A stretch of 64,000 nucleotides of DNA from a virus: the IMG/VR virus record IMGVR_UViG_3300029413_000164. One strand, given 5' to 3'. The position numbers were made by a program, and so were the translations under genes. The notes beneath the pieces are model-generated. The model was not told the DNA's origin, did not search any database, and worked only from the letters and a program-made list of their open reading frames with translations. Positions 1-64,000 of this stretch are shown piece by piece (position 1 is the stretch's first letter; the number at the start of each line of letters is the position of its first letter).

Positions 1-13
1 TGACGCTGATATT

Positions 14-958
14 ATGCCTTGTAACGGAAATGAAGTAACTGGAACTGACGCAAATAAGTACAGGTCACTGCAAAAAGGCGACCGTCTGTTTTATTCTGAC
101 ACAGGGAAAAAGCTGACCGTAAGTGTTGACTATGTTGTTGACACAAGCTTTGAAGAAATACTAAAAAAAGGTGACAAAATAGATTTTGAGTGGCAAAAAT
201 CCCATTCAACAGAAAAATGCCCATGGAAAGAAAAAACATGGAAGGGCTTCCACAATAGTGACGGCACATTAAATGATACCGGAGAAAGCGCAAAGGCATG
301 GTATGAAATGGACGACTCTGCATATGAAGATATGGGAGTTATTTTCCCGGGAAATACTTATCCAGTGCTTTCATCAGCTAAAATTGATGACTACATTAAT
401 CAGATAAAGACCAGCAATGGCGGCAGCCTGTCGGCGCAGAGAGAGTCGGTAATAAGAGCAGGTCTTCAGTATGTAGGACGCTTCGTTTATGTTTACGCAG
501 GTGGTCACGGTTCGTATCCGAGTAAAGAGACAGCAGCGGCGACAGTTGGAAACAGTGGTGGTGTTGACTGTTCGGGATTCGTATCGTTTGTTACCAATCA
601 GGGTGGAGTATTCCATCATTCGGGAGATACCGGATATACAGCTCAGGGTGCCTGTGACTTTGCTCATTTTGGAAAAGCAACAAGCAAAGGTGCTTTGAAG
701 CCGGGAGATATTGTTGTAAAAAATGCTGAAGCCGGAGGTTCTACAACATCGAACAATCATGTAGTAATATACGGAGGAAAATTTGACACCGGCGACGGCG
801 CAGGCGTAATTGACAGATTTATTGAATGTACCACAACAAATAATTTAGTAGATGGTCAGGAAATACAGGAGTGTTCAGGCAGCCAGATTACAAAGCAGTC
901 AAGAAGTACGTATATTCTTAGCAAGTATATCTATTACAGAAATCCATATGGAGATTAA
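14..958 (+). CDS. NlpC/P60-like cell-wall hydrolase, 5' partial at window edge
   Basis: ORF open to the window start. Cys in the motif VDCSGFVSFV and downstream His (HVVIYGG) resemble the NlpC/P60 Cys/His catalytic arrangement. Confidence 0.5.
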   Translation: MPCNGNEVTGTDANKYRSLQKGDRLFYSDTGKKLTVSVDYVVDTSFEEILKKGDKIDFEWQKSHSTEKCPWKEKTWKGFHNSDGTLNDTGESAKAWYEMDDSAYEDMGVIFPGNTYPVLSSAKIDDYINQIKTSNGGSLSAQRESVIRAGLQYVGRFVYVYAGGHGSYPSKETAAATVGNSGGVDCSGFVSFVTNQGGVFHHSGDTGYTAQGACDFAHFGKATSKGALKPGDIVVKNAEAGGSTTSNNHVVIYGGKFDTGDGAGVIDRFIECTTTNNLVDGQEIQECSGSQITKQSRSTYILSKYIYYRNPYGD

Positions 959-970
959 ATTATACACAGA

Positions 971-1001
971 ACAGAGTGCAAAACAGCACTCTGTTTTTTT
1001 T
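971..1001 (+). terminator. Rho-independent terminator
   Basis: ACAGAGTGC AAAAC AGCACTCTGT followed by a T8 run. Confidence 0.65.
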
Positions 1002-1002
1002 A

Positions 1003-1035
1003 GAGAAAAAATAAATCATACTTAATGTAAAGACA
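1003..1035 (+). promoter_or_regulatory. Element-type promoter
   Basis: AAAAAATAAATCATACTTAATGTAAAG upstream of the 1063 start. Confidence 0.5.
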
Positions 1036-1062
1036 GAAAAATGAAGAAAGGAAGATAAGAGG

Positions 1063-1395
1063 ATGCAAAGTGTTTTTAAGACAATATTAGGAATTTTGAT
1101 TATGGTAATGATTTTGTTCTCAGGGCTTGGTATACTGTGGGCAAATAATGAGGCTGTTGCAGCGGAAAGCTACATTCAAAGAGTTGCGGATGAAGTAAGC
1201 TCGGCAAATCTAAGAACAGACGTGCTGGATGCTGAAGTGGATCAGGCGAAGAAAGACGGATATACACTTTCATACGACGTCATGGATGATAACCACGGTG
1301 TACGTCATTATGTTGTGTTAAAACTTCAGTATCAATACAAAGTAAGTGTTGCCGCATTATCGGGAACCCATGAAAAAACAATGACAGTTTACTAA
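1063..1395 (+). CDS. Small membrane protein (N-terminal TM helix)
   Basis: 110-aa ORF with a hydrophobic N-terminus (ILGILIMVMILFSGLGILWA). Promoter motif at 1003-1035 and a terminator directly upstream. Confidence 0.55.
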   Translation: MQSVFKTILGILIMVMILFSGLGILWANNEAVAAESYIQRVADEVSSANLRTDVLDAEVDQAKKDGYTLSYDVMDDNHGVRHYVVLKLQYQYKVSVAALSGTHEKTMTVY

Positions 1396-1410
1396 AAGGA
1401 GGAACAGAAG

Positions 1411-1518
1411 ATGAAAAAATTATTTGAAGGTATAGGTGAAATGATAGTTTACCTGATAGTGTTTCTCTGCATAATTATAGTACTTGGTATTACATATGGC
1501 AAACTGACATCTTATTAG
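1411..1518 (+). CDS. 35-aa hydrophobic peptide (Flp/pilin-like or holin-like, unassigned)
   Basis: ATG with an AAAGGAGG RBS 7 nt upstream. Single predicted TM segment. Too short for the supplied ORF track. Confidence 0.4.
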   Translation: MKKLFEGIGEMIVYLIVFLCIIIVLGITYGKLTSY

Positions 1519-1535
1519 AAAGGGGAGAAAAAGGC

Positions 1536-1679
1536 TTGAAGAATATATTTGAAGAGATTATGGACATGCTTGTTGAAATATTTCCAATGCTTTTATTCAT
1601 CTCTATCATGGCGGCGCTTGTAATAGGCGGATATATGAATGGATGGCTTGATAAGATAGCATCATGGATGTTTGGTTAG
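1536..1679 (+). CDS. 47-aa hydrophobic peptide (TTG start, alternative ATG at 1560)
   Basis: AGGGGAG RBS 8 nt upstream of the TTG. One TM segment. Confidence 0.35.
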   Translation: MKNIFEEIMDMLVEIFPMLLFISIMAALVIGGYMNGWLDKIASWMFG

Positions 1680-1695
1680 GAAGGAGTGATAACAT

Positions 1696-2334
1696 TTGAA
1701 TAAAATAATGGAGCATATACTTGAAATTGCATTATCAGCAATAATTGTAGTATTTCTCATCATTATTCTCTTTGCTGGAAAAATGAACGGCCAAAACGGT
1801 ATTCTTGCAGCTCTTGGCAATTCAAGATACAACACATTAAGCGATCATGTAAATCAGAATACAACTACAAAAGTAAGAGATGTCATGACAACTTTGCCGG
1901 ATGACTTCAACATAAACTATGTTGACGGCACACAGAAGATTGCCATGGTAGATAATAGTGGTGTGTGGAAAAACCTGTATAACTTTGAGGATTTTATAAC
2001 AATCAGGTATGAAAAAAGTGATTATAAATATGACAAATCATCAAAGAAATGGCTTATAAGAACTGGAAGCGGATATGTCAGCCAGACAGGCAGTGACCAG
2101 AAAAAGTTCAGGGTTTACGTTTCAGCTATCACCGATTCAAATGGTAAAAATGTGCTTTTGTCAGATAAGGTGGAAAATTTAAGTGACGATATTCCCGAAA
2201 AGATTTTGTATGATGAAGATAAGGACTTAATTGCTTGCTTTAATCCGGGGACATATAATTTTACGGCTAAAATTCAGGAAACAAATACAAAGAATGTAAT
2301 AGAAAAAACAATATCTATCCCATTTTCAGAATAA
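1696..2334 (+). CDS. Membrane-anchored protein, 212 aa (TadE/pseudopilin-like topology, unassigned)
   Basis: TTG start with an AAGGAGTG RBS. N-terminal TM helix followed by a soluble domain. Confidence 0.55.
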   Translation: MNKIMEHILEIALSAIIVVFLIIILFAGKMNGQNGILAALGNSRYNTLSDHVNQNTTTKVRDVMTTLPDDFNINYVDGTQKIAMVDNSGVWKNLYNFEDFITIRYEKSDYKYDKSSKKWLIRTGSGYVSQTGSDQKKFRVYVSAITDSNGKNVLLSDKVENLSDDIPEKILYDEDKDLIACFNPGTYNFTAKIQETNTKNVIEKTISIPFSE

Positions 2335-2349
2335 GGAAGAGGTGAAATA

Positions 2350-3069
2350 ATGCGAAATATGATAATCGGAATTTGTTCGGTTGTGTTTTTGCTGATGATC
2401 ATACTTGTAGGTTCTACTGTTTTCGGACGAAACGCAAGACAGACGGAGCTTGACAATGCGCTTAATACATCTATGAAAAATGCACTGGAGACACTTGATT
2501 CAGACCGTAACTACATTCCAAAGACAAACGATGAACTTGTGTCAGTTTTTACACAGCTATTTTTGCAGGAAATTGATTCAAAATCAGACGCAACTGTTGA
2601 AGTTCTTGATGTTGATGTGCAGAAAAAGCTTTTAAGCGCAAAAGCGACATTAACATATAATCATCTTAATGGTAAAAAGGGAACTTTAACATCAACAAAA
2701 ACCATTGTTATGGAACAATCAAAGAACCTGAATGGATTTGTAACGGTGAACTATACGTGGACAGATACAGATCCTGAAACAGGAGCAGCCTACGGAAAAT
2801 CGACCACATTCCATAACTATCAGGACAAATCTCTTAGTGTTAAAGATTCAGCAAAAACATGGAAACTTGCAGCAGCAACAGGTATTAAGGATTCAAATGA
2901 AAGCAGTGATGAGTCAACATATGAAGACGTTAAGTCAGTTGACTTCAAGGATGCAGCGGGTAATAAGGTAACACTTAAGGTTGGAGAGTCATACTCATGC
3001 GACACATTGAGTAAAATAAAAATTGACAATGTTGATGTGTACAGCTCGTTAAATTTTACACAAAATTAG
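2350..3069 (+). CDS. Membrane-anchored protein, 239 aa
   Basis: N-terminal TM helix (IIGICSVVFLLMIILVG). RBS GGAAGAGGTG. Followed by terminator 3076-3106. Confidence 0.6.
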   Translation: MRNMIIGICSVVFLLMIILVGSTVFGRNARQTELDNALNTSMKNALETLDSDRNYIPKTNDELVSVFTQLFLQEIDSKSDATVEVLDVDVQKKLLSAKATLTYNHLNGKKGTLTSTKTIVMEQSKNLNGFVTVNYTWTDTDPETGAAYGKSTTFHNYQDKSLSVKDSAKTWKLAAATGIKDSNESSDESTYEDVKSVDFKDAAGNKVTLKVGESYSCDTLSKIKIDNVDVYSSLNFTQN

Positions 3070-3075
3070 AAAAAA

Positions 3076-3106
3076 GCCTGTCATTTTTATAATGGCAGGC
3101 TTTTTG
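3076..3106 (+). terminator. Rho-independent terminator
   Basis: GCCTGTCAT...ATGGCAGGC hairpin followed by TTTTT. Confidence 0.65.
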
Positions 3107-3109
3107 CGT

Positions 3110-3140
3110 GCAAAAAAATATCATACTTATGATGAGAGAC
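3110..3140 (+). promoter_or_regulatory. Element-type promoter
   Basis: AAAAAAATATCATACTTATGATG upstream of the 3172 start. Confidence 0.5.
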
Positions 3141-3171
3141 TGTACAAAAGCGGTAGAAAGGATTTAAAAAA

Positions 3172-4236
3172 ATGGTTAAAGCTGCAGACGCAAAGGAAAG
3201 TATTAAAAATGTGCTTTTGGATGACAAAAAACAAAGAAAAATACGCAGGGGGCTTGTAGCTGGAGGTATAGTAATTGTACTTGCAGTAATGATAGTCGGC
3301 ATAAAAAATTTAAGAAACAATAACAGCCCGGGCAATCTGGCAAAAAAAGCTTATGAATATATAAATGATGGCACTTATTCAATGGAAGTTGACGGCAAGA
3401 CAGATATTACATGTACGTTTGAAAAATTTTCACTGCCTCTTAGTACAACGCTCACTACAAATGGAACGATTGATTCTGATGGCACCAATAAGAACATTAA
3501 GCTTACTTTAAACGGCGATATGAGTTCTGTTCTTGGAAATGACAAATATGAAGATACAAGCGTACAGATTTACACAAACGGAAAGAAAGCCTATTATGGC
3601 ATTGGTGATGAATTCACATGGAAAAAAGTATCAGATAAAAATATAATGAAGGCGGAAGCTGACTCGCCGCAGCAAGTATTAATCAGTTTAAAACAGGTAC
3701 CTGAGAGCAAGTTTTTAAAAGCTTTTTCAGATGGAAAAATTAAGGAAAAAGGCGATAAGACTATACTTACCGGAAAGCTTGACTTCACAAAACTGCGAAA
3801 TAGTAAAATAAAAGACCAGCTGTACGTGCTGTATGGAATGAACGATGTAAAAAAACTGACAGGTACAATATCCGTCACCTTTGACGCTGGGATACCCGTT
3901 TCAGGTGAAATTAAAATAGATGCTAAAAATACTGCGTCAGCAGATGATATGTACAACAAAATGAAAATAAAGGATGATGGAACACAGTCAGGCGAGACAA
4001 CGGATGTATATGACCAGATGAATGTTGACGATTATGTCACGGATGATAATTCTCTTGGAAATATGGTAACAGAAATAAACGGCAGTGTATCATTTACTTT
4101 TAATAAGCTTAAGGACGATATTGAAATTCCTGACATGTCGAAAGAAAAAGAAACAAAAGATACATCTGACGTGCCGTTGGAATGGTGCGGACTTAATAAT
4201 ACAATCAATTATTATTATTTGAAAGGGGACAAATAA
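3172..4236 (+). CDS. Membrane-anchored protein, 354 aa
   Basis: Single TM helix after a basic N-terminus, then a large soluble domain. Promoter motif at 3110-3140. Confidence 0.6.
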   Translation: MVKAADAKESIKNVLLDDKKQRKIRRGLVAGGIVIVLAVMIVGIKNLRNNNSPGNLAKKAYEYINDGTYSMEVDGKTDITCTFEKFSLPLSTTLTTNGTIDSDGTNKNIKLTLNGDMSSVLGNDKYEDTSVQIYTNGKKAYYGIGDEFTWKKVSDKNIMKAEADSPQQVLISLKQVPESKFLKAFSDGKIKEKGDKTILTGKLDFTKLRNSKIKDQLYVLYGMNDVKKLTGTISVTFDAGIPVSGEIKIDAKNTASADDMYNKMKIKDDGTQSGETTDVYDQMNVDDYVTDDNSLGNMVTEINGSVSFTFNKLKDDIEIPDMSKEKETKDTSDVPLEWCGLNNTINYYYLKGDK

Positions 4237-4241
4237 AGAAT

Positions 4242-5513
4242 ATGGCAGTAGTTAAAGCCTTTAAATGGATGCGTTTTTTAAGTGACGCTGATGAAATAAG
4301 AAAGAAAAAAGAAAAGACTAAAGACACAAATCCGGCTGAAATGCAAAAGTATAAAGATGCAGTCCATCTGCGAAATCTGGCTTTTGTGGAGCTTTTAAGA
4401 GCTGGAATACCATTTATATGCATAGAAGATGACGATATTATAAGAATAAGCCTTGATGAAACAAGCTATGATATTGACATCGCAACTGTAAAGTCTGCAA
4501 TGAATGATGAAGAGTACGACAGGATAATCAACAAAACGGACTTCTCAGATGGGTTCAACCCTGATAAAGAGATTGCAGTAGATGAACAGAAGAACAGTGA
4601 ATTTGAAATTTTGCAGCAGAAAATTGCTAGTTATGGAAGTGCTGAGGAACCAGACAGCAAAAAGGATGCGCCAAAAAGAACACACAGCGGTGAAAGTTCG
4701 TTTATTAATAAGGAGACTGCCACACATTCTGCAAGTGATCCGGATGCCAAGGATTATAATGAAGTGTTTGATTATCGTGTTGACACTGATGGAATAATAA
4801 GGGCAATCAACACAAAGGAAATTGCAGTTATCGGCATAGAACGCGGAATCGGAACAACACATACCGTTATGTTTATGGCACAGGTTCTGGCTAAGAATAC
4901 AGGTAAAAAAGTTGCAATTGTTGAGATTAACGGTTCTGGAACAATGCGAAACCTTGGGGAGTGGATACTTGGCCGGGAGATAGAAACCAACAATTATCCG
5001 CTCGGCAGTGTTGACGTATATTTTGAAATGGATTATCTTACATTTACCACAATGTACAAGGATGATTACGACTTTGTTATTGTCGATTTCGGCTGTTACA
5101 GCAGAAAACGCGAGTCAATGAAAGAGTTTATTAGAATTCAGAACAAGTATATCGTGGCAAGCGGTATTGACTGGAATCTTGGAAAACTTGAGGATTTTTA
5201 TGATGATTTCATTGTTGACAAGTACCATACGTCGGTATACCTTATTCCGTATCTTGAAGATGAAAAGCTTGAGCCGGTAAAGAAAATCGTAAGACCTAAT
5301 AAGGTATATTCAATGCCGTTTGTAATAAATCCATTCATGCCGGATAACAGAGAGTATGAAGATTATATATTAAAAGTTCTGGATGAATATACAGAGCCAG
5401 AACACGGTGAGGAATATGATGAGCCTGAAAAACAGGGCTTTTTCGACAGCCTGAAAGAAAAGTTTAGGTTCGGAAAGAAAAAGGAAGGTGAAAAGGATGC
5501 CGGGGAAGAATAG
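4242..5513 (+). CDS. ParA/MinD-fold protein with a degenerate P-loop (TadZ/CpaE-like pseudo-ATPase)
   Basis: IAVIGIERGIGTTHT occupies the position of the deviant Walker A KGGxGKT(T/S). A DYDFVIVDFG Walker-B-like stretch follows at the right spacing. The extra N-terminal domain is reminiscent of the TadZ receiver-like region. Confidence 0.5.
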   Translation: MAVVKAFKWMRFLSDADEIRKKKEKTKDTNPAEMQKYKDAVHLRNLAFVELLRAGIPFICIEDDDIIRISLDETSYDIDIATVKSAMNDEEYDRIINKTDFSDGFNPDKEIAVDEQKNSEFEILQQKIASYGSAEEPDSKKDAPKRTHSGESSFINKETATHSASDPDAKDYNEVFDYRVDTDGIIRAINTKEIAVIGIERGIGTTHTVMFMAQVLAKNTGKKVAIVEINGSGTMRNLGEWILGREIETNNYPLGSVDVYFEMDYLTFTTMYKDDYDFVIVDFGCYSRKRESMKEFIRIQNKYIVASGIDWNLGKLEDFYDDFIVDKYHTSVYLIPYLEDEKLEPVKKIVRPNKVYSMPFVINPFMPDNREYEDYILKVLDEYTEPEHGEEYDEPEKQGFFDSLKEKFRFGKKKEGEKDAGEE

Positions 5514-5829
5514 AGAAGTAGAGAAAACACATTCGAATGGAATGGCTGACATGTTCAGAGACAGAATAGAAGAAAGCCAGAGCGGGTTTGATGATGAACC
5601 GGAGGTAACAAAGGAAGCGCTTCAGGCTGGCAAGGCCGTCGCCGATGTCATTGGCGCAGGAGAAAAACAGGTCAGTAAATTTGCTTCTGTTGTGATTACA
5701 ATAATTGCAATATTTGTGCTCCTTGCAGCGCTCGAAATTGTGGCTTTATTATTTATGCCGAGTATCGGATATGAGATATTGTATAAAATAAATGATTTGT
5801 GGCAGATGCGCCCGCAGAGAAGAATCTAA
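5488..5829 (+). CDS. Small protein with a C-terminal TM helix
   Basis: 113-aa ORF overlapping the previous stop (possible start at 5497). C-terminal hydrophobic segment. Confidence 0.45.
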   Translation: MKRMPGKNREVEKTHSNGMADMFRDRIEESQSGFDDEPEVTKEALQAGKAVADVIGAGEKQVSKFASVVITIIAIFVLLAALEIVALLFMPSIGYEILYKINDLWQMRPQRRI

Positions 5830-5832
5830 GAA

Positions 5833-5860
5833 AGCACCGGTTTTTGCCGGTGCTTATTTT
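5833..5860 (+). terminator. Rho-independent terminator
   Basis: Hairpin GCACCGG...CCGGTGC followed by a T-run. Confidence 0.6.
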
Positions 5861-6002
5861 AACACGCCGTAAGCAAGAAATCCCCCACCTCTATAGGTGG
5901 TGGAATGAATTGCGGATTACACGGCGTTTTTGACTTTTCTATTTTATTATGTTATAATATATTTATAAATCAGTCGTATTTAGCAGAAAAGGTATAAGTG
6001 TA

Positions 6003-6410
6003 ATGAAATTAGATACAAATAATCATTCAGTGTTCATGTTGCATTATCATCTGATTATGTGCGTAAAATATCGAAATAAGGTAATAGATGATATTATTTC
6101 TAATCGTTTAAAAGAGATATTTGAAAAGATTGCTCCTACTTATAATATTGTATTAGAAGAGTGGAATCATGATATAGATCATGTACATATTTTGTTTAGG
6201 GGACAACCAAATACAGAAATCAGCAAATTCATCAATGCATATAAATCAGCAAGTAGCAGACTCATAAAGAAAGAATTTCCTCAAATACGTAAATCTTTAT
6301 GGAAAGAAATGTTCTGGTCACAGAGTTTTTGTCTACTGACTACAAGTGGAGTTACTGTAGATATTATTAAACAGTATATAGCATCACAGGGAAAGAAAAA
6401 TGGCAAATAA
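6003..6410 (+). CDS. tnpA: IS200-type Y1 (HUH) transposase
   Basis: 135-aa ORF with an HxH motif (HVHILF) and a C-terminal Tyr region (IIKQYIASQ). Confidence 0.8.
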   Translation: MKLDTNNHSVFMLHYHLIMCVKYRNKVIDDIISNRLKEIFEKIAPTYNIVLEEWNHDIDHVHILFRGQPNTEISKFINAYKSASSRLIKKEFPQIRKSLWKEMFWSQSFCLLTTSGVTVDIIKQYIASQGKKNGK

Positions 6411-7554
6411 AGCAATTAAATATCGCATATATCCTACAACTGAACGGAGAGTTATGTTTACTAAGACCTTTGGTTGTTGCCGCAAGGTCTATAATCTTAT
6501 GCTTGCAGATAAGATTGAGGGTTATAAAGCGACTGGGAAATTCCCTACTGTAACGCCTGCTAAGTATAAGGAAGATTATCCTTATCTTAAAGAAGTAGAC
6601 AGTCTTGCGCTTGCCAATAAACAGATGGATTTACAAGCAGCGTTTCGTAATAGATTCAATAAAAAACGTAAAAAGAAAAGTGAATTTCCTAAATTCAAAT
6701 CCGCAAAACATAGCCGCAAGTCTTATACTACGAATAATCAAAACGGCACAGTGGCTATTATAAATAATAAATATATCAAGTTACCTAAAATTGGTAAAGT
6801 GAAAGCCGTTATTCATCGTATTCCTAATGATAATTGGACTGTCAAGTCTGCTACTATATCACTAGCGTCAGATGGTAAGTATTATGCTTCTGTTCTTTTT
6901 GAATTTGATGAAATAGAAAATACCTATATAGCTGATAAAACTAACGCTATCGGATTAGATTATGCGTCTAATGGCTTATACGTAGATAATAATGGCAACG
7001 TAGGTACGAACCATAAGTATTATCGTGAAAGTTATGATAAGCTTGCCAAAGAACAACGCAAACTGTCTCGTATGCAAGGCTCTAAAAAGAATGAAGATAA
7101 GTCTAATAACTATATTAAACAGCTTCATAAAGTAAACAAAATTCATAGACATATTGCTAATCAACGTTTGGACAACTTACATAAAATATCTACTGAGATA
7201 GCCAATCAGTATGATGTTGTCTGCGTAGAGACGCTTAATATGAAAGCAATAGCAAATAAAAAATTTGGTAATGGTAAAGCTACTATGGATAACGGATATG
7301 GAATGCTTTTATCTATGCTTGAATATAAGCTATCTGATAGAAATAAGTATTTCGTAAAAGTGGATAAGTGGTTTCCGTCATCACAAATTTGTCATTGTTG
7401 TGGTACACGGCATCCAGAAATGAAGGATTTAGCTAATCGCAAAATGATATGTGATTGTGGTCTTATAATGAATCGTGACCAAAACGCAGCTATCAATATT
7501 TTGAATGAAGGATTACGCCTGCTTACTGAACGCTTGCTTAGTGAAGCGGCATAA
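6400..7554 (+). CDS. tnpB: TnpB (OrfB) RuvC-like protein
   Basis: 384-aa ORF with an N-terminal YRIYPT motif and a C-terminal zinc finger CHCCG...CDCG followed by DQNAAINI. Confidence 0.8.
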   Translation: MANKAIKYRIYPTTERRVMFTKTFGCCRKVYNLMLADKIEGYKATGKFPTVTPAKYKEDYPYLKEVDSLALANKQMDLQAAFRNRFNKKRKKKSEFPKFKSAKHSRKSYTTNNQNGTVAIINNKYIKLPKIGKVKAVIHRIPNDNWTVKSATISLASDGKYYASVLFEFDEIENTYIADKTNAIGLDYASNGLYVDNNGNVGTNHKYYRESYDKLAKEQRKLSRMQGSKKNEDKSNNYIKQLHKVNKIHRHIANQRLDNLHKISTEIANQYDVVCVETLNMKAIANKKFGNGKATMDNGYGMLLSMLEYKLSDRNKYFVKVDKWFPSSQICHCCGTRHPEMKDLANRKMICDCGLIMNRDQNAAINILNEGLRLLTERLLSEAA

Positions 7555-7700
7555 TCAAAATATACAGTAGGGATGGAATAGCCCAAACTTATACGCCTGT
7601 GGACATTATGTAAGACATTGAGCCGCGTAACATCGCGACTAACGCAGTGGTGGTCGAAGCAGGAAGCTCCGACTCCTATAAGTCGGAGTAGTTCACATCA
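7540..7700 (+). ncRNA. Candidate ωRNA/right-end RNA of the IS
   Basis: Region between the 3' end of tnpB and the right-end hairpin. Locally GC-richer with stem-loops. Inferred by analogy with IS605 TnpB systems. Confidence 0.35.
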
Positions 7701-8484
7701 TGTTTTCAATGTCCTCATAATGTTGAGGTTCAGGAAAGGAAGCGAACAATTCATATCCATGATCTTCCATCCACTTTGTGTATTCAGCATATTCCTCATA
7801 TTCCTTTTTAATTTCATCAAGAGCTTCTGCTGCATGCGGATTTTTGTTATTGTCCGGATGATACATTCTGACAAGATTCTTGTAAACCTTCTTTGCTTCT
7901 TCTGATGACATGTTCTGATACATTATCGGCCTGTATTTAACGGACTTTGGAGCATCGTAATTTGCGAAAATTTCATCGCGAAGCTGCATATTGTGCTCTT
8001 TAAGCTTCTTACTGCGGTTAATCATATCAATCACGTAATCAGGTCTTGAGTATTTAACAACAGAATTTGTATAAGTGTCCTGTATCGTGAGGTTTCCAAC
8101 GACGAGTCCCTCAAGAAGACTGTATCCTATGATTACAGCGCCTATGATAAAAATAAACTTAATACCCGTAACTGCCCATAAAACACCACCGCCGAACAGT
8201 GCTATAAAGCCAAATATGTAAAGCTTCCAGAATTTCATGCGATATAGTATTTCAAGCACAGCATTTGAAAGCATAAGTGACAGCAGCAGGCGACCGTAGT
8301 TTTTCTTTAATCCTTCCGGAGTTTCAAGCCAGTCACCCATGCCTCTTTTCTTTTCGGCTTCAGTAAGTTCTCTTTTGTCATTATTAATAAGCAGTATACG
8401 GTCTATAACCCTGATAAATTTTAAGGCATCATCATTCCTTCTGCCTTGATTCTCAGCTTCTTTGTTTATGTCATTTTTGCTCAT
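7693..8484 (-). CDS. J-domain (DnaJ-like) membrane protein
   Basis: C-terminal HPD motif (YHPDNN), 2-3 internal TM segments. Minus-strand promoter motif at 8529-8590. Confidence 0.6.
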   Translation of the reverse strand: MSKNDINKEAENQGRRNDDALKFIRVIDRILLINNDKRELTEAEKKRGMGDWLETPEGLKKNYGRLLLSLMLSNAVLEILYRMKFWKLYIFGFIALFGGGVLWAVTGIKFIFIIGAVIIGYSLLEGLVVGNLTIQDTYTNSVVKYSRPDYVIDMINRSKKLKEHNMQLRDEIFANYDAPKSVKYRPIMYQNMSSEEAKKVYKNLVRMYHPDNNKNPHAAEALDEIKKEYEEYAEYTKWMEDHGYELFASFPEPQHYEDIENMM

Positions 8485-8528
8485 AATATACCTCTATTTT
8501 TCTGTATGTGAGTTTTCTTATTATTTAT

Positions 8529-8590
8529 ATTTCCATATATAGTATGTCAGAATCAAAAAGCACAAACAGTTTTCCATATAAGATTTTATC
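8529..8590 (-). promoter_or_regulatory. Element-type promoter (minus strand) for the J-domain gene
   Basis: On the minus strand the upstream element CTTATATGGAAAAC is followed about 18 nt later by GACATACTATATATGG. Confidence 0.5.
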
Positions 8591-8614
8591 ACATTGTAGC
8601 TAAAATTTCAGAAA

Positions 8615-8645
8615 AAAAATAAAAAACATACTATGTTTATCAATA
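8615..8645 (+). promoter_or_regulatory. Element-type promoter
   Basis: AAAAAACATACTATGTTTAT, 40 bp upstream of the 8676 start. Confidence 0.5.
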
Positions 8646-8675
8646 GATAATTTCATTTTTCAGGAGGAAAAGGAT

Positions 8676-11141
8676 ATGAGTGAGAACTTTTCAGATGTGC
8701 TTGATCAGAAATACCGCCTTGACGAACTGTTTGCACTTCCGCAAAACAGGGATATTAAGGCTTTGTATAACTATCTTGACAACATCGCAAAAGAGGGTGG
8801 AGCGGCTATGCCTCCGATGGATTTCTGGATTTCAGAAATGGAAAAAGACCTTCCATTTAACGAGCCGGATGCAAATGTGCGCGACGTAAGAAAGGATGTT
8901 GAAGAATTCTACAAGGCAAATGGTGTAAAAGCTCCGCTTGGCAGAAAGACAATGGAAGCGTTGAACTTTGCAGGACGATATGAAAACCAGGATATTCCAC
9001 ATACAAAAGAGTTTGTGGAGAATTTTGAATCGCAGAAATTTGCTTCATCAACATCACACAGCATGACAAATGGTGCTTACATGGTAAGCGCAATAGCTGC
9101 AGTCTATAGAAGCGGTAATTCAGAGCTGGGAGACTGCCTTGTAAAAGCAGCAAATGCCCTTGCAGAACAGTCACAGCCGGGACACTTCCCTGTGCGTGAA
9201 TTTGGCCGATACAGTGAGCTTATCGTTTCTGATAATCTTAATATTGCCGATAAAGAAAAACTTGTAAATAGCATCAGTCAGCCGGAAGCAAGTGAAATTT
9301 ATACCAGCATGTTCAAACAGGAAAGACAGAATGGGCTTGATGCGCTTGAGAATTCAATGTCAGACATGATGGACAAGCTTGATGAAAAGAGAATTGAAGA
9401 GCAGAAGGCGGGATTTGCTTATTCTGAGGATTTCAGCTTCACAAAAGAAGATTACGAGAGACTTGCCGGAGAAGATATGGAAGCCTTTACGGAATATGTG
9501 AATAAAGTAAAGGAAACTCTGCCAAAAAGCATGCCGGAAGAAGAAAAGGAAACTGAAGCCTACAAGCTTATATCGGAAAGACAGGATGAACGTCTGTCTG
9601 CGGAGATAGAAGGCGTTGATAAGGACAACGAATTTCTTAAGAAGTTCGAAGCCTGCATAAAAGATATCCGCGAACTGCCAGCAGATCGTAAAGAATGTGA
9701 TTCTTTGATTAAATATGATAGTGATTTTATGCACCAGCTTAAAACATCAGAAAAACTTGGTCTTAAATTCAAGTGGATGGCAGGCAATGTAAAAGAAGAG
9801 GCTGTAAGAATGAAGGACGTCTCGCCTCTTATGAATAAAATCCAGAAAATCCACTGCGCATCGCTTACAGCAAAAATGGACGAGATAGTACAGACTATTG
9901 CAAGATGTAATGAAAAAATCACAGACCTGCAGCTTTCTGCAAAAGAAAGAGATCATCTTGGCACTTTTGCAATTGATATGAAAATAAAGGGACTTGAACT
10001 TATCCAGAAAGCATATGCCCGTAAATACAGCAATATGGTGGAAAAGAAGAATCTTTTAAGCCGAAAAATAGAAAAGAGTGACAGGGCTATAAATGACTAC
10101 CGTGCCCAGACAGAAGTTTCAGACCTGAAGTATCTCAGACAGCCAGAATTTAATAAATTCACAGAAAATGAGAAAAAGCTTTTGTATGACTTCTCAATGG
10201 CTGCGCATAAGAGTTTTACTGTTGAAGAGGCGAATATGATGCTTGGTGCGTATATAGCATCAGATGGAAGATTTAATCCGAACATGCTTGCAAAGTACGA
10301 AGGAAAAGATTTGTCAGAAGCAATTCTTTCTGCAAACAGGGTTGCGTTAGAAGACCAGACTGCTGTAACGCATGAGGAGCTTATGCAGACAAACAGGATG
10401 GATTTTACCCTTACAGATCATGCAGCTGAAATTCTTGGCAGCGAAAAGCTTGCAATGGGAATAACTGCTGCGCAGAAGCGTTTTATTATAGATGAGTACA
10501 ACACAGGAGCAAAGGTTGAAGACCTTCAGGCTATTGCTGGACAGTTCTATTCAAAGAGCGGATTTTCGGTTGAAGATGCAAGAATACATATGATAACATG
10601 CAGATTTGAGGATAAAAGTGCAGATGAGGCATATGAACAGGCCATGAATGGCACTTTAGGCGTTCCGGATAAGGATCCTCTGTCTCTTATGGCAAATGCA
10701 GCTAAAACAATGAATAAAACGCTTATGACAACATTTCAGGATTATGATACCAACACAATGTATCAGCTTAAGGCTGCAAAGAATGGCCGCCAGTTTACAC
10801 TTAAGAAGAGAAATCTTGAAACTGGGGAGACTGACCTTTTAAGGGGAACACAAACAATCAGGGATGAGCTTGCGCGCAATACAGACTATGGAATTGCAAT
10901 TACAAACAGCACAAGGGAATGTGTTGCAAATGCATTTTATGAGCAGCGTACCCAGCCGGTGGAAACTGTTGAGAAGGCAAAAGCGGCTTACAATAAAATT
11001 GCTGAAACTGCAAAAGAAGGATACAGCAGTACATATGACAAAGCTGCTGAAGTTGTTGGAAAGCCAAAACAGATTGTGGAAGATACTGTCAAGAGAGTAA
11101 AAAAGAAAATAAGAGACACAGCAGAATCCATCGAAATCTGA
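8676..11141 (+). CDS. Hypothetical acidic protein, 821 aa, coiled-coil rich
   Basis: Long ORF with an AGGAGG RBS. No motif I can assign. Confidence 0.6.
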   Translation: MSENFSDVLDQKYRLDELFALPQNRDIKALYNYLDNIAKEGGAAMPPMDFWISEMEKDLPFNEPDANVRDVRKDVEEFYKANGVKAPLGRKTMEALNFAGRYENQDIPHTKEFVENFESQKFASSTSHSMTNGAYMVSAIAAVYRSGNSELGDCLVKAANALAEQSQPGHFPVREFGRYSELIVSDNLNIADKEKLVNSISQPEASEIYTSMFKQERQNGLDALENSMSDMMDKLDEKRIEEQKAGFAYSEDFSFTKEDYERLAGEDMEAFTEYVNKVKETLPKSMPEEEKETEAYKLISERQDERLSAEIEGVDKDNEFLKKFEACIKDIRELPADRKECDSLIKYDSDFMHQLKTSEKLGLKFKWMAGNVKEEAVRMKDVSPLMNKIQKIHCASLTAKMDEIVQTIARCNEKITDLQLSAKERDHLGTFAIDMKIKGLELIQKAYARKYSNMVEKKNLLSRKIEKSDRAINDYRAQTEVSDLKYLRQPEFNKFTENEKKLLYDFSMAAHKSFTVEEANMMLGAYIASDGRFNPNMLAKYEGKDLSEAILSANRVALEDQTAVTHEELMQTNRMDFTLTDHAAEILGSEKLAMGITAAQKRFIIDEYNTGAKVEDLQAIAGQFYSKSGFSVEDARIHMITCRFEDKSADEAYEQAMNGTLGVPDKDPLSLMANAAKTMNKTLMTTFQDYDTNTMYQLKAAKNGRQFTLKKRNLETGETDLLRGTQTIRDELARNTDYGIAITNSTRECVANAFYEQRTQPVETVEKAKAAYNKIAETAKEGYSSTYDKAAEVVGKPKQIVEDTVKRVKKKIRDTAESIEI

Positions 11142-11202
11142 TGCAGACTCATCGAAAGACCAGAATTTATTTCTGGTCTTTTTTAATGCTTGATGCCAAA
11201 AA

Positions 11203-11235
11203 CAAAAAAACAAACATACTCTTTGTATAAAAAAG
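11203..11235 (+). promoter_or_regulatory. Element-type promoter
   Basis: AAACAAACATACTCTTTGTATAAAA upstream of the 11254 start. Confidence 0.45.
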
Positions 11236-11253
11236 AAGAATGGAGGAAACAAA

Positions 11254-12915
11254 ATGGCAAAGGAAATTTTAAAAGCAACTGACCTTTTTAAAATAAAAGG
11301 CAGTTATATCATAGGCGGAACAAGGGTTGAGACTGGAGTAAATGAGTACTCCAATAACCCGCAGTGCTTCGCAATGGAGCGTCCCGCGCAGTCTGCAACG
11401 GCTGCAGCAAAAATAACAGCTGTAATAAGACTGTTTGGAAGAATGAATGAAATCTCATTTTATGAGGCTGAAAACTCGCCTCTAGTGATGATTGAAAGTC
11501 ACGGAAATTTTATACAGGCTTGTCTCAAGTCTGACAGAACGATTGGCATACGCAGCACTTTTGACTGTGTGAAAAAAGATTTGTGGGTGGCAGTTGCTGC
11601 GCTCGCAATGGCAAAAAGTGTGAGAAATCTTGTCTCACCTAGCGAGCTTGGGGGCACTTTTGCTAACCTTGTTAGAACAATGACTGGAGGTGCCACATCT
11701 TCTCCGGAAAACACAAAACTACTTTCAAATCTTTTCTGTGACATTATTTATTATTACATGATAAAGGATTCACAGATTGAGCTGGAAAGCGGAAGCCTTA
11801 CCATAGAAGAGGTAAAGACAGCATACAATACTGGGTTGTTAACAACCCACAGCATGTTTGATCTAGTGCCTGATTCAGTAAAGCTTCAGGCAGAGCCTTC
11901 TCTTCAGAAGGAAAAAACAAAGACTAAGAAGAGCAGCAATGGCAAGGAATTTTTAAAGAATGCAAAAGCTGGAAAATTTCAGATTAGTTATGACTGGTCA
12001 GATGAGCAGAAAATGCATATCCAGCCTGCGTCATTTCTTGATACTTTTGTCAGCAGCCAGCAATTTGAAAGTCTGACAAAGAAAATCAAGCACAGACTTG
12101 ATAAAGTGCTTGAAAGACAGGCAGAGGGCGTGCAGTACATGGATGTAATTGGAAACGACTACATAAATGCACTTATGGTTGGAAAACCTGGTACCGGAAA
12201 AACAACACTAGCTTACGCACTCTCAGCTGCAACAGGGCTTCCGGTTTATACAACTGCAATAAGCCACAATACAGATGAGACAGAGTTCTCTGGTATTACG
12301 ACAATTGTAGATGGCAAGCCGCAGTTCTGCAGTACAAACTTCCTTGATGCATACAAGAATGGCGGAATCATCGTTCTTGAGGAGGTAAATCTTGCAAATC
12401 CTTCTGTCCTTATGGGCGGACTCGGACAAGCAATTGAATATCCTTTCATCATTAAGGAGAACGGTTACAAGGATGTAAGAAGACATCCTCTGTGTGTCGT
12501 AATAGGCACAATGAATGTCGGAACAGCGGGCTCAAAGCCGCTTAATGCAGCTTTTGCAAATCGTTTCAGACAGACATACACCTTAAATGACCCGACAAGG
12601 GATTCTCTTATCGAAGTCCTTGAAGCGGGTACGTCACTCAGCAAGAAGGCCTGCACATGGGTTTACGATGTTTACACAAACATTATTGCCCTGTTGTCAG
12701 ACCCGGATACTGACTGCGAGTGCGACAGAAATGATGTCATCGCAGGTCTGTCACTGCGTACCTGCATGGGTACGCTTGAAAACATGGAAGAGGGTGACGA
12801 CTGTTTCGATGCTGTTGACGATACAATGATTGGCTCTATAGCCAGACAGGACCTTGCACTTGCAAGGGAAATCTCAACAACAATAAGAAACAGTGTAAGG
12901 CCTCTTAAGATTTAG
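11254..12915 (+). CDS. MoxR/CbbQ/CobS-like AAA+ ATPase with a ~320-aa N-terminal extension
   Basis: Walker A GKPGTGKTT, Walker B IIVLEE, and a C-terminal region typical of the AAA_5/MoxR class. Confidence 0.7.
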   Translation: MAKEILKATDLFKIKGSYIIGGTRVETGVNEYSNNPQCFAMERPAQSATAAAKITAVIRLFGRMNEISFYEAENSPLVMIESHGNFIQACLKSDRTIGIRSTFDCVKKDLWVAVAALAMAKSVRNLVSPSELGGTFANLVRTMTGGATSSPENTKLLSNLFCDIIYYYMIKDSQIELESGSLTIEEVKTAYNTGLLTTHSMFDLVPDSVKLQAEPSLQKEKTKTKKSSNGKEFLKNAKAGKFQISYDWSDEQKMHIQPASFLDTFVSSQQFESLTKKIKHRLDKVLERQAEGVQYMDVIGNDYINALMVGKPGTGKTTLAYALSAATGLPVYTTAISHNTDETEFSGITTIVDGKPQFCSTNFLDAYKNGGIIVLEEVNLANPSVLMGGLGQAIEYPFIIKENGYKDVRRHPLCVVIGTMNVGTAGSKPLNAAFANRFRQTYTLNDPTRDSLIEVLEAGTSLSKKACTWVYDVYTNIIALLSDPDTDCECDRNDVIAGLSLRTCMGTLENMEEGDDCFDAVDDTMIGSIARQDLALAREISTTIRNSVRPLKI

Positions 12916-12956
12916 AAAGAAAAAGCCCCGCCATAAGACGGGGCGAAGGAGGAACA

Positions 12957-14789
12957 ATGAGTGAAGAAAAAGAGAAAAAGATGCTTGAACGGGATGCTTT
13001 CATGGTCCTGCAAAAGCCTCTTAAGGTAAGCTTTCTCCATAGCGGAGACAAGCTCGGATATACAGATGGTATGAGTAAAACTGTATTTATCGCGTGGGAA
13101 CACGAATACTATAAAGGTTTTACCCATGCAGAAACGGCATACTTCCGCAAGGGAGTGTTTGCACATGAGCTGCTGCATCAGTGTTTTACTAATTTCAAGT
13201 ATGACATTAAACTGATGTACAGTCTTAAAAGCGGGGTCGAGCGCCATGTTTACAGACTCTTTTCAAATACCCTTGAAGATCCGGCAATTGAGTATTTTGC
13301 TGATTCAAGGCTTGGGGAAGGGCTTGTGGATGCCCTCAGATTTACAATCAGGGAGATTTATAAGAAAAGTCCGTCAATAGACGAGGGTGAAACAACACCA
13401 TTTACTCAGCTTATGAATGCGTTGATACAGTTTGGTGATATGGGCCTTGTAAAGGGCAGTTTTACCTATAACGAGGCAAAAGAGTATTTTAAAAAAATCG
13501 CTCCGCTGTATTACAAGGGTATCAGGACATTTAACAATAAGGAGCGTCTTGACATTGCAGTAGAGTGCATGGAAGCATCACGTCCTCTGTGGGAAAAAGA
13601 GTTCAAGAGTGTAAAAGAATTTGAGCAGAAGCTAAAAGAGCTGCTTAAAAGACTTTCAAAAGAGAATGCAACGGGAAACAGCTTAGCCAATGCTGACTGT
13701 GGACTTAATCCCGATGAGGATGACAACGAAGATGGACAGAACGATATAGATGGTTCCGGTAAAAAACGGTCAGGGCAGGATTCGAATGGCAGTGAAGCAG
13801 AAGGCAGGCGGAAAGCCGCAGCAAAAGAACTTGCAGAAGTTCTTGAAAATGATGATGAAAAGGCGGCTGATGACATTTTGAAACGTATTGAAGCTTCAAA
13901 AAAAGAGGCTGACAAAAAGGCTGATGAGGAAATTAGGCCTGACATGAAAAAAATGTCGGAGAATGCGAAGAAAGCTGACTCTGAATCAGGAAAATTGCAG
14001 GATGACTTTTCAGATTCTGAAAAAGTCTGCAAAAAAATGCAGATAAAAAATCATACTGTAAGTGCAGATCCAATGTCTGTTACTCAGTACGCGAAAGTAA
14101 AAAATGCATTGAGTTCAGATATTAATTATCTGGCCAATTCTTTAAAACGCCTTTTTGAGGAGGACACGGACGAATATGTGCCTTTCACATCAGGAAGATA
14201 CGACGTGATGAGAGGCAGTATTGGAAAAACGGCAAAGGTGTTCAACAAGAAACGCGTACCCGCAGACAGGGCTGACATGGCGGTTCTGCTTGCCGTTGAT
14301 AATTCTGGCAGCATGAACGACTTTAACAACATACAAAACGCTGTATGTGCAGCTGTTGTTATTGCAGAAGCGTGTGAAAAGATGAAAATCCCTGTTTACA
14401 TTATGGGATTTACGAGAGAGCCAAGACAGTTTGTGCCTTGGAAGCACTCAAAAGAACAGCTTTCAAGCCTCATAAAAATGCGGGCAACGGGCGGCACAGA
14501 TGATGCCCTTGCAATTAAATTTGCAAGAGAAATTATAAACCGCGTAAACAGCGAACATAAATTTGTGTTCGTATTGTCAGATGGCTATGGAAGTCCACAG
14601 GAAATGAAAGAAGAGGTAAAAAAGACCAGAAAGACAGCGGACGTATTTGCGGTCGGACTGGGAAATATAGGCACTGAATATTTTAAAAATGTCTATGGGC
14701 AGGATTTTCTTCATATGAAAGATACAAATGGGCTTGCCAAGGAACTGAGCAAAAAACTTATAAAGCTCGTGAAAAGAACGGGCAGATAG
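12957..14789 (+). CDS. Metallopeptidase-like (HExxH) plus VWA protein, CobT/DUF2201-like
   Basis: N-terminal HELLH motif, a central acidic and Lys-rich region, and a C-terminal VWA domain with a MIDAS motif (DNSGSM ... TGGTDD ... LSDG). Confidence 0.65.
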   Translation: MSEEKEKKMLERDAFMVLQKPLKVSFLHSGDKLGYTDGMSKTVFIAWEHEYYKGFTHAETAYFRKGVFAHELLHQCFTNFKYDIKLMYSLKSGVERHVYRLFSNTLEDPAIEYFADSRLGEGLVDALRFTIREIYKKSPSIDEGETTPFTQLMNALIQFGDMGLVKGSFTYNEAKEYFKKIAPLYYKGIRTFNNKERLDIAVECMEASRPLWEKEFKSVKEFEQKLKELLKRLSKENATGNSLANADCGLNPDEDDNEDGQNDIDGSGKKRSGQDSNGSEAEGRRKAAAKELAEVLENDDEKAADDILKRIEASKKEADKKADEEIRPDMKKMSENAKKADSESGKLQDDFSDSEKVCKKMQIKNHTVSADPMSVTQYAKVKNALSSDINYLANSLKRLFEEDTDEYVPFTSGRYDVMRGSIGKTAKVFNKKRVPADRADMAVLLAVDNSGSMNDFNNIQNAVCAAVVIAEACEKMKIPVYIMGFTREPRQFVPWKHSKEQLSSLIKMRATGGTDDALAIKFAREIINRVNSEHKFVFVLSDGYGSPQEMKEEVKKTRKTADVFAVGLGNIGTEYFKNVYGQDFLHMKDTNGLAKELSKKLIKLVKRTGR

Positions 14790-14797
14790 GAGAAACA

Positions 14798-15226
14798 ATG
14801 TTAGAAACAGCTAAATACATAGATGGCGATAATTTTGTCGTCATCTACAAGAACTTTACAAAAATGACAACAGAGGAAAGGATTCATCTCATGGAAGCCA
14901 TAAACGGCGCCGAGATGTTTCCGGCTGCAGGTGTTGAGCCTGACACAGGAAAAGTTGAAATAAAGTCGCTTGACGACTTCACAACCCAGATGGCACTGCC
15001 TCCGGAGAAAAGAGATATGGCGGCTATCAGGGCGTACCTGCATGACTCAGTGCAGGCAATGGATCCTGATGAGATAAAAAACTGGTCAAAAGGCCAGGTA
15101 ACAAGCTTTGTTAAAATATATCAGCCATTTATAGCCAAACATGTGTGGACTCTTATAAGAAGAGCTAACAATGACGGCTACGAGATGGCAAAAGATTTAT
15201 TAATTTGCCTGAAAGAGACTGTATAA
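14798..15226 (+). CDS. Hypothetical protein, 142 aa
   Basis: ORF immediately after the VWA gene with a GGAGAAACAATG RBS. Last gene of the apparent operon. Confidence 0.5.
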   Translation: MLETAKYIDGDNFVVIYKNFTKMTTEERIHLMEAINGAEMFPAAGVEPDTGKVEIKSLDDFTTQMALPPEKRDMAAIRAYLHDSVQAMDPDEIKNWSKGQVTSFVKIYQPFIAKHVWTLIRRANNDGYEMAKDLLICLKETV

Positions 15227-15242
15227 TAGTCTTATGATAAAA

Positions 15243-15275
15243 AATCCCGCCGGCTTATTCCGGTGGGGTTTCTTT
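15243..15275. terminator. Bidirectional terminator
   Basis: Hairpin CCCGCCGG...CCGGTGGG with an A-run before and a T-run after. Overlaps the 3' end of the minus-strand XRE gene. Confidence 0.5.
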
Positions 15276-15602
15276 TGTCTTGTGGCTGTCTAATGCATCA
15301 ATCATCTGAAGTATGATGCGCTGCGTTTCTATGTCGAGAGTTGACAGGCGCATGCGAAGCTCTGGGAGAATGCCGTCATCGCGTGGCAGACCTGCTATAT
15401 CATCAAGGGATATGTGGCATCCTTTAGCATATGTAATCAGTATATTTGCACTTGGAATATTAACACCACGTTCGACGGCACTTAAATAGTTTTTGGATAT
15501 ACCGGTTTTGGCCGAAACATCTGTCTGCGACATTCCAGATAATTCTCTGAAATATTTCATACGCTGTCCTAAATCAGTAATATCTGCAATTGGTTTGTCC
15601 AT
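15255..15602 (-). CDS. XRE-family HTH transcriptional regulator (repressor-like)
   Basis: HTH_3 pattern MSQTDVSAKTGISKNYLSAVERG. No element-type promoter upstream. Confidence 0.7.
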   Translation of the reverse strand: MDKPIADITDLGQRMKYFRELSGMSQTDVSAKTGISKNYLSAVERGVNIPSANILITYAKGCHISLDDIAGLPRDDGILPELRMRLSTLDIETQRIILQMIDALDSHKTKETPPE

Positions 15603-15824
15603 AAAATTACCTCTTTATTAATCCTAATCTGTGTTTTGTGGGGATTTTGATGTGGGGGAGTAATATTGCCAATTTTTTCCATTTACATAAATATATTAAC
15701 ATATTTTTTGGATAAAATACATAAAAAGTAAAATTTATATAAAATAAATCTTGAATATAACTGAATACAGGTATAAAATGATAAATAGTAACTGAATATT
15801 GTTACAACTAAGATGGTGATTAAT

Positions 15825-15855
15825 AATAAAAAAATCATACTTGTTTTGTAACAGA
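15825..15855 (+). promoter_or_regulatory. Element-type promoter
   Basis: AAAAAAATCATACTTGTTTTGTAAC, upstream of a 42-aa ORF (15879-16004) and the sigma-like gene. Confidence 0.5.
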
Positions 15856-15960
15856 AACAAAGGAGAATGGAGGAGAACATGACATTTAGTGAAGCTATTG
15901 CCTTTCAGAAGGCAGAGGAGAAAGTCAATTCAAATCCGCTTTTGAAGGAGGCTAAGAAAA

Positions 15961-16896
15961 ATGATCAGAACAACAGGAAAGGTGATCAAAGCAAAAGAAA
16001 ATGAGAAGTATGAATACGATCCTCAAAGAATGAAAGAGATGATCGACTTCTACAACGACGGGGCTGACGAGGAAGAAAAGAAAGAGATTATGCTTTTCTT
16101 CGTTAACTCACTCTATGGTCTTATGGTCGAGGAGTGCAATAAATTTAAAAATTCCCGTTATTCGTTTGAGGAGCTGATGTCTGAGTGTCAGACAGAAGTA
16201 ATCGCAAACATCGGAGGATATGAGCCAATCGGACCAAATGGTGGGTTTAGAAAGCCAAGTACATACTTTGGCTACATAATTAGGCATGCGGTGCAGAGCC
16301 TTTTTAACCCAGAGTCGTTAACGGGGCATTTTGCACACATCGAGAGACAGCTTAAAAAGGCGGCTGCTGAGTATGGTATTCCTTACGAAAAGGAATATAT
16401 CAGACGACTCGCAAAGATAGCCGATGTGTCGTACCAGTCGGCACTGTCTGCTTTTGTACGTTCAAACACGACACATGAGGAGTATAATGGAGAGACAGCA
16501 GAGCAGTCTGAAGATTACGGACAGCCAGAGGTGGTCGCAGCTGAAAAAGCTAAGAGAGAAGCCATAAGGGAGCTTATTGACAGGCTTCCGGTAAGAGAGA
16601 GATATGTCGTAATGCAGGTATACTTCAATGACATCTCGATTGATGAGCTCGTAATTGAAATGTCCAAAGTTACAGGAGAATCTCTGAGCAAAAAGGATGT
16701 TATAAAAATCCAGCGCTCAGCCTTTAACAAGCTCGAACCAATGCTCAGAAAACAGGGTTACGGCGGAAGATGTGGATACTTCCATCCGGTATTTGTCAGA
16801 TCAGATGAGGAGCTCGATGAGGAGATGATGGACATCGCAAACGCATTTGATGACGATGCAGGTTCTACAATCCTTATTAAGTTAAACCTCAAATAA
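15961..16896 (+). CDS. Sigma-70-family-like transcription factor
   Basis: C-terminal segment RERYVVMQVYFNDISIDELVIEMSKVTGESLSKKDVIKIQRSAFNKL resembles the sigma region-4 HTH. The N-terminal half is region-2-like (FFVNSLYGLMVEE). Strong GAAGGAGG RBS. Confidence 0.5.
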   Translation: MIRTTGKVIKAKENEKYEYDPQRMKEMIDFYNDGADEEEKKEIMLFFVNSLYGLMVEECNKFKNSRYSFEELMSECQTEVIANIGGYEPIGPNGGFRKPSTYFGYIIRHAVQSLFNPESLTGHFAHIERQLKKAAAEYGIPYEKEYIRRLAKIADVSYQSALSAFVRSNTTHEEYNGETAEQSEDYGQPEVVAAEKAKREAIRELIDRLPVRERYVVMQVYFNDISIDELVIEMSKVTGESLSKKDVIKIQRSAFNKLEPMLRKQGYGGRCGYFHPVFVRSDEELDEEMMDIANAFDDDAGSTILIKLNLK

Positions 16897-17041
16897 GAGA
16901 AAAATGTCACAAAAGAAACCGAGGCTTTACAGCCCCGGTTTTTCTTTATCTTTCTTTTTCTCTTCCTCAAACATATGCAGCATTCCAGCGTAACACATCT
17001 TCCTATCTTCGCATTCCAGGCATTCCGTGTACAAAACGATA

Positions 17042-17749
17042 CTATTTGTCAGTGGACAGTTCCGACTCACGTTTCACCATATGATAAAGAAATTCATCCC
17101 TTGCCGAATAGTCAAGAGATTTATGAAACAATTCAAGAGGGGTTTCGCAAATACTCTTACGGAATGCGTCAAGAAGATTGTGGTCTTTAATAAATTTTAA
17201 GGCATCAGGACTGGCAAAGAACTTGTAGAGTTCATACTGACTTTTGTAACTTAAGAAATTCTGAATACAGTAACCGAGGCAGAGAGCTGTATTCTCCGGC
17301 TTGTTCCAGAAGCCTTTTGAATACGAATAATCGTTTGGGTCGTTAACATATTTTCCAAGATGGTTGACACGTTCATGCTCATCAATTGCACGTTTTGCGG
17401 CAGAATATTTAGCCTCTTTTGGATAAACAAGAGCAACTGCAAAATCGTAATTCATATTTTTAGATACATGAGGACGTTTATCTGGCGGAATATGCTGGAA
17501 TGATGGTTCCAGACGCATCTGCTTTACAAATTCTGAGTCAACAAATGCTACAGCCTGATCATAATCCCAGTGACATATGTCTTTTATAGCGTATGACCAC
17601 CACAAGGCAGCCACATCATCTATTTTATCCTTTTTATCCTCTGTTTTTGGAACTGAAAACTTTTTCTTGTTTCCCAGTAATACTTTTTCATATTCGCTAA
17701 GAACACAATATACGTGGTCATCCACATAACGATCCTTTAAACTGGCCAT
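17042..17749 (-). CDS. Hypothetical protein, 235 aa
   Basis: Minus-strand ORF with its own minus-strand promoter motif at 17805-17858. Confidence 0.55.
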   Translation of the reverse strand: MASLKDRYVDDHVYCVLSEYEKVLLGNKKKFSVPKTEDKKDKIDDVAALWWSYAIKDICHWDYDQAVAFVDSEFVKQMRLEPSFQHIPPDKRPHVSKNMNYDFAVALVYPKEAKYSAAKRAIDEHERVNHLGKYVNDPNDYSYSKGFWNKPENTALCLGYCIQNFLSYKSQYELYKFFASPDALKFIKDHNLLDAFRKSICETPLELFHKSLDYSARDEFLYHMVKRESELSTDK

Positions 17750-17804
17750 TTTTAGATAATTCCTCCTTTAAATTGCGCTTATACAAGATAACATGATTAT
17801 TTTA

Positions 17805-17858
17805 CTACAAATAGTATGTTTTTTTTATTTTGCAATTATAGCCTTCTATATAAGTTTT
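17805..17858 (-). promoter_or_regulatory. Element-type promoter (minus strand)
   Basis: On the minus strand CTTATATAGAAGGCTAT is followed about 19 nt later by AAAACATACTATTTGTAG. Confidence 0.55.
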
Positions 17859-17915
17859 GATTACATTTTACATAAATTATAAAAGAAAAACCACTGTATA
17901 ATGCGAAAACCGAAA

Positions 17916-17972
17916 ATCTTATATAGAAAGCAAAAGCGCAGACAAGAAAAAATCATACTTAAAGCAGAAAAA
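17916..17972 (+). promoter_or_regulatory. Element-type bipartite promoter
   Basis: TTATATAGAAAGC, then 18 nt, then AAAATCATACTTAAAG. Confidence 0.55.
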
Positions 17973-17991
17973 AGAAAAGGTGGGAAGATAT

Positions 17992-18474
17992 GTGAAAAAG
18001 AAAATTTTATGTATCCTGCTAATGCTGTGTTTTACATTTACAGGATGCGGCGCAGAGAGAGAAGAAAGCACAGAGAATACGGATGACAATTACTGCGGAA
18101 TTGTAGTCGAGGAGTCCAGATTGTACAACATATCAGTTGATACAAATTATGGAATTTATTCAAGCGATAAAGTTTTTGATTTTCTGCATGATTTTGTTCC
18201 GGCATACTCAATATCTCAGACAGGAACGATAATTAACATCAAGTTTACAAAAGATGAAGTTGCCAAGTGGAACGAAACTGTAAGCAGTCAGCTGTTTGAC
18301 GGAATAAGAACCGACGGAATGAACATTTACGTGTCCACTGGATTTGATACACAGTTTACAGAAAAGATAGCGGATACAATTACGGTACTTAAAATAAACC
18401 AGCAGTTAAACGGTGGCGATGACGTCGTACATATATATCTGGAGGGCAAGGACCAGGCGGTAATGTCGTTTTAA
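17992..18474 (+). CDS. Lipoprotein, 160 aa
   Basis: GTG start. Signal peptide with lipobox LCFTFTGC. RBS AAGGTGG. Confidence 0.55.
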   Translation: MKKKILCILLMLCFTFTGCGAEREESTENTDDNYCGIVVEESRLYNISVDTNYGIYSSDKVFDFLHDFVPAYSISQTGTIINIKFTKDEVAKWNETVSSQLFDGIRTDGMNIYVSTGFDTQFTEKIADTITVLKINQQLNGGDDVVHIYLEGKDQAVMSF

Positions 18475-18475
18475 A

Positions 18476-18502
18476 AGTTTAAAACATACTTAATATGTAG
18501 CA
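18476..18502 (+). promoter_or_regulatory. Element-type promoter
   Basis: AAAACATACTTAATATGTAGC upstream of the 18527 start. Confidence 0.5.
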
Positions 18503-18526
18503 AAACAAGATAGAAGGAGGAACAAT

Positions 18527-19366
18527 ATGAGATCAGAACTTTTAGGGGTTGAAATCCCTACAACATTAACAGAGGACGGGTTAAATATTATAACCCACGA
18601 CACATTACGAAGGGTGGTGCGTGAGTATCCAAGGCTCAATATAACGTTGAAGCCTTTAACGCTCACACCGCAGATGTGCGTGTTTGAAGCGACAGCGCTC
18701 GACACTGACACTGGAAGAAAAGAAACCGAGATCGGCGAAAGTAATCCAGCGAGTCTCAAGACTGAGATTTCAAAGGAAAACCCTGCGGTCATGGCTTATT
18801 ACAGAGCTTACGACAGGGCATTGATTCAGCTTCTTAACCTGCCGGAGGGAAAGGTGTACTCCAACAATGAAATCGCGAAGTACAAGCCTGTCAAGCCAGC
18901 AGTTAAGGAAGATCAGAAACAGCATGAGCAGGCAAAACAGCCTAAACAGCAGCAGTCACAGCCGAAAGAGCAGAAGGATCAAACAGCAGGACCGAAGGTC
19001 TTAGCCGAAGCTTATGGCTGTAAAATCTGTGAAAACGGCGGCAAAGTCATAATTTATGATGTTGCCAAGAAGTCATGGCTTAAACATAAGGACGGAAGTG
19101 CTTTTGCCTTCGACAGCAAGGAGAAAGCCATGAACGCTCTTAAACAGAGGGAAGCAAAGAAAGGCAGCGGCGGTAAGCAGCAGGCTCAGGCGGCACTGCC
19201 TGATGACACCGTAATTGCCTTTGGCAAGTTCAAGGGTAAAAAGTTCGGCGATATTAAGGAGTCAAATGAGTTCAAAGAATTTGTTCAAAACCTTAAGGAT
19301 TCGCCTGTAAGCTACGGCGACGGTGTTCAGGCACAGGTAGATGCTATAAAGGCACTGGCTGTTTAA
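18527..19366 (+). CDS. Hypothetical protein, 279 aa, Q/K-rich middle (possible recombination/DNA-binding protein)
   Basis: RBS AGAAGGAGG. No assignable motif. Sits just upstream of an exonuclease gene. Confidence 0.55.
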   Translation: MRSELLGVEIPTTLTEDGLNIITHDTLRRVVREYPRLNITLKPLTLTPQMCVFEATALDTDTGRKETEIGESNPASLKTEISKENPAVMAYYRAYDRALIQLLNLPEGKVYSNNEIAKYKPVKPAVKEDQKQHEQAKQPKQQQSQPKEQKDQTAGPKVLAEAYGCKICENGGKVIIYDVAKKSWLKHKDGSAFAFDSKEKAMNALKQREAKKGSGGKQQAQAALPDDTVIAFGKFKGKKFGDIKESNEFKEFVQNLKDSPVSYGDGVQAQVDAIKALAV

Positions 19367-19424
19367 GACAAAAGAAGAAAAAGGAAGGAGAAACGGCAGG
19401 TGAAACACCCTGCCGTAAACAAAA

Positions 19425-20234
19425 ATGAAAAACGCATATGAAATCAAAGAGCTTCTTGATAACGGAGGCTCCATCTGTATCTACGATACGGAGACAACAG
19501 GGCTCAAAAAGCCCGAAAGCAGAATTCTATCGTTTTCTGCAATCATTGTAAGAAAAGTTGACGGACATCTACAGGAGGAAAAGAGGATGGATATTCTCAT
19601 GGATCCAGAGTGTGATATTCCGGACTTTATTACTGATATTAATCATATCAGCAATGAAGATGTTGTTGGATGTCCAACCGAGAAAGAGATGTGCCAGCAG
19701 ATTATTGATTTTCTTGAATCTGCTGATGTGATCACTGGCTACAACAGTCATAATTTTGATAACTGGTTTATCGACCAGATGTCAAGAAGAGTGAGAGGCC
19801 GTGGCTGGGAGCCACCAAAGGATGACTTTGATGTCTTTGTCTTTGTAAAGGATAAGATAAAGAAGAGTCCAAAAGTTCCTAACCAGAAGCTCGGCACGAT
19901 TGCTGAGCATCTTAAAGTAACAGAAGGACTTGAGTTTCACAACTCTATTGATGATGTCATTGCAACATCAAGAGTCTTGGAGAAGGTCCTTAATATGTAC
20001 AGCGATGAGGATGCAAAAAACCAGACCGCTGTTATTCCTATTTCCGCAACGGTATGGCAGAAAGGCAGTCTCAGCAGACTGTACATAAACAATAACAAGA
20101 ACCACTCTGTATATTTTGACATCATTGGCAGAGAGTGGTCATTCACGAGCCCAGAGGATGAGCAGATGATAGAAAAACTGCTTGGGGCTTACAACCTTGA
20201 GGTTTTGATCAAAAATGGCAGAACTATGTTTTAG
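19425..20234 (+). CDS. DnaQ-like 3'-5' exonuclease (DEDDh family)
   Basis: Exo I motif YDTETTG, Exo II motif GYNSHNFD, Exo III motif HNSIDDV. Confidence 0.7.
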   Translation: MKNAYEIKELLDNGGSICIYDTETTGLKKPESRILSFSAIIVRKVDGHLQEEKRMDILMDPECDIPDFITDINHISNEDVVGCPTEKEMCQQIIDFLESADVITGYNSHNFDNWFIDQMSRRVRGRGWEPPKDDFDVFVFVKDKIKKSPKVPNQKLGTIAEHLKVTEGLEFHNSIDDVIATSRVLEKVLNMYSDEDAKNQTAVIPISATVWQKGSLSRLYINNNKNHSVYFDIIGREWSFTSPEDEQMIEKLLGAYNLEVLIKNGRTMF

Positions 20235-20253
20235 AGGTTTATGCCACAAAAAT

Positions 20254-20290
20254 GCACTCCGGTTTGATTTGCCGGGGTGTTTTTATTTTG
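20254..20290 (+). terminator. Rho-independent terminator
   Basis: Hairpin CACTCCGG...CCGGGGTG followed by a T-run. Confidence 0.5.
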
Positions 20291-20389
20291 CGCTTTTTAT
20301 GTTTCATGCAGGACGACTTTTAGATGATTGAAAATCTGGTACTTTATTTTTATATTTTCGCACAGCAGGCATGTATTGAAAAAACGTTA

Positions 20390-20418
20390 GAAAAAAAAAT
20401 CATACTTGCAATGTAGAA
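20390..20418 (+). promoter_or_regulatory. Element-type promoter
   Basis: AAAAAAATCATACTTGCAATGTAG upstream of the 20446 start. Confidence 0.5.
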
Positions 20419-20445
20419 AACTAAATAAGGAGATTTACAAAGAAA

Positions 20446-20727
20446 GTGCTTAAGATTAAAGAAGACCGATTTTACGAAATTCTCGACAAATATGAAGAGA
20501 ATGGATGTGACATTCCGGAGGATAAGTACTATCCATCCATTGATGAGATAAGGGAGCATTTGGGCTGCAATGACAGGCAGGAGACAGAGGACATTGTTGA
20601 TTACCTCGTTTTCTTCAGCTTCAATCCATTTAAGGGAATTGCCGGATTCGACGATGACGAAAGCTATCTTGAGACACTGCGTTTTATTGATTACGTTTTG
20701 AAACACGACATTATGCTTGTCGCGTAA
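20446..20727 (+). CDS. Small, highly acidic protein, 93 aa
   Basis: GTG start. Very high Asp/Glu content. Confidence 0.45.
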   Translation: MLKIKEDRFYEILDKYEENGCDIPEDKYYPSIDEIREHLGCNDRQETEDIVDYLVFFSFNPFKGIAGFDDDESYLETLRFIDYVLKHDIMLVA

Positions 20728-20784
20728 AATGGAAAGAGGAACATGATGAACAGAAAATTGTTTTCAGACAATGAAAACGAAAAA

Positions 20785-20815
20785 TAAAAAAAATATCATA
20801 CTATGTGTGTAATAA
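20785..20815 (+). promoter_or_regulatory. Element-type promoter
   Basis: AAAAATATCATACTATGTGTGTAAT upstream of the ssb start. Confidence 0.5.
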
Positions 20816-20845
20816 AAACAACTTAGAAAAACGGAGGAAAACAAA

Positions 20846-21289
20846 ATGAACAAAGTAGTACTTATGGGAAGACTGACAAGAGACGCAGAGGTCCGCTATT
20901 CACAGGGAGATAACTCACTTGCAATAGCAAGATTTTCACTTGCAGTAGACCGCCGCTACAAAAAAGATGGTGAGGAGCAGACAGCAGACTTCATCAGCTG
21001 CGTAGCTTTCGGAAAGACAGGCGAGTTCTTTGAGAAATTCGGCAAAAAAGGAACCAAATTTGTCATTGAGGGCCGAATCCAGACCGGCAGCTATACAAAC
21101 AAGGATGGACAGAAGGTATACACTACTGACGTCGTAGTGGAGAGCGCAGAGTTTGCAGAGTCTAAGTCAGCCGCATCAGGAAATGCAGGCGGATTTGCAC
21201 CGGCAGACAGACCTGCACCTAGCCAGGCTGCTGGGGATGGCTTCATGAACATTCCGGACGGACTCGACGAGGAGCTTCCATTCAATTAA
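20846..21289 (+). CDS. ssb: Single-stranded DNA-binding protein
   Basis: OB-fold SSB sequence (MNKVVLMGRLTRDAEVRYS...) with a Gly-rich linker and an acidic C-terminal tail DEELPF. Confidence 0.8.
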   Translation: MNKVVLMGRLTRDAEVRYSQGDNSLAIARFSLAVDRRYKKDGEEQTADFISCVAFGKTGEFFEKFGKKGTKFVIEGRIQTGSYTNKDGQKVYTTDVVVESAEFAESKSAASGNAGGFAPADRPAPSQAAGDGFMNIPDGLDEELPFN

Positions 21290-21340
21290 AATATAGCAGT
21301 TTCAACTGCTATATAAAAACTTAAAACTTAATATTGTTCA

Positions 21341-21378
21341 TAAAAAGACCGCAGAAATTTAATTTTCTGCGGTTTTTC
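21341..21378. terminator. Bidirectional terminator between convergent genes
   Basis: AAAAAGACCGCAGAAA...TTTCTGCGGTTTTTC. A second hairpin lies at 21291-21315. Confidence 0.55.
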
Positions 21379-21419
21379 TTTGCAAAAACACAATACAGCC
21401 TGCTGAAAATCCGAAATGA

Positions 21420-22439
21420 TTAATTCCAGATAGGAATAGAATAACCGATGGGAATACCAAGAGTGGCTATGAGTTTCTCGTCAGGATAAAAACAATCAAC
21501 ATTCTCGCACACATCAGGGCATTTAGCCCATTCTCCACTTGCCGCAACAAGAATGGTCAGGGATGAGAGGATTCCATAACCAAAGTTTGAGGTGCTCCCC
21601 AGTTTCGCATAATCTGACTCTTTAGCTTTGTTGGCCGGAATGGCTTTACGAAACGATGTCCGCCCACATTTCTCCCTTGCGTTGAAGATCATATCACCGA
21701 CGCGGGTGTTCGCGCGGTATGAACTTGTAAGGTAGTCATAGTCTCGGCAGACGAATTCAGCTTTTTTTCCTGTCTTGTCATATTCGTGGATATAATAGCA
21801 GCCGCAGAGGCTCTTTAAGCGTCTTACAATTTCGCCGCCCTCTGTGCCATTTGCTTTGATGCTTCCCTCAACAAGAAAATCTTCCCAGAATTTATCTTTT
21901 CTTACAAAAGTGTCGAAAAACTTCTTGTTTGCTTCCAGATATACAGACTCCGGGATAACCTCGCCAGGTTTCAGATATCCTGTAATATCTATGAAGTTTC
22001 CTGCAAATACAAGTACTGTACGCAGGCTTTCCTCGTCATATTTGTCAATGTCATCAGAAAAGACCATCTTGTATATGGCTTTTCTTGTCTGCCTGTGCAT
22101 ATAGGCAAACAGCAGGCCAAGATAAATATCCTCCCTGTAGACTCGGCGGCGCTGTACTTCAATGAGCTTTGCCACAAATTTGTAATCTTTATCATTGAGG
22201 TCTCTTGCCAGTGTTGCCTGAAATACATTGAGAAGGCCTATCATGTATGAATCGCGCTCGTCCATGAGGGCAATCAGCTTATACATCCTGTGTTCCTTAA
22301 CCTCCCATGTTTTCTTTATGTAATTCTTATAATCTTCAGGATACTCCCTGAGCCATTTGTCCGTTGTTACATTATAAAACTTTTTTCCATTGTAATCGGT
22401 TAGTTCTATGCTGAAAAATCCCATTTTCCGTTCCTCCAT
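21420..22439 (-). CDS. Hypothetical protein, 339 aa
   Basis: Minus-strand ORF. RBS GGAGGAACGG, read from the minus strand. Own promoter motif upstream. Confidence 0.55.
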   Translation of the reverse strand: MEERKMGFFSIELTDYNGKKFYNVTTDKWLREYPEDYKNYIKKTWEVKEHRMYKLIALMDERDSYMIGLLNVFQATLARDLNDKDYKFVAKLIEVQRRRVYREDIYLGLLFAYMHRQTRKAIYKMVFSDDIDKYDEESLRTVLVFAGNFIDITGYLKPGEVIPESVYLEANKKFFDTFVRKDKFWEDFLVEGSIKANGTEGGEIVRRLKSLCGCYYIHEYDKTGKKAEFVCRDYDYLTSSYRANTRVGDMIFNAREKCGRTSFRKAIPANKAKESDYAKLGSTSNFGYGILSSLTILVAASGEWAKCPDVCENVDCFYPDEKLIATLGIPIGYSIPIWN

Positions 22440-22527
22440 ATCTGATACAAAAGCTACTACATAGTGTAGTGCTTAATTATGTTCCTTCTATATAAATTCT
22501 TAACAAATGTCAAATTATCTACATTTC

Positions 22528-22590
22528 CATATATAGTATGTTTGACTCAGAACTCATCATTGTCTTTCTATATAAAATACCACCACTTAA
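22528..22590 (-). promoter_or_regulatory. Element-type bipartite promoter (minus strand)
   Basis: On the minus strand TTATATAGAAAGAC is followed about 18 nt later by AAACATACTATATATGG. Confidence 0.5.
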
Positions 22591-22627
22591 AGGAAAAAGC
22601 AAAGAAAACAGACAATATGTCCGGCTT

Positions 22628-22660
22628 TAAAAATTCTAACATACTTCTTATATATAAAGA
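22628..22660 (+). promoter_or_regulatory. Element-type promoter (variant)
   Basis: TCTAACATACTTCTTATATATAAAG upstream of the 22679 start. Confidence 0.4.
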
Positions 22661-22678
22661 GAAACGGAGGAAGCAATA

Positions 22679-23374
22679 ATGAGCGCACAGGTAAATTACA
22701 ACACAGAAGCAATTTATGAAAACGTAGATACACTCGCTCTTTGTGAGATACTGGGCATCCCGGTGAAAAAGAAGGGCGCAACGTATTTTTCAGAATGTCC
22801 AAACCCGGAGCATCATGAGGAGAAGATATTTTCCCACAATAAGATATATCCGGGAAACGGGGGATGCCATTGTTTTGCATGTGGCAAGACATACAGACCG
22901 TATGGAATGGCAAAGGACTGGCTTGAAAAGCAAGGACAAATAGTATCTGGTTCTGAAATTTATGGCATTCTTGGCGATGCAGCAGGCGGAAGGGAACAGT
23001 ATATTATCAAGGGACGTTTTAAGCCAGAAGAGAAATTTCCTCTCAGCAAAAAGCTGATGGATATACTGGACTTTAAAACCAATACAGGGTTTAACGAAAT
23101 AAAATCCTGCGAGACGGATAAAGACGGCATGATCCTGTCATCAAAAGAACAGTATGCAGCGGGACTTTCTGTAAAGCAGCTCTGGCTGTCCGACAAAACA
23201 GCTTTCTGGTACATCGTTGGGACCAGATGCAGACAGATGCTTGAAAAATACAGAAAATTTGCCAATGTGTTCTCAAAGTCGAGAACCGCATCCGGACAGG
23301 CAATCGCCGGAGTGTACAAGAGCAATGCACTGGAGATAAAAGAGTTCATGCTTGCAGTGCAGAACAAAATTTAA
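22679..23374 (+). CDS. DnaG-type primase zinc-finger (CHC2) protein
   Basis: The CPNPEHHEEKIFSHNKIYPGNGGCHCFACGKT sequence matches the CHC2 zinc-binding pattern. No clear TOPRIM domain is visible in the 231-aa ORF. Confidence 0.5.
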   Translation: MSAQVNYNTEAIYENVDTLALCEILGIPVKKKGATYFSECPNPEHHEEKIFSHNKIYPGNGGCHCFACGKTYRPYGMAKDWLEKQGQIVSGSEIYGILGDAAGGREQYIIKGRFKPEEKFPLSKKLMDILDFKTNTGFNEIKSCETDKDGMILSSKEQYAAGLSVKQLWLSDKTAFWYIVGTRCRQMLEKYRKFANVFSKSRTASGQAIAGVYKSNALEIKEFMLAVQNKI

Positions 23375-23389
23375 TACCAAAAAAAGTCT

Positions 23390-23445
23390 TCCTTATATGG
23401 AAGGCTTTTCTTTTTTGAAAGAAAAAACATACTCTTCGTAAAAGA
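23390..23445 (+). promoter_or_regulatory. Element-type bipartite promoter
   Basis: TTATATGGAAGGC, about 21 nt, then AAAAAACATACTCTTCGTAAAAG. Confidence 0.5.
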
Positions 23446-23471
23446 GAAAAGAAGAAAGGAGAAAACAACAT

Positions 23472-26400
23472 ATGATACACACACACGTTCACACGCAATC
23501 GCTGTTTGATTCAGATATGAATCACAAACTGCTTGTGAAAAAAATCAAAGAAAACGGCTGGAAAGGAATAGTTGTTACAAATCATGGAGTTGTAAGTGAC
23601 ATTTATGATTTACAGCCACTGTTTGCAGAGAATGGCCTCAAGCTTGGCTGTGGATGCGAATTTTATGTAGATGGAGGAATTTTAGGAAGACTCCATCTTA
23701 TAGGAATTGCAAAAAACAATCTTGGCTGGAAGGGACTTTCAAAGCTTGTAACAATGTCAAACACAAATGTAAAAGGAGGCTTTCCTCTTGTAACATTTGA
23801 CATGCTAGAAGAACTGTTTGGAGCAGACGGACAGTATAAAGACAGCATGTATGTAACATCTGCCTGCATGCAGGGTGTTATTCCTGCCATATTCAGACAG
23901 AATGAAACAATTGAAAAAACGGTTGAAAAACTGGTCAGAAAACAGAAAAAATTAAAGAATCCTTCAGACCGCGGATATGCTGATGCGCAGGTTAAGGTTT
24001 CGGAAATCAAAAAGCGCATAGAGCTGCTTACTGAAGAAAAGAAGAGTGCTGAAAAAATTGCAAAACAGAGTTTTGTAAAGCGTTCAAAGCAGATTGCAAA
24101 GTTGACAGGAGACATGAAAAAAGAGGCAGAGATGCTTCTTGATGAAGACAGAAGGGCAGCCGCAGAAGCAGCAGTGAAACTTGAAAAGCTGAATCCGGAA
24201 ATAAAATCCATAAAAGCAAAGCTTACGACCAAAAACAAGGCGCTCAAAAAGATTGAGGAAGAAATTGGCAGATGGCTTGAAATTGAGGATGAGGTGGCAG
24301 GTCTTAAAAAGGAACTTAAAACACCGGATGAACTCTGGGATGTAGCGGTTTCGGAAGCAGAGAAGTACAAAAATCTCTTTGGTGATATGTTCTACATAGA
24401 GATTCAGTATCACGGTATTCCTGAAGAAGTAAACTGTTACCAGAAGTCGGTTGACATTGCAAGAAAGCTTAACATCCCGCTTATCGCCTCTAACGATGCG
24501 CATATTGTTGAAAAGACTGACGATGAGAGACTGAGAAGACAGATAATGCGCTCAATACGATTTGATGAGTGGCAGGAAGAAGGAACCGGGGACAGTGAGT
24601 TATATCTTAAAACAGAAGATGAGCTTCGCGACATGCTTTCTGAGATTTATCCACAGGATGTAATTGATGAGGCAGTGGCAAATACTGACAAGCTTTTTGA
24701 TTCGCTTGATGTAACTTTTGTCAAGGAAAACCACTATCCGAAGTTTAAGGATAACACAGGCCGCACAGTCGATGAAATTTTTGACGACTTAATCAAAACC
24801 GGAATTACATGGAGATTCAACGGACATCTTGAGAGAGAGTACCAGAAAAGACTGGAATATGAAATCGGCATCATCAGAAAGATGGATGTTGTAGATTACC
24901 TTGTCGTAGTAAGAGACTTTCTTGAGTATGCCAGACTCCTTGGATATGTACCTGATAAGGAACTGCCTGATGCACCGCTTACAATAGACTCGTTAAAGCA
25001 GTTTATTAAAGACCGCGGCTATAAGAATCCGGGAATGTCAGTCGGCCCTGGAAGAGGTTCAGGAGTTGGCAGCCTTGTGTGCTACCTGCTTGGAATCACG
25101 AACCTTGATCCGCTTAAGTACGACCTCTTATTCGAGAGATTCCTTAATCCGTCGCGAGTTTCAATGCCTGACATTGATTCAGACCTTGCAAAGGGAGTCC
25201 GTGAAAAAACAATTGAGTACGTCCGCCATAAATATGGTGAGAAAGCAGTATGTCTTATCATGACAAAGGCTGTAAAGGCCCCAAAAGGTGCGGTAAAGGA
25301 TGCTTCGAGATTTTACGGACAGAAGATGTATGGCGAAAAGCTCACAGCACTTGGAGATAAATTGTCAAAGGATATTCCTTCAAGAGTCAATCTGTCATTT
25401 GATTCACCATATGATGAGAATGATGAAGGTAAGGAAAATTACCAAAGTGTATATGAAGTCCTTAGAGAAAAGTATGCAGACAACAAGGATGCGCTTGAGG
25501 TCTTAAGATGGGCAAAATGCATTGAAGGCATGTTTTACGCATATGGAGAGCATGCTGCCGGTGTTGTTATTTCTGATAATAATGATGTGTCAGATTATGT
25601 ACCGCTTAAGTACAACTCTTCGTCAAAACAGATGGACTGCCAGCTTAACATGGTTCAGGTTGAGGAGAACGGACTTCTTAAAATGGACTTTCTGGGACTT
25701 AAAACATTAAATATCGTTACAGATGCAATGAGACTGATAGAGAAGAATTGCGGAAAAATTATTGACCCGTTAAAGATAAACCTCGAAGATGAACACATCT
25801 ATAAGGAAATCTTTTCAAAGGGTCTTACAAATGCCGTGTTCCAGTTTGAGTCTGATGGCATGAAACAGATGCTTAAAAGATTCAAGCCGACATGTTTTGA
25901 GGATATTATCATTCTCGTCAGCATGTTCAGGCCGGGACCACTTCAGTACATTGACGGCGTAATAGATGTCAAGAACAAGGTCAGACCAATGACTTTTCTG
26001 TGTGAAGAGCTTAAGCCAATCTTGAGCAAAACATACGGTGCCATTGTATATCAGGAGCAGGTTATGCAGCTCGTACAGAGCCTTGCGGGATTTTCGCTTG
26101 GTGATGCCGATAATGTAAGACGTTTCATGTCAAAGAAAAAAGCTGAAAAGCTCGCTCATGAGAGGGACGCATTTATTTATGGTGACGAGGGCAGAAACAT
26201 CAAGGGATACATAAAAGTACACCTTGAAAACGTGAATGCTGAAAATATGTCACAGGCAGAAGCTGAGGCAGAGAAGAAGAAGGCTGAAAATGTTGCGAAC
26301 GAAATCTTCGACCAGATGACGGATTTTGCAAAATATGCATTCAACAAATCACATGCCGCTGCATATGCGTTTAATGCGTATATTACTGCATGGCTTAAAT

Positions 26401-27602
26401 ATTATTATCCTGCTGAATTCTTCGCAGCAGCGCTTAACTGGGCTGCAAACAGCGAAAAAATGGCAGCTCTGGTAAGAGAAGCAAGAGTATGTGGCGTTAA
26501 AATTATGTGTCCGGATGTAAACAGGTCGGCAGAAAAATTCACAGTAGAAGGAAATGCTGTGCTTTTCGGATTAAGCGCCATAAAGGGCATTAAGTCAAGT
26601 GCTGAAAAAATTGTTGAAATCAGAAAAGCGCAGGGAGTATATACGTCTGTAAAGGATTTTATAATAAGAAGCGGAATTTCCGTTGCGAATGTGGAGTCCC
26701 TCATACAGGCTGGTGCGCTTGATGAGTTTAATGAAAACCGCGCAGGAATGACATGCAACATCGGTGACGTGAAGGACGCAGCTAAAAAACTTGCTGACAA
26801 GGAAAAACTCTTCAATAGCATAAACCTTGTTATAGACAATTACGACAGAATAGAAACAGAAGATGAGCTTGAAAAAATACAGGGAAACTGTATTGCAGTA
26901 AAAAAGCTGGTAAAAAAGGATACGCTGATAAAGAGGCGCGACAATTATCAGACAACAATAGATCTGTTAAAAGGCTACATTGAAGAAATCCATGTGCCGG
27001 ACATCATAGAGGACAGGCTTGAAAGAATGCAGAAAGAAAAGGAATATCTCGGGGTGTATGTTACAGAGCATCCGATTTCCCTGTATCCAAAGCAGAAAAC
27101 AACGCCTATCATCAATATTGATGAGTCTCAGAGAAGGATATTTGGAGTTGTCGATGACCTTGAAATCAAATACAGAAAAGCAGACAACAAGCCAATGGCT
27201 TTCTTTAGGCTGACCGATGAAACAGGCTCTGTCAAGTGTTCATGCTTTACAAAGTCTTATTCAAGGCTTTCTGACATGTTAAAAGAAGGCTACGGATTAA
27301 TCCTGACCGGAAAAGTAACAAAAGATGTTCTTGATGTGGATGAAAACGGCAACGAGATAACAGAATTTAATTTTGTCATCGAAGATGCTCAGAGGGTTGC
27401 AAAAGAGGAAAGATCCATTTATATGGAAGTATCTTCATACCCGACATTTCATATCATGGAAGAGGAGGGATTCAGAAAGCAGTATGAGGTACAGGAAGGA
27501 GGCCACCCATTCTATATCTTTGACACCGCACAGGGAGTATTAAGAAAAGCTCTTTACAAAGTCTCAGACGATGTAATGGGGCTTCCGGGAACAAGAATCT
27601 AA
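23472..27602 (+). CDS. dnaE: DNA polymerase III alpha subunit (DnaE-type) with insertions
   Basis: N-terminal PHP domain (HTHVHTQ), polymerase core motifs (FNKSHAAAYA, GxxxxDxD region) and a C-terminal OB-like region. A coiled-coil insertion of about 170 aa sits in the PHP region. Confidence 0.75.
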   Translation: MIHTHVHTQSLFDSDMNHKLLVKKIKENGWKGIVVTNHGVVSDIYDLQPLFAENGLKLGCGCEFYVDGGILGRLHLIGIAKNNLGWKGLSKLVTMSNTNVKGGFPLVTFDMLEELFGADGQYKDSMYVTSACMQGVIPAIFRQNETIEKTVEKLVRKQKKLKNPSDRGYADAQVKVSEIKKRIELLTEEKKSAEKIAKQSFVKRSKQIAKLTGDMKKEAEMLLDEDRRAAAEAAVKLEKLNPEIKSIKAKLTTKNKALKKIEEEIGRWLEIEDEVAGLKKELKTPDELWDVAVSEAEKYKNLFGDMFYIEIQYHGIPEEVNCYQKSVDIARKLNIPLIASNDAHIVEKTDDERLRRQIMRSIRFDEWQEEGTGDSELYLKTEDELRDMLSEIYPQDVIDEAVANTDKLFDSLDVTFVKENHYPKFKDNTGRTVDEIFDDLIKTGITWRFNGHLEREYQKRLEYEIGIIRKMDVVDYLVVVRDFLEYARLLGYVPDKELPDAPLTIDSLKQFIKDRGYKNPGMSVGPGRGSGVGSLVCYLLGITNLDPLKYDLLFERFLNPSRVSMPDIDSDLAKGVREKTIEYVRHKYGEKAVCLIMTKAVKAPKGAVKDASRFYGQKMYGEKLTALGDKLSKDIPSRVNLSFDSPYDENDEGKENYQSVYEVLREKYADNKDALEVLRWAKCIEGMFYAYGEHAAGVVISDNNDVSDYVPLKYNSSSKQMDCQLNMVQVEENGLLKMDFLGLKTLNIVTDAMRLIEKNCGKIIDPLKINLEDEHIYKEIFSKGLTNAVFQFESDGMKQMLKRFKPTCFEDIIILVSMFRPGPLQYIDGVIDVKNKVRPMTFLCEELKPILSKTYGAIVYQEQVMQLVQSLAGFSLGDADNVRRFMSKKKAEKLAHERDAFIYGDEGRNIKGYIKVHLENVNAENMSQAEAEAEKKKAENVANEIFDQMTDFAKYAFNKSHAAAYAFNAYITAWLKYYYPAEFFAAALNWAANSEKMAALVREARVCGVKIMCPDVNRSAEKFTVEGNAVLFGLSAIKGIKSSAEKIVEIRKAQGVYTSVKDFIIRSGISVANVESLIQAGALDEFNENRAGMTCNIGDVKDAAKKLADKEKLFNSINLVIDNYDRIETEDELEKIQGNCIAVKKLVKKDTLIKRRDNYQTTIDLLKGYIEEIHVPDIIEDRLERMQKEKEYLGVYVTEHPISLYPKQKTTPIINIDESQRRIFGVVDDLEIKYRKADNKPMAFFRLTDETGSVKCSCFTKSYSRLSDMLKEGYGLILTGKVTKDVLDVDENGNEITEFNFVIEDAQRVAKEERSIYMEVSSYPTFHIMEEEGFRKQYEVQEGGHPFYIFDTAQGVLRKALYKVSDDVMGLPGTRI

Positions 27603-27627
27603 CAGTAAATAATTTGTATCATTGAAA

Positions 27628-27658
27628 AAGACAGTTCGACAAGGGCTGTCTTTTTTTG
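27628..27658 (+). terminator. Rho-independent terminator
   Basis: GACAG...CTGTC hairpin followed by a T7 run. Confidence 0.6.
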
Positions 27659-27661
27659 TAC

Positions 27662-27690
27662 AAAGAAAAAATCATACTATCCGTGGAATC
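27662..27690 (+). promoter_or_regulatory. Element-type promoter
   Basis: AAAAAATCATACTATCCGTGG upstream of the 27741 start. Confidence 0.45.
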
Positions 27691-27740
27691 AAAGTAAAAT
27701 CCGGAATTCTCCGGAAATTTTAACAGGAGGGCTAATTAAA

Positions 27741-28646
27741 TTGGCAAGACAAAATACAGTATTTCTACTCGGCCAGGTATATAAAGAGCCGAAACTTAAG
27801 GCTGCCGAAGACGGCGGTTATGCCTATGCCATGTGCTACGTGGATGTTGTGAGAAGTCCGCGAAACGTAGAAGATGGAAGTTCATATGCAAGACATGATA
27901 TACCGGTTATTATAACAAAAACACCTGTTATAGCAACCGAAATGAGCAACTGGAAAAAGCATGACATAGTGTTAATCAAGGGTGTTTTCACAACAAGAAA
28001 TATCAACAAGACATCACACTGTCCGCACTGCGCAGAGACCGGACATGATCAGGCGAATGTATCAGCAGGAACTTTGGCTTATATCGAGCCTATTTTTGCA
28101 GAAAAGATTGCGGAAATGGGAAGCGACGAAGAAGCCGCAAAATATCTCGCAAAGCATAAGGAAATTTCCAATCAGATTTACTTCATAGGAAACCTTACAA
28201 GAGACCCTAAAAAGATAAAGACTGAAAAAGGTGTGGTTTTAACACAGTATCAGATTGCCGCAAACAGAAAATTCAGGGCAAAGACAGACCTGCCGGAAAA
28301 CAGGACAGATTATCCGTGGGTAAAGACATACGGAGAACATGCGGAAGAGGACAGAAACCATTTACACTGCGGTTCGGGAGTGTTTGTTGATGGAGCAATA
28401 CAGGCAAGAGCAGTCAAACGTACAATGAAATGTCCTGTGTGCGGAGAGTTTTATTCATGGAAAGACAAAACAATGGAGATAGTCGCTTACGCGACGGAGT
28501 ATCTCAGTAATTTCTATACAGATGAAGAAATTGCAAGCATGAGAAATGCAAAGTTAAAAGACAGCCTTGCAAAGATTTACGGCGAGGATGAAGATGAATT
28601 TTTTGACGATGATGTACCAGAGGATGAGATTCCGGTGGATGAATAA
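27741..28646 (+). CDS. Divergent two-OB-fold SSB-like protein with CxxC pairs
   Basis: Two OB-like halves, two CxxC pairs (CPHC, CPVC) and an acidic C-terminal tail DDDVPEDEIPVDE. Confidence 0.45.
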   Translation: MARQNTVFLLGQVYKEPKLKAAEDGGYAYAMCYVDVVRSPRNVEDGSSYARHDIPVIITKTPVIATEMSNWKKHDIVLIKGVFTTRNINKTSHCPHCAETGHDQANVSAGTLAYIEPIFAEKIAEMGSDEEAAKYLAKHKEISNQIYFIGNLTRDPKKIKTEKGVVLTQYQIAANRKFRAKTDLPENRTDYPWVKTYGEHAEEDRNHLHCGSGVFVDGAIQARAVKRTMKCPVCGEFYSWKDKTMEIVAYATEYLSNFYTDEEIASMRNAKLKDSLAKIYGEDEDEFFDDDVPEDEIPVDE

Positions 28647-28663
28647 AAGGGGGATAGCAGAAA

Positions 28664-28840
28664 ATGAGCGCAAAGAAAATCATAGGATGCTGCATCGCAG
28701 GAGCTGCAGTATGCGGGGCTGCTATTGCAGCTGTTAAAATCGTTATGGATATTCTTGAAGAAAGGAAATATGTCAGTGTCAGAAAACGCGACCGCAAAGA
28801 CGATGACGAATGGGATGAGGACATAGCTGAAGAATTCTAG
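28664..28840 (+). CDS. Small membrane protein, 58 aa
   Basis: ATG with an AAGGGGGA RBS. N-terminal hydrophobic segment and an acidic C-terminus. Not in the ORF track because it is under 60 aa. Confidence 0.4.
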   Translation: MSAKKIIGCCIAGAAVCGAAIAAVKIVMDILEERKYVSVRKRDRKDDDEWDEDIAEEF

Positions 28841-28909
28841 GATACGAAGATCAGAAGGGGGCGGAGAAATCCGTCCTTTTTTGTGTGTATTATATGCAAA
28901 CCGTGTGTT

Positions 28910-28962
28910 TCTTATATAGAAAAGCATTTGCAGTCAGAAAATCTAACATACTGTATATAGAA
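28910..28962 (+). promoter_or_regulatory. Element-type bipartite promoter
   Basis: CTTATATAGAAAAGCAT, 17 nt, then AAAATCTAACATACTGTATATAG. Confidence 0.55.
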
Positions 28963-29007
28963 ATACGAGAATCAAGAGGTTTGCAATTAATAAGAGGTTA
29001 ATTTTTT

Positions 29008-31203
29008 ATGGAACAAATATATAAAAAAGTATTATTGGAGAAAATTTTATATCCATACGGAGTAAGGCATGTGGAAGATGAGTTTGCGCTGCTTTTATGC
29101 ACAGACGAAACAGGAAAGTCCGTTAAATTCAAAATGCTGTCAGGAACAGTCAGAACAGGGGATGAGTATCATGTTACATACCATACAGAGAATGATTCCA
29201 GATACGGAGAAACTAATGTCATAGACAGCATCCTTGAATATGATGACCTTGACTCAACTGTCGGAATCAGAAAATTTATTTCAAAAATCACAAGCGGCGA
29301 CATTGCCAAAAGAATCAGTGATAAATATGGAATGAAAATAATAGAGGTCTTAAATAAAGAGCCCGATGAGGCCAAGAAAGAGCTAAAGACTGTTAAGGGC
29401 ATAGGAAGCGCGCGCGCACAGATTATCATTGATAAATACAATGAAAAGAAAAGTCTTCTTGCGGCTACCCTTGCACTTGGGAAATATGGATTTACAGAAC
29501 CGCAGCTTAAGCTGATAAAAAACTTCTACAAGGACATTACAAAAGCGGTCTGCGCCATTCAGAAAAACATATATGCACTGACATATATAGATGGAATTAA
29601 ATTCCACGATATTGATAAAAAGGCGCTTGACCTTAATTATCCATGCAACGACGGCCGCCGCATGATAGCGGGTTTACGTTACTGTTTTATACAGGCACTG
29701 GACAGATATGGCTGGTCATATATGAGGGAAAAACAGATTTATGCCATGGTAAATGAGTGCAAAATCCCAAACTTTTCGCCTTATGTCAAATCAGCAATTA
29801 ACTATATGGTTGAGCATAAGTGTATCAACATCACCGGAGCACAGAAAGTGTATTCACTGTCCAAGCTTTACAATGTGGAAGCGGATATAATGAGAGAGCT
29901 TTACAGAATAGCTGCCGGAAATATAGAGAGGATATCAGACTCTGTTCTTCAGGAACACCTCGATAATTTAACTACATACAATGAGGACCAGCTTGATTTT
30001 GTGAAAAAAGCTGCAAATTCAGCACTTTCTGTTGTTACAGGAGCTGCCGGTACAGGAAAAACATACAGTGTGCAGGGCGTGGTAAGCCTGTTTAAGCATG
30101 AAGTATGCTACGGCTGTGCTCTTTCCGGAAGAGCTGCTGCAAATCTAAAAGAAAGTCTTGGAAAAGTGGAATGCTCAACAATACACAGAGCCATTCCAGA
30201 GCTGATGGGAAATTTCGGGGCAAACAATGAGAATTTTGACAATGCAAAGGTAATCATTGTTGACGAGAGCACGATGATTGACGGAGAGATTTTTCTCACA
30301 CTGCTTAAACATGTGAAGACCGGCACAAGACTGATACTGATGGGAGATATAAAACAGCTTCCGCCTATCGGAAAATGCCAGATATTCCATGACATTCTTC
30401 TTTCCGAGCAGTTTACATATTCAAACCTTACAAAGCCTTGCCGTCAGGATGCAGACAGTGGAATACTTGCCTATTCATTCAAGGTTGTTGAGGGAGACAT
30501 TGAAGGAAGATATAAAATACTTGATAATTTTTCAGACATTTCAGAAGCAGACTACGGCCTGGATGCGATAGAAAATTATTTCTTCGCAGAGCTTGAAAAT
30601 TATAACTCGCTGCGCGAAGTGCAGATATGCATGGCAATGAGAGCAGAGTGTGCTGTGGTAAATGAAAGGATACACAACAAACTTAAAGAAAAAGGCATTT
30701 TAAAAGAAGCAGAGCTTAAGCTTAAAAAGAAGTCGGGCGACGAGCTCAAGATACAGGTGGGAGATAAGCTGATTAACACAAAGAACATATATAAAGACCT
30801 GTATGACCAGAATGGAAACAATGCAACATGCATGAATGGCGAAATCGGCATTGTCAAAAAGATAGAATTTGGCATTGTAACAATTGCCTTTATTCAGAAT
30901 GACCAGATTGTGGATATTAACTTTGAAAAGTCACAGCTTGAGAACATGGAATACGGCTATGCGTGCACCTGCCACAAGCTGCAGGGAAGTGGTTTCTCAT
31001 CTGTTATTGTCGGTATGGGAAACAGTTTTTGCGGAATGTATACAAGGGAGTGGTTTTACACTGCGGTAACAAGGGCAAAGAAAAATGTGAAGATATTCAC
31101 CACGGACACAGCTTTAAAGCATGCTTTCTATAACTGTGAAACAAATAAAAAGCAGACCTTCCTTGAGGCGATGCTAAACAAAGATGAAAGACTTGTCGGC
31201 TGA
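29008..31203 (+). CDS. RecD2-like (Dda-like) superfamily-1 DNA helicase
   Basis: HhH segment LKTVKGIGSARAQ, Walker A VVTGAAGTGKT, Walker B IIVDESTM, and a C-terminal SF1 domain. Confidence 0.7.
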   Translation: MEQIYKKVLLEKILYPYGVRHVEDEFALLLCTDETGKSVKFKMLSGTVRTGDEYHVTYHTENDSRYGETNVIDSILEYDDLDSTVGIRKFISKITSGDIAKRISDKYGMKIIEVLNKEPDEAKKELKTVKGIGSARAQIIIDKYNEKKSLLAATLALGKYGFTEPQLKLIKNFYKDITKAVCAIQKNIYALTYIDGIKFHDIDKKALDLNYPCNDGRRMIAGLRYCFIQALDRYGWSYMREKQIYAMVNECKIPNFSPYVKSAINYMVEHKCINITGAQKVYSLSKLYNVEADIMRELYRIAAGNIERISDSVLQEHLDNLTTYNEDQLDFVKKAANSALSVVTGAAGTGKTYSVQGVVSLFKHEVCYGCALSGRAAANLKESLGKVECSTIHRAIPELMGNFGANNENFDNAKVIIVDESTMIDGEIFLTLLKHVKTGTRLILMGDIKQLPPIGKCQIFHDILLSEQFTYSNLTKPCRQDADSGILAYSFKVVEGDIEGRYKILDNFSDISEADYGLDAIENYFFAELENYNSLREVQICMAMRAECAVVNERIHNKLKEKGILKEAELKLKKKSGDELKIQVGDKLINTKNIYKDLYDQNGNNATCMNGEIGIVKKIEFGIVTIAFIQNDQIVDINFEKSQLENMEYGYACTCHKLQGSGFSSVIVGMGNSFCGMYTREWFYTAVTRAKKNVKIFTTDTALKHAFYNCETNKKQTFLEAMLNKDERLVG

Positions 31204-31431
31204 CAGGTCTTTTTTCTTCGTTTTAAAAAGAAAAAACCTTTATTGAGCCTGATGATTTCAGCAGAAAAATAAAAGCAGAAAAACTTGATGAGTACGTTGA
31301 AAATTCGTACATCTTAAAAGAGCTTGCTGAATACGTAAAGGACAATACTGAAAAGCTCCTCGAAGGAAAACTGAATAACAGCAAAAAGGCGTCTGAATAA
31401 GGCGTCTTTTTTTGTGCACAAAAAATGAATG

Positions 31432-31460
31432 AAAAATCTATCATACTTATAATATAGGCA
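31432..31460 (+). promoter_or_regulatory. Element-type promoter
   Basis: AAAAATCTATCATACTTATAATATAGG upstream of the 31481 start. Confidence 0.5.
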
Positions 31461-31480
31461 TAAATAAAAAAAACAGGAGG

Positions 31481-32572
31481 ATGAAATTTATGTTACTTAT
31501 CGTAATACTTATTATTCTTGCAGTAATTGTTTTGGCAAATGTAAGGACTGTACATCAGGGACACGTACAGATTGTGGAAAGACTTGGAAAATTCCATGAT
31601 GCATGGGGAGCAGGACTCCATGTTAAGGTTCCCTTTATTGATGCAGTCAGAAAAGATGTATCTCTTAAAGAGCAGACATATGATTTTCCAGAGTCACAGA
31701 TGATTACAAAGGATAACATTGTTATTGTAGTAGATTCCGTAGTTTACTCTAAGGTATTCGATGCACAAAAATATTACTATGGCATTGAGGATCCGGTATT
31801 TGGTATTGAAAATCTTACAACTACAACTTTGCGAAGCATTGTAGGCTCAAAAAACTTCGATGAGCTCTTAAACGGCCGTGACGCAATCAACGCACAGCTT
31901 AAGCAGGAAATTGATTCCGCAACAGATCCATGGGGCATTTCAATTACCAGAGTAGAAGTTAAAAAGCTTCAGGCTTCAAGAGAGGTGCAGGAGACGATGC
32001 AGAAAGAAATGACTGCTGAGCGTAACAAGAGAGCCACAATCCTTGATGCTGAAGCACACCAGAAGTCAATTATTACAGCTGCAGAAGGTGACAAGAAAGC
32101 GGCTATCCTTGCTGCAGAAGCGCAGGCTGAGTCAACAATCAAAAAAGCAGAGGCAGATGCAGAAGCAATCAGAAAGGTTGCAGAAGCAAGGGCGTATGAA
32201 GCACAGATTATGGCTGATGCAATCGGTTCAAGTTCATACGTTACAATCAAGGGCTATGATGCTCTTAAGGAAGTTGCTGACGGAAATGCTACAAAGATTT
32301 ATGTACCAGCTGACCTTGCGTCAAACATTGTCAGGGCCGGAGTTGAAGGCGACAGTTTTGTTGAGGGATTTAAGAGCCCTGCTGCAAAGAAGCATGTTGA
32401 AAAGCCAAGAATCGACCACTGCGAGACGAAGAATGCAGCACATAAGGAAGATGCTGCGCAGATTGGTGACATGATTGATAGTAAGAGCGGCTTCACAGCG
32501 ACATCAAAAAAGTCGGACAAAAAGAACGGTGAGCTTACGGATGCGATTGTTGAGGCGCTTGGACTTAACTAG
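31481..32572 (+). CDS. SPFH/band-7 (stomatin/HflK-like) membrane protein
   Basis: N-terminal TM helix, an SPFH core (VVDSVVY..TLRSIVGS) and a coiled-coil tail. An alternative start lies at 31490. Confidence 0.65.
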   Translation: MKFMLLIVILIILAVIVLANVRTVHQGHVQIVERLGKFHDAWGAGLHVKVPFIDAVRKDVSLKEQTYDFPESQMITKDNIVIVVDSVVYSKVFDAQKYYYGIEDPVFGIENLTTTTLRSIVGSKNFDELLNGRDAINAQLKQEIDSATDPWGISITRVEVKKLQASREVQETMQKEMTAERNKRATILDAEAHQKSIITAAEGDKKAAILAAEAQAESTIKKAEADAEAIRKVAEARAYEAQIMADAIGSSSYVTIKGYDALKEVADGNATKIYVPADLASNIVRAGVEGDSFVEGFKSPAAKKHVEKPRIDHCETKNAAHKEDAAQIGDMIDSKSGFTATSKKSDKKNGELTDAIVEALGLN

Positions 32573-32592
32573 AAGCAGGATTATATAAGGAT

Positions 32593-32627
32593 AGTCTCCC
32601 GGTAATAAGCTGGGAGATTATTTTTTA
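32593..32627 (+). terminator. Rho-independent terminator
   Basis: TCTCCCGG...CTGGGAGA hairpin followed by a T-run. Confidence 0.6.
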
Positions 32628-32636
32628 AATAATAAA

Positions 32637-32692
32637 AACTTATATAGAAAGCCATAATAAAGGAATAAATCTATCATACTTATGGTGTAAGA
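32637..32692 (+). promoter_or_regulatory. Element-type bipartite promoter
   Basis: CTTATATAGAAAGCCAT, 17 nt, then AAATCTATCATACTTATGGTGTAAG. Confidence 0.6.
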
Positions 32693-32737
32693 AAAAATGT
32701 GCTACAGGCACTGAATTATCAAAGGAGGACATAAAAT

Positions 32738-33010
32738 ATGTCAAAGACAGAGTTAGTCGCAGCAATTGCGGAGAAAACAGGACTTACAAAGAAGGACTCA
32801 GAGGCGGCAGTAAATGCATTCATTGGAACAGTAACAGAGCAGCTCAAAAAAGGCGAGAAGGTACAGCTTATCGGATTTGGTACATTTGAGGTATCTGAGA
32901 GAGCAGCAAGAACAGGAAGAAATCCACAGACTGGCGCTGATATGACAATTGCAGCATCTAAGGCTCCTAAGTTCAAGGCTGGAAAAGCACTTAAGGAATT
33001 GCTCAATTAA
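32738..33010 (+). CDS. hup: HU/IHF-family DNA-binding protein
   Basis: 90-aa ORF with a classic HU sequence (GFGTFEV...RNPQTG). Confidence 0.8.
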
Positions 33011-33054
33011 GCGCTTAGACACAGCGGAGTATAACCAAAAAAATTTTACGATTT

Positions 33055-33540
33055 TTGAAAAACACAGCATATATGCTAAACAAAAAGATCCATCAGAAAA
33101 TGATGGGTCTTTTTTCTTACGTCAATGCAGAAGAAATCTCAGTTTTTGCTTCAAATAATGTAAATGCCGATATTGTGCTGATGCAGAAAGATATATATTT
33201 AGACCTTACCAATTTTGAAAAATATTTGAAGCGGTCGTTGAAGAACAAAGGTATTAATACAGATAATATAAAAATTCAAACAGGTAACACAGAGACAGAA
33301 GATACAAGCGATTCGGGCACTTCTACAATGTTTAATGAATTTACCGCGCAGAAGGTTGACGTGACAGCTGCGATAACAGCAAAAAGTGGTAACAATATTA
33401 TTACACCTTCTAACAAAGTTTGCGTATATAATAGTATATAATATAATCGCCAAAACGGATTATCAACCGGATGCTAAAGCGGAAGCTATAATATTGGACT
33501 CACACTGACAAAGGAATAAGAAAACGCAGATTAAGGATAT
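33055..33540 (+). pseudogene. Degenerate, frameshifted copy of the shared C-terminal module (remnant)
   Basis: About 85% nucleotide identity over roughly 200 bp to 42964-43170 and 54133-54338. The reading frame is broken after ...KVCVYNSI. Confidence 0.5.
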
Positions 33541-33566
33541 AGCTAATGGCTATATCCTTTTTTTTG
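33535..33566 (+). terminator. Rho-independent terminator (shared-repeat copy)
   Basis: GGATATAGCTAATGGCTATATCC hairpin followed by a T8 run. Confidence 0.6.
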
Positions 33567-33586
33567 AATTTTGATGTTTTTTAGAA

Positions 33587-33615
33587 AAATAAAAATCATA
33601 CTTATATTATAAGAC
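33587..33615 (+). promoter_or_regulatory. Element-type promoter (first of a tandem pair)
   Basis: AAAAATCATACTTATATTATAAG. Confidence 0.5.
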
Positions 33616-33649
33616 AGTATACAATGCCTGAAAAATATAATACTTTTTA

Positions 33650-33705
33650 AAAACTTATATAGAAGGCCATAAATGAAAAATATTTCTATCATACTTATGA
33701 TGTAG
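33650..33705 (+). promoter_or_regulatory. Element-type bipartite promoter (second of the tandem pair) ahead of the RNA gene cluster
   Basis: AACTTATATAGAAGGCCAT, 17 nt, then TTTCTATCATACTTATGATGTAGC. This is the closest match to the consensus. Confidence 0.6.
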
Positions 33706-33823
33706 CGGTGAGAGCCATACATAAAACACAAAACACACTATGCCCACGGTCAAGTCCGTTAAGTTCGTTTTTATGCGAAGAACCGACAGGGAGAAGCAGA
33801 GAGGCGAGAAGAGGCATAATTGT

Positions 33824-33895
33824 CGCAGGATACGTTAACGGCTAACCCCAAGGCTCATAACCTTTGGAATGCGGGTTCAAATCCCGCTCCTGCAA
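33824..33895 (+). tRNA. tRNA-like element with a CAU anticodon loop (possibly degenerate)
   Basis: Good T-arm (GCGGGTTCAAATCCCGC) and acceptor 3' strand, and a CTCATAA loop. The D-arm does not fold canonically. Confidence 0.3.
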
Positions 33896-33920
33896 CTAAG
33901 CCTTAAAAAGCTTTACATCC

Positions 33921-34218
33921 GGGGTTGTAAAGGTTTCGACAGGGTTACAAAAGTGCAGAATTCGCCCGAGTGATGACGCAATCATCAAAACTTAAAATTA
34001 AACGCAAACAATAGATGTTTAGCAGCAGCCTAATGGCTGCACCAAAACGTTCCAAGATAATGCTGGTAGGGGCTGAGGTTCAAAAACAAGCGTGTTAGAA
34101 GTTCTCTGTATACATAGGAACAGAGTGGTGGGCTAGACTGGACTACAGGCGCAAAAACGGCGTAAAGGTTCTGTATGAGTACTAATTCTGGACACGGGTT
34201 CGATTCCCGTCAGCTCCA
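33921..34218 (+). ncRNA. ssrA: tmRNA (SsrA)
   Basis: 5' end GGGGTTGTAAAGGTTTCGACAGGG matches the tmRNA consensus GGGGnnGnnnnGGnTTCGACAGGG. Internal tag-like reading frame ...ANNRCLAAA followed by TAA. 3' tRNA-like end GGACACGGGTTCGATTCCCGTCAGCTCCA. Confidence 0.65.
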
Positions 34219-34240
34219 TATCCGGCATGACCGGGAAAAT

Positions 34241-34312
34241 AGAAGGATAGTGTAAGTGGTAGCACAGTGGTCTCCAAAACCACAAATTTGGGTTCAAATC
34301 CCAATCTTTCTG
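34241..34312 (+). tRNA. tRNA-Trp (CCA)
   Basis: Manual cloverleaf: acceptor AGAAGGA/TCTTTCT, anticodon stem GTGGT/ACCAC with loop CTCCAAA, T-arm TTGGGTTCAAATCCCAA. Confidence 0.6.
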
Positions 34313-34385
34313 CTGCATGGGAAATCCTGTGCAACATAAGCAACCTTTCAAATATGTACAACGTGACAGCAATGCTGCCACGCAT

Positions 34386-34459
34386 GGCTCCGTGGTCTAG
34401 CTGGTTAGTGATACGGCCCTTTCAAGGCTGTGACGCGGGTTCAATTCCCGCCGGAGTCA
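34386..34459 (+). tRNA. tRNA-Glu (TTC)
   Basis: Acceptor GGCTCCG/CGGAGTC, anticodon stem CGGCC/GGCTG with loop CTTTCAA, T-arm GCGGGTTCAATTCCCGC. Confidence 0.6.
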
Positions 34460-34646
34460 TTCTGCCATTGTTTCCATTCTTTTGCGGTGGCAGACTCATA
34501 AAAACCTCATAATTATAAAAGAAGCAGGGCTAAGCTGCTTCGTCTCCCATCTGCCATCAGAGCAGCATTGCAGGTGCAGTTCCTGCAGGGAGATTTTGTC
34601 GGATAAGAAAGGTCTCTGCCGACTATTTTTTGATTCCGGACATTTA

Positions 34647-34720
34647 GTGCCCGTAGCTCAATTGGTTAGAGCATCCGGCTCATAACCGGACGGTCGAAGG
34701 TTCGAGTCCTTCCGGGCGCA
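34647..34720 (+). tRNA. tRNA-Met (CAT)
   Basis: Acceptor GTGCCCG/CGGGCGC, D-arm GCTCAATTGGTTAGAGC, anticodon stem TCCGG/CCGGA with loop CTCATAA, T-arm GAAGGTTCGAGTCCTTC. Confidence 0.65.
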
Positions 34721-34723
34721 TTT

Positions 34724-34773
34724 TATCCAGTACTAAAACTGCCTACCGACTGTTTCGGTACTGGATATTTTTT
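34724..34773 (+). terminator. Rho-independent terminator closing the RNA cluster
   Basis: 9-bp stem ATCCAGTAC/GTACTGGAT followed by a T-run. Confidence 0.6.
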
Positions 34774-35180
34774 ACGATTGCGGAAAAGCAAAACATTGTC
34801 TGCATTAAGCTCATTATAACGGCAAATAATGCAGACGTTTGCTTATGCGTTAGGTTCCTTCTACGAATACATATGGATCATTTATAAATTACCTGACGCG
34901 ATTGCCACAGTCTTTGTTCCGGCTATGTTAAGACTTCCTTCTTAATACTACAGATTAAAACACATTTTTTTAGTGTTGATAATTTCCGGAACGTAATAAC
35001 AATTGAAAAGCAGATATGCCGCAGCTTCCTTCTTTCTCAAAGGTCTGATAAACTTTAAAGTTAGCTGTAACAATCACTGCGAAACAGGCTATGATAGCAG
35101 TTCCTTCTATATGCAATATTGAGGAAAACAATTTTTCACTGCTGTCAATTCCCAGTTTTTATCAAAGGAGAAAATTCATT

Positions 35181-37340
35181 ATGGAAAATTCAGTATTTAG
35201 CATCATTTTAAGAAGAAAAAACAGAGTGTTTATCAATGATAATGATATGCTTAAATCCCTTTCTGGCGCGGCCGGTGAAAAGAATAAGCAGATTGTTGCA
35301 ACAATGAATAAGAACATAGAAGTCTTTGGCTATACAATGTCAGAGGCTCTTTTTGACAAGCTTGTGCACATGAAAGTTAAGAACCGTGAAGTGGTGTATG
35401 ATGCCCTTGTAAACGGACTTAAGGAACTTACAGGTGCTGATAAGGTGTACAATCCAATGTATCCTAATTTCCCTGAATCTGTCATGGAAAAGGATGATTT
35501 TGAACTGTATTTCAATGCTATCGTTCATTACTGGTCTTTTGGCACCCTTCTGCCTTATGAGGAGAAAAAGGAGAGAGTACCTCTTTTTAACACTGCAAAG
35601 GTTAAGGTCCTTGAAGCAGGTTCGTTTGATGACTTAAATGACATCTTTAATAATTTCTGTGCATCAAAGACATCTCTTTCAAAGAGTGATGTGGATGACA
35701 TGGTCTTTATTTTAAATTCAGCAAAGGTTACTTTGCCGGATGAGATTCCGTTTAAGGAGAATACTGCGTGCATATGCAGACTGCTTGTTGATACCGGTGT
35801 TGACACAGATGGCTCTTTATGCAGAAAATACATAAAAACTGCAACTGATGTACTGCGTCTTGTTACAGCAATGTCTGATGGTGACGTCAGTCTTGCAGAA
35901 AACACTAAGTTCAGAAACTTAAAGAGAGGCGAGCGCAGAATTATCATGAACCTGCTTGCAGGCTGTGGAAATGCAGCTGAGGATATGAGCAGATATGCCG
36001 GAAGATGGATCCGTGTAGGCGAAAAACTGCACCCGGGTGAGTTTGCTAAGAATGAGCGCTATACAAAAGTTGTTCAGGCATTTGGCGTCATAAGAAATGA
36101 TGGTAAAATTCAGTCGTTTGCAGGCAGAATGGATGCGGCTGTTGCGTCAGGCGATGTAAACACCGTTGTTTCCCTGCTTAAAAAGCGCCCGGGAGAGTTT
36201 GCAAGAAGAATTGATTTTCTTCTTCGCACATTTGACAAGGATGCCGACAGAAAGGCTGTTATCATGGGCTTTGCTTCTGTTGCAAAGGATGTATCGTCTA
36301 CAGTACTTTTGCAGGTAAGAGAGCATTTTATCAATAAGCTTGACGGCAGTGATGACATGAGGGTTTTCTTTCCAAAGGGAAATCTTGCAAGGTCATACTA
36401 TGTCAAGAATGACAAAACAGAGGCTATTCCTGAGGATGCAATGATAATGGTTATTGCTGTCTGCGAGAATGCGCTTGTCAATATATATGGAAGTAGGGCA
36501 TTTCTTGGAAAAGTGTATATTGACAAGGCTCTTAGAAACTACACAGTACCGTTTTCGTTAAGAAGCGCGGGCAAGACAATGACCGCTGTTTCAAGAGGCT
36601 CACGTATTGCAATAGACGACAGTGTAAAGATTATCAGACCATTCATCTGGTGGACTAATACCAAGAATAATATTATTGATGTTGACCTGTCAGTAGCAGT
36701 TTTTGCTGACAACTGGGATTGTCTTGAGCATGTATCATATACAAATCTCAAGTCAAGTAGGTTTGGAATCTGCCACTCTGGTGACATTACAAATGGCGGA
36801 CCTGTTGACGGAGAAGGTGTGGCTGAGTTTATCGACCTTGATATTGAGAAAGCTTTATCTGCAGGTGCGAGATATGCGGCATTTAACGTGTACAATTTTT
36901 CAGATGAGAATTTCTCGAAAATGGAGCATGCAGCTTTTGGCTTTATGACGAGAAATGATATGAAGAGCGGGGAAATCTTTGAGCCGTCTACAGTAAAACA
37001 GCGAATGGACCTTGCATCAGCAACAACCACATGCATTCCGGTCATTTTTGACCTTAGGGAGAGGGTGCTCATATGGTGTGACATGGCTCTTACCGCTGAC
37101 CATGTGCGTGCTGGATACGGCGGAATCAATGTGGAGAGCAATCTGCCATCAGTAGTCGTTACCTGTAAGGCTATGGTTGATGTTAAAAAACCTAATCTGT
37201 ATGACCTGTTTACATTCAATGCTAAGGCAAGGGGTGTCATTACCGACAATCCGGATGAAGCAGACATAAGATTCGGTCTTGATGATAACTGCGATGTAAA
37301 ACCAAGTGATATTGATGTTATCGTTGGCAAATATCTGTAG
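35181..37340 (+). CDS. Large TerD-domain protein, 719 aa
   Basis: C-terminal HSGDITNGGPVDGEGVAEFIDLDIEK...AAFNVYNF matches the TerD/TerZ Ca-binding core (SGDnxtGeGdGDDE). The roughly 480-aa N-terminal region is unassigned. RBS AAGGAG. Confidence 0.55.
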   Translation: MENSVFSIILRRKNRVFINDNDMLKSLSGAAGEKNKQIVATMNKNIEVFGYTMSEALFDKLVHMKVKNREVVYDALVNGLKELTGADKVYNPMYPNFPESVMEKDDFELYFNAIVHYWSFGTLLPYEEKKERVPLFNTAKVKVLEAGSFDDLNDIFNNFCASKTSLSKSDVDDMVFILNSAKVTLPDEIPFKENTACICRLLVDTGVDTDGSLCRKYIKTATDVLRLVTAMSDGDVSLAENTKFRNLKRGERRIIMNLLAGCGNAAEDMSRYAGRWIRVGEKLHPGEFAKNERYTKVVQAFGVIRNDGKIQSFAGRMDAAVASGDVNTVVSLLKKRPGEFARRIDFLLRTFDKDADRKAVIMGFASVAKDVSSTVLLQVREHFINKLDGSDDMRVFFPKGNLARSYYVKNDKTEAIPEDAMIMVIAVCENALVNIYGSRAFLGKVYIDKALRNYTVPFSLRSAGKTMTAVSRGSRIAIDDSVKIIRPFIWWTNTKNNIIDVDLSVAVFADNWDCLEHVSYTNLKSSRFGICHSGDITNGGPVDGEGVAEFIDLDIEKALSAGARYAAFNVYNFSDENFSKMEHAAFGFMTRNDMKSGEIFEPSTVKQRMDLASATTTCIPVIFDLRERVLIWCDMALTADHVRAGYGGINVESNLPSVVVTCKAMVDVKKPNLYDLFTFNAKARGVITDNPDEADIRFGLDDNCDVKPSDIDVIVGKYL

Positions 37341-37349
37341 ATAGCACAA

Positions 37350-37375
37350 AAGGACGGGAGAAATCCCGTCTTTTG
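37350..37375 (+). terminator. Rho-independent terminator
   Basis: GACGGGA GAAA TCCCGTC followed by TTTT. Confidence 0.55.
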
Positions 37376-37394
37376 CATAAAGGAGAAAAATGAT

Positions 37395-38075
37395 ATGGAA
37401 ATCAATAAGGTATTGCTAATTCAGAAACTGGCAAAAAATAAAATGAGATATGTTCTTGAACTTACAGATATGCCGGACTTTACTGATGAAAGTGGAAATA
37501 AAGTTAAAGTGGTTCATTGTACTGCTTTTATGGAAAGAGAAACCAATGTTTTTGATAATAGTGAAAATATTCACTGTCATTTTTCTGCAACCGATGAATT
37601 TGGCCACACACACGATTATAAATTCAATTCTGTTACAGAAAATATGTTTGCTGTTAACATAATGGATCAGTTTGTAGACAAAATAGCGCCAGTATTCCCT
37701 GTTGTTGAATGTGGCAAATCCTGCACTTTTAAAGAATATGAGGCACTTGTAGAAGAGACTGTTAAATTCTCTTGTATGCAGTCATCATATCTGACATTTG
37801 GTGTTTCGCTTACATTTGGTATTCCATTTGGCGTTGAATATGCTGGCGGAGTTATTACTGACATCAGAGATTATCCTGATAACACTTTGTTCACCGAGTT
37901 GAAAGATAGTCACATATTCAAGGCTGACGGCAGGGTATATAGGGAAAAAGTTCGTTTGAATAATCCTGCTATCACTACCATTAAAAACCTCTGGCCAAAT
38001 GAAAAAATTGATGACAATGATCCAAGAACATGGACCTTTATTGTCAGCGAGGCGGAAGAATTAATCAGGTATTAA
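37395..38075 (+). CDS. Hypothetical protein, 226 aa
   Basis: ORF with an AAGGAGAAAAATGATATGG RBS region. Confidence 0.5.
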   Translation: MEINKVLLIQKLAKNKMRYVLELTDMPDFTDESGNKVKVVHCTAFMERETNVFDNSENIHCHFSATDEFGHTHDYKFNSVTENMFAVNIMDQFVDKIAPVFPVVECGKSCTFKEYEALVEETVKFSCMQSSYLTFGVSLTFGIPFGVEYAGGVITDIRDYPDNTLFTELKDSHIFKADGRVYREKVRLNNPAITTIKNLWPNEKIDDNDPRTWTFIVSEAEELIRY

Positions 38076-38086
38076 CAAAGATGTAT

Positions 38087-38145
38087 GAGGCGGGCAAATA
38101 TCTGTAGACGGTGCGAAAAAGGCGGGAAAAATCCCGTCTTTTTAT
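38087..38145 (+). repeat. Duplicated gene-end plus terminator module (copy of 37316-37375)
   Basis: GGCAAATATCTGTAGA...AAAAGG(C/A)GGGA(A/G)AAATCCCGTCTTTT occurs twice. The second copy retains a vestigial ...GKYL stop. Confidence 0.55.
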
Positions 38146-38195
38146 ATGGAAGGCCATTTGCAAACATTATTTCTGACATACTCATATTAAAAGGA
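38138..38195 (+). promoter_or_regulatory. Element-type bipartite promoter
   Basis: TTTATATGGAAGGCCATTTG, 17 nt, then TTCTGACATACTCATATTAAAAGG. Confidence 0.55.
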
Positions 38196-38211
38196 AAGGA
38201 AGCGTTTTAAA

Positions 38212-38511
38212 ATGGAAGAACTAATCAGACGCATCAGCAGAGACAACGAACCATATGAAGTAGACAAGGCGGATCCTGTAATAATACAAAGTTTGAGTGG
38301 CAGGACCCTGTCAGAAGATGAAATTAATCAGCTTGATACAAAAGAGCAGACGACACTCAAAGAAGGAATGCGACAATTTTTGGATACGCAGGCGGCGTGC
38401 TTAAATGATATAGTTGTAAGAAATGGGTGTTATTTTGAAAGCCGTTTTGCTGGAAATTACAGGATAATCAGAAGAATCATTAAAATGGACGGACAAAGAG
38501 TTGCAAATTAA
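38212..38511 (+). CDS. Hypothetical protein, 99 aa
   Basis: ORF 26 bp downstream of the 38138-38195 promoter. Confidence 0.5.
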   Translation: MEELIRRISRDNEPYEVDKADPVIIQSLSGRTLSEDEINQLDTKEQTTLKEGMRQFLDTQAACLNDIVVRNGCYFESRFAGNYRIIRRIIKMDGQRVAN

Positions 38512-38540
38512 TCTTTTGCAGCAGGAAAGGAGAAAAAATA

Positions 38541-40325
38541 ATGGGACAAAAAAGCCGGCTTAAAAAATTTGCCAGGAATGCTATAAACCAGAAAGACATT
38601 AATAATGCGTTTCTTGGCAAACTACCTGATGGATTAAAAACCAGGGTTACGGACAATATAAAAACACAGGACACACAGATGGCTCAGATGTTAAAAGGAT
38701 TCGCTGAATCATTTAATGGGCTGGATTTTAAGACGGAGCCGCAGGCATCAGACAGGGAGATAGGATACTTCTTCGTGCAGGGCTTTCTGACGATTGATAT
38801 GAGACTGGATTTTTTCGCAATAGCTAATGATTTTTTCATAAACTGCCCAGGTATCTGCAAAACCTTCAATGAGGAATATTATGACGAAAATCTTGATTTT
38901 CTTTACGGCAAAAACGAGGATGATGTTGTGTATTTCCCAAGTGCTGAAGGAGACTGGTTTAAAATAATGATACTTCATTATATATACCGTGTCGCAGTTG
39001 ACATGAACAATGATTTCTGTAAAAAACAGCTCCTATATTTGTACAGGACATATTATAAGAAAGAATACAATCAGGTAAAACGGTTCTCAGAAATAACATT
39101 AAAAGACGTACTAGACATATTAGGAGATACAAATGCCGGTTCCATCGCAAGGATTATTGTAATGGCAAAATTTATGGGTAAGACCGTAAAACCTGAGTAT
39201 CCGGATGGCAGACTTCTTCAGCTCATGCATAAGGATTTTACAGAACGTACCATAGCTGAACAATACGATTTTTACGAGCCTGTCATTCTTGAAGAATCAC
39301 TTGACGAAAGCAGAGACCATATGCAGAAAGCTCAGGACATGGCTAAAAAATACATGAAAAAATATAAATCTGTAATAGAGGAACTAAAAGCTTCTGCATC
39401 AAAGCTTATGTTCAGGTATTTCGCCTTAAGAGAAAGAAAAGAACTTTCGTGGATTGCAGACAGATGGCATGAAGATGATGGCATAGTTGAAAAATACATA
39501 GGATATGCAATAGCACTTGCCATATCAGATCCTGAATATGATTACGGTTTTCTAAATAAAAGTATTTTAGACGAAGAAACTGAAGGATGTATTGCCAAAA
39601 TGATGTTTATGGCATTTACCTGCTATTTAAGCAATGAATTATTGTGTGCGCAGGTTGCTGAAACGCTTGATACGTCATTTCTGTTTTCAACAGAACCAGA
39701 TATCGAAGTGCATTATAAAGGTATAGAAATAACAGCAGAAGACAGCAAGGAAACAGATGATGCAGAAGACACTCAGGAAAGCGTACAGGGTGAGGAACTG
39801 ATTACAGACCTTGAATCGGAGATAAAAGCGCTTAAGTCAAAAATCAAGATGCAGGAAACCGAAATAAGCTCGCTAAGGGAAGAAAATAGAAAAGTAAAAG
39901 ACCTGCAGGAAGAACTTGAGAGAGAAAAACAGGGGAATGCAGATGATAAAAAAGAGCTGGCAGCATTGCGGACATTTGTGCATGAACTTGATGACGAAGG
40001 AAACAAAAGCAGCAGGACAAGCATTGATGAGATGAAAAAGCTGTTAAACTCAAAGAAAGTGACTATAATAGGAGGACATCAGAATCTTGTCAACTATCTG
40101 AAGCAGGAATTCCCTAACTGGACATACACGGCAACGGAAGTAAGGTCTGATATTCCATTGTCGAAGCTTTTAAATCAGGATATTACAATCTTCTGCGCCG
40201 AACATATCTGCCACGCGTTTTATTACAAATATCTGCATATGGCAAGGAAAAATGACCTTAAAATAGGCTATATACAGGGTTCAAATGTTGAGCAGATAAT
40301 AACGCAGATATACGGACAGATATAA
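38541..40325 (+). CDS. Hypothetical protein, 594 aa, with a C-terminal coiled coil
   Basis: Long ORF with an AGGAAAGGAG RBS. Confidence 0.55.
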   Translation: MGQKSRLKKFARNAINQKDINNAFLGKLPDGLKTRVTDNIKTQDTQMAQMLKGFAESFNGLDFKTEPQASDREIGYFFVQGFLTIDMRLDFFAIANDFFINCPGICKTFNEEYYDENLDFLYGKNEDDVVYFPSAEGDWFKIMILHYIYRVAVDMNNDFCKKQLLYLYRTYYKKEYNQVKRFSEITLKDVLDILGDTNAGSIARIIVMAKFMGKTVKPEYPDGRLLQLMHKDFTERTIAEQYDFYEPVILEESLDESRDHMQKAQDMAKKYMKKYKSVIEELKASASKLMFRYFALRERKELSWIADRWHEDDGIVEKYIGYAIALAISDPEYDYGFLNKSILDEETEGCIAKMMFMAFTCYLSNELLCAQVAETLDTSFLFSTEPDIEVHYKGIEITAEDSKETDDAEDTQESVQGEELITDLESEIKALKSKIKMQETEISSLREENRKVKDLQEELEREKQGNADDKKELAALRTFVHELDDEGNKSSRTSIDEMKKLLNSKKVTIIGGHQNLVNYLKQEFPNWTYTATEVRSDIPLSKLLNQDITIFCAEHICHAFYYKYLHMARKNDLKIGYIQGSNVEQIITQIYGQI

Positions 40326-40386
40326 TGGAAGGAAGAAGCGTTCATGGAAATTAACAAAAAGCAGATATTAATTAGGAGGAAAACAC

Positions 40387-41016
40387 ATGCAAAAGAGAAG
40401 AATTGTTATGGCAGCGGCTGTTGCAGTGCTTGCTGTCGGACTGACTGGATGCGGACTGCTTGACAGTGAGGTTAACGAATTGAATGGGACCATAAAAGGA
40501 AATACATATAATGTTTCCTTTTACAGTAATGAAGGCGAAAACTTTATGAACATGAGCGGCGAAAAAATAGACATGTCGTCAAATACTGTAGAAGAGCCTG
40601 TTTACACAGACGATGGCTGGGGATATTCGGAGACAATGAGCTCCGTTGTAACAGTAACCATTGATGGAAGCGAAGTAGAAAGCTGTGGAAGCACAATGAT
40701 TTTCGCAGAGGATGGACTTAAGCCGGAAGTGGATTTTAAAAGCCCGGAACTGATTGAAAGCGCATCAGGCAGTTCAGTCAAGGATTATACATTCATCGCT
40801 GGCATTGTCAACAAGGTTAAGAACAATTTTGGAAAGAGCAGGGTGGTTGTAATCCAGTCGCAGCTTGGCGATCCGATATGCGCATACTCAGGTGACGAAG
40901 TATATTGGAAAGTTTGCAAAGACCTGCCAAAGACAACAAAGTTAATGATAGACGGAAAAGCTCTGTATATCCACAGAGCTAATTTCCAGATAATTGATAA
41001 GGAATTATTGAATTAA
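40387..41016 (+). CDS. Lipoprotein, 209 aa
   Basis: Signal peptide with lipobox LTGCG. RBS AGGAGG. Confidence 0.6.
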   Translation: MQKRRIVMAAAVAVLAVGLTGCGLLDSEVNELNGTIKGNTYNVSFYSNEGENFMNMSGEKIDMSSNTVEEPVYTDDGWGYSETMSSVVTVTIDGSEVESCGSTMIFAEDGLKPEVDFKSPELIESASGSSVKDYTFIAGIVNKVKNNFGKSRVVVIQSQLGDPICAYSGDEVYWKVCKDLPKTTKLMIDGKALYIHRANFQIIDKELLN

Positions 41017-41028
41017 GGAGGATTAAAC

Positions 41029-41529
41029 ATGAGCATTATAACAGTAGGAAATATGGAACTTGAACTTTTACCAGATGAGGTGGAGCGATTAAGCAGGGAG
41101 CATATACAGACGAAAATTGAGAGCCTGCTTATGCATGGAATACAGGAGATTAACCCTGATTTAAGCAGAGAGGCTGTGGAGGTACTGGCGCAAACAATGA
41201 AATCATCAGTTATCGCAAAATACGAGACGGCGGCAGACAGGCTGATGCGAGAGTTTGCTGATGAAGCATTGAAGACATACGAATCAGACCTTGAAATGCG
41301 CCCATGCACGTTACATATCGAATTTATTGATTATGACGGCGAAGTGCCAGATGACAGACATTTCCAGACGAGAAAAGAGGTTTTTGCCGCGATTGATGAA
41401 TTTGTGATGAGCGTATACAACAAGAACCCAAACCATACATATACTTTCAGGAAAGTCAATCCGAAGAAGGAGTATGAAATAAGAGAGAAGGGCGAAGCAA
41501 TTATCAAGATGTATATCAGAGAAGACTAA
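41029..41529 (+). CDS. Hypothetical protein, 166 aa
   Basis: ORF with an AAGGAGG RBS. Confidence 0.5.
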   Translation: MSIITVGNMELELLPDEVERLSREHIQTKIESLLMHGIQEINPDLSREAVEVLAQTMKSSVIAKYETAADRLMREFADEALKTYESDLEMRPCTLHIEFIDYDGEVPDDRHFQTRKEVFAAIDEFVMSVYNKNPNHTYTFRKVNPKKEYEIREKGEAIIKMYIRED

Positions 41530-41546
41530 GAAGATGCGAAATTATA

Positions 41547-41580
41547 TGAACCGGGGGCATATGCTGCTTCCGGTTTTTCC
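41547..41580 (+). terminator. Rho-independent terminator
   Basis: AACCGG...CCGGTT hairpin followed by a T-run. Confidence 0.5.
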
Positions 41581-41585
41581 GCAAG

Positions 41586-41612
41586 AATAAAAAATCATAC
41601 TCATAACAGATT
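41586..41612 (+). promoter_or_regulatory. Element-type promoter
   Basis: AAAAAATCATACTCATAACAG upstream of the 41637 start. Confidence 0.45.
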
Positions 41613-41636
41613 ACAAAGAAAGGATAGGCATAAGCT

Positions 41637-43130
41637 ATGAATATCAAGAGAAGAATAACAGCAATAGGACTGATATGTAGTCTTATGGTACTGATTTTTG
41701 GAGGACAAAGCCCTGCAACTGTAATGGCAGATGATACTAAAATAGTAGAAGCTGTTAATCATTCAGGACCTTATTGGAGTAACGGTGGCTCATGGAATAG
41801 TTGGAAAAATTGGTATATTAACAAAGGATATACTATCATGGGATCTGGGAAAACAACATTATGGTGGAATAAAAAATATTATGAAGCATGGTGGTTGGGA
41901 GTCAAAGATAAAAACGGAAACATGAAATGGGCTTTATTGTTTGATAGTGTTCAAACAACTTCAGGCAATTATATTACTCGATATGATGCATGGATGCCGG
42001 TACGCGAGGGAAATGACATAGTCTGGTACTATTTAGATGATGAAGGGCTCACATACACTAATACGTGGTTACATACAAGATGTGTAGATTCAAATTATAA
42101 ATCTTCAGATAAACATGGTTATTTTTATTTTAACGGAAGTGGCAAGTTACAAACAGGATGGCTTCGGGACAGCAGCGGCGGATGGTACTATTCAGATAGT
42201 ACAGAGGGCAGCGTAAATCCCGGCATAAGCGAACATGGCGGATTGACTTGGACAATGATAAAAAACCAAACGTCATACGAGAAAGATGGCCTTTATAGTA
42301 ATGGATTATATTATCTTAACGGCCTGAATGTTGTAACAAACGTGTATAGAATGAACACTAATGGCTCTTATGATTATATAGGAAACACAGTAAACAATAT
42401 CAAAGTTGGAGATGGCAATGACCAAATAAATCCCCTAAAAGAAAAGACGATAAATGCAGATACAGATTACGTAAATAAACAGATTTATAATTCAAAAGGA
42501 TTGTTTATTAATGCAAATGCAGAAGGAAGCTGTACTCAGCAACAAAATCTGGCTTTGAAAAATAATAATTATAAACAGATAAAAATCAATGAATTTACAT
42601 ACTATATTGACAGGAAAAAATTTACTTTGACTCAAAATATAAATAGTGATGCAGAAACAACTAAAACATCATCAATATATTTTGAAGGCGCAACAACCAT
42701 TGAAGATCCATCTGTCAAGGCAGGATATACATTTACTACATGGAATCTACAAGGGAATGGAAGTGAATTGAATGGCAGGACATTTATAATGGGAGATGAG
42801 GATGCTATTCTTACTGCACAGTGGAAGTATAATACTATTCATGTTAAGATACCCCAGACTCTTATTGGGGATTCAAAAGGTAACAGTTCATTTCGTGTTA
42901 AATGTGACGACTTAAAAGCTGGTAACATCAAAGTGACAGTTCCAAACAGCCTTCTATATAAGCAGGCTGGCAAGACTGACATAACAGCTGCAATAACAGC
43001 AAAAAGTGGTAACAATACCATTACACCAACAAATAAGGTTTGTGTATACGATATAGCCACCACTAACGGATTATCAGCCGGATGCTGGCAGGGAAGCTTT
43101 AACATAGGACTCACGCTGACAAAAGAATAA
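41637..43130 (+). CDS. Secreted protein with cell-wall-binding repeats and the shared C-terminal module (receptor-binding/adhesin-like)
   Basis: Signal peptide. Repeats of the choline-binding/cell-wall-binding type (GWLRDSSGGWYYSDS, WYYLDDEGL). The last roughly 100 aa are shared with the 52996-54297 product. Confidence 0.55.
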   Translation: MNIKRRITAIGLICSLMVLIFGGQSPATVMADDTKIVEAVNHSGPYWSNGGSWNSWKNWYINKGYTIMGSGKTTLWWNKKYYEAWWLGVKDKNGNMKWALLFDSVQTTSGNYITRYDAWMPVREGNDIVWYYLDDEGLTYTNTWLHTRCVDSNYKSSDKHGYFYFNGSGKLQTGWLRDSSGGWYYSDSTEGSVNPGISEHGGLTWTMIKNQTSYEKDGLYSNGLYYLNGLNVVTNVYRMNTNGSYDYIGNTVNNIKVGDGNDQINPLKEKTINADTDYVNKQIYNSKGLFINANAEGSCTQQQNLALKNNNYKQIKINEFTYYIDRKKFTLTQNINSDAETTKTSSIYFEGATTIEDPSVKAGYTFTTWNLQGNGSELNGRTFIMGDEDAILTAQWKYNTIHVKIPQTLIGDSKGNSSFRVKCDDLKAGNIKVTVPNSLLYKQAGKTDITAAITAKSGNNTITPTNKVCVYDIATTNGLSAGCWQGSFNIGLTLTKE

Positions 43131-43175
43131 AGAAACGCAGATTAAGGGTATAGCTAATGGCTATATCCTTTTTCA
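42964..43175 (+). repeat. Shared gene 3'-end plus terminator module, copy A
   Basis: About 200 bp at roughly 85-90% identity to 54133-54340 and 33360-33566, including the GGTATAGCTAATGGCTATATCC terminator hairpin. Confidence 0.65.
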
Positions 43176-43177
43176 TT

Positions 43178-43205
43178 GAAAAAAATATCATACTTATAAT
43201 GACAA
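43178..43205 (+). promoter_or_regulatory. Element-type promoter
   Basis: AAAAAATATCATACTTATAATGAC upstream of the 43254 start. Confidence 0.5.
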
Positions 43206-43253
43206 ATTTAAAATAAATCACAAAAGAGGATTTTGTGGGGAAAGGAAGAAAAA

Positions 43254-46200
43254 ATGATGAATTTCAGAGATGAATTGAAGAAAATGAGATTCAAAAAGAA
43301 ACCGCGTGATGGTAAGAAGCATGATCTGTCAACACCGGGCAGGAAGACCGTTTTGTCAGCCGGAGCTGTTCTCATAGCAGGCGGACTGCTTACAGCGGGA
43401 ATTCTTAATGCAAATACGGGTGCTTATACAAGCAGCTTTTTGTCTGACAACAGCAGTTCGCGTAAAATAACCAACGAGAACTACGACTATAAAATGGCAG
43501 ACAAGCACCTTATCGTAAAAAGCGCTTCAAGTCTCAAAGAGTCTGACGGATACAAAAAGATTGCTGATGGGCTGTATCTTGTGGACAAGGATAAAGAGCT
43601 TGATGGAAGCGTTACAACATATGAGGATGGAGATGTTGTAGTCGCTGATGCTGAGGATGATGAAGTGAATCCTGAAGAAGATGTGGATACAGGTGACAAG
43701 ACTGAGAATACAGAAATATCAGGCGAGACACCTGATGATAACAATACCGATGTTGGTGATGTAAAAGAAAACGATAAAACTAATGAATCGGCAGAGTTGA
43801 CTGACAATGAAAATAATGATGAAAGCACCGCTGATAAAGACACAGAAAAAGAAATTGTGCTTAAAACAGATGAGAGTGAGTCAAAAACACCAACATCAGT
43901 TACTGAAAGTGCATACAAAGAATCAGAAAAACAACTGAAGGAAGTTGAAAAAATAAACGAATGCTCAAAACTTGATAAATATTTGTCAACATTGACATTC
44001 GACAATGATATTAAGATAGCCGTTGTAGACTCGGGAGCGACTGTAGATAGTGACAGAGTTCTTAATGGAGCCAATTTTTCAGCAACGGGAGACAGACTCA
44101 GTATTGCAGATGACAACGGACATGGCTCGAAAGTTACAGAATTAATGCTCGAAAACACACCAGACAATGTATCTATATTGCCAGTCAAAGTAGTTGACAG
44201 CACAGGACATGGTACGCTACTGTCCTTATATCAAGGTATTGAATATGCAATAGAACAGAAAGTGGATATAATTAACATCTCACTTGCATCAAAGGCAATT
44301 GATACAGGATTGATTCAGAAAGCTGTCAATGATGCGAGAAATGCGGGTATTTTAGTAATAGCAGCCGCAGGAAATGACAACTCTGATGTTAAAAACTATG
44401 TGCCAGGCAATGTCAACGGCGTTATGACTATTGCTGGTATTGATGAGAATAACAATATAGCCCAATATTCAAATTATGGTAACACGATTAGCTATGCAGC
44501 TAACGGCGTTTATAAAGAGTATAAAGGAACATCTTTCGCTGCAGCAAGAGTTTCAGCCGTCGCAGCAATGATAAAAAGCAATAATAAAAATAATGATATT
44601 GAAAGTATTCTTGATAGATATGTATACAATCCAAAGATTGACAAAAAGTATATTGGCCGTGGAATGATTACTTTATCAGGAAAAATTACTGCAAATAAAG
44701 AAAAAGAGTTAAAAGAAAACGTTCAGGCAAAATTAGACGATTGGGAAAGTATTTCAGACAAAAAGGTGAATGATATTATCAAAGACATGCCTGCTGATGA
44801 GATAGCTTTTTTCTGGCAGTCGCTAACCGAAGAAAAGCAGAAAAAACTTTTAGAAAGATGCGCATATCTTAATCAGGATGTTACTATTAGCAACAAAGAT
44901 GGAGTACAGACAAAATCATTTGCTGAATATTTAAACAGCAATTTTACATTTGACGATACCGCGACAGCTGGTTGGGAACAGCAGACCATGTGGGATCAAA
45001 GCCGTGGATATTTCTGGTGCTGGGTAGATTATAGTGGCGCAAAGTGCTGGTATAAAATAGATGTGTCATTATCAAGAACAGACTCTATAAATGGTAATAT
45101 GACATTTGCTTCTAGTTTTTATTCTGGTACAAACGTTGCAACTATAAGCTGCGCAAATGGACAGACTAATGGTCATAATTATGCAGGTGGCACGACTGTA
45201 ACGGCAACGCCTAAGACGGGATATTTTATAAAAAACGGTGGTAATTATGGCTCTGGTGCTGTATCGACATGGTGTAACATAGGATGTTTAACAAACGCAG
45301 GATTTACATGTTCAAACAATGCATATCATGATTGGAAGACACGTCCGTGGAATAGTGATTCAGATATTAAATTTGTCGGAGCGCCGGGACTTCATGCAGA
45401 ATTTGATGTCGGAGATGCCAAAAATGCAACATGTACAGTCAATATGGATCCTACTTTAAGCGGAAAGGTCATCAACGGCGGAGGCGGACGAAAAGATTTT
45501 ACATTTGATGTATATAGTGGCAGCAATAAAATAAAAGATCGGGTTTACGATTTTAATGAAGATGTAGAGTATGGTTCTCATTTGTATATTAAAAGTGTAA
45601 GTGCACCAACAGGCTACCATATTACAGGTGACGATAAGGGTACTTACAACTTGGGAGTAATAAAAGAAAATAAAACAGGAAGCAAGACGATATACAAACC
45701 AAATATAGAGCCAAATACATACAATGTGGCTTATGAACAGAATAAACCATCGGACAAAATGCTTGATTACTACAAACCGTATGGTTCTACTGCAACAACA
45801 AAAGGCTGCACATATGGTGTTACGAACTACATTAGTTCATGCGGATATACCATGCCGGGTTATTCATTTAAAAACTGGAATACGGCTTCAAATGGCAGTG
45901 GAAAAACATACAATCCCGGGGATTCATTCACGGCTCTTACAAGTACAAACGGTGAAACAGTACATCTTTATGCTCAATGGACAAAGAACAGCTACACAAC
46001 ACACTTTGATCTGAATGGCGGTTCGGGCTATGCTCCTGACCAGACTGTTGCATATGGCGAAAATGTATCTCTTCCTATGGATGGATTTTCCAAGGAAGGT
46101 AAAACATTTATCGGATGGTCTTTAACTGCAAATGACATTGGTTCAACAGTACAGTCATTAAGGTCTGGCTTTTCATATGTCAATATGTATAAGACGGAGA

Positions 46201-48719
46201 CAAAATACTTTGACTCTCCGCAGGATGTAACACTCCATGCGATGTACTCAATTCCTGTATCGGATGTAAAATCTGTACAGTTGCGCGTGTTGCAGAAGAA
46301 TGGCCCACAGATGGATGTTAAGTCTATTTCAGATGTTAGCTTCCACAAGGACGGAGAAGCCTTCTACTCATTTATAGGAGCTTACAAACTTGTTCAAATG
46401 TTAAACTCTTCAGGCGGATATTATCAGGCTTACAACAACTATTATTGTAATCTTGGAGCCGACATTATAGCAACAGACAATGCTGGAAATGTTGGAACTA
46501 TCTGGAGGCTTGAACTTAATGGTGCAAACAATCCTGATCCGCCAGCACCTGAATACAGAACAGTTAAAACAGATCACTATATGTACAAGTATAAACTGGC
46601 AAGAAACAATAGTGGATTTGAATACTACGATACGACTGACGGCCAGCAGGTTCTCAAAGGAACAAGTTATGAGGCAGGTTTCCTGAATGAAAAGTCGAAT
46701 CCAAGGATTCCTGACGGATATGAACCGGTGCGCATGACTGTTAAGTTTCAGGATGTTCAGGGAGCTTCAGAAAGTGATATTATGAACAAATATAACGGCG
46801 ATAATGATGTTGATAATATATCTATAACTGAAAACACCTTCTATTCTGCATACTACATGCCGAAACAGTACAAAGTACATTTTAAGACTGCTTCAAATGA
46901 GTCTTTTATCAAAAACAAAAACGCTGATAACAGAAATTCAAAGTCATATCTGTATACAAACAATGAAATGCCTACAATGAACATTCATTATACAGAAGCC
47001 TTTGAAGAACTTCCATCAGCATCAAAAACCGGACACACATTCACAGGATGGTTTGTACTTGATGAAAATGGAAATGATACAGGCGTACAGATTAAGAAAG
47101 ATGAACCTTTTAATTATACCCGTGATATAACTGTAGTCCCTCACTGGGAAATTAACAGTTATAAGATTACTTATGACGCAGCAACAAACGGCGGCGTACT
47201 GTCAGGAAAGTCGTCTGAGTCGGTGCAGTATAATTCAAAAGTAAATATAGACACAAATAACTACAGTGCAGCAAAAGACGGTTTTAAATTCCTCGGATGG
47301 AACACCAATCCAAAAGCTACAGAAGTCAAGGGCGGCGTCTTTGAGGACGGCGCAAAAGTGCTTAATAACGGCAGGATGCCTGATAAAGACATAACGGTTT
47401 ATGCAATATACAGCCGTACTGTCACAGCAAAATTCTACAGTGCTTATTCGCAGGGAGAGCCTTATGAAATCGCACCTTCAGGAACACTTACTGACACTAT
47501 CAGCGTGACATACTACAATACTGATACATCAGGCGAAATTACAGCTCCAAAGTCAAAACAGGGAAACCTCGACTGGACATTCTGTGGATGGTCTACAGAG
47601 AACAACTGGAATTCACCTATTGCAATAGTGGCCGACAATAAGATAAGTATCAGCAAAGACACAGACTTTTATGGGCTGTACCAGAAAAATGTAACACTGA
47701 GTTACGAAAGCAACTGCGATGCGTCAGTTGACCCAATGACAGGAACAGCTTATTTTAATGCAGCTCCCGATGGAAAACAGGGTGACTATAAAAAGAATTT
47801 TGAAGGAAATCTTGACAGCTCACTGCAGAGCAATGAAGCAAACAGTTTCGTTGGCTGGGTACAGACGTTCCCGCAGACAAACTGTGCTGTATGCGGAAAC
47901 CCTACAAAGGACAGTATCATAGGTACAATCGACACAAGCGTTAACGGCTGTAAATGTAAGTGTTTCTATCCAAACAGCGGATATAAGAACAAGCGTCAGG
48001 ATGGATGTACATGTTGCTTTATGGCAAATGATGCATTCAGCATTGACCGTGATACAACTGTTGCTGCAAGATGGGATGCATATCCAACAATCAGTGCAAA
48101 GGATACTTATATCTCAGTTCAAGAAAAGAATGATTTTGAGAAAAAACTCCTTGACTCAGCGGAGTCAAATGATAACGAGGATGTTACAACACCAATAGTT
48201 ATACAGAATAAGAATGAGATTAAGAAAATCATAAACGGCACTGATGAAAATGTTGATGTGACAGTTATTTACAAAACAACTGATTCATATGGAAACATTA
48301 CAACAGAGAGCAAGATGCTTCATGTCATAAACACGGCATCAAAAGAAGCTGCAAACACATCATATGCAAGATTCATCAATACAAAAGCAAAGAACGCTTC
48401 TTACAATATGGGTGGACTTGAAGAAAATTCACTATGGCTCACAAAACAGTCATACAAAGATACGTTAAACACAGCTCTTTCAAATGCTGATAGCGTAAAG
48501 GGTAAAAAGATGGATACCGCTAATTCATATCTTCTTGGAAATGGAAAGGCATACAAGCCACAGTACGTACTTAAATACACAAACAGTGATATAAAGGCAA
48601 TAAAGAAATATCTGAAAAATAACGGATATGGAAAATTCCAGTCATCTACTGACATGGACAAAGGAAGCAGTATATTAAAGGACTACTTCAAGACATATGT
48701 TGAAGCATACGAAGAATAA
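43254..48719 (+). CDS. Giant secreted/anchored protein (about 1820 aa) with a subtilisin-like S8 peptidase domain and Listeria-Bacteroides-type repeats
   Basis: Catalytic triad context (VVDSGA, HGS, GTSFAA). Several ...NGGSG...F.GW... repeat units. N-terminal TM/signal segment and a D/E-rich linker. Confidence 0.6.
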   Translation: MMNFRDELKKMRFKKKPRDGKKHDLSTPGRKTVLSAGAVLIAGGLLTAGILNANTGAYTSSFLSDNSSSRKITNENYDYKMADKHLIVKSASSLKESDGYKKIADGLYLVDKDKELDGSVTTYEDGDVVVADAEDDEVNPEEDVDTGDKTENTEISGETPDDNNTDVGDVKENDKTNESAELTDNENNDESTADKDTEKEIVLKTDESESKTPTSVTESAYKESEKQLKEVEKINECSKLDKYLSTLTFDNDIKIAVVDSGATVDSDRVLNGANFSATGDRLSIADDNGHGSKVTELMLENTPDNVSILPVKVVDSTGHGTLLSLYQGIEYAIEQKVDIINISLASKAIDTGLIQKAVNDARNAGILVIAAAGNDNSDVKNYVPGNVNGVMTIAGIDENNNIAQYSNYGNTISYAANGVYKEYKGTSFAAARVSAVAAMIKSNNKNNDIESILDRYVYNPKIDKKYIGRGMITLSGKITANKEKELKENVQAKLDDWESISDKKVNDIIKDMPADEIAFFWQSLTEEKQKKLLERCAYLNQDVTISNKDGVQTKSFAEYLNSNFTFDDTATAGWEQQTMWDQSRGYFWCWVDYSGAKCWYKIDVSLSRTDSINGNMTFASSFYSGTNVATISCANGQTNGHNYAGGTTVTATPKTGYFIKNGGNYGSGAVSTWCNIGCLTNAGFTCSNNAYHDWKTRPWNSDSDIKFVGAPGLHAEFDVGDAKNATCTVNMDPTLSGKVINGGGGRKDFTFDVYSGSNKIKDRVYDFNEDVEYGSHLYIKSVSAPTGYHITGDDKGTYNLGVIKENKTGSKTIYKPNIEPNTYNVAYEQNKPSDKMLDYYKPYGSTATTKGCTYGVTNYISSCGYTMPGYSFKNWNTASNGSGKTYNPGDSFTALTSTNGETVHLYAQWTKNSYTTHFDLNGGSGYAPDQTVAYGENVSLPMDGFSKEGKTFIGWSLTANDIGSTVQSLRSGFSYVNMYKTETKYFDSPQDVTLHAMYSIPVSDVKSVQLRVLQKNGPQMDVKSISDVSFHKDGEAFYSFIGAYKLVQMLNSSGGYYQAYNNYYCNLGADIIATDNAGNVGTIWRLELNGANNPDPPAPEYRTVKTDHYMYKYKLARNNSGFEYYDTTDGQQVLKGTSYEAGFLNEKSNPRIPDGYEPVRMTVKFQDVQGASESDIMNKYNGDNDVDNISITENTFYSAYYMPKQYKVHFKTASNESFIKNKNADNRNSKSYLYTNNEMPTMNIHYTEAFEELPSASKTGHTFTGWFVLDENGNDTGVQIKKDEPFNYTRDITVVPHWEINSYKITYDAATNGGVLSGKSSESVQYNSKVNIDTNNYSAAKDGFKFLGWNTNPKATEVKGGVFEDGAKVLNNGRMPDKDITVYAIYSRTVTAKFYSAYSQGEPYEIAPSGTLTDTISVTYYNTDTSGEITAPKSKQGNLDWTFCGWSTENNWNSPIAIVADNKISISKDTDFYGLYQKNVTLSYESNCDASVDPMTGTAYFNAAPDGKQGDYKKNFEGNLDSSLQSNEANSFVGWVQTFPQTNCAVCGNPTKDSIIGTIDTSVNGCKCKCFYPNSGYKNKRQDGCTCCFMANDAFSIDRDTTVAARWDAYPTISAKDTYISVQEKNDFEKKLLDSAESNDNEDVTTPIVIQNKNEIKKIINGTDENVDVTVIYKTTDSYGNITTESKMLHVINTASKEAANTSYARFINTKAKNASYNMGGLEENSLWLTKQSYKDTLNTALSNADSVKGKKMDTANSYLLGNGKAYKPQYVLKYTNSDIKAIKKYLKNNGYGKFQSSTDMDKGSSILKDYFKTYVEAYEE

Positions 48720-48741
48720 TTTTTTTTGTATCACACAATTA

Positions 48742-48774
48742 GCAGGAGACCGTTCGCGGTCTTCTGTTTTTTTG
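48742..48774 (+). terminator. Rho-independent terminator
   Basis: AGACCG TTCG CGGTCT hairpin followed by a T7 run. Confidence 0.6.
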
Positions 48775-48957
48775 AGTGAATAAAAAAAGATTAGTCATAT
48801 TTGTCAGTGGAATGAAATGAGGTTTGTGAATTATTATATGTACTATCAAATTATAAATTGATAGTAAATTAGTGCTATACTCCTACGCATAAATATGCTA
48901 TACTATATGTAGTGTTTTTTTTAAAGACAAATTCAGATATATGCCCGAAAAAGAAAA

Positions 48958-49016
48958 AAATCTTATATAGAAGGCCATTCGCAAAAATGAAATCTAACAT
49001 ACTATATATGTAAAAA
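48958..49016 (+). promoter_or_regulatory. Element-type bipartite promoter
   Basis: TCTTATATAGAAGGCCATTCG, about 17 nt, then AAATCTAACATACTATATATGTAAAA. Confidence 0.6.
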
Positions 49017-49074
49017 AGGAACAGATTTTAGTTCCATGAAACACAGATCAGATTGAAGAGAAGGAGAAATATCA

Positions 49075-50586
49075 ATGAAAAAGAAAATTTTAATGGCCCT
49101 CCTGTGTGGAACAATGACAGCGTCATTATTCACAGGCTGCGGCAAGTCTGACAGTATAGAGCAGACAAAGGACAAAATGAAAGTTGAGGCAGGTGACACC
49201 TTCAATTTCAAGGTATCAGACTACTTCAAGCACTCAAACGGAGACGCTATCGGCGATGATGAGTACAAGCTCGATGCGACAGCGGTAAACACTGACAAGG
49301 TAGGAGAGTACACCGTAAAGGTTACATTCGGCACAGGTAATGATGCAAAGGATTACAAAGTGAAGGTAGCTGTGCAGGATACCGTTGCGCCAGAAATCAA
49401 GGCAAAGGGAGATGTCGCAAACAGTGGATATACATATGTCAATGACATGAGCACAGACATGTCACAGTATGTCGATGCAACAGACATCACAGACCTTAAG
49501 TATTCCACAAAGGCTGAGAAACTCGGAGACCTTGCCGAGGTAAACGACCAGTCAATTGCAGGCTATCTTGAGCAGGTGAAGACTGTAAATGACGCAGAAG
49601 CCGCAAAGCAGTCTGAAGCTTCAAAAAAGAGTGACAAAAAAGAGGACAAGAAGGCTGATAAAAAGGATGCAACAGAGAAAACCGACGGCACCGAAAAGGC
49701 TGACGGTACTGAAAGCGCAGCCCAGACAGCAGATGACCTCAAAAACATGGGCGAGGGCTTCTATCTTACAACAGTAACAGCCACAGATGCAGGTGGCAAT
49801 ACAGCAGATGTGTCGTTTCTTGTAATCTGCGACAAGACAGCGCCTGTTATATCATACAACGGACAGCAGCTTGCTGACGGAAGCACAATAGAGCTTGAGA
49901 AAGATATAAATGACGCATCAGAGGTAGTTTTTGATGTAACAGACAACACCCGTGGAAAGCTGGCAGACGGCGACTATACCAAGACGCTCGATAAGAGTAA
50001 TGGCTACAGCTTCAAGATTGACGCAGGGGATTCTGCAGGAAACCAGACTTCAATCAGCGTGAACGGAAGCGTGAAGAAACAGGAGGTGGCTGAGAACAGC
50101 AGCTCTGGTTCAAACAGCTCTGCTAACAAGGGAAGCGGAAAGAACAACGGTGGTTCAAAGAAGAATAACACTTCATCAGGAAAGAAGCACAACAGCAGCT
50201 CATCAGGTGGCAGTTCTGCACCTGCAAGCAATCCGGAAAACGGAGATAATACCGTGAGCGAGCCTGCTAATAATAATGTGCAGTATGGAGTGATTCAGTG
50301 GGATAGCAGAGGCGCTTATAAGGCTTGTTACAAGACGGAATCGGAAGCTAATGCAGCAGCTGATGCGTTTGTAAAAAACAAATTAGGAAGCTCATATACA
50401 GGCAATTGGGACGGCGGTGGCTGGGAGCATGGCGTTTATTATGTTGGTGGCATAACTGCAAGAATTGATAATGAAAATGCCAATGTCATTTACGATATGC
50501 GTCCAAATGTCGCCAAAGCGGTCAGTGGCTCAATCTTTAACGAATCTACATGGGAATGGGAAGATGCTAAAGATATAAGTTGGTAA
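49075..50586 (+). CDS. Lipoprotein, 503 aa, with low-complexity K/D/E and S/G-rich segments
   Basis: Lipobox LFTGCG. RBS AGAAGGAG. Confidence 0.55.
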   Translation: MKKKILMALLCGTMTASLFTGCGKSDSIEQTKDKMKVEAGDTFNFKVSDYFKHSNGDAIGDDEYKLDATAVNTDKVGEYTVKVTFGTGNDAKDYKVKVAVQDTVAPEIKAKGDVANSGYTYVNDMSTDMSQYVDATDITDLKYSTKAEKLGDLAEVNDQSIAGYLEQVKTVNDAEAAKQSEASKKSDKKEDKKADKKDATEKTDGTEKADGTESAAQTADDLKNMGEGFYLTTVTATDAGGNTADVSFLVICDKTAPVISYNGQQLADGSTIELEKDINDASEVVFDVTDNTRGKLADGDYTKTLDKSNGYSFKIDAGDSAGNQTSISVNGSVKKQEVAENSSSGSNSSANKGSGKNNGGSKKNNTSSGKKHNSSSSGGSSAPASNPENGDNTVSEPANNNVQYGVIQWDSRGAYKACYKTESEANAAADAFVKNKLGSSYTGNWDGGGWEHGVYYVGGITARIDNENANVIYDMRPNVAKAVSGSIFNESTWEWEDAKDISW

Positions 50587-50607
50587 AAGCAGTAAATGCT
50601 ATAGAGG

Positions 50608-50643
50608 ATAAGACATCTCTTTTTGGGATGTCTTATTTTTTTA
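50608..50643 (+). terminator. Rho-independent terminator
   Basis: AAGACATC...GATGTCTT hairpin followed by a T-run. Confidence 0.6.
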
Positions 50644-50644
50644 A

Positions 50645-50672
50645 AAGAAAAAATCATACTTATACCGTAAGT
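50645..50672 (+). promoter_or_regulatory. Element-type promoter
   Basis: AAAAAATCATACTTATACCGTAAG upstream of the 50707 start. Confidence 0.5.
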
Positions 50673-50706
50673 AAAATTTACAAATATCTAAGAAAGGAGG
50701 ATTTTT

Positions 50707-52956
50707 ATGCTAAGTAGGTTAAAAAAGATTGCAAAACGTGCGGGAGCAATTATCGTAGCAGGAATAGTTACATTAACTGTTTTGCCAGTAATTCCTGTAC
50801 AAGCGGCCGAAACCAAAAATTACCATTTGTATCAAAATGCTAAGCAAGTGTATGATTCTATTTCGGAAACAAGAGAAATTTACACGACACCAGATAACTC
50901 AGAGTTATTCTGGGTGACAAAGAGCAACAAGGCATCAAGCTCATCTCATCTGAAATACAGAACTCTTGGCTGGAGACTTGTTATATCGGGAAGCGGGTAT
51001 TCGCAGAAATGTGACCTGATACTCAACAACACAATCAAAAGGCCAGCAGGAGCATTAGGAGAGTATGAGAGTGGTGGTTACTATTATATTCTGTATACCA
51101 TAGACTTAAAGACGGTCTATAACAGAATGTGTGCCCAGAACAGCAGTATAGCAGCAGCGATATACGGCGGTTCATCATATCATATTGTGGCACATCCGAT
51201 AATGACAAAAGTACCGGCAAACAGCAGCCCAAGCGGATCGCTTACAGGAGAAAACTCAAACGGAACTGTTAACGCAAGTGGTTTTGTATGTTTCATGGAT
51301 GAAAATGGTGGCTACAACGCATTGAAGAATTGCGCTTCATGGAGTTCAGCTTCGTATGATGCGTTTAGTGATTTCCATTCTGGAAGAAATTGTGATATAA
51401 GCGCAATGAAATACAATGTCCAATATAGGATTGTGGATGGAAATGGCAATGCTGTTGAGAACACTTCTTTGTCTAGCGGTTTGAAAACAAATTCAGGCGG
51501 AGGTGTCGTTAATTCGAGGGGATCTGCGTATTCGCAGAATGTAACATCATTCGCTCCAATAAGCGCATTAAATGTTGCAATTACAAAACCTGGCTACACT
51601 CTTGAAACAGTATGGAAAAAATCCGGAACAAACTATGCAGTTGGTTTTGGCGGACAGATTACATCCTATGCGATAGGCGGCAACACAACCCTTGTAGCAA
51701 AGGTAACACCAAACACATATTATGTTGACTACTATAAGGATGGAAATGTTATCATGCGCCAGACATGTACTTATGACAAGAACTTCAGTACGTATGACGG
51801 CACATCTGTTTCGTGGGACAATTATGTATTCAAGAACTGGAATACACAGGAAAATGGAAAAGGAACAATATATAACTCAAAGCAGACAGTTAAAAATCTG
51901 ACGACCGTTCCAGGCGGAGTGGTTAAGCTTTATGCACAGAAAGAGCCGAAGGAATATGAAGTAACACTGAATCCTGTTGGAGGAAGTGGCGGCACAGATA
52001 AGGTATATGAGAAATATGGTATCAGATACACAGCTCAGAGTGAAAAAGTTGTAAATAATCCGGCATCAATAAGTGCTGTAACTTCACCAAAGAAATTTGG
52101 TTATGATTTTACCGGATATTTCACATCGGCTAATGGTGAAGGAAACAAGTTTGCAGATGGCGTAAACCCGTTAATGCAGACACCTAATGCAAACCACACG
52201 GTTGCTATCACAAAAGATACAGTAATGTTTAATGCAAAAAACACACATACTGTATATGCGAATTATACACCGCGTACACCGGTCATCAGTTTTAACAAGC
52301 AGGGCGGTTTAGGTGGCTCAGATTCAACAACAGCTACATTCGGCAGTGACCTGCCACTTGTTGACAACAACAAAAATTCTTTGTCAGCACCGTCAAAAGA
52401 AGGCTGGTCATTTAAGGGCTACTATACAGAGCCTGATGGCAGAGGAACAATGTTTTACAACGAATCTATGGGTGCAACAAAGACCTGTGATTTTGAAGAC
52501 AACCTGACTGTATATGCCTACTGGGTGGACAATATTCCGCCAACAGTAACTGTCGTGCCAACTACAAACGGATGGACAAATCAGGCTATAAACATCACCA
52601 TACGAATGCGTGACACAGGAAGCGGACTTAAAAAATCTGGCTGTGTTATCAAGATGGACGGCAAAGAAATTGGCTGGAACCGATGGTTTAGTGACGGATG
52701 CACAGACGAAGTTGTTACAACCATCACATGTACGACAGAGGGCATTCACAAGTATGAAGCTATTGCCACTGATATGTGGGGCAATGTAAGTTCTGCAATG
52801 ACCGTTGTATATTATGATATTACGGCGCCAAAAGGAAGTGTTCATGCTTACGGCCCGGGAGTTTCAGAAAGAATACCGATGACATATCTTAATAATAGCT
52901 CAGTATGGTACATCCGAGATGGAAAAGTTACAGACTACAATGTAAAATATGACTAG
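50707..52956 (+). CDS. Secreted protein, 749 aa, with Listeria-Bacteroides-type repeats
   Basis: Signal peptide (IIVAGIVTLTVLPVIPVQA). Repeat units YEVTLNPVGGSG and ISFNKQGGLGGS. Ends at a TAG that is in frame with the next ORF. Confidence 0.55.
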   Translation: MLSRLKKIAKRAGAIIVAGIVTLTVLPVIPVQAAETKNYHLYQNAKQVYDSISETREIYTTPDNSELFWVTKSNKASSSSHLKYRTLGWRLVISGSGYSQKCDLILNNTIKRPAGALGEYESGGYYYILYTIDLKTVYNRMCAQNSSIAAAIYGGSSYHIVAHPIMTKVPANSSPSGSLTGENSNGTVNASGFVCFMDENGGYNALKNCASWSSASYDAFSDFHSGRNCDISAMKYNVQYRIVDGNGNAVENTSLSSGLKTNSGGGVVNSRGSAYSQNVTSFAPISALNVAITKPGYTLETVWKKSGTNYAVGFGGQITSYAIGGNTTLVAKVTPNTYYVDYYKDGNVIMRQTCTYDKNFSTYDGTSVSWDNYVFKNWNTQENGKGTIYNSKQTVKNLTTVPGGVVKLYAQKEPKEYEVTLNPVGGSGGTDKVYEKYGIRYTAQSEKVVNNPASISAVTSPKKFGYDFTGYFTSANGEGNKFADGVNPLMQTPNANHTVAITKDTVMFNAKNTHTVYANYTPRTPVISFNKQGGLGGSDSTTATFGSDLPLVDNNKNSLSAPSKEGWSFKGYYTEPDGRGTMFYNESMGATKTCDFEDNLTVYAYWVDNIPPTVTVVPTTNGWTNQAINITIRMRDTGSGLKKSGCVIKMDGKEIGWNRWFSDGCTDEVVTTITCTTEGIHKYEAIATDMWGNVSSAMTVVYYDITAPKGSVHAYGPGVSERIPMTYLNNSSVWYIRDGKVTDYNVKYD

Positions 52957-52995
52957 GACGGAAACACAAAAATCAGATATCTGACGAGATTAAGC

Positions 52996-54297
52996 ATGGC
53001 GCAAGCCGTGCTTTTTTCGTTTATGGAAGAAAAATATATGATAGATAATCAATATCCAGCAAATGATGTGTATGCCATATGGAAACCTATTTCATGGACA
53101 GTGAAATATGATGCCAACGGTGGCAGCGACACAATGGCTGATACAACACATACCTATAATGCACATATTCCTATCTCAAATAACCAATTCAACAAAGCCG
53201 GTTATACATTTGATGGCTGGCAGGCAAGTCGTATAAGAAACGGAAAAATCGAATGGCTATGCAGCAATACGGACAATTCATGGATAAGTGGTGGCGAATG
53301 GTATGAAAAAGATAAAATACCTTCCAATAGAAAGATATTTCATTGGTCAGCTTCTGAACATTCGTCATGGACGACTTATATAGATGGCGATGTAATTACG
53401 CTGCATGCACAGTGGGAACCAAATATATATAAAAATAGATTTTGGCATTTTGTACAAGGGTTTAAAAATTCTGAAGGCAATAGCACTAATAAAAAGGCAT
53501 ACAAAGTAAAAGAAGATTCTTCAGTATCATTTACGTATGGGCAAAGCTATATAATAGATGCATCATATGCAACTCAAATTCCTAATGGATATTATCTTGG
53601 TTCTTCTTTTGGTTCTAGCTGGCATGCTGGGACTAATGGTATATGGGAACCGGGAGATTGGCTGAATTATAAAATGGGGACAACGATCTTGCAGGCAGCT
53701 GGCAGTATGTTTTTCGAATACGATTATTATCCATATGAATATACAATCACCTACAACCTGAACGTTGGCACAAATAACAGCTCAAATCCGTCAACATACA
53801 ATGTGCTTTACGGAATAAGCCTTAAAGCTCCGACAAGAGCAGGTTACACATTCACAGGCTGGTATGATAAAAACGGTAATAAAGTGACAGGCATAAACGA
53901 AGGATGTAATGCAACATTCGGCAGCACCGACGATTTGTATGCAAAACTTGCTACAAGGACTACTGGTAACAGGACTCTTACAGCACACTGGTCATACAAT
54001 CCAATAAGCGTTAAGGTACCACAAGTGTTGACTGGCGATCACACTGGCAAATCACAATTCAGGGTTAAGTGTGATGACTTTAAAGTTGGTAGCATTGAAA
54101 TAACAGTACCAAACAGCTTTCCATATAAGCAGACTGGCAAAGCTGATGTAACAGCTACAATTACAGCAAAAAGTGGTAACAATACTATTACACCAACGAA
54201 CAAAGTTTGTGTATATAATATAACCACCACCAACGGATTATCAGCCGGGTGCTGGCAGGGAAGCTTTAATATTGGACTCACGCTGACAAAAGAATAA
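52996..54297 (+). CDS. Listeria-Bacteroides-repeat protein carrying the shared C-terminal module (possibly the C-terminal half of the preceding gene)
   Basis: Same reading frame as 50707-52956, with a single intervening TAG. The C-terminal roughly 100 aa are shared with the 41637-43130 product. Confidence 0.5.
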   Translation: MAQAVLFSFMEEKYMIDNQYPANDVYAIWKPISWTVKYDANGGSDTMADTTHTYNAHIPISNNQFNKAGYTFDGWQASRIRNGKIEWLCSNTDNSWISGGEWYEKDKIPSNRKIFHWSASEHSSWTTYIDGDVITLHAQWEPNIYKNRFWHFVQGFKNSEGNSTNKKAYKVKEDSSVSFTYGQSYIIDASYATQIPNGYYLGSSFGSSWHAGTNGIWEPGDWLNYKMGTTILQAAGSMFFEYDYYPYEYTITYNLNVGTNNSSNPSTYNVLYGISLKAPTRAGYTFTGWYDKNGNKVTGINEGCNATFGSTDDLYAKLATRTTGNRTLTAHWSYNPISVKVPQVLTGDHTGKSQFRVKCDDFKVGSIEITVPNSFPYKQTGKADVTATITAKSGNNTITPTNKVCVYNITTTNGLSAGCWQGSFNIGLTLTKE

Positions 54298-54340
54298 GAC
54301 ATAATTTAAGGGTATAGTTAATAGCTATGCCCTTATTTTG
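54133..54340 (+). repeat. Shared gene 3'-end plus terminator module, copy B
   Basis: About 85-90% identity to copy A, including the terminator hairpin. Confidence 0.65.
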
Positions 54341-54408
54341 TCCACGAAATGAAAATCAATATAAAAAACGCGTGAAAAACTTTCGTAATTCACACGCCTT
54401 TTTTAAAT

Positions 54409-54609
54409 TTATAATTTTATGCTTTTTTCTCTAACTTCTTCCATGGTGCTTCCGTGTATAAATTGATTTTTTTCGTTATCTGACAAAGCGGCAACTGAAC
54501 AGCCATTTTGACGAGCTAGTTTTGTTAACCCGCGATAATCAATGTCGAAATTAGGTATTTCGCTAATTTTGTATACGTGTGGTTTAGATAATGTCGTCTC
54601 TCCAATCAT
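54409..54609 (-). CDS. Small hypothetical protein, about 66 aa
   Basis: Minus-strand ORF with a CAGGAGGTG RBS on the minus strand. The longer ORF-track version lacks an RBS. Confidence 0.4.
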   Translation of the reverse strand: MIGETTLSKPHVYKISEIPNFDIDYRGLTKLARQNGCSVAALSDNEKNQFIHGSTMEEVREKSIKL

Positions 54610-54719
54610 AGTTATACACCTCCTGTATTTAATATACATTTTAAAGGGTATTTGTGAAAAAAGCAATCTGTTCCATAAATACACATTAGCATAAAACAGC
54701 TTCATTTGGTTCGATTTTT

Positions 54720-54745
54720 GCCAAAATCATACTCATTTAATACAA
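54720..54745 (+). promoter_or_regulatory. Element-type promoter (distal, about 160-nt leader)
   Basis: CCAAAATCATACTCATTTAATAC. Confidence 0.35.
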
Positions 54746-54906
54746 ATCACGTCAAAAACGTATTCATTTTTCACGATTTATGCCAAAAATGGTATCATTT
54801 TTATGCCTTGAAAGCAATGTACAGTCAGTTTATAATCCAAGTAAGGTATTTAGCAGTTGTAATATATTTTAGAATGGGGATGAAAATTTCAGGAAGAAGG
54901 TGGAAC

Positions 54907-55668
54907 ATGATTTATCTAACAGGCGATACACACAATGATTTTTCAAAGTTGTCAAACAAATCCTTGAAAAAACACGATTTAAAGCTTACAGAGGATGATT
55001 ATATAATTGTTGCCGGTGACTTTGGACTTTGCTGGGCGCACGATAAAACCTTTGACTGGAACTGTAAATGGTTTGCCGAGAGGTCTTTCACAACGCTCTG
55101 GGTTCAGGGGAATCACGAAAACTATGACATGATTGCAGAATATCCACTGGAAGAATGGCATGGTGGTCTGGTACGCCATATCGTAAGAGATAAAGTCATT
55201 CTGCTTGAGCGTGGACAGATATTTAAAATTGATGGACATACATTCTTTACTTTTGGTGGTGCAGCTTCACATGATATTCCAGGCAGTGCTCTTGACCGAA
55301 ATGATCCGAAATTCGAAATAAAGCTTAAGGAACGCCGCAGAGACTGGATTCCGTATCGCATAATCGGCGAATCATGGTGGCCGCAGGAAATTCCGACGGA
55401 ACAGGAGATGCAGACAGGGATTGATAATCTTGCAAAAGCAGACTTTACTGTTGATTATGTAATAACCCACTGCTGTGCCACTGACTTGCAGACGGCCATC
55501 GTGCATTATCTCAACAAACCAAGCAAGGCAGATGTGCTGACAGATTATTTTCAGGCTTTGGAAGGGAAGCTGCATTATAAACACTGGTATTTCGGACATT
55601 ATCACTACTATTTGCAGACAGATGAAAAGCACACGGTATTGTATAATGATATAATTAAACTTGAATAA
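54907..55668 (+). CDS. Metallophosphoesterase (calcineurin-like)
   Basis: Motifs GDTHND, GDFG, GNHEN and GGAASHD. RBS GGAAGAAGGTGG. Confidence 0.65.
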   Translation: MIYLTGDTHNDFSKLSNKSLKKHDLKLTEDDYIIVAGDFGLCWAHDKTFDWNCKWFAERSFTTLWVQGNHENYDMIAEYPLEEWHGGLVRHIVRDKVILLERGQIFKIDGHTFFTFGGAASHDIPGSALDRNDPKFEIKLKERRRDWIPYRIIGESWWPQEIPTEQEMQTGIDNLAKADFTVDYVITHCCATDLQTAIVHYLNKPSKADVLTDYFQALEGKLHYKHWYFGHYHYYLQTDEKHTVLYNDIIKLE

Positions 55669-55680
55669 GGAGAAACTGAT

Positions 55681-56262
55681 ATGAACTATTATATAAGTGA
55701 CCTGCATCTGTTTCACGAAGCATCAATTCGCTTTGATAACAGGCCATTTGGCTCTTTGGATGAGATGCATGAGGCAGTTGTCAGCCGATGGAACAATAAA
55801 ATAAACAATGGAGATACAGTATACATCCTCGGTGACATGAGTATGCGCGGAAGGAAAGAAGACCTCATATCGCTTGTTGCTACATTAAAAGGTAAAAAAA
55901 TTCTTGTTAAAGGCAACCATGATGATGTGTCAGATTACAGATATAAGCAGCTCTTTTATGATGTATGCGATTACAGAGAGATACATGACTCATACGGTGG
56001 TAAGAATTATGACCTTGTACTGTGTCATTATCCTATATTTTCATGGAAAGGCATGAACAGAGGCACAATCCTGTTATACGGTCATACTCACAACAGTGCA
56101 GAGGACGTATATTTTCAAAAGTGTCTGGCAGGAATGGAAGAAAATGACTGTCGCCATGTAGGTGATAAGTCAATTCAGGCATACAATGTGGGCTGTATGA
56201 AGCCATGGATTGACTATGAACCAAGAAGTTTGAAAGAGATTGCAGGAGATTGCAGAATTTAA
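55681..56262 (+). CDS. Second metallophosphoesterase
   Basis: Motifs SDLHL, GDMSMRG, GNHDD and GHTH. Confidence 0.6.
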   Translation: MNYYISDLHLFHEASIRFDNRPFGSLDEMHEAVVSRWNNKINNGDTVYILGDMSMRGRKEDLISLVATLKGKKILVKGNHDDVSDYRYKQLFYDVCDYREIHDSYGGKNYDLVLCHYPIFSWKGMNRGTILLYGHTHNSAEDVYFQKCLAGMEENDCRHVGDKSIQAYNVGCMKPWIDYEPRSLKEIAGDCRI

Positions 56263-56405
56263 CAGCTTGTAATTGAGAAGAACATCACAATCTGTTATAA
56301 TACCTTCATAATCGAATAGGGAAAGAGTCGGGTGTGATTTTTCGGTTGCCCCTAGTACAGAAGGACATGCGGTTTATGTCTGGATGGAAAGGAGGAGTGG
56401 TAATT

Positions 56406-56492
56406 ATGAACACAATGGAAGTATTAACTCTGTTGCTTGTAATCTTTGCTGCACTGGCATACATAGACGGACATAATAATAAAAGAAAATAG
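56406..56492 (+). CDS. 28-aa hydrophobic peptide with a basic C-terminus (type-I-toxin-like)
   Basis: ATG with an AAAGGAGGAG RBS. Sequence MNTMEVLTLLLVIFAALAYIDGHNNKRK. Terminator directly downstream. Confidence 0.35.
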   Translation: MNTMEVLTLLLVIFAALAYIDGHNNKRK

Positions 56493-56525
56493 CACCCCTC
56501 TGGCCAAAGAATGGTGCTATTTTAC
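56491..56525 (+). terminator. Rho-independent terminator
   Basis: AGCACC...GGTGCT hairpin followed by a T-run. Confidence 0.55.
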
Positions 56526-56593
56526 AATAATACTTAACTGAGGCAATCGGAAGTTTTATATCCGATCAACTCTTTCTTTATCTCGATTATAAT

Positions 56594-56630
56594 ATAAGAC
56601 GGCTGATTTTTCAACCGTCTTTTTTTTATA
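56594..56630 (+). terminator. Rho-independent terminator
   Basis: AAGACGG...CCGTCTT hairpin followed by a T8 run. Confidence 0.55.
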
Positions 56631-56850
56631 ATACAAAATCGACTTCTGTCTATGATGATACTTGACCGGCTGCACACACAAAACTTATAATTATTTGCAT
56701 AAAAAGAAGAATTTGGAGAAAACAGATGAAGAAAAGTTTTAACGAGGAGCAGATAAGAGAATTCATTTTTCACTTTTTTTCTGAAAAAATTTTTTAAGTT
56801 ACTTAGAGGTAGAAAAGAAAACCAGCAGTAGTAAATAGACAAATTTATCT

Positions 56851-56876
56851 ATTCGCATAATTTCAATTATGCGAAT
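56851..56876. promoter_or_regulatory. Perfect 10-6-10 palindrome (candidate recombinase core site, dif/att-like)
   Basis: ATTCGCATAA TTTCAA TTATGCGAAT, about 160 bp upstream of the tyrosine recombinase gene in an AT-rich noncoding stretch. Confidence 0.45.
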
Positions 56877-57036
56877 AACGAGATACTTTAAATACTACAT
56901 ATGGGGTTCTTGGCTTAATTTAGTCCTATATATGGTATATTGTAAATCATTACACGCTACATGTTGTATTGTAAAAAATGGTATTTCTTGTTATAATTAT
57001 TTTATAAAAACAGATTACATTTACGGAGGAAATTAT

Positions 57037-58152
57037 ATGGCCCGCGAATATAAAGACCAGAAAAATGCTGAAACTGAAGCAAAGATATACAATTTAAAAT
57101 TGATGCTGCCTGATTTCTGTGCAGGTTATATCAGGTCAATAGCTGGTTATACAAAGCCTTTGACACAGTTAGCTTACTTACAGCGTATACAGTTTTTCTT
57201 AACGTGGTTGCTCGATTACAATGTTTATTTTAACAAGAAATATGATTCAATTGAGCAGTTTACAATTCAGGATTTAGACAAGCTTAAAAAGGCTGATTTT
57301 GAAGAATTTCTAAATCATATACAGAAATATGGCGCAGTTTTAAAGGAAGAACTTGATGCCAGAATGCAGACCGGTAAATATATTGTGCCATCAAAGTCAT
57401 CTACTAGAAACAATTACTTAAGCGCTCTCCGTTCGTTATACAATTATTTTCTTGAGAATGACATTGTAGACAAGGCTCCTGTGCTTAAAATCAGACAGAA
57501 AAAGGTTGACAAAACCATCCCCATTGCTCTTACAGACAGACAGGCTGAGTCAATATATGACACAATTCTTGGCGGTTCAGAACAAATCAGTGCAAGGCAG
57601 GAAGCTTCAAGGATAATTACGTCAGCAAGAGATCTTGCCATCTACACTCTCGCACTGCACACCGGAATACGTGTATCAGAGCTTGTTTCTCTTGATGTAC
57701 ATGATATTAATACTGATGAACATTGTTTCAAAATTATCAGAAAACGTGGAAATGAAGATATTGTTTACTTTGACAATACAACTGAGAATGTACTGTTGGA
57801 TTGGCTCGATGTACGTAAAAATATGAAGGAAACGCTTGGTATTGCAGATGATGAAGATGCTCTTTTTGTGTCAACAAAAGGCGTAAAGAAAGGCACAAGA
57901 TTGTCTGTACGAAGCGTTGAAATAATGGTGAAAAAGTATGCGCAAATTGCAGTTCCTGAAGTAACAAACTTCCATGCGCATTCTCTCAGAAGCTCATGTG
58001 CCACCAGCATATATGATAAAAGCCTTGATTTGGTATACACTCAGAGCCTACTGGGGCATGCAAATATCAGTACTACCATGAGATATGTGAAAAATGATGA
58101 GAAGAAGAAGAAAGAAAATAGAAATCTTCTGGACAAAAATAAAAATGAGTAA
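57037..58152 (+). CDS. Tyrosine site-specific recombinase/integrase (XerC/D-like)
   Basis: Conserved R...HxxR...Y context: ALHTGIRVSEL, HAHSLRSS, LLGHANISTTMRYV. RBS GGAGGA. No element-type promoter upstream. Confidence 0.75.
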   Translation: MAREYKDQKNAETEAKIYNLKLMLPDFCAGYIRSIAGYTKPLTQLAYLQRIQFFLTWLLDYNVYFNKKYDSIEQFTIQDLDKLKKADFEEFLNHIQKYGAVLKEELDARMQTGKYIVPSKSSTRNNYLSALRSLYNYFLENDIVDKAPVLKIRQKKVDKTIPIALTDRQAESIYDTILGGSEQISARQEASRIITSARDLAIYTLALHTGIRVSELVSLDVHDINTDEHCFKIIRKRGNEDIVYFDNTTENVLLDWLDVRKNMKETLGIADDEDALFVSTKGVKKGTRLSVRSVEIMVKKYAQIAVPEVTNFHAHSLRSSCATSIYDKSLDLVYTQSLLGHANISTTMRYVKNDEKKKKENRNLLDKNKNE

Positions 58153-58156
58153 AAAC

Positions 58157-58190
58157 ACAGCGGCATCATAGTCAGGATGCCGCTTTTCCA
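58157..58190 (+). terminator. Rho-independent terminator
   Basis: AGCGGCATC...GATGCCGCT hairpin followed by TTTTCC. Confidence 0.55.
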
Positions 58191-58303
58191 TTGCCTATTG
58201 TACATGTTGTATATATTATATATTTTATGTATATTATACAAGTTGTATAAGTTGTCCATTTTGATTGTGCGCAATGTCTCTTCACTGCTCTTTTGCTTTT
58301 CTT

Positions 58304-58693
58304 CTACTCTATTTCATCCAGATTGTCATCCAGATTATATAATTTCTTAAGGTATTCATACAGCTTATTCTTCTTCTCATCCGAAAGTCTGTAAATCATA
58401 TTCATCTCATCCGGTCTGCACAGAAACAAAAAATTATAATAGACATCTTTTTGAAGCATATATTCACTTTTTCCATACGCCGCATTAACAATCGTCTTTA
58501 AAAACAACTCTCCACGCTTTGTTTTTGCTGCAGGATAAAACTTTATTTTTTCATATATCATTCTGTCAAACACGCCAGCATAATGAAGATTTGGATCATG
58601 ACACTTCAAATAAGCCTCAATCTTTGCCAGCCGGTCTTCTTTTGCAAAGCACCATATATCTACGTCTTCAAATGGATACAACATCATTTTCAT
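58304..58693 (-). CDS. Hypothetical protein, 129 aa
   Basis: Minus-strand ORF without an assignable motif. Confidence 0.45.
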   Translation of the reverse strand: MKMMLYPFEDVDIWCFAKEDRLAKIEAYLKCHDPNLHYAGVFDRMIYEKIKFYPAAKTKRGELFLKTIVNAAYGKSEYMLQKDVYYNFLFLCRPDEMNMIYRLSDEKKNKLYEYLKKLYNLDDNLDEIE

Positions 58694-58851
58694 TATATTT
58701 CTCCCTCCTCATGTTTCAACCATTGACTCACTGCTATTTCTACTTCTCCTCTTTCAGTTATCTTTCACGACTAAATCAGCAGATTTTTAAATACTATATT
58801 TTTGTAAAAGTATTATTGCAGAAAATCAGCTTCCATATAAGACGCGATTCG

Positions 58852-58910
58852 CGCTTTTATATAGAAAGGCAATTTCATACATAATTTCTATCATACTCTA
58901 TATAAAGAAA
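58852..58910 (+). promoter_or_regulatory. Element-type bipartite promoter
   Basis: CTTTTATATAGAAAGGCAAT, about 17 nt, then TTTCTATCATACTCTATATAAAG. Confidence 0.55.
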
Positions 58911-59019
58911 AAGACGGCAATCAGCATAAGATACTACATTTAGGAGGCATTCTATCATATCAGTCAGAACACCACGTCTATAACACCTGCATAGGCGTGG
59001 ATGAATGGCCGTGCATTCT

Positions 59020-59070
59020 TATATGGAAACCTATAAACGGAAATATAAAAAATCATACTTATGTCAGAAA
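59020..59070 (+). promoter_or_regulatory. Element-type bipartite promoter
   Basis: CTTATATGGAAACC, about 19 nt, then AAAAAATCATACTTATGTCAG. Lies 25 bp upstream of the TnpB-remnant ATG. Confidence 0.55.
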
Positions 59071-59083
59071 GGAGTGCAGCCAT

Positions 59084-59552
59084 ATGTCTTACAGGGTAAT
59101 CCAGTGTCAGATAGCACAGGATAACTTAATATATGACTATTGTGACAGCAATGCTCAGAAAGCAAAGCTGTTGTATAACGCTGCACTCTTTCGTATCAGA
59201 CAGATTTTCACGGGCTGGGATAAAGACTCTCGTACTGACAATGAGAAAGAAGCCTTTGCTGAAGTAACTCTTTTACAGCAGACTTATCCCTCCATTAAGG
59301 TAAAAAGAGTCATTTCATACTGTCACCTTGAGAAACTGATGCGTGTTACGCATAACCCGCAGTCTTTACCGCTGCTCTAACGGCATGATCATTAATGCCG
59401 ACTGCAACGGCGCTGCAAATATCATGCGCAAGGCCATACCTGATGCATGGAATGGCATAACTGATTTTTCATTCCTCGCATCGCCTAAAGTGTCAGGATT
59501 CCACGAACTGAATCCCCTAAGCATTCCTGTAAAAGGGATAGCGGCCGCGTGA
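59084..59552 (+). pseudogene. Decayed TnpB (IS605/IS1341-type) remnant: N-terminal fragment joined to a frameshifted C-terminal zinc-finger fragment
   Basis: N-terminus MSYRVIQCQIAQ...KLLYNAALFRIRQ resembles the TnpB N-terminus YRIYPT...VYN. The shifted-frame CSNGMIINADCNGAANIMRKA matches the TnpB C-terminus C.CG...D.NAAINI. The RuvC core is absent. Confidence 0.5.
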
Positions 59553-59635
59553 ACGGCCCCGGCAGGTGGCGGACAGCTTAATTTTTAAGTTCGAAAGACG
59601 ACAAAGAAGTCTTATATTTTAAGACAACTTTTAAA

Positions 59636-59869
59636 GTGTCCTGTTGCTACCCAGATACCACTTCCATAGGAGCTATGCACCGCATGGGAGTTGGTAATTC
59701 ATTCAACGATACATGGGTATTTGATGACAAATATTTCATCATCTGCGGACCGAGCTGTTACGAAGTTCACAAGATGGATAAGGACGGCACCAATGTATAT
59801 GAAAGCGAGGCATTCATTGACTGTCTCAGATATGTATGGAACGAAATTCAAGTAAATGAACAATCATGA
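59636..59869 (+). CDS. Hypothetical protein, 77 aa
   Basis: ORF with no recognisable motif. Confidence 0.35.
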   Translation: MSCCYPDTTSIGAMHRMGVGNSFNDTWVFDDKYFIICGPSCYEVHKMDKDGTNVYESEAFIDCLRYVWNEIQVNEQS

Positions 59870-59976
59870 AAATAATCATATTTGTATTTATTATCGCTCT
59901 GCTTGCTGTTAACTTCCAATGGCAGCAAGCCTTATAGCGGCAAATGCCAAGTTCAATAAGGGAGGTGCATCAAAAA

Positions 59977-60042
59977 ATGGTTATGGCTATTTTGTTGGTA
60001 TTGGCACTATTGTTACTACTGCTATTATTGTTGCTGCATTGA
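59977..60042 (+). CDS. 21-aa poly-Leu hydrophobic peptide
   Basis: ATG with an AAGGGAGG RBS. Sequence MVMAILLVLALLLLLLLLLH. Directly upstream of the HNH gene. Confidence 0.3.
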   Translation: MVMAILLVLALLLLLLLLLLH

Positions 60043-60078
60043 TATTTGCTGCAAAAACGTTCTTTTAAAGGAGAAATC

Positions 60079-60477
60079 ATGAGTAAACACAAATCAATAC
60101 CCACAGCAACGCGCAAAAAGCTGTATGAAAAATACAATCACAGATGTGCTTACTGTGGATGCGAACTGGAATACAAAGACATGCAGATAGACCATGTTGA
60201 AAGTGTTTATCGCAACAACGATATTGCGCAGACAATGTCGGAAAAAGAAATGTATGACGAGAGTAATCTCCTTCCAGCGTGCAGACAGTGTAATTTCTAC
60301 AAGTCTACATTCACCATTGAACAGTTCAGGCAGAGACTAAAAAATGTCATGATGCCTAATTTGCAAAAAGATTTCCGCTACAGACTGGCAGCTAAATACG
60401 GACTGGTCGAGGAAACAGATAAAAGTATCATATTTTATTATGAAACTTTAGAGAAAGGAAATTCAAAAATATGCTAA
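60079..60477 (+). CDS. HNH endonuclease
   Basis: HNH core: CAYCG...DH...N...CRQCN. RBS AAAGGAG. Confidence 0.7.
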   Translation: MSKHKSIPTATRKKLYEKYNHRCAYCGCELEYKDMQIDHVESVYRNNDIAQTMSEKEMYDESNLLPACRQCNFYKSTFTIEQFRQRLKNVMMPNLQKDFRYRLAAKYGLVEETDKSIIFYYETLEKGNSKIC

Positions 60478-60836
60478 ATATCGAATATACGCATGAAACA
60501 ATTCAAAAATTAGCAGAGGGCATGAATGAGTATTTACACATTGATTTAAGTACACCTATGACTCTCGAAAAACTTACAAAAGCAATTATTTATATTGGAA
60601 TTGATATTGAATATGTCAATATAACAGATGCGAATAATCCTTTATTTGTAATGTCTGCGGAATATAAGAAAAGAGGCTGTCGTGATTATGTAATAAGAAT
60701 TAATAAGAACAAAGACGAAAAAGACTTGATTTTCCAAGTGGCGGCAGAATTTGGAAAAATTATCTTGTATGAACTGCCGGAAGATATAGAGAAATACGAA
60801 AAGGAGAAAGACAATGAAAGTCAGGGAACTGCTTAA
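60471..60836 (+). CDS. Hypothetical protein, 121 aa
   Basis: ORF overlapping the HNH stop, consistent with translational coupling. Confidence 0.45.
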   Translation: MLNIEYTHETIQKLAEGMNEYLHIDLSTPMTLEKLTKAIIYIGIDIEYVNITDANNPLFVMSAEYKKRGCRDYVIRINKNKDEKDLIFQVAAEFGKIILYELPEDIEKYEKEKDNESQGTA

Positions 60837-60999
60837 AAGCCTGCAAAGCCGGACCAAAATACATATTATTACCACCCCATATACAGACGATGAGTTTATA
60901 TGTAAAAATCCGGAACAGGCAATCATTAATTACGGCCATGAATCTGTAAAGAACTGGTTTGTAATGGATAACATAATATACATTAATCTGGAGGAATAA
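60814..60999 (+). CDS. Hypothetical protein, 61 aa
   Basis: Short ORF overlapping the previous gene. Confidence 0.35.
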   Translation: MKVRELLKSLQSRTKIHIITTPYTDDEFICKNPEQAIINYGHESVKNWFVMDNIIYINLEE

Positions 61000-61001
61000 A
61001 A

Positions 61002-61676
61002 TTGAAGATTATAAAAACACCTGCCGAAATAGATACCCGGCTAAAGTCATTCGTTGTTGTTGCAGATTCTGAAACAGCTATGAAAAATAGTATTGATATT
61101 GTCAGAGAATATGGATATGAAATAAAAATACTAGATTTTTGGCACAAAGATATTTCATGTCACTATAATCCATTTAAGTACGTTCATTCTGATCAAGATG
61201 TCTATGAAATGGCAGACTGTATATTTAAAGACATCAAAGGTATTGGCGGCATGGCGGAAAGACAAATGTTTATATGCATGATTTTATACCTCAGAAGAAT
61301 CCATTCACCAGAAAAACTGACCTTTGCAGATGTGATAAATCTGCCGTACAAAGAGATCAAAATTAATGGATTCCAATGCTTTGATACTTTGAATGGAAAT
61401 GGCGATGAAGCTTTTACAAAAGCATATTACAGGCTAAAAGACCTTTGTCCTGCGAACCGCATACAGGGCACTGCAATATCGCTCAGTGTGAAAATATGTT
61501 TAGCCGTTCCATTTCTTGATAATATTTTTGCGGATGATACTCTCGGTTTAAATGACAAATCTATTAAGTATGAAAAAACAGCAATATTTTTGCCTGATTA
61601 TGATGATGACATAACATTTAGAGATTTTTATAGATTAGCCGCCATGCAGTTAGAAAAAATTAGCCAGGAGGAATAG
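61002..61676 (+). CDS. Hypothetical protein, 224 aa
   Basis: TTG start with a GGAGG RBS. Confidence 0.45.
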   Translation: MKIIKTPAEIDTRLKSFVVVADSETAMKNSIDIVREYGYEIKILDFWHKDISCHYNPFKYVHSDQDVYEMADCIFKDIKGIGGMAERQMFICMILYLRRIHSPEKLTFADVINLPYKEIKINGFQCFDTLNGNGDEAFTKAYYRLKDLCPANRIQGTAISLSVKICLAVPFLDNIFADDTLGLNDKSIKYEKTAIFLPDYDDDITFRDFYRLAAMQLEKISQEE

Positions 61677-61701
61677 CAAAAGCGAAAGGAGAATGAAATA
61701 C

Positions 61702-62418
61702 ATGAAGAAAAAGAAAATCACACTGCTGGCAGTTGTATTAGCTACTGCTGCTATGTTTACAGGATGTACAATCGAGGATGAATATGTTCCAGTTGATACA
61801 GAGATACAAGTTATGGAGACAAATGATATGGGAGTACCGTCATTATCACAGACACTAGACATTCCTGATGAAGACTTCAAACTGGTCTGCGAGTACGGCA
61901 CCAACGGATATGATCTCAACAATTGGCGTGTAACGGATCCAAAACAGATAAGCATGAAAGTACATACACAGGGACTTCCTGATGGATATGATGTAGTAAT
62001 TGACCATGTTCACGCTGACATATCACTGCTGTCAACATCACCTCAGATTAACGGCATAACTCAGGACTCTATGGATGATACATTCCACGGCCAGACTCAG
62101 GATGGTTTTGCTATTTCAAATGACACTGAATACTACAATGTCTTCGCAATCGAGGGTTACACAGACCAGTTCTATGAATTGTGGGGATATGCATTTGGTT
62201 CATATGGAAGCTTATCTTCATCATATGAAAGGCTGACAGAAAACAATATCATACAGGTTGGCACATATGGTGAGAAAATCAGCGTTGTGTATGATATATC
62301 AATTAAAAAACCCGGCAGTGACAAGTATTATACAAAATCAGTTATGAGTACATTATGTGTTCCTGTGTCGCAGAAACTTAATAAAAAAGACGTTATAACA
62401 GGAAAACCTGTAGAATAG
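61702..62418 (+). CDS. Lipoprotein, about 238 aa
   Basis: Lipobox MFTGC. RBS AAAGGAG. Confidence 0.55.
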   Translation: MKKKKITLLAVVLATAAMFTGCTIEDEYVPVDTEIQVMETNDMGVPSLSQTLDIPDEDFKLVCEYGTNGYDLNNWRVTDPKQISMKVHTQGLPDGYDVVIDHVHADISLLSTSPQINGITQDSMDDTFHGQTQDGFAISNDTEYYNVFAIEGYTDQFYELWGYAFGSYGSLSSSYERLTENNIIQVGTYGEKISVVYDISIKKPGSDKYYTKSVMSTLCVPVSQKLNKKDVITGKPVE

Positions 62419-62488
62419 TCATTTACTAATACCCACAGGCAAGCCTGTGGGTTGTGCAACAAATAACATTATGGTCAGGAGTAATATT

Positions 62489-63220
62489 ATGCATATATAC
62501 TTATACATTAGCGCAGTATTGTTTTTCATATTGATTCCCATACTGTTCGCTCTGCTGCTGTGGGCGATTTATGACCGAAAGATTCGGCATATATACAATT
62601 CGGTACATTGTCAGTGCTTGTATTTGTTGTCAGCTTTGCATTTTTTGCAAAATATTTCACGGAGGGACTTTAGAATGAAGAATGTCAAAGTAATATTCAA
62701 TGACACAGATTACGAGCTGGTTAAAAAAGCGTGTCAACAATATGATAAGCTGGTAAAAGATTATCATGAGAAAAATTCTTTGTTCGGATTGTTCACTCTT
62801 ATTACAATTCCTAGCGGTTTTCTTATATTTGTATTTGCAGAGTGCATTTCAAATGCCAGCTTTGCTAATCGGATTATCATAGCATGTACTATTATTCTGT
62901 TTGTGATTTTTCTTGGACAAACATTGGCATACGAAAAGAAAATAGATATAGCCAGTCAATACAAGATAGACTGTTTCAATATAAAATACAGTTTAGAAGA
63001 TTTTATGAGGCACGGCGATCAAATACAATTTGACACAAGCAAAAGAAATGAATTATTTTACGAAATAATGGATCCAGAAAATACATATAAATGCTATGTA
63101 TTATGCAAAGTATCAGTTGCCAACGAAATCCCGGATACAGACAATATCATTTTAAGTCTCAAAGAAACTATAGACAAACGTGGACGTGTCAGCTATGTCT
63201 GGCAGGCAGAAAGTGTATAA
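62489..63220 (+). CDS. Membrane protein (at least 3 TM helices)
   Basis: ATG with a CAGGAG RBS. Hydrophobic segments at the N-terminus and mid-protein. Confidence 0.5.
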   Translation: MHIYLYISAVLFFILIPILFALLLWAIYDRKIRHIYNSVHCQCLYLLSALHFLQNISRRDFRMKNVKVIFNDTDYELVKKACQQYDKLVKDYHEKNSLFGLFTLITIPSGFLIFVFAECISNASFANRIIIACTIILFVIFLGQTLAYEKKIDIASQYKIDCFNIKYSLEDFMRHGDQIQFDTSKRNELFYEIMDPENTYKCYVLCKVSVANEIPDTDNIILSLKETIDKRGRVSYVWQAESV

Positions 63221-63249
63221 GAAAGAAAATCAGCAGGAATACTCTCCTG

Positions 63250-63308
63250 CTATTTTCATATAGAAGGCCATATTTAAAAACAAAAACTATCATACTCTTA
63301 TTGAATAA
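63250..63308 (+). promoter_or_regulatory. Element-type bipartite promoter
   Basis: TTTTCATATAGAAGGCCATATTT, 17 nt, then AAAACTATCATACTCTTATTG. Confidence 0.6.
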
Positions 63309-63361
63309 AAGAAAATATGTAATATTATACATAAGAATATCACAAAGAAAGGAATAATTTT

Positions 63362-63859
63362 ATGGACTTACAAAAATTTAAAAATAAAATGCAGACGGAA
63401 GACGCCCTGCCACTCAACATACTGCTTGATGAGGCGCAGAGTGTACATAAAAACGGCTCCATGGAAGTTGATGCTGCCGGAGAATTTATGCAGGACATTG
63501 AGGATAAACTCGGCATTACTAAAATGATATGCAAGGATCTGCGTACCGGAGAAATACCAGTTGACGACAATCCTGTAAAGCTTACATATAACAAAGTCAT
63601 ATGCATTGAGGAACTAACCGAGCTTGCCACCGCTATCATTGATTACGAAAGCTATTGCTCAGGTTCTGATACTGATGAAACAGTCAGGGAACATAATAAG
63701 AAACTGATTGATAAGAAATATGCACTGCTTGAGGAGTTCGCAGGCGTAACGATTTGTTTGCACTTAATGAAAAAGGCATATGGGCTGACAGATGAAATGA
63801 TAAGCAAAGCTGTAAGGATCAAGCTTGATAATTTTAAGAAAAAGAAGGAGAAAAAATGA
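63362..63859 (+). CDS. Hypothetical protein, 165 aa
   Basis: ORF about 55 bp downstream of the 63250-63308 promoter. Confidence 0.5.
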   Translation: MDLQKFKNKMQTEDALPLNILLDEAQSVHKNGSMEVDAAGEFMQDIEDKLGITKMICKDLRTGEIPVDDNPVKLTYNKVICIEELTELATAIIDYESYCSGSDTDETVREHNKKLIDKKYALLEEFAGVTICLHLMKKAYGLTDEMISKAVRIKLDNFKKKKEKK

Positions 63860-63862
63860 TGT

Positions 63863-64000
63863 TAAAAGAATTTGCCCAAAAGCTTAATGGGCGCGAATAT
63901 GGCTGGCCACAATTCACAAAGGAAGAACTCGCCATTGCCAAAGAGAATGGCTTTATTATTGTGCATGGTGCCAGTGATGACCTCATGGAAATTGAGGGCG
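63863..64000 (+). CDS. Hypothetical protein, 3' partial at window edge
   Basis: ORF MMLKEFAQKLNGREYGW... overlaps the previous stop and runs off the window. Confidence 0.4.

Follow-up and report, generated by a model that had tools for sequence, protein, structure and literature searches.

Every computational test that we ran agrees with the repeats in this mobile element being an element-specific promoter class distinct from ordinary host promoters; the class is probably read by host core RNA polymerase together with the element's own sigma factor. The element itself is very large and comes from human-gut Clostridia; of its DNA we examined the window (the whole 64,000-nucleotide stretch of DNA that was analysed) and 62 kb of adjoining sequence, 126 kb in total from a parent contig of 228 kb. 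Public records class the element as a bacteriophage. Type IV secretion proteins are encoded and no virion genes were found in the 126 kb, so that the element, 126 kb or larger, resembles a giant conjugative element rather than a virus.

The sequence-only reading had counted about 29 motif copies, and a listing of intergenic CATACT sites gave 28 credible promoter-like copies and one doubtful one (Table 1). The invariant core, A(T/A)CATACT, is preceded by the A-rich tract that had been described, but the trailing (T/C)AT is weakly conserved; a downstream box also exists, although it is not GTA(A/G) about 10 nt later but a low-information box, roughly aT(G/A)nA, beginning 5-7 nt past CATACT. ATCATACTYAT with up to one mismatch occurs 22 times in the window (4.5 expected), and the upstream element with up to three mismatches 13 times (0.8 expected). 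An iterated weight matrix recovered 25 sites scoring 20 bits or more (24 plus-strand, one minus-strand) and none in 30 dinucleotide shuffles, in keeping with the view that the pattern is too regular for chance. The upstream element, TTATATRGAAGGCCAT, is 16 nt long and present at 13 window copies, hereafter bipartite, where about 14 had been proposed; it starts exactly 33 nt before the 8-mer core in all 13, leaving the 17-nt spacer that had been estimated, and approximately 10 further bipartite copies in the adjoining 62 kb keep the identical register. Four window copies exhibit both A-run and upstream element, and more than half of the motif copies lack the latter; logos built on 41 copies of the bipartite and 51 of the A-run class confirm this architecture. 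With CATACT taken as the -10 element, the upstream element falls at about -47 to -32, its conserved part at -47 to -38, and not at -45 to -60 as had been thought. Both bases of a -10 hexamer that are flipped out by sigma factors (A at position 2, T at position 6) are retained in CATACT, whose first base is C instead of T. Two look-alikes of the upstream element, at 42961(-) and 54128(-), are not promoter parts and belong to a paralogous coding repeat.

Table 1. Motif copies and associated features, with positions in the window.
Feature	Position	Strand	CATACT at	Remarks
A-run copy	1003-1031	+	1017	before gene 1063-1395; terminator hairpin precedes
A-run copy	3108-3136	+	3122	before gene 3172-4236
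bipartite copy	8532-8581	-	8546	upstream element 8581-8566; before DnaJ-domain gene 7693-8484(-) (Pfam)
A-run copy	8613-8641	+	8627	before 821-aa gene 8676-11141
A-run copy	11201-11229	+	11215	before MoxR-AAA / VWA / 142-aa operon 11254-15226
A-run copy	15822-15850	+	15836	before leader ORF and sigma gene
bipartite copy	17804-17853	-	17818	upstream element 17853-17838; before partner gene 17042-17749(-)
bipartite copy	17919-17968	+	17954	before gene 17980-18474
weak-A-run copy	18471-18499	+	18485	before gene 18527-19366
A-run copy	20387-20415	+	20401	before gene 20446-20727
A-run copy	20783-20811	+	20797	before SSB gene 20846-21289
bipartite copy	22526-22575	-	22540	upstream element 22575-22560; before gene 21420-22424(-)
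copy	22626-22654	+	22640	before primase-like zinc ribbon gene 22679-23374
bipartite copy	23393-23442	+	23428	before DnaE-type polymerase gene 23472-27602
A-run copy	27659-27687	+	27673	before SSB-domain gene 27741-28646
bipartite copy	28912-28961	+	28947	before RecD2-like helicase gene 29008-31203
A-run copy	31428-31456	+	31442	before SPFH gene 31481-32572
bipartite copy	32640-32689	+	32675	before HU-like gene 32738-33010
A-run copy	33583-33611	+	33597	before RNA gene cluster
bipartite copy	33655-33704	+	33690	134 nt before tRNA-Met / tmRNA / tRNA cluster 33824-34720
bipartite copy	38142-38191	+	38177	before genes 38212-41529
A-run copy	41582-41610	+	41596	before gene 41637-43130
A-run copy	43175-43203	+	43189	before 1828-aa subtilase / surface-repeat gene 43233-48719
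bipartite copy	48963-49012	+	48998	before gene 49075-50586
A-run copy	50641-50669	+	50655	before gene 50707-52956
bipartite copy	58857-58906	+	58892	
bipartite copy	59019-59068	+	59054	before gene 59084-59380
bipartite copy	63256-63305	+	63291	before gene 63362-63859
doubtful copy	54726 (exact 11-mer)		54728	without A-run or upstream element
divergent sigma-70-family sigma factor	15961-16896	+		regions 2, 3, 4; proposed reader of core motif
27-aa leader ORF	15879-15962	+		overlaps sigma start codon; kept in relatives
partner gene	17042-17749	-		candidate co-factor; always adjoins sigma gene in relatives
XRE-family HTH gene	15255-15602	-		Pfam HTH_3 E=2e-13; divergent from sigma operon
IS200/IS605 tnpA and tnpB	5929-7554	+		own sigma-A-type promoter, without motif
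motif-less block	54300-58720			two phosphoesterase genes, tyrosine recombinase, gene 58304-58693(-)

All 28 credible copies in the window lie between genes and share the orientation of the gene that follows, as had been claimed, including the bipartite minus-strand copies that precede each of the three minus-strand genes; most copies have 30-77 nt between the C of CATACT and the start codon, close to the 25-90 bp first given. Across the 126 kb, the motif is far from equally frequent in coding DNA: 54 of the 67 AWCATACT copies are intergenic, with intergenic sequence making up 15% of the DNA (P=1e-32), and 47 of these 54 are co-oriented with a start no more than 250 nt away (median 67 nt), whilst 200 permuted 8-mers averaged 6 copies each. 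Terminator-like hairpins lie within 130 nt before 23 of 51 sites (45%), compared to 11 of 400 random positions. Two motif copies precede the tRNA/tmRNA cluster, and thus the signal works on transcription and not on translation.

The genes without the motif present a different picture. The XRE gene, the tyrosine recombinase (56869-58152) and IS200/IS605 tnpA/tnpB (6003-7554) have no copy ahead of them, exactly as the sequence-only reading had it, and no CATACT occurs on the minus strand in the region preceding the XRE gene, 15603-15960. Ten near-consensus sigma-A-type promoters (11-12 of 12 matches) occur where 2 would be expected: six of them lie in motif-less segments, one directly before tnpA (TTGACT-17-TG-TATAAT, ending at 5958), and none was found ahead of any motif-bearing gene. 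The motif-less block at 54300-58720, in which such promoters occur, provides an internal contrast. Placement, orientation and the separate sigma-A-type promoters at motif-less genes agree with the element-specific promoter class that had been proposed.

The gene at 15961-16896, put forward earlier as sigma-like, encodes a genuine, very divergent sigma-70-family protein: its family profile matches solved sigma factors with E=1e-15, it shows a sigma fold whose top matches in structural comparison are all sigma factors, Pfam Sigma70_r2 is matched in 8 of 19 family members, and the NCBIfam sigma-70 superfamily gives E=7e-10, below cutoff. It is the sole member of its family in the 126 kb, and we infer that it reads the core motif. 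The protein has region 4, yet no conserved -35 element was found at the canonical spacing of the motif copies. At the SigA-alignment positions equated by sequence conservation with Q437 and T440 of sigma-70, it exhibits His and Gln; in sigma-70, a T-to-C change at -12 is suppressed by Q437H as well as by T440I (PMC2613000), and the His/Gln pair would fit the initial C of CATACT. His at the Q437 position is confined to the close clade; Gly stands there in the P0009-P0012 clade, whose contigs still carry CATACT. As the sigma gene itself sits behind the motif, priming by another promoter is required; sigma-A-like matches upstream of the gene reach 9 of 12 at best, and the divergent XRE-family gene is a candidate repressor of the sigma operon.

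Relatives of the sigma factor at 64%, 51% and approximately 25-31% identity are found in contigs that carry aaaaa-CATACT ahead of the sigma operon, this promoter being kept in the orthologous contigs L006 and L005 as well as in the distant relatives L022-L025. L022 contains two bipartite copies in a register identical to that of the window; in the L023/L025 clade the bases preceding CATACT are (T/C)A instead, and in L025 the upstream element lies 1 nt closer to the core. Throughout these contigs motif, sigma and partner gene co-occur. A public search demanding the full bipartite pattern, which says nothing on core-only promoters in host genomes, returned multi-copy matches from only two contigs, neither chromosomal: a relative of 92 kb and a Eubacterium MAG contig of 25 kb that shares no genes. 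The 92-kb relative exhibits 11-12 copies per 14 kb, ahead of unrelated genes, and a promoter-sized stretch is the sole nucleotide similarity within otherwise unrelated DNA. Since the terminator-promoter cassette is the only sequence common to unrelated segments, a role in modular gene shuffling is suggested.

Two further proteins were considered as factors. The partner protein gave no match in Pfam, NCBIfam or PDB searches, no DNA-binding domain was detected in it and its structure model is of low confidence; across relatives its identity is 37-58%, compared to 24-51% for sigma, and the VWA protein is likewise more conserved than sigma. The HU-like gene (32738-33010), the second factor named alongside sigma, is real (Bac_DNA_binding, E=4e-37), but HU-family proteins generally bind DNA non-specifically and it is hence a poor candidate for a specificity factor.

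Other readers of the motif can be envisaged. That a host alternative sigma factor, for example of the mother-cell sporulation type, reads it and the element's sigma serves otherwise appears unlikely to us, although relatives preserve the promoter, upstream element included, much better than the element's sigma, the same motif stands ahead of the sigma gene, and the -10 consensus of Bacillus sigma-E and sigma-K begins with CATA and so resembles CATACT. Against this, motif, sigma and partner gene always travel together, it would be strange for a mobile element to tie its replication, conjugation and tRNA genes to a sporulation compartment, neither the upstream element nor the A-run matches the -35 elements of sporulation sigmas, and the multi-copy matches to the full bipartite pattern came from an element contig and a small MAG contig, not from chromosomes. 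We also regard it as rather improbable that sigma-A holoenzyme reads CATACT as a weak -10 element aided by element-encoded activators on the upstream element or A-run, through class II activation or sigma appropriation, with the partner or another protein providing specificity. The proximal UP subsite and class II activators act around -47 to -38, where the conserved part of the upstream element lies; the partner protein outdoes sigma in conservation and has its own bipartite promoter, and four promoters have another box like the upstream element around +1, which suggests a DNA-binding regulator. However, the upstream element is missing from over half of the copies, and CATACT is invariant including the C at -12, a base disfavoured by sigma-A (PMC2613000). 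The partner also lacks a detected DNA-binding domain, and the conserved module has a genuine sigma gene at its centre.

The uniformity of the motif recalls phage polymerases, whose promoters are typically highly uniform and share a conserved initiation region, and the approximately 100 kb of the 228-kb contig outside the examined 126 kb could encode other factors, which counts against the sigma-based explanation; an RNA polymerase acting in a T7-like or N4-like manner and encoded in that part is nevertheless very unlikely, given that neither a D-x-D-G-D catalytic signature nor an RNA polymerase homologue was found in the 126 kb, that the core resembles a sigma-type -10 element and that a sigma factor is encoded. 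Least probable of all is that the repeats are not promoters but recombination cassettes, partition sites or RNA processing or stability signals: the promoter-sized similarity in the 92-kb relative would also fit recombination hot spots, but several traits speak for promoters: the copies strictly follow the orientation of their genes, keep fixed distances to start codons, have a -10-like core followed 7 nt later by a purine, sit just past terminators and are absent from genes with sigma-A-type promoters.

For the preferred explanation, in which the element's sigma directs host core RNA polymerase to the motif sites, CATACT would act as a -10-type element, with transcription likely starting at the conserved purine 7 nt past it. 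Promoter strength or control seems to be set by either of two upstream features: the A-run, which would occupy roughly -26 to -15, or TTATATRGAAGGCCAT, most likely an auxiliary-factor site or an unusual upstream contact of the holoenzyme. Once repression of the sigma operon is relieved, a first burst of sigma may arise from a weak sigma-A-type promoter; sigma would then boost its own synthesis through the core motif of its operon and turn on at least 55 insulated terminator-promoter cassettes, driving replication, type IV secretion, surface-protein, HU, tRNA and tmRNA genes.

The closest precedent appears to be SigN (ZpdN) from the Bacillus subtilis plasmid pBS32, which has a plasmid-restricted regulon and provides experimental precedent for such a layout; sigN possesses a repressed sigma-A promoter and a sigma-dependent auto-activating promoter (PMC6751061). 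In both systems a large plasmid-like element encodes a sigma whose cognate promoters are restricted to that element, and both regulons include replication-type genes; the sigma operon described here similarly combines a copy of the core motif with sigma-A-like matches farther upstream and a candidate repressor gene in divergent orientation. In contrast to SigN, described as weakly ECF-like, the present sigma has regions 2, 3 and 4; nearly every transcription unit (at least 55) carries the promoter, including secretion, surface-protein and tRNA/tmRNA genes; an A-run or the fixed -47 to -32 element takes the place of a canonical -35; and the candidate repressor is an XRE protein where pBS32 uses LexA. 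No PLSDB plasmids matched the element's sigma, which has no detectable sequence relationship to SigN.

Phage sigmas also define phage-wide promoter classes, namely T4 gp55 with its late promoters (TATAAATA) and SPO1 gp28 and gp33/34. There, as is proposed here, host core polymerase is redirected by a sigma of the mobile element to a large set of near-identical promoters, and T4 late promoters are -10-only, resembling those of the element in having no -35. The element differs in the absence of virion genes, in its consensus, in a sigma that retains region 4 and in its single promoter class, which serves every functional group without an obvious early/middle/late split. The promoter-stem-loop cassettes (PeSL) of T4-type phages are likewise terminator-plus-promoter cassettes repeated between genes, but use host sigma-70 early promoters, whereas the cassettes here bear an element-specific consensus. 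Clostridial conjugative transposons of the Tn916, Tn1549 and Tn5397 families share with the element the presence of sigma-family genes on Firmicutes conjugative elements; their sigma-like proteins are small, region-4-type or ECF-like, and control a few operons, and we know of no element-wide promoter set described for them. Their promoter consensus sequences are reported as unknown (PMC7438776). If the explanation preferred here is true, the element would possess a largely self-contained transcription system, previously undescribed for such mobile elements.

The repeated motif was quantified in the window by pattern counts and by a weight matrix that was seeded with exact copies and then iterated, using a cut-off of 20 bits and 30 dinucleotide-preserving shuffles as control. 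ATCATACTYAT with at most one mismatch occurs 22 times against 4.5 expected, and the upstream element TTATATAGAAGGCCAT with at most three mismatches 13 times against 0.8 expected. The iterated matrix converged on an A-rich tract, the core A(T/A)CATACT and a weak downstream box, and returned 25 sites of at least 20 bits (24 on the plus and 1 on the minus strand), with 0 in the 30 shuffles. Listing the intergenic occurrences of CATACT gave 28 credible copies and one doubtful copy (Table; copies are named by the position of the C of CATACT). Thirteen of the 28 are bipartite, and in 13/13 the upstream element begins exactly 33 nt before the 8-mer core; three of these (8546 and 22540 on the minus strand, 28947 on the plus strand) carry no A-run and were all missed by the first matrix. 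Every credible copy faces the next gene, usually 30–77 nt from the start codon, and no copy was found upstream of the XRE gene, the tyrosine recombinase gene or the IS200/IS605 genes. The sequence-only reading had described a repeated, gene-oriented motif that serves three minus-strand genes, is absent before just those XRE, recombinase and IS605 genes and is in part accompanied by a second element at fixed spacing, all of which was borne out; its description of the motif was accurate, save that the trailing (T/C)AT and the GTA(A/G) box proved weaker than it had stated.

That reading had also judged the distribution too regular for chance, with a comparison of intragenic and intergenic copies and a search of public collections among the checks it named, and here too the results agree with it. 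In the 126-kb composite of the window and the 62 kb of adjoining upstream sequence, AWCATACT occurs 67 times; intergenic DNA, which makes up 15% of the composite, contains 54 of these copies (binomial P=1e-32), and 47 of them share the orientation of a start at most 250 nt away. For 200 permuted 8-mers of equal composition the mean is 6 copies. The upstream 62 kb holds 28 further sites of at least 15 bits, about ten of them bipartite in the same register. Terminator-like hairpins with a T-run lie at most 130 nt before 23/51 sites, compared with 11/400 random positions: the genes are thus arranged as insulated terminator-promoter cassettes. One such hairpin, AAGGATATAGCT-AAT-GGCTATATCCTT, recurs before two promoters. 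Two copies stand before a cluster that comprises a tmRNA and four tRNAs (ARAGORN; Rfam tmRNA 93 bits), and the signal therefore acts on transcription and not on translation. Two minus-strand hits to the upstream element were rejected, being an intragenic coding repeat common to two paralogous proteins with Listeria-Bacteroides repeats.

Table. Coordinates of the promoter copies, genes and other features discussed (window positions unless a contig is named)
Feature	Position	Strand	Remark
Gene with co-oriented motif copy	7693-8484	-	
MoxR-type AAA ATPase, VWA-domain and SCO0854-family RING-domain protein genes	11254-14789; 35091-37340		
XRE gene	15255-15602	-	divergent from the sigma operon
Sigma-A-like matches	15751-15779; 15799-15827		9/12 matches each
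Direct repeat AACTGAATA, twice	15751-15800		around weak sigma-A-like promoter
Core motif of the sigma operon	15836		proximal to sigma gene
Leader ORF	15879-15962	+	27 aa; overlaps sigma start
Sigma gene	15961-16896	+	311 aa
Partner gene	17042-17749	-	with co-oriented motif copy
Segment absent from MT835474.1	19644-19851		~208 nt
Gene with co-oriented motif copy	21420-22424	-	
Second box (TATATGGAAAT or TATATAGAAAT) at predicted start	8546; 22540	-	
Second box (TATATGGAAAT or TATATAGAAAT) at predicted start	28947; 48998	+	
Recurrent terminator hairpin	~33550-33580; ~43145-43175		
Motif copies before RNA cluster	33597; 33690		
RNA cluster	33824-34720		tRNAs: Met twice, Trp, Glu
tmRNA	33921-34221		predicted tag ANNRCLAAA
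Antisense sigma-A match, 11/12	~40036-40065	-	in gene 38541-40325
Antisense sigma-A match, 12/12 (TTGACA-16-TATAAT)	~40755-40784	-	inside DUF5052 gene 40387-41016
Rejected upstream-element hits	42946-42961; 54113-54128	-	coding repeat
Block with five sigma-A-type matches	54.3-58.7 kb		phosphoesterases, recombinase, gene 58304-58693(-)
Doubtful motif copy	54728		
Promoter-sized similarity, L009 (IMG/VR 3300045988_182914)	9784-9840		
Promoter-sized similarity, L010 (IMG/VR 3300045988_182914)	3377-3453		
Complete bipartite copy, L019 (Agathobacter MAG CAKRNE010000002.1)	6793-6833	-	before 185-aa unknown gene

The bases at positions 2 (A) and 6 (T) of the -10 hexamer are those flipped out by sigma factors, and CATACT, which is invariant, matches TATAAT at 4/6 positions and keeps both. 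A conserved purine lies 7 nt downstream; if CATACT spans -12 to -7, this downstream-box purine would be +1 and the discriminator 6 nt long. Numbered in this way, the upstream element occupies -47 to -32, with the highly conserved TTATATRGAA at -47 to -38, that is 25 bp upstream of CATACT in the bipartite copies and upstream of the position of a -35 hexamer. This region is where the proximal UP subsite and class II activator sites lie, and the location of the element fits such a site, its sequence being specific and not an A-tract; sites of this kind lie at ~-38 to -59, or centre near -41.5, and are contacted by the C-terminal domain of the alpha subunit or by an activator. No conserved -35 element was found 16–19 bp before the -10: in copies lacking the upstream element the A-run covers roughly -26 to -15, and no upstream hexamer is conserved. 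No functional split between the two kinds of copy was seen, because replication, surface-protein and RNA genes occur behind both. At four promoters a second box resembling the upstream element overlaps the predicted start (Table), and in relatives the downstream box reads CCATATAA, which matches the 5' half of the upstream element, some 43 bp off, in reverse complement.

Ordinary promoters are distributed differently. TTGACA-N16-18-TATAAT with 11–12/12 matches occurs 10 times against about 2 in shuffles; 6/10 of these near-consensus sigma-A-type matches fall in motif-less segments, one of them (TTGACT-17-TG-TATAAT) directly upstream of the IS200/605 tnpA, five lie in a single block of the window (Table), and none with 11–12/12 matches precedes a motif-bearing gene. 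Host housekeeping promoters are therefore canonical and the CATACT class is different. Two sigma-A-type matches lie antisense within genes and, judged by their position, may give rise to antisense transcripts. We regard it as highly probable that the repeats are promoters of an element-specific class.

On its own, the product of the sigma gene shows only a sub-threshold match to Pfam Sigma70_r4_2 (E=0.004), together with an NCBIfam sigma-70 superfamily match (E=7e-10) below the cutoff, and an exhaustive search of 1.8 billion representative proteins returned just 20 relatives. A profile of 19 members, however, aligns with the solved SigA, RpoD, RpoS, SigF and FliA over regions 2–4 (profile positions 48–261, E down to 1e-15), extending through the helix-turn-helix of region 4.2; Pfam Sigma70_r2, the domain of core binding and -10 recognition, is found in 8/19 family members, and the top Foldseek matches of the AlphaFold model (pLDDT 73) are all full-length sigma factors. 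The protein is thus a genuine, very divergent member of the sigma-70 family, and the sole member of its family in the 126 kb. In the profile alignment its YIIRHAVQ corresponds to WWIRQAIT of SigA, which would place His and Gln, equated by sequence conservation, at the positions of Q437 and T440 of sigma-70. A change from T to C at -12 is suppressed by Q437H as well as by T440I (PMC2613000), so these residues would fit a -10 element that starts with C; the His is missing in a distant clade despite an identical core. At the positions with which region 4.2 of sigma-70 reads the -35, the aligned residues of the protein are different too (KKDVIK vs RERIRQ), which fits the absence of TTGACA.

Phage and plasmid collections yielded no relatives of the sigma: tblastn against 72,556 PLSDB plasmids found nothing at E<=1e-3, the only protein similarity in the phage database was a weak C-terminal match to Clostridium phage c-st, and a search of IMG/VR by protein patterns found none. 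Since a metagenome scan returned near-identical copies only, the co-variation of sigma and promoter was examined on short contigs only. A phage-encoded RNA polymerase, either YonO-like or multisubunit, was considered and rejected, as no plausible protein in the 126 kb has the D-x-D-G-D signature and no polymerase homologue was found there; the unknown proteins of 821, 749 and 946 aa show no polymerase similarity.

The sigma operon carries a core motif proximal to the sigma gene as well as two weak sigma-A-like matches farther upstream, and the XRE gene is divergent from it (Table). A direct repeat, AACTGAATA, stands twice around a weak sigma-A-like promoter, and a palindrome, AACTGTATACAGTT, occupies the equivalent place in L006, a contig encoding a sigma relative; both may be operators for the divergent XRE protein. 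The short leader ORF is conserved in protein sequence where the sigma is just 42–64% identical and may therefore serve in translational coupling or regulate the sigma as a small protein. On the other side, the partner gene adjoins the sigma gene in every relative examined, its protein being better conserved (37–58% identity) than the sigma (24–51%). Six homologues of the partner protein were found and no match in PDB, Pfam or NCBIfam; its AlphaFold model has a pLDDT of 51 and is thus too poor for a fold search. In the contigs of the relatives a conserved module travels together that comprises MoxR-AAA, VWA, a 142-aa gene, the leader ORF, the sigma, a divergent ~240-aa gene and an exonuclease. 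In the window, two regions encode a MoxR-type AAA ATPase, a VWA-domain protein and a SCO0854-family RING-domain protein (Table), the latter assignment (NCBIfam E=1e-126) lying below the cutoff of the model.

The promoter accompanies the sigma across these relatives. In L006 and L005 (sigma 64% and 51% identical) aaaaaat-A(T/G)CATACT precedes the conserved leader ORF and sigma gene, and in L022–L025, with homologues of about 25–31% identity, aaaaa-CATACT also lies upstream of the sigma operon. Two copies in L022 are bipartite and keep the 33-nt register; L023 and L025 have (T/C)A before CATACT, and in L025 the upstream element is 1 nt closer. Searching public collections for the full bipartite pattern gave multi-copy matches only in a related 92-kb IMG/VR contig (7 exact hits) and in a 25-kb Eubacterium MAG contig (2 exact hits), the latter without shared genes. 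One 8-kb segment of the 92-kb contig is 98% identical to this element; elsewhere the contig carries unrelated genes, each behind the same cassette, at 11–12 copies per 14 kb, and in two places on it nothing but the promoter stretch resembles this element in nucleotide sequence. In L009 and L010 promoter-sized stretches of 54–78 nt at 88–90% identity are almost the sole nucleotide similarity to this element. Such cassettes may be portable modules or recombination points at which cargo genes are swapped. MAG contigs with the promoter are labelled Eubacterium sp. and Agathobacter. The complete copy in L019 stands in surroundings that resemble an unrelated integrative conjugative element (TraG/VirD4 fragment, ADP-ribosyltransferase, ParE/Phd), and may reflect either chance or a gene that responds to the sigma of this element; single bipartite hits in MAGs of Clostridia and Actinomycetes (L015, L018) were treated as chance, since by our estimate about 9 chance hits to this pattern are expected in 596 Gb.

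As to what reads these promoters, the favoured candidate is the element's own sigma, which we think more probable than not to be the reader. Host core polymerase carrying this sigma would initiate at the CATACT promoters, and the A-run or the upstream element would supply contacts upstream or bind an auxiliary factor. The layout of the sigma operon, with its divergent XRE gene, core motif and sigma-A-like matches, suggests derepression followed by positive feedback, as has been demonstrated experimentally for SigN of pBS32 (PMC6751061). Four points fit this assignment imperfectly: the promoter is far better conserved across relatives than the sigma, the partner protein too is the better conserved of the two, the distant clade, whose core is the same, has no His at the Q437 position, and a box like the upstream element recurs around +1 in four promoters. 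Jointly they keep three alternatives alive, namely that the promoters are read by an alternative sigma of the host, by sigma-A together with an activator encoded on the element, or by a factor encoded in an unseen part of the element.

The nature of the element itself was assessed from the composite. The final 21 kb of MT835474.1 (83 kb, unannotated, from human faeces) match the window at 99% identity, and this record contributes the 62 kb upstream; the same element occurs at 98% identity on a 228-kb metagenome contig. MT835474.1 lacks a segment of the window (Table) through an in-frame 69-codon deletion in its RNase_T-type exonuclease gene; the opposite reading, an insertion in the window, was rejected. 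Pfam, PHROGs and NCBIfam scans covered most ORFs of the window and, from the 62 kb upstream of it, the ten largest proteins: no capsid, portal, terminase or tail genes were found among the proteins scanned, and the PHROG matches obtained are to families of unknown function. Present are a VirD4/TraG coupling protein (T4SS-DNA_transf/TraG-D_C, E=8e-61) with relatives mostly on conjugative Firmicute plasmids, a VirB4/TraC-like ATPase (TraG P-loop/DUF87/TraC-like), a 1386-aa NlpC/P60 hydrolase and topoisomerase III, so that coupling protein, VirB4-type ATPase and cell-wall hydrolase of a conjugative element are all represented; none of the scanned proteins, which for the upstream 62 kb are the ten largest, was recognised as a relaxase. 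The element further encodes surface proteins (one of BspA type with leucine-rich repeats, a subtilase of 1828 aa and several with Listeria-Bacteroides repeats) and proteins of replication and DNA handling (RecD2-like helicases and SSB-domain proteins, two each, a DnaE-type polymerase and an HU protein), alongside MoxR-AAA, VWA and SCO0854-type RING proteins and a tyrosine recombinase. For an element of conjugative type, a tmRNA and tRNAs of its own are unusual cargo. The best description of the element is a giant plasmid of conjugative type, or an ICE-like element, from gut Clostridia; given type IV secretion genes and no virion genes among the proteins scanned in the 126 kb, its filing as a bacteriophage or virus is probably a misclassification. 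Records filed in this way are the window, MT835474.1, MT836173.1, MT835874.1 and IMG/VR UViG 3300045988_182914.

Sigma factors of mobile elements with private promoter sets are known, among them T4 gp55 and SPO1 gp28. SigN of pBS32 is a further case (PMC6751061) and resembles the present system in that the sigma is encoded on the element. Its cognate promoters are restricted to the plasmid, and its gene has a repressed housekeeping and an auto-activated, sigma-dependent promoter, to which the 9/12 sigma-A-like matches, the core motif and the divergent XRE gene may correspond here; no homology to SigN was found, the search of the PLSDB plasmids, among which pBS32 is perhaps not included, having given no match. 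In Clostridial conjugative transposons sigma genes have been annotated and their promoters are uncharacterised (PMC7438776), mentions of CATACT in that paper being incidental, and our literature search found no paper describing the motif or the element. New are the sigma family without relatives in phage or plasmid collections, the consensus with an upstream element in fixed register, the reach of the promoters over practically all transcription units of a giant element of conjugative type, its tRNA and tmRNA genes included, and the conserved partner gene. Taken together, these could tentatively be read as a hitherto unrecognised family of giant conjugative elements of gut Clostridia, each with orthogonal transcription based on a private sigma, a partner and one portable terminator-promoter cassette behind which cargo is plugged in, practically the whole element including tRNAs and tmRNA being switched on as a unit independently of host promoters. 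Within this joint reading, which we think possible and on balance doubtful, the partner or a sigma-partner complex may read the upstream element and may thus be a new type of promoter-specificity factor.

The signature TTATATRGAARG-N21-AWCATACT recovers fragments of this element family from metagenomes even where no genes are shared. The finding also draws attention to phage-filed records that look conjugative. If confirmed, the sigma and its promoters would form a compact orthogonal pair for building genetic tools in Clostridia, a group that is difficult to engineer. A gut-Clostridia element of 126 to 228 kb would then control nearly all of its genes via one private promoter type and its own sigma, which would explain how the element is silent or switched on as a unit and would make its transfer and surface-protein expression predictable from a single regulator.

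What the first reader, a model, noticed from the sequence alone, without database searches (positions are those of the whole stretch)
15255..16896. XRE repressor gene diverges from an element-encoded sigma-like factor gene that has its own element-type promoter
The 311-aa product of 15961-16896 ends in a segment resembling the sigma-70 region-4 helix-turn-helix: VVMQVYFNDISIDELVIEMSKVTGESLSKKDVIKIQRSAFNKL. Its N-terminal half is region-2-like.
- The gene sits opposite an XRE-type repressor that lacks the element promoter.
- This layout resembles a lysis/lysogeny or early/late switch.
- The sigma-like protein is a strong candidate for the factor that recognises the repeated promoter motif.
Basis: partly seen in the sequence, partly recalled or inferred. 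Interest (0 to 1): 0.7.

Follow-up and report, generated by a model that had tools for sequence, protein, structure and literature searches.

The report
Divergent phage sigma factor beside repressor
A large human-gut phage carries one very divergent RNA-polymerase sigma factor gene next to a small repressor gene, and this sigma factor is the best candidate for reading the unusual promoter (…CATACT…) found in front of most of the phage's genes; this is a new member of a known kind of system.

Summary

The repeated motif is real and looks like a promoter. Its core is A-rich/TCTAW + CATACT + N6 + GTA, with an optional TTATATRGAA element exactly 25 nt upstream. It precedes about 29 of about 40 transcription units, including the sigma gene. 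It is absent before the XRE, integrase and IS genes.

The window belongs to a genome of at least 126 kb that has exactly one sigma gene. Relatives whose sigma is only 23-25% identical keep both the motif and the motif-preceded sigma gene. No bacterial reference genome carries the motif in many copies.

That this sigma reads the motif is the best-supported inference (about 0.6), but it is untested. XRE control of sigma is weaker. There are two candidate operators, and one sits in the spacer of a sigmaA-like promoter. However, four more distant relatives have no XRE gene there.

Verdict: a new member of a known kind, of moderate interest.

The parts
15242..15271 (+). Terminator-like hairpin between the upstream 142-aa gene and the 3' end of the XRE gene
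   Evidence: 12-pair stem, 7 GC pairs, then a T-rich tail.
15255..15602 (-). XRE-family HTH protein, 115 aa, with no peptidase or sensor domain
   Evidence: Pfam HTH_3 E=2.1e-13. NCBIfam RstR-family E=3.5e-11, below the cut-off. PHROG 8/3 transcriptional regulator/repressor.
15603..15878 (.). AT-rich divergent control region
   Evidence: Sequence read. It holds weak sigmaA-like hexamer pairs on both strands, direct and inverted repeats, and the element promoter.
15751..15779 (+). Candidate host-sigmaA promoter TTGAAT-17-TAAAAT pointing at the sigma gene (inferred)
   Evidence: 9 of 12 matches. The number of such sites in this region is not above chance (9 found against 5.6 +/- 1.9).
15758..15773 (.). 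Candidate operator O1, TAACTGAATACAGGTA, an imperfect palindrome inside the spacer of the sigmaA-like promoter
   Evidence: Relative L003 has the perfect palindrome TAACTGTATACAGTTA upstream of its sigma promoter, plus a second AACTG-N8-CAGTT site about 70 nt from CATACT, the same distance as O1.
15789..15804 (.). Candidate operator O2, TAACTGAATATTGTTA, 31 bp from O1
   Evidence: At 2 mismatches the pattern is at chance level window-wide, so support rests on its position and on pairing with O1.
15825..15848 (+). Class A element promoter of the sigma operon: A-tract + CATACT (15836-15841) + TGTTTT + G (predicted start 15848)
   Evidence: The same motif is conserved upstream of the sigma gene in L002, L003, L007, L008 and L009.
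15879..16004 (+). Conserved 41-aa upstream ORF that overlaps the sigma start by 44 nt, with the sigma ATG in the +1 frame
   Evidence: present in 5 lineages with the frame relation conserved. Its N-terminal ~26 aa are conserved with synonymous changes. No Pfam hit.
15961..16896 (+). Sigma-70-family protein, 311 aa. Domain 2 is about res 47-122, a domain-3-like helical segment about 124-168, domain 4 about 189-264, and a conserved acidic C-terminal tail 265-311
16916..16941 (-). Terminator-like hairpin between the sigma gene and the convergent gene
17042..17749 (-). Convergent 235-aa gene of unknown function, kept next to sigma in relatives (57% identical in L002, 37% in L007)
   Evidence: No Pfam, PHROG or PDB hit.
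17813..17853 (-). Class B promoter of the 235-aa gene
17919..17959 (+). Class B promoter (gene 17980-18474)
8541..8581 (-). Class B promoter (DnaJ-domain gene 7693-8484)
22535..22575 (-). Class B promoter (gene 21420-22439)
23393..23433 (+). Class B promoter (DNA polymerase III alpha-like gene 23472-27602)
28912..28952 (+). Class B promoter (RecD/exonuclease V-like helicase gene 29008-31203)
32640..32680 (+). Class B promoter
33655..33695 (+). Class B promoter ahead of the tRNA/tmRNA cluster
38142..38182 (+). Class B promoter (gene 38212-38511)
48963..49003 (+). Class B promoter (gene 49075-50586)
58857..58897 (+). Class B promoter
59019..59059 (+). Class B promoter
63256..63296 (+). Class B promoter (gene 63362-63859)
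1007..1022 (+). Class A promoter (A-tract + CATACT). Further class A copies have CATACT starting at 3122, 8627, 11215, 18485, 20401, 20797, 22640, 27673, 31442, 33597, 41596, 43189 and 50655

Best explanation
The 311-aa protein is a highly divergent member of the sigma-70 superfamily (domains 2, 3-like and 4) encoded by a large human-gut phage of at least 126 kb. The host is probably a Lachnospiraceae such as Agathobacter.

Proposed mechanism:
1. The protein replaces the host sigma on the host core RNA polymerase.
2. It directs the enzyme to the phage's own promoters. Their core is a -10-type element, C(-12)A(-11)TAC T(-7), followed 6 nt later by a G start, and preceded either by an A-tract (class A) or by TCTAW plus a TTATATRGAA element at about -47 to -38 (class B).
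3. The sigma gene carries a class A promoter itself, so expression would be self-reinforcing once started.
4. The first molecules would come from a weak host-sigmaA-type promoter in the AT-rich spacer.
5. In this clade the divergent XRE protein, made from a host-type promoter, would bind the TAACTG-N4-CAGKTA sites over that promoter and hold the sigma gene, and thereby about 60 phage promoters, off.

Shown: ORFs, domains, fold, motif statistics and positions, conservation in relatives.
Inferred: core binding, motif recognition, autoregulation, XRE repression.
For: Sigma identity:
- TIGR02937 E=7e-10 and PHROG 351 E=1.5e-8.
- The A1 profile of 5 close homologs finds only sigma factors in the PDB: region 2 at res 49-122 (E=0.003) and FliA region 4.
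- Its 176 remote hits in 1.8 billion proteins are sigma factors: 41 of 66 tested match Sigma70_r2, 23 match r4 and 13 match r3.
- The 66-sequence profile hits SigA, RpoD, FliA and SigF at E=1e-40 to 1e-32 across regions 2-4.

Motif as promoter:
- Strong over-representation.
- It lies 26-125 nt upstream of about 29 of about 40 transcription units, often just after terminator hairpins.
- A(-11) and T(-7) are invariant, and T(-1)G(+1)TA is conserved.

Link between sigma and motif:
- There is one sigma ORF, and no RNA polymerase family hit in those of its proteins screened, in a 126-kb composite genome with 22 class B and 24 strict class A sites.
- Syntenic relatives with sigma only 23-65% identical keep the motif, and always have it in front of sigma.
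- The motif is at chance level in 185,579 reference genomes, and no genome has multiple copies.
- Canonical sigmaA promoters (TTGACT-17-TATAAT; TGnTATAAT) sit before the IS tnpA gene and in the integrase region. This shows that the host sigmaA is ordinary and that CATACT is a different specificity.
- The residue aligned with E. coli sigma70 Q437 is His109, invariant in the close clade. Q437H is the classical substitution that accepts C at -12 (PMC2613000).

XRE control:
- Divergent layout, and motif-less XRE and integrase genes.
- O1 lies in the spacer of the sigmaA-like promoter.
- A matching perfect palindrome is present in L003.
Against: - No direct evidence of core binding or promoter recognition.
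- The single sequence is below the curated cut-offs of Pfam and NCBIfam.
- The model's fold was derived from an alignment that contains bona fide sigma factors.
- Distant relatives with the same CATACT motif have Gly, not His, at position 109, so the His-to-C(-12) match is not a covariation.
- The TTATATRGAA element lies too far upstream (-47 to -38) for a normal domain-4 contact, so class B may need another protein.
- A bona fide class B promoter sits before pncB in an Agathobacter chromosome, where no phage sigma is known to be present.
- The XRE gene is absent at this spot in four relatives.
- The operator pattern is at chance level window-wide.
- The sigmaA-like promoters in the spacer are not above chance.
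Confidence: 0.55

Rival explanations
1. A host alternative sigma factor reads the CATACT promoters, for example a sporulation-type sigma whose -10 begins with CATA. The phage sigma would then be either a captured copy of that factor or a regulator of a different, unrecognised promoter set.
For: - The motif is far better conserved than the phage sigma: the same motif goes with sigma proteins only 23-25% identical.
- A complete class B promoter drives pncB in an Agathobacter chromosome.
- The -10 CATACT recalls B. subtilis sigmaE/K/G -10 elements (from memory, not tested).
- The best viral structural matches include phage SigF/SigG-like proteins. NCBIfam SigB/F/G gives E=5e-4.
Against: - No reference genome has more than an isolated copy of the bipartite motif.
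- About 30 independent promoters for replication and virion genes could not be kept silent in a carrier state if a host factor read them.
- The pncB cassette, promoter included, is 94.5% identical to the phage copy, with sharp borders, so it looks like a transfer from the phage.
- Every relative keeps a sigma gene behind the motif.
Confidence: 0.2
2. The XRE gene is not the regulator of sigma. It would be an independently acquired gene (an immunity or superinfection regulator, an antitoxin-like protein, or a regulator of other targets) that happens to sit in the variable spacer upstream of sigma.
For: - XRE is absent from the equivalent spacer in L002, L007, L008 and L009, where small plus-strand ORFs or a remnant occupy the space.
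- The operator pattern is at chance level.
- The integrase lies 41 kb away.
Against: - Two similar half-palindromes lie 31 bp apart exactly between the genes, and one sits in a promoter spacer.
- L003 has the same half-site as a perfect palindrome upstream of its sigma promoter.
- Divergent repressor/activator pairs are the norm for such layouts (Tn916 Orf9/Porf7, PMC5812530).
Confidence: 0.35
3. Another phage-encoded factor reads the motif, either an unrecognised RNA polymerase or an activator that retargets host sigmaA. The sigma-like protein would serve only a subset of promoters, for example class A only.
For: - Most proteins of this phage have no recognisable family, for example the 821-aa and 749-aa proteins.
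- The class B upstream element sits at an activator/UP-element position.
Against: - No RNA polymerase family hit or DxDGD-type catalytic motif in the large window proteins.
- The short core with invariant A(-11) and T(-7) and start 6-7 nt downstream is the anatomy of a sigma-70-family -10 element, not of a single-subunit polymerase promoter.
Confidence: 0.1
4. The protein has a sigma fold but is not a working initiation factor. It could be a decoy that sequesters core enzyme or an anti-sigma, or a DNA-binding regulator.
For: - It is below curated family cut-offs.
- The melting residues equivalent to W433/W434 are Tyr/Ile.
- It has an unusual conserved acidic C-terminal tail.
Against: - Both domains and their order are kept.
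- The T-Y-F core of region 2.3, including the Y430 equivalent, is conserved across the family.
- Group 3 and 4 sigma factors also lack the W-W pair.
Confidence: 0.07

Closest known systems
Phage-encoded sigma-70-family factors that redirect host RNA polymerase (Bacillus phage SPO1 gp28 and gp33/34; SigF/SigG-like factors of Bacillus phages; sigma factors of large 'group 2' jumbo phages)
   Same: A phage-borne sigma-70 superfamily protein with sigma2 and sigma4, plus a phage-specific promoter consensus repeated before many phage genes. The structural neighbours in BFVD are exactly these proteins. Large phages lacking their own polymerase typically carry sigma factors (PMC7824862; PMC7162821).
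   Different: - Sequence identity is only 11-20%, and it passes no curated model.
- It has only 6 close homologs, all from gut metagenomes.
- A single sigma apparently serves nearly all transcription units, rather than one temporal class.
- It has a conserved overlapping upstream ORF and an acidic C-terminal tail.
PBSX Xre / Xpf of Bacillus subtilis
   Same: An XRE-family repressor paired with an element-encoded sigma-like factor that turns on the element's late genes (PMC8347963; details of Xre operators are from memory).
   Different: - Xpf is a short ECF-like factor that serves only the late operon.
- Here the sigma is 311 aa with a domain-3-like segment and its motif precedes replication genes too.
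- No homology to Xpf was tested or seen.
- The XRE pairing is not conserved in relatives.
Tn916 orf9 / Porf7-orf7-orf8
   Same: An HTH repressor gene (Orf9) faces a promoter for a sigma-like activator (Orf7) that then activates its own promoter (PMC5812530). That Orf7 is sigma-like is from memory.
   Different: Tn916 is a conjugative transposon, relief is by antisense RNA, and the cascade works by read-through rather than by dozens of separate promoters.
T4 gp55 late promoters (TATAAATA, -10 only)
   Different: gp55 lacks domain 4 and needs gp33 and the sliding clamp. This protein keeps a domain-4 HTH.
E. coli sigma70 Q437H altered-specificity mutant
   Same: His at the region 2.4 position facing base pair -12, and promoters with C instead of T at -12 (PMC2613000; alignment).
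   Different: This is a natural protein. Relatives with Gly at that position use the same -10, so His is not required.

Membership tests
Sigma-70 superfamily | Domain 2 (regions 2.1-2.4: core-binding helix and -10 recognition/melting helix) | tested here: met
   - A1 profile aligns res 49-122 to region 2 of SigA/RpoS.
- TIGR02937 covers res 47-230.
- 41 of 66 family members hit Pfam Sigma70_r2.
Sigma-70 superfamily | Domain 4 helix-turn-helix (regions 4.1-4.2) | tested here: met
   - Sigma70_r4_2 at res 199-230, E=0.0044.
- FliA region 4 aligned to res 191-258.
- 23 of 66 relatives hit Sigma70_r4.
Sigma-70 superfamily | Scores above the curated thresholds of Pfam/NCBIfam models as a single sequence | tested here: not met
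   TIGR02937 scores 38.8 bits against 42.9. Sigma70_r4_2 scores 17.1 against 25.7. No Sigma70_r2 hit for the window protein itself.
Sigma-70 superfamily | Binds core RNA polymerase and confers promoter-specific initiation | not testable with these tools
   Needs biochemistry or genetics.
Group 3 sigma factors (FliA/WhiG, SigB/F/G: domains 2+3+4) | A domain 3 between domains 2 and 4 | tested here: inconclusive
   - Helices 124-168 fill the gap.
- FliA_WhiG aligned over res 141-230, E=1.3e-4.
- 13 of 66 relatives hit Sigma70_r3.
- The window protein itself has no r3 hit.
Group 4 (ECF) sigma factors | Only domains 2 and 4 joined by a short linker, typically about 170-200 aa | tested here: not met
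   311 aa with about 65 structured residues between the domains and a 47-aa C-terminal tail. ECF models score only E=1e-5 or worse and cover the C-terminal part alone.
XRE / Cro-CI HTH_3 family | HTH_3 domain above the gathering score | tested here: met
   PF01381 E=2.1e-13, 50.5 bits against 23, res 16-69.
LexA/CI-type self-cleaving repressors | C-terminal S24 peptidase domain | tested here: not met
   The protein is 115 aa with no domain beyond the HTH. Its size and best NCBIfam match resemble RstR-type repressors (E=3.5e-11, below the cut-off).
Repressor / sigma master-switch modules (PBSX Xre-Xpf, Tn916 Orf9-Orf7 type) | Repressor gene adjacent to the sigma gene, with operators over the sigma promoter | tested here: inconclusive
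   The divergent layout is met. There are two candidate operators, one in a promoter spacer, but their statistics are at chance level.
Repressor / sigma master-switch modules (PBSX Xre-Xpf, Tn916 Orf9-Orf7 type) | The pairing is conserved in related elements | tested here: not met
   There is no XRE gene next to sigma in L002, L007, L008 or L009. L003 has matching palindromes, but the contig ends before any gene.
Repressor / sigma master-switch modules (PBSX Xre-Xpf, Tn916 Orf9-Orf7 type) | The sigma gene is preceded by a promoter of the class it is proposed to read (autoactivation) | tested here: met
   Class A motif at 15825-15841, conserved in five relatives. That sigma reads it is inferred.

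The most novel reading that the evidence does not exclude
One self-activating, very divergent sigma factor is the master key of a gut phage of at least 126 kb (possibly 230-255 kb). About 60 promoters share a private code (CATACT with C at -12, and an optional element at -47 to -38) that host sigmaA cannot read. Genes travel together with these promoters between related phages and even into the Agathobacter chromosome (the pncB cassette). The conserved upstream ORF, always overlapping the sigma start in the +1 frame, would encode a partner or pro-sequence that gates sigma activity. This would give a compact orthogonal transcription system in a dominant gut Firmicute.
Probability: 0.2. Interest if true: 0.7.

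Novelty: new member of a known kind. Interest (0 to 1): 0.45.

Why it matters
- If the sigma/promoter pairing is confirmed, it gives a defined, probably orthogonal sigma-promoter pair (8-40 bp promoters, 311-aa factor) for Lachnospiraceae, a dominant gut family that is still hard to engineer.
- It would explain how a very large gut phage times or silences about 60 transcription units with a single gene.
- It also gives a simple sequence signature (TTATATRGAA-N25-CATACT) that finds this phage lineage in gut metagenomes. A slightly stricter form of it (with GCNAT added after the upstream element) returned 115 or more stretches in one scan.
- The signature links the lineage to Agathobacter.
- In kind, however, it is a phage-encoded sigma factor, which is well known.

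Tried and rejected
1. I first took the window for a circular permutation of the 83-kb record MT835474.1. This was rejected. Record 63001-83269 equals window 673-21152, and the rest of each is unique, so the composite is at least 126 kb.

2. A 92-kb IMG/VR contig is rich in the motif but has no sigma gene in the 82 kb retrieved, by HMM, Pfam screen and hhalign. It shares almost no proteins with the window. This first looked like strong evidence for a host-encoded reader. I rejected that reading once record 2.5-10.8 kb proved 96-98% identical to that contig. The contig is a fragment of a related large genome, so its lack of sigma says nothing. For the same reason, the absence of sigma in 115 metagenome stretches is uninformative.

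3. His109 covarying with C(-12) across relatives: not supported, because Gly109 relatives have the same motif.

4. Protein-pattern scans for sigma relatives found nothing in IMG/VR, in GTDB genomes or in GenBank phages, apart from MT835474.1 itself. Alignment A3 was too divergent to scan with.

5. The scan with AAAAAAWCATACTTA was too unspecific and was wasted.

6. A search for a phage RNA polymerase among the large window proteins (DxDxD motifs, Pfam) found none.

7. A search for a second repeated motif before motif-less genes found none by eye.

8. The first AlphaFold run with 5 sequences was too poor to use (pLDDT 57).

9. I looked for a paper to cite for the sigmaG/E/K -10 consensus and did not find one. 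That resemblance stays a recollection.
Full report
**1. The observation**

The ORF listing gives a 115-aa ORF at 15255-15602 on the minus strand and a 311-aa ORF at 15961-16896 on the plus strand. They are divergent and separated by 358 bp of AT-rich DNA. The small protein is a clear XRE/HTH_3 protein: PF01381 E=2.1e-13, above the gathering score. Its best NCBIfam match is the RstR repressor family at E=3.5e-11, below the cut-off.

The large protein hits only sigma models:
- TIGR02937 sigma70-ECF over residues 47-230 (E=7e-10; 38.8 bits, just under the curated 42.9).
- FliA/WhiG, SigB/F/G and many ECF models at weaker E-values.
- Sigma70_r4_2 on residues 199-230 (E=0.0044).
- PHROG 351 'RNA polymerase sigma factor' (E=1.5e-8).

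The coordinates and the description are therefore right.

**2. Is it really a sigma factor?**

The protein has only six close homologs in 5.8 billion proteins, all from metagenome assemblies. A profile of five of them (A1) finds nothing but sigma factors in the PDB. Region 2 of cyanobacterial SigA and of RpoS aligns to residues 49-122 (E=0.003), and region 4 of FliA aligns to 191-258.

An exhaustive HMMER search of 1.84 billion representatives with A1 gives 176 hits at E<1e-3, most of about 300 aa. Of 66 hits tested, 41 match Pfam Sigma70_r2, 23 match r4, 15 match r4_2 and 13 match r3. A profile of those 66 (A2) hits SigA, RpoD, FliA and SigF chains at E=4e-40 to 1e-32 over regions 2 to 4.

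One caveat applies. The model and the A2 profile were built with true sigma factors in the alignment, so they show family membership rather than independent proof. I place the protein in the sigma-70 superfamily at about 0.9. Its architecture is 2-3-4 (group-3-like) rather than ECF. It also carries a 47-residue, strongly conserved acidic C-terminal tail (…LRKQGYGGR.GY…SDEELDEEMMDIA.AFDDD…) of unknown role.

**3. The repeated motif**

CATACT preceded by A/T occurs 33 times against 6.3 expected. It comes in two forms:
- Class A: an A-tract directly upstream (aAAaAAaAaAtCATACT).
- Class B: cTTATATaGAAaGCcAT, then 19 nt ending in tctAa, then CATACT, always in exact register. There are 13 copies of TYATATRGAA-N25-CATACT against 0.02 expected.

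Downstream, a T and then GTA follow after 5-6 nt. If CATACT is read as -12 to -7, the invariant A and T fall at -11 and -7, the two bases that every sigma-70-family -10 element needs, and the conserved G falls at +1.

The motif lies 26-125 nt upstream of the start codon of about 29 of about 40 transcription units on both strands, often right after a terminator hairpin. It precedes replication genes (Pol III alpha-like, SSB, RecD-like), the tRNA/tmRNA cluster, putative virion genes and many unknowns.

It is missing before the XRE gene, the integrase (56869-58152) and the IS200/IS605 tnpA-tnpB pair. The tnpA gene and a small ORF in the integrase region instead have textbook sigmaA promoters: TTGACT-17-TATAAT, and TTGAGA-17-TATAAT with an upstream TG. 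The host's primary sigma is therefore ordinary, and CATACT is a separate specificity.

**4. The sigma gene's own promoter and its leader**

A class A copy (CATACT at 15836-15841) lies upstream of the sigma gene. Between it and the sigma start there is a 41-aa ORF (15879-16004) with its own GGAGG. It overlaps the sigma start by 44 nt, and the sigma ATG is in the +1 frame.

The same arrangement occurs in L003 (sigma 64% identical), L002 (51%), L007 and L008 (about 25%). The first 26 or so residues of the peptide are conserved through synonymous changes. It is therefore a real, conserved element: a leader or coupling ORF, or a small partner protein. I could not tell which.

**5. Relatives**

The synteny MoxR-AAA, VWA, ~150-aa gene, spacer, sigma, convergent ~250-aa gene is kept in contigs whose sigma is 23-65% identical. 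In all of them the intergenic DNA carries the same class A and class B motifs, including in front of sigma.

Two consequences follow. First, sigma and motif co-occur across a deep lineage. Second, the motif is much better conserved than the protein. The residue aligned with sigma70 Q437 is His in the close clade but Gly in the distant one. His at that position is the classical change that lets sigma70 accept C at -12 (PMC2613000). That is a pleasing fit, but it is not a covariation.

**6. A false trail, and what the element is**

A scan of IMG/VR with the class B pattern found a 92-kb contig with at least 14 copies. In the 82 kb I could retrieve there is no sigma gene by HMM, Pfam screen or hhalign, and almost no protein is shared with the window. 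A metagenome scan gave 115 gut stretches (863 kb) without a single sigma ORF. Taken at face value, this argued for a host-encoded reader.

It does not. GenBank record MT835474.1 (83 kb, human faeces, unannotated) matches window 673-21152 with its last 20 kb (99.2%). Positions 2.5-10.8 kb of the record are 96-98% identical to pieces of the 92-kb contig. The rest of the record and the rest of the window do not overlap.

The window therefore belongs to a genome of at least 126 kb, and the 92-kb contig is a fragment of a related one. In the 126-kb composite there is exactly one sigma-family ORF, alongside 22 class B and 24 strict class A sites against 0 and about 1 in shuffles. Window-lineage pieces also sit on 228-kb and 255-kb metagenome contigs, so the phage may be a jumbo phage, or integrated. 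I could not decide between these.

The element has a terminase, tail proteins, a tyrosine recombinase, tRNAs and a tmRNA. The related fragment has a Cas12a gene behind a class B promoter.

**7. Host, and the host-factor rival**

The class B pattern occurs at chance level in 185,579 species-representative genomes: 40 hits, with about 70 expected from base counts. No genome has several.

The convincing sites are all in Lachnospiraceae: two Agathobacter genomes and a Eubacterium sp. MAG. The MAG also carries a TnpB 75% identical to the window's. One site precedes pncB in an Agathobacter isolate. Promoter plus gene are 94.5% identical to the phage fragment, with sharp borders, which points to cassette transfer and to Agathobacter as host.

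A host alternative sigma reading these promoters cannot be excluded. It would explain that site and the extreme conservation of the motif. But it would leave about 60 phage promoters uncontrollable by the phage, and it would leave the universally retained, motif-preceded phage sigma without a job. I give it 0.2.

**8. The XRE part**

In the spacer there are two similar 16-bp imperfect palindromes 31 bp apart: O1 TAACTGAATACAGGTA (15758-15773) and O2 TAACTGAATATTGTTA (15789-15804). O1 lies exactly in the spacer of a sigmaA-like TTGAAT-17-TAAAAT pair. L003 has the perfect palindrome TAACTGTATACAGTTA and a second AACTG…CAGTT site at the same distance (about 70 nt) from its CATACT.

Against this:
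- The pattern is at chance level over the whole window.
- SigmaA-like hexamers in this AT-rich spacer are not above chance.
- L002, L007, L008 and L009 have no XRE gene there.

Repression of sigma by XRE is thus a reasonable, clade-specific hypothesis (about 0.45), not a conserved design. Whether it is a lysogeny switch is open. The recombinase is 41 kb away, the repressor has no cleavage domain, and no prophage copy turned up in reference genomes.

**9. Comparison and verdict**

By function this is a phage-encoded sigma factor with a private promoter set. That makes it comparable to SPO1 gp28 or gp33/34, the Bacillus-phage SigF/G-like factors, and the sigma factors of large phages that lack their own polymerase (PMC7824862, PMC7162821). 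The repressor-next-to-autoactivating-sigma layout recalls PBSX Xre/Xpf (PMC8347963) and Tn916 Orf9/Orf7 (PMC5812530).

It differs in several ways: extreme sequence divergence (no curated model passed), an apparently genome-wide rather than stage-specific promoter set, -10-only promoters with C at -12, an upstream element at -47 to -38, a conserved overlapping leader ORF, and an acidic tail.

I rate it a new member of a known kind. Interest is 0.45. Confidence is 0.55 for the full mechanism, about 0.9 for sigma-family membership and about 0.6 for 'this sigma reads CATACT'.

Noticed in passing
window 15879-16004; L002 2842-2982; L003 177-305; L007 2087-2254; L008 2023-2148: A conserved small ORF (41-55 aa) sits ahead of the sigma gene in five lineages. 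Its first ~26 residues are conserved, and the sigma ATG always lies inside it in the +1 frame (overlap 23-74 nt). It could serve translational coupling, encode a small partner protein, or mark a frameshift site.
   Followed up: partly
window 1-64000 with MT835474.1 (L338, L006, L339): The window extends GenBank record MT835474.1 rather than permuting it. The composite genome is at least 126 kb with a single sigma gene. Window-lineage pieces lie on 228-kb and 255-kb gut metagenome contigs, so this may be a jumbo phage or a prophage in a chromosome.
   Followed up: partly
window 33824-34720: A cluster of tRNA-Met, a tmRNA (tag ANNRCLAAA), tRNA-Trp, tRNA-Glu and a second tRNA-Met, placed behind a class B promoter.
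   Followed up: no
window 6003-7554: An IS200/IS605-type tnpA + tnpB pair is inserted in the phage, with a canonical TTGACT-17-TATAAT promoter. The TnpB is 75% identical to one in a Eubacterium sp. MAG contig (L168).
   Followed up: partly
window 33352-33562, 42890-43173, 54057-54340: Three genes (33055-33441, 41637-43130, 52996-54297) end in an 82-87% identical module of about 240 nt that runs on into the downstream non-coding DNA. It may be a shared C-terminal domain plus terminator that is exchanged between genes.
   Followed up: no
L020 11540-14829 (IMG/VR contig 3300045988_182914): The related genome fragment encodes a Cas12a (Cpf1) protein directly behind a class B promoter. It also encodes several BspA-type LRR proteins and NAD-salvage genes.
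   Followed up: partly
L167 4760-6040 (Agathobacter sp. LCP21S3_B2) and L012 6070-7349: A pncB (NAPRTase) gene together with its class B promoter is 94.5% identical between the phage fragment and an Agathobacter chromosome, with sharp borders. This is a promoter-plus-gene cassette shared by phage and host, and it points to Agathobacter as host.
   Followed up: partly
window 17042-17749 (-): A convergent 235-aa gene of unknown function sits next to sigma. In the distant relative L007 it is better conserved than sigma itself (37% against 25%; in L002 57% against 51%) and has its own class B promoter. It may be a functional partner of sigma.
   Followed up: partly
window 11254-14789: A MoxR-type AAA+ ATPase (AAA_5) is followed by a VWA-domain protein. 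The VWA gene, and in the window also the ATPase gene, lies upstream of sigma; the relatives' contigs reach only the VWA gene.
   Followed up: no
window about 56845-56880: An inverted repeat TTCGCATAAT…ATTATGCGAA straddles the start of the integrase gene and the start of the divergent 102-aa ORF. A strong extended -10 sigmaA promoter (TTGAGA-17-TGTTATAAT) lies about 550 bp upstream.
   Followed up: no
L009 1313-1765: One distant relative has a second, truncated sigma-like ORF (E=1.6e-20 to the family profile) immediately upstream of its full-length sigma gene.
   Followed up: no
window 8546, 22540, 28947 (CATACT positions) and many sites in L014/L016: In several promoters a second copy of the TATATRGAA element follows the CATACT box directly. 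It is a direct repeat in the window and an inverted one (TTCCATATAA) in the related fragment. This hints at a separate DNA-binding protein for that element.
   Followed up: no

What the first reader, a model, noticed from the sequence alone, without database searches (positions are those of the whole stretch)
33587..34775. Tandem element-type promoters drive an RNA gene cluster containing a tmRNA and at least three tRNAs
The tmRNA is called from the near-consensus 5' end GGGGTTGTAAAGGTTTCGACAGGG, a tag-like frame ending ...LAAA, and a tRNA-like 3' end ...GGTTCGATTCCCGTCAGCTCCA.
- It is followed by tRNA-Trp(CCA), tRNA-Glu(TTC) and tRNA-Met(CAT).
- A further tRNA-like element with a CAU anticodon loop lies upstream of the tmRNA.
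- The cluster is closed by a strong terminator.
- The same promoter class used for protein genes directly controls stable RNA genes. That is good evidence the motif is a genuine promoter.
- An element-encoded tmRNA is uncommon. It suggests the element manipulates ribosome rescue or supplements host translation.
Basis: partly seen in the sequence, partly recalled or inferred. Interest (0 to 1): 0.6.

Follow-up and report, generated by a model that had tools for sequence, protein, structure and literature searches.

The report
Phage-borne tmRNA and tRNA operon
A very common, probably giant, virus of human-gut bacteria carries its own small operon of translation RNAs: a ribosome-rescue tmRNA, a start-type tRNA and three other tRNAs, placed behind two copies of the virus's own promoter-like motif. 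This is a real feature, but it is a new example of something already known in large phages.

Summary
ARAGORN and Rfam both call a one-piece tmRNA (33921-34218; 93 bits against a cut-off of 47; tag ANNRCLAAA) and four tRNAs. Terminators lie on both sides of the cluster.

The upstream "tRNA-like element" is a true tRNA with initiator hallmarks. The last CAU tRNA looks more like tRNA-Ile2 than tRNA-Met.

The tmRNA belongs to a lineage of tmRNAs found in tRNA arrays of large-phage-like contigs (L025, L145, L125). Against these relatives, 13 of 53 base pairs show compensatory changes and none is broken. Its first pseudoknot is reduced to a hairpin. It also lacks a 70-100 nt 3' insert that two relatives carry.

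The "element-type promoter" is a lineage-specific CATACT core behind an A-run. It occurs 14 times in 64 kb, against 21 times in 1.35 Mb of relatives. It comes with or without an upstream CTTATATAGAAAG box, and the RNA cluster has one of each in tandem. A divergent sigma-70-family gene lies at 15961-16896. Promoter activity itself remains inferred.

No SmpB is encoded in the window.

Phage tmRNAs are uncommon (about 2% of phage genomes) but well documented, especially in huge phages. I classify this as a new member of a known kind, of modest interest.

The parts
33533..33566 (+). Intrinsic terminator closing the upstream gene. It isolates the RNA unit from read-through.
   Evidence: 12-bp stem, 3-nt loop, TTTTTTTGAAT tail.
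33585..33605 (+). Promoter-like site P1: an A-run followed by ATCATACTTAT, with the CATACT core at 33597-33602. It belongs to the box-less class. The inferred start is near 33609.
   Evidence: Exact 11-mer. Same layout (terminator, A-run, motif) as sites at 1015, 3120, 31440, 41594, 43187 and 50653 upstream of protein genes. Conserved in MT835874.
33654..33666 (+). Upstream box CTTATATAGAAGG belonging to P2. It is a possible activator or sigma region-4 contact.
   Evidence: The box motif has 19 hits with up to 2 mismatches, against 2.75 expected. It lies 21-23 nt upstream of the CATACT-containing motif in at least ten promoter-like sites.
33683..33698 (+). Promoter-like site P2: ATCATACTTAT with the CATACT core at 33690-33695. 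It belongs to the box-containing class. The inferred start is near 33702.
   Evidence: Exact 11-mer. Same layout as the sites before the DNA polymerase, helicase and HU genes. Conserved in MT835874.
33699..33823 (+). 5' leader of about 125 nt, to be removed by RNase P.
   Evidence: Only 1 substitution and one 7-nt indel against MT835874. No Rfam match. Weak predicted structure, z = -1.7.
33824..33896 (+). tRNA(CAU) of initiator (fMet) type.
   Evidence: ARAGORN. RF00005 scores 44.2 bits. C1xA72 mismatch, G2-C71, C3-G70, G11:C24, and G30-C40/G31-C39 in the anticodon stem (alignment). Similar CGCAGG.../TGCGGG...GCAA tRNAs occur in relatives.
33921..34218 (+). One-piece tmRNA, 298 nt, with no encoded CCA.
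   Evidence: ARAGORN. RF00023 scores 93.1 bits. 53 proposed pairs are 100% paired in 6 sequences, and 13 show changes on both sides. Helices are kept in 4 lineages.
34004..34033 (+). Tag reading frame GCA AAC AAT AGA TGT TTA GCA GCA GCC TAA, giving (A)ANNRCLAAA. The stop codon sits in the loop of helix 5.
   Evidence: ARAGORN. Helix 5 is at 34025-34029/34036-34040. The only change in the frame among strains is the synonymous AAT to AAC.
34049..34093 (+). H-type pseudoknot of the tmRNA 3' domain. S1 is 34049-34053 with 34069-34073. S2 is 34060-34064 with 34089-34093.
   Evidence: Three pairs change on both sides and four on one side between the window and L025, and none is broken. The pairing also holds in L145.
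34241..34313 (+). tRNA-Trp(CCA).
   Evidence: ARAGORN. RF00005 scores 63.2 bits.
34385..34460 (+). tRNA-Glu(UUC).
   Evidence: ARAGORN. RF00005 scores 57.1 bits.
34461..34646 (+). Structured 186-nt spacer ending in a weak terminator-like hairpin plus U-run (about 34597-34632). Its function is unknown. It may attenuate expression of the last tRNA.
   Evidence: Minimum free energy -61.1 kcal/mol, z = -3.9, 0 of 200 shuffles as stable. No Rfam or relaxed-ARAGORN call.
34647..34720 (+). Elongator-type tRNA(CAU). ARAGORN calls it Met, but it is more likely tRNA-Ile2 (lysidine, reading AUA).
   Evidence: RF00005 scores 71.3 bits. C4-G69 and C5-G68 are present. The best long matches in the E. coli collection are tRNA-Ile with a CAT anticodon, 80% identical. 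AUA makes up 35% of Ile codons in the window.
34724..34774 (+). Intrinsic terminator closing the RNA unit.
   Evidence: RNAfold hairpin followed by AUUUUUU.
15961..16896 (+). Divergent sigma-70-family protein. It is a candidate reader of the CATACT promoters, and this link is inferred.
   Evidence: phrog_351 'RNA polymerase sigma factor', E 1.5e-8. TIGR02937, E 7e-10, 38.8 bits, below the cut-off of 42.9. Weak Pfam Sigma70_r4_2 hit.

Best explanation
This is a stable-RNA operon of a large phage that is very common in the human gut. The genome is probably huge: contigs carrying the neighbouring gene (95-100% identical forms of its protein) reach about 320 kb. The host is probably a Firmicute, possibly in the Lachnospiraceae.

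Inferred transcription: it starts at two tandem promoters of the phage's own type. The core is CATACT behind an A-run. P1 has no upstream box and P2 has the CTTATATAGAAAG box. Host core RNA polymerase probably reads them with a phage sigma factor such as the one encoded at 15961-16896. The transcript of about 1.1 kb ends at the hairpin/U-run at 34724-34774.

Inferred processing, from general tRNA biology: host RNase P and a 3' endonuclease cut out five RNAs, and the host CCA-adding enzyme completes them, because none encodes CCA.

Shown products: an initiator-type tRNA(CAU), a compact one-piece tmRNA, tRNA-Trp, tRNA-Glu and a second CAU tRNA that is probably tRNA-Ile2.

Inferred tmRNA function: it is charged with alanine (G3.U70, A73), enters stalled ribosomes with SmpB (not encoded in the window, so presumably the host's), adds the tag (A)ANNRCLAAA and releases the ribosome. 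This keeps translation capacity available for the phage while host mRNAs decay or are cleaved.

The tRNAs add start capacity (fMet) and decoding capacity. AUA, for example, makes up 35% of the phage's Ile codons.
For: RNA genes: ARAGORN and Rfam calls.

The tmRNA is under selection for its fold:
- 53 pairs in 9 helices are 100% paired across the window, 4 strain variants and L025.
- 13 pairs change on both sides, against 0-2 in structures slid by 1-3 columns and 2.4 +/- 1.4 in shuffles.
- The helices also hold in L145, and most of them in L125.
- Within the species, U41 to C turns a U.G pair into C-G, and the only change in the tag frame is synonymous.

Alanine identity elements G3.U70 and A73, the T-arm and the UUCGAC motif are present.

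Phage context:
- DnaE-type polymerase, SSBs, RecD-like helicase, CobS/CobT-like pair.
- The neighbouring 749-aa gene has homologues in jumbo phages XacN1, Xoo-sp13 and SCTP-2 and in IMG/VR contigs of 8-461 kb, most of them over 100 kb.
- Same-strand tRNA arrays sit within 1.5 kb upstream of that gene in 32 of 75 relatives, and a tmRNA lies within the 8-kb flanks in 4 of 80.

Promoters:
- Enrichment and placement of the motif.
- Lineage specificity: 14 per 64 kb against 21 per 1.35 Mb in relatives.
- Both copies conserved in MT835874.
- A sigma-family ORF in the window.
- Terminators on both sides.

Literature: tmRNA and SmpB occur in huge phages (PMC7162821), and 2.3% of phage genomes carry a tmRNA (PMC9004378).
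Against: - No transcript data exist. Promoter activity, start sites and the sigma assignment are all inferred, and the sigma ORF scores below NCBIfam's curated cut-off.
- Pseudoknot 1, which matters in E. coli, is reduced to a 5-bp hairpin with at most 2-3 extra pairs. The 3' domain holds one proven pseudoknot and one hairpin, so activity cannot be taken for granted.
- No smpB was found in any ORF of 50 aa or more scanned in the window. Compatibility with host SmpB and AlaRS is untested.
- A terminator-like hairpin at about 34597-34632 may limit expression of the last tRNA.
- No virion genes lie in the window, so 'phage' rests on homologues and on database labels. An integrase, an ImmA-like gene and a Cro/C1-type HTH gene leave a phage-plasmid or temperate lifestyle open.
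Confidence: 0.72

Rival explanations
1. The repeated motif is not a phage-specific promoter. It could be an ordinary host sigma-A promoter variant, with -10 read as CATACT or as the following TATRAT. It could also be a binding site for a regulator or nucleoid protein at operon boundaries, with the RNA cluster transcribed by unmodified host polymerase.
For: - The sigma-70 scan gives weak 9/12 matches that use the TAT of the motif as the start of a -10 (33580-33608, 33673-33701).
- CATACT matches TATAAT at 4 of 6 positions, including A2 and T6.
- The related tmRNAs in L025 and L125 sit behind classical TTGACA/TTGAAC-N17-TAxxAT promoters.
- The sigma ORF is below the curated cut-off.
Against: - The 8-11 nt core is invariant over about 20 sites, which is atypical of host sigma-A promoters.
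- No -35 hexamer is conserved at 17 nt.
- The hexamer downstream of CATACT is not conserved.
- The motif is about 14-fold denser here than in relatives.
- The copies lie 17-54 nt (two at 90-116 nt) upstream of SD+ATG and directly follow terminators.
Confidence: 0.2
2. The five RNAs serve mainly as spare parts rather than as a general translation supplement. They would replace host initiator tRNA, tRNAs and tmRNA that are cleaved or depleted by host defence nucleases, toxin-antitoxin systems or phage-induced shut-off.
For: - Trp and Met/fMet are single-codon families, so codon-bias compensation cannot explain those tRNAs (one search gives usage).
- The set combines start (fMet) and rescue (tmRNA) functions.
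- Initiator-like CAU tRNAs recur in relatives.
- The literature proposes that phage tRNAs evade tRNA-targeting defences (PMC10264068, abstract as listed).
Against: - No defence or nuclease context was examined or found.
- The AUA-rich codon usage (35% of Ile) fits simple supplementation for the last tRNA.
- Nothing here distinguishes the two uses.
Confidence: 0.15
3. The tmRNA is a recently captured host ssrA gene or an attP-type remnant, as seen in phages that integrate into ssrA, and it has no function for the phage.
For: - Phages often integrate into ssrA and carry fragments of it (PMC9004378).
- A tyrosine recombinase is present at 56869-58152.
Against: - The gene is full length, with both ends of the acceptor stem.
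- It lies 22 kb from the recombinase.
- It belongs to a lineage shared with other contigs that carry tRNA arrays. Compensatory changes across that lineage point to long-term selection.
- It is 100% conserved in six assemblies.
Confidence: 0.04
4. The locus encodes a permuted two-piece tmRNA (Rfam RF04321 match at 33840-34033).
For: RF04321 scores 51.0 bits, above its gathering score of 47.
Against: - The match is built from the anticodon arm, T-arm and 3' acceptor strand of the upstream tRNA plus the 5' half of the standard tmRNA.
- The inter-piece acceptor pairs are flagged as non-canonical.
- The one-piece model scores 93.1 bits over its full length, with its own matching 3' strand, and all 7 acceptor pairs form and covary.
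Confidence: 0.01

Closest known systems
Bacterial one-piece tmRNA (SsrA; Rfam RF00023) acting with SmpB in trans-translation
   Same: - tRNA-like domain with G3.U70 and A73
- UUCGAC D-loop analogue
- long helix 2
- Ala resume codon after an A-rich stretch
- short tag ending in Ala-Ala
- stop codon in the loop of helix 5
- at least one H-type pseudoknot 3' of the tag
   Different: - It is encoded on a phage-type element behind a phage-type motif.
- It is only 298 nt long.
- Pseudoknot 1 is reduced to a hairpin.
- The 3' domain has one proven pseudoknot plus a hairpin instead of three pseudoknots.
- The tag ends LAAA rather than the common ALAA.
- CCA is not encoded.
- No smpB lies nearby.
Phage-encoded tmRNAs. 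These include huge phages (Al-Shayeb et al. 2020, PMC7162821), the two-piece tmRNA of OM43 phage Melnitz and the survey finding 402 of 18,146 phage genomes with a tmRNA (PMC9004378). From my own knowledge, not checked here, they also include cluster C mycobacteriophages such as Bxz1.
   Same: A complete tmRNA gene sits in or next to a tRNA array of a large phage genome. The presumed role is to keep ribosomes available during infection.
   Different: - It belongs to a separate sequence lineage, shared with IMG/VR and metagenome loci L025, L145 and L125.
- It is one-piece and has no riboswitch.
- It lies directly downstream of an initiator-type tRNA.
- It is placed behind a lineage-specific motif, whereas its relatives use sigma-A-like promoters.
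The phage T4 tRNA gene cluster (own knowledge)
   Same: Several stable RNAs are co-transcribed from phage promoters as one precursor and matured by host RNase P, 3' nucleases and the CCA-adding enzyme.
   Different: T4 has no tmRNA and no initiator tRNA in its cluster. The promoter type is different.
Phage sigma-directed promoter classes, for example SPO1 gp28 and gp33/34 or T4 gp55 late promoters. The CATAC-type -10 of the sporulation sigmas E and K is a resemblance only. All of this is from my own knowledge.
   Same: A short, nearly invariant -10-like core is repeated before many phage operons. A sigma-family gene is encoded by the phage.
   Different: The core sequence (A-run plus CATACT) and the optional box 21-23 nt upstream match none of these published consensus sequences exactly. 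No biochemical link to the sigma ORF exists.

Membership tests
tmRNA, one-piece (RF00023) | Covariance-model score above the curated threshold over the full model | tested here: met
   93.1 bits against 47, model positions 1-374, E 6e-35. ARAGORN also calls it.
tmRNA, one-piece (RF00023) | tRNA-like domain: 7-bp acceptor stem with G3.U70, discriminator A, and a T-arm GGGUUCGAUUCCC | tested here: met
   All 7 acceptor pairs and all 5 T-arm pairs form in 6 sequences, each helix with one compensatory change. G3.U is invariant in 4 lineages.
tmRNA, one-piece (RF00023) | Tag reading frame starting at an Ala resume codon and ending at a stop in or near helix 5 | tested here: met
   The frame runs from GCA at 34004 to TAA at 34031-34033, in the loop of a 5-6 bp helix. 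Relatives encode ANNEVRMAA and ANNEFAMVA at the same place.
tmRNA, one-piece (RF00023) | Pseudoknot PK1 upstream of the tag and PK2-PK4 downstream | tested here: inconclusive
   - PK1: only a 5-bp hairpin at tmRNA positions 51-55/63-67, which covaries, plus at most 2-3 further pairs.
- Downstream: one H-type pseudoknot supported by covariation and one hairpin.
- A 70-100 nt insert present in L145 and L125 is absent here.
tmRNA, one-piece (RF00023) | Works with SmpB and is charged by AlaRS | not testable with these tools
   No SmpB domain was found in any window ORF scanned with Pfam. The rest of the genome and the host are not available.
Permuted two-piece tmRNA (RF04321) | The 3' acceptor strand of the upstream piece pairs with the 5' GGGG of the coding piece | tested here: not met
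   The 51-bit match exceeds the 47-bit cut-off, but its acceptor pairs are flagged as non-canonical. The upstream piece is the independent tRNA at 33824-33896.
Bacterial initiator tRNA (fMet) | Mismatch at 1:72, G2-C71, C3-G70, and a purine11:pyrimidine24 pair | tested here: met
   C1xA72, G2-C71, C3-G70 and G11:C24, read from the Rfam alignment. The determinants themselves are taken from my own knowledge.
Bacterial initiator tRNA (fMet) | Three consecutive G-C pairs (29-41, 30-40, 31-39) in the anticodon stem | tested here: not met
   Only G30-C40 and G31-C39 are G-C. Position 29-41 is A-U.
tRNA-Ile2 (CAU anticodon modified to lysidine) | CAU anticodon on an elongator body with C4-G69 and C5-G68, and resemblance to annotated tRNA-Ile(CAT) | tested here: met
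   Acceptor stem GUGCCCG/CGGGCGC. The best long matches in the E. coli collection are tRNA-Ile with a CAT anticodon, 80% identical. AUA is 35% of Ile codons.
tRNA-Ile2 (CAU anticodon modified to lysidine) | Modification by TilS and charging by IleRS | not testable with these tools
   No isotype-specific model or experiment is available. ARAGORN labels it Met by anticodon alone.
Phage-specific (sigma-directed) promoter | Over-represented, strand-biased, intergenic motif at a fixed short distance upstream of genes | tested here: met
   17 occurrences against 2.5 expected. 12 are intergenic on the + strand, although about 88% of the window is coding. Eight of the ten next to protein genes lie 17-54 nt before the start codon. 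The related AACATACT spelling is found at 9 more operon starts.
Phage-specific (sigma-directed) promoter | Mapped transcription start and dependence on a cognate sigma factor | not testable with these tools
   The only indirect evidence is a sigma-70-family ORF at 15961-16896 (E 7e-10, below the curated cut-off).

The most novel reading that the evidence does not exclude
The operon could be a dedicated translation take-over or counter-defence kit. A phage sigma factor would switch on, from two promoter classes, a phage-made initiator tRNA together with a streamlined tmRNA. The unusual tag end (LAAA, with an internal Cys) and the minimal pseudoknots would then be adaptations: either to escape host nucleases or proteolytic adaptors, or to rescue ribosomes stalled by defence-triggered mRNA or tRNA cleavage. 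On this reading it is more than a copy of the host function. It would also define a lineage of compact tmRNAs specific to huge phages.
Probability: 0.12. Interest if true: 0.65.

Novelty: new member of a known kind. Interest (0 to 1): 0.3.

Why it matters
The element is among the commoner large phage-like sequences in human-gut assemblies. Proteins 95-100% identical to the neighbouring gene's product are on record on hundreds of contigs, up to about 320 kb long.

A phage tmRNA with clear evolutionary support for its fold offers a natural minimal tmRNA, with no full PK1 and fewer 3' pseudoknots. That makes it useful for structure-function work.

The pairing of an initiator tRNA with a tmRNA behind a well-defined, lineage-specific promoter motif gives a testable handle on how huge gut phages reprogram translation and transcription.

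Practically, the CATACT motif and its box can be used to annotate operons in this phage. The RF04321 false positive is a caution for automated RNA annotation wherever a tRNA sits directly upstream of a tmRNA.

Tried and rejected
- An exact 24-mer from the tmRNA 5' end found nothing in IMG/VR.
- Single-protein scans with the 749-aa neighbour found no close relative in IMG/VR or in GTDB genomes. No host could be read from an integrated copy.
- The search for homologous proteins returned only variants at least 92% identical, which was useless for diversity. The representative library and an alignment-based scan were needed instead.
- The 20-mer around the resume codon is not phage-specific. It also retrieved many tmRNAs with other, mostly longer tags that look bacterial.
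- Permuted tmRNA was rejected.
- No extra tRNAs turned up in the spacers. Relaxed ARAGORN settings gave only implausible calls.
- BLAST of the two CAU tRNAs against phages gave mixed or generic annotations that do not decide identity.
- A PDB sequence search with the sigma-like ORF found nothing meaningful.
- For the 749-aa neighbour, the AlphaFold model (pLDDT 86.8) and Foldseek against PDB found one significant match. It covers about 186 alignment columns and is to a 170-residue protein of unknown function, 2qng. There was no RNA-related fold, so I dropped the idea that it processes the adjacent tRNAs.
- The link of MT835874 to the Mexican VLP virome paper (PMC8361208) could not be verified from the text.
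- A literature search on the SCO0854 family gave nothing useful.
- The Jug phages (PMC12880540) were considered and rejected as the identity of the element. Their GC content is 27-30%, against about 39% here.
Full report
**Observation.** ARAGORN finds five RNA genes in the whole 64-kb window, all between 33824 and 34720 on the + strand:
- tRNA(CAU) at 33824-33896
- tmRNA at 33921-34218, tag ANNRCLAAA*
- tRNA-Trp(CCA) at 34241-34313
- tRNA-Glu(UUC) at 34385-34460
- tRNA(CAU) at 34647-34720

Rfam at curated thresholds agrees. RF00023 tmRNA scores 93.1 bits against a cut-off of 47 over the full model. The four tRNAs score 71.3, 63.2, 57.1 and 44.2 bits against a cut-off of 29.

**Boundaries.** A strong terminator (12-bp stem plus T-run, 33533-33566) ends the upstream gene. 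A long hairpin followed by AUUUUUU (34724-34774) closes the cluster. The consensus scan missed the second one only because of its loop length. Between the upstream terminator and the first tRNA lie two exact copies of ATCATACTTAT, at 33595 and 33688. None of the five genes encodes CCA.

**The tmRNA.**
- The acceptor stem GGGGUUG/CAGCUCC carries G3.U70 and discriminator A. These are the alanine identity elements, as I know them from the literature.
- The UUCGAC motif, the T-arm, the long helix 2, a GCA resume codon after UUAAAAUUAAAC, and a stop codon in the loop of helix 5 are all present.
- The RNA is short, at 298 nt.

*Finding relatives.* The neighbouring 749-aa protein belongs to a family of about 2,900 clusters at 50% identity. 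An alignment-based scan of IMG/VR returned 80 loci on contigs of 8-461 kb, most of them over 100 kb. Four of these carry a tmRNA. The tmRNA in L025 (tag ANNEVRMAA, 312 nt) is clearly homologous to the window's, at 78% identity. A metagenome scan with the 20-mer around the resume codon added four strain variants of the same phage. It also added two more lineages inside tRNA arrays: L145, whose tag is really ANNEFAMVA, and L125.

*Covariation.* I wrote out a structure of 53 pairs in 9 helices and counted it on six sequences.
- 100% of cells are paired.
- 13 pairs change on both sides. Structures slid by 1-3 columns give 0-2, and shuffles give 2.4 +/- 1.4.
- The changes fall in the acceptor stem, T-arm, helix 2a, helix 2b (six pairs), both stems of an H-type pseudoknot (34049-34093) and a further hairpin.
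- These helices also hold in L145, and all but the pseudoknot stems hold in L125, where the alignment is disturbed by an insertion.
- Within the species, U41 to C converts a U.G pair to C-G, and the single change in the tag frame is synonymous.

*Reduced parts.* PK1 is only a covarying 5-bp hairpin with at most 2-3 further pairs. The window and L025 also lack a 70-100 nt 3'-domain insert found in L145 and L125.

*The RF04321 hit.* The Rfam 'permuted tmRNA' match (51 bits against 47) is an artefact. It is built from part of the upstream tRNA plus the 5' half of the normal tmRNA, and its acceptor pairs are non-canonical.

**The tRNAs.**
- The upstream CAU tRNA has the initiator hallmarks C1xA72, G2-C71, C3-G70 and purine11:pyrimidine24 (G11:C24). 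It has only two of the three anticodon-stem G-C pairs. Similar CGCAGG/UGCGGG...GCAA tRNAs recur in relatives.
- The last CAU tRNA has an elongator body with C4-G69 and C5-G68. Its best long matches in the E. coli collection are tRNA-Ile genes with a CAT anticodon, 80% identical. AUA is 35% of the window's Ile codons, and several relatives carry tRNA-Ile(UAU). I therefore think tRNA-Ile2 is more likely than tRNA-Met. No isotype model was available to settle it.
- Relaxed ARAGORN settings show no further credible tRNA in the spacers.
- The 186-nt spacer before the last tRNA is unusually structured (z = -3.9). It ends in a weak terminator-like hairpin.

**The element.** The window encodes:
- a DnaE-type polymerase, two SSBs, a DnaQ-like exonuclease, a RecD-like helicase and a primase-like protein
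- a CobS/CobT-like AAA+/VWA pair, HU, and an SPFH protein
- large S8-peptidase and Listeria-Bacteroides-repeat proteins
- an IS200/IS605 insertion
- a tyrosine recombinase, an ImmA-like protein and a Cro/C1-type HTH protein

No SmpB and no virion gene is in the window. The 749-aa neighbour has homologues in jumbo phages (XacN1, Xoo-sp13, SCTP-2, Weasels2 and a 485-kb uncultured phage). Its AlphaFold model gave no RNA-related fold.

The sequence is very common in gut assemblies. The exact neighbour protein is indexed in 48 blocks of the collection. Proteins about 95% identical to it are on record on hundreds of contigs, the longest 322 kb. GenBank holds 95-99% identical 'Bacteriophage sp.' contigs from human faeces.

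GC content of about 39%, strong GGAGG ribosome-binding sites and TnpB relatives lying almost entirely in Lachnospiraceae and other Clostridia point weakly to a Firmicute host. It is not one of the Jug phages, whose GC is 27-30%.

**The promoter motif.**
- The 11-mer occurs 17 times with up to 1 mismatch, against 2.5 expected.
- 15 are on the + strand and 12 are intergenic, in a window that is about 88% coding. Of the ten intergenic copies next to protein genes, eight lie 17-54 nt before a start codon and two lie 90-116 nt before one. Seven follow a terminator and an A-run.
- The invariant core is CATACT. A second spelling, AAAAAACATACT, marks nine further operon starts.
- A second motif, CTTATATAGAAAG, has 19 hits against 2.75 expected. 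It sits 21-23 nt upstream of the CATACT-containing motif at at least ten sites. These include the sites before the polymerase, helicase and HU genes, and P2 of the RNA cluster.
- So there are two sub-classes, and the RNA cluster carries one of each in tandem. I infer that this allows expression whenever either class is active.
- The motif is lineage-specific: 14 per 64 kb here against 21 per 1.35 Mb in relatives. There is no exact 11-mer in relatives L011-L090.
- The homologous tmRNAs in L025 and L125 sit behind classical sigma-A-type promoters.
- ORF 15961-16896 is a divergent sigma-70-family protein: PHROG E 1.5e-8, and TIGR02937 E 7e-10 but below the cut-off. It may read these sites.
- Both promoter copies, the box and the 125-nt leader are conserved in the 95%-identical strain, while the sequence further upstream is not.
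- All of this is sequence-level evidence. Activity has not been shown.

**Mechanism.**
- Shown: the genes, their folds and their arrangement.
- Inferred: transcription from P1 and P2, maturation by host RNase P, a 3' nuclease and the CCA-adding enzyme, and alanylation of the tmRNA followed by SmpB-dependent rescue with the tag (A)ANNRCLAAA. I also infer that the tRNAs top up initiation, AUA decoding and other decoding capacity.
- Rivals: a non-phage-specific reading of the motif, a mainly counter-defence 'spare parts' role, a captured or decaying ssrA, and a permuted tmRNA. The last two are effectively excluded.

**Comparison and novelty.** tmRNAs in phages are uncommon. A survey found them in 402 of 18,146 genomes, or 2.3% (PMC9004378). 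They are nevertheless well documented, notably together with SmpB in huge phages (PMC7162821). This locus is therefore a new member of a known kind. The points of some interest are:
- a compact tmRNA lineage shared by contigs that carry tRNA arrays, with covariation support
- the direct pairing with an initiator-type tRNA
- a clean, lineage-specific two-class promoter motif with a candidate phage sigma factor
- the high prevalence of the element in the human gut

Noticed in passing
window 33654-33666, also 8570(-), 17842(-), 17918, 22564(-), 23392, 28911, 32639, 48962, 58856, 59018: A second over-represented motif, CTTATATAGAAAG, has 19 hits against 2.75 expected. It lies 21-23 nt upstream of the CATACT-containing motif in a subset of promoter-like sites (polymerase, helicase, HU and others). 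A related TATATGGAAA/TATATAGAAA also follows CATACT directly at some sites. This suggests two promoter classes or an activator site.
   Followed up: partly
window 15255-15602 (-) and 15961-16896 (+): A Cro/C1-type HTH gene is divergently arranged with a divergent sigma-70-family gene. That gene is itself preceded by ATCATACTTGT at 15834. This may be a regulatory switch for the promoter class.
   Followed up: partly
window 6003-7554: An IS200/IS605 element (TnpA Y1 transposase plus TnpB) is inserted in the element. The closest TnpB relatives, up to 88% identical, are almost all in Lachnospiraceae and other Clostridia genomes. This is a weak hint to the host.
   Followed up: partly
window 34461-34646: The 186-nt spacer between tRNA-Glu and the last tRNA folds much better than shuffles (-61 kcal/mol, z = -3.9). 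Its first 130 nt are almost unchanged in the 95%-identical strain. It matches no Rfam family and ends in a terminator-like hairpin plus U-run.
   Followed up: partly
window 33699-33823: The 125-nt leader between P2 and the first tRNA is as conserved as the RNA genes (1 substitution and one 7-nt indel against MT835874). It has no Rfam match and only weak predicted structure.
   Followed up: partly
window 35091-37340 and loci L011-L090: Homologues of this 749-aa protein (NCBIfam RING_SCO0854 family, phrog_33734) are widespread on large IMG/VR contigs. Same-strand tRNA arrays lie within 1.5 kb upstream in 32 of 75 loci, and all 367 tRNA/tmRNA genes in these loci are co-oriented with the gene. The AlphaFold model (pLDDT 86.8) has one significant PDB match, to the 170-residue protein of unknown function 2qng. 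The protein's function is unknown.
   Followed up: partly
L049 2595-2681; L063/L064 371-444; L065 361-438; L088 6409-6483: Several related large-phage loci carry tRNAs with a CUA anticodon, which ARAGORN labels 'Pyl'. These are candidate amber suppressors, which hints at stop-codon recoding in parts of this clade. The window itself reads well in the standard code.
   Followed up: no
window 33840-34033: Rfam RF04321 (permuted tmRNA) passes its gathering score here (51 against 47 bits). It does so only because a tRNA lies directly upstream of a standard tmRNA, which makes this a false positive that annotation pipelines could report.
   Followed up: yes
window 56869-58152, 60046-60836: A tyrosine recombinase, an HNH endonuclease and an ImmA/IrrE-like peptidase are present. 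These features fit a temperate or plasmid-like lifestyle for this large element.
   Followed up: no
L025 about 6750-6785; L125 (reverse strand) upstream of its tmRNA: The homologous tmRNAs of related phages sit behind classical TTGACA/TTGAAC-N17-TAATAT/TATAAT promoters. The promoter type in front of the tmRNA has therefore been exchanged between lineages.
   Followed up: partly
window 41637-54297: A run of large genes encodes an S8 subtilase (1828 aa) and several proteins with Listeria-Bacteroides repeats. Three of them are preceded by the box-less ATCATACTTAT motif. They may be surface, virion or host-interaction proteins.
   Followed up: no
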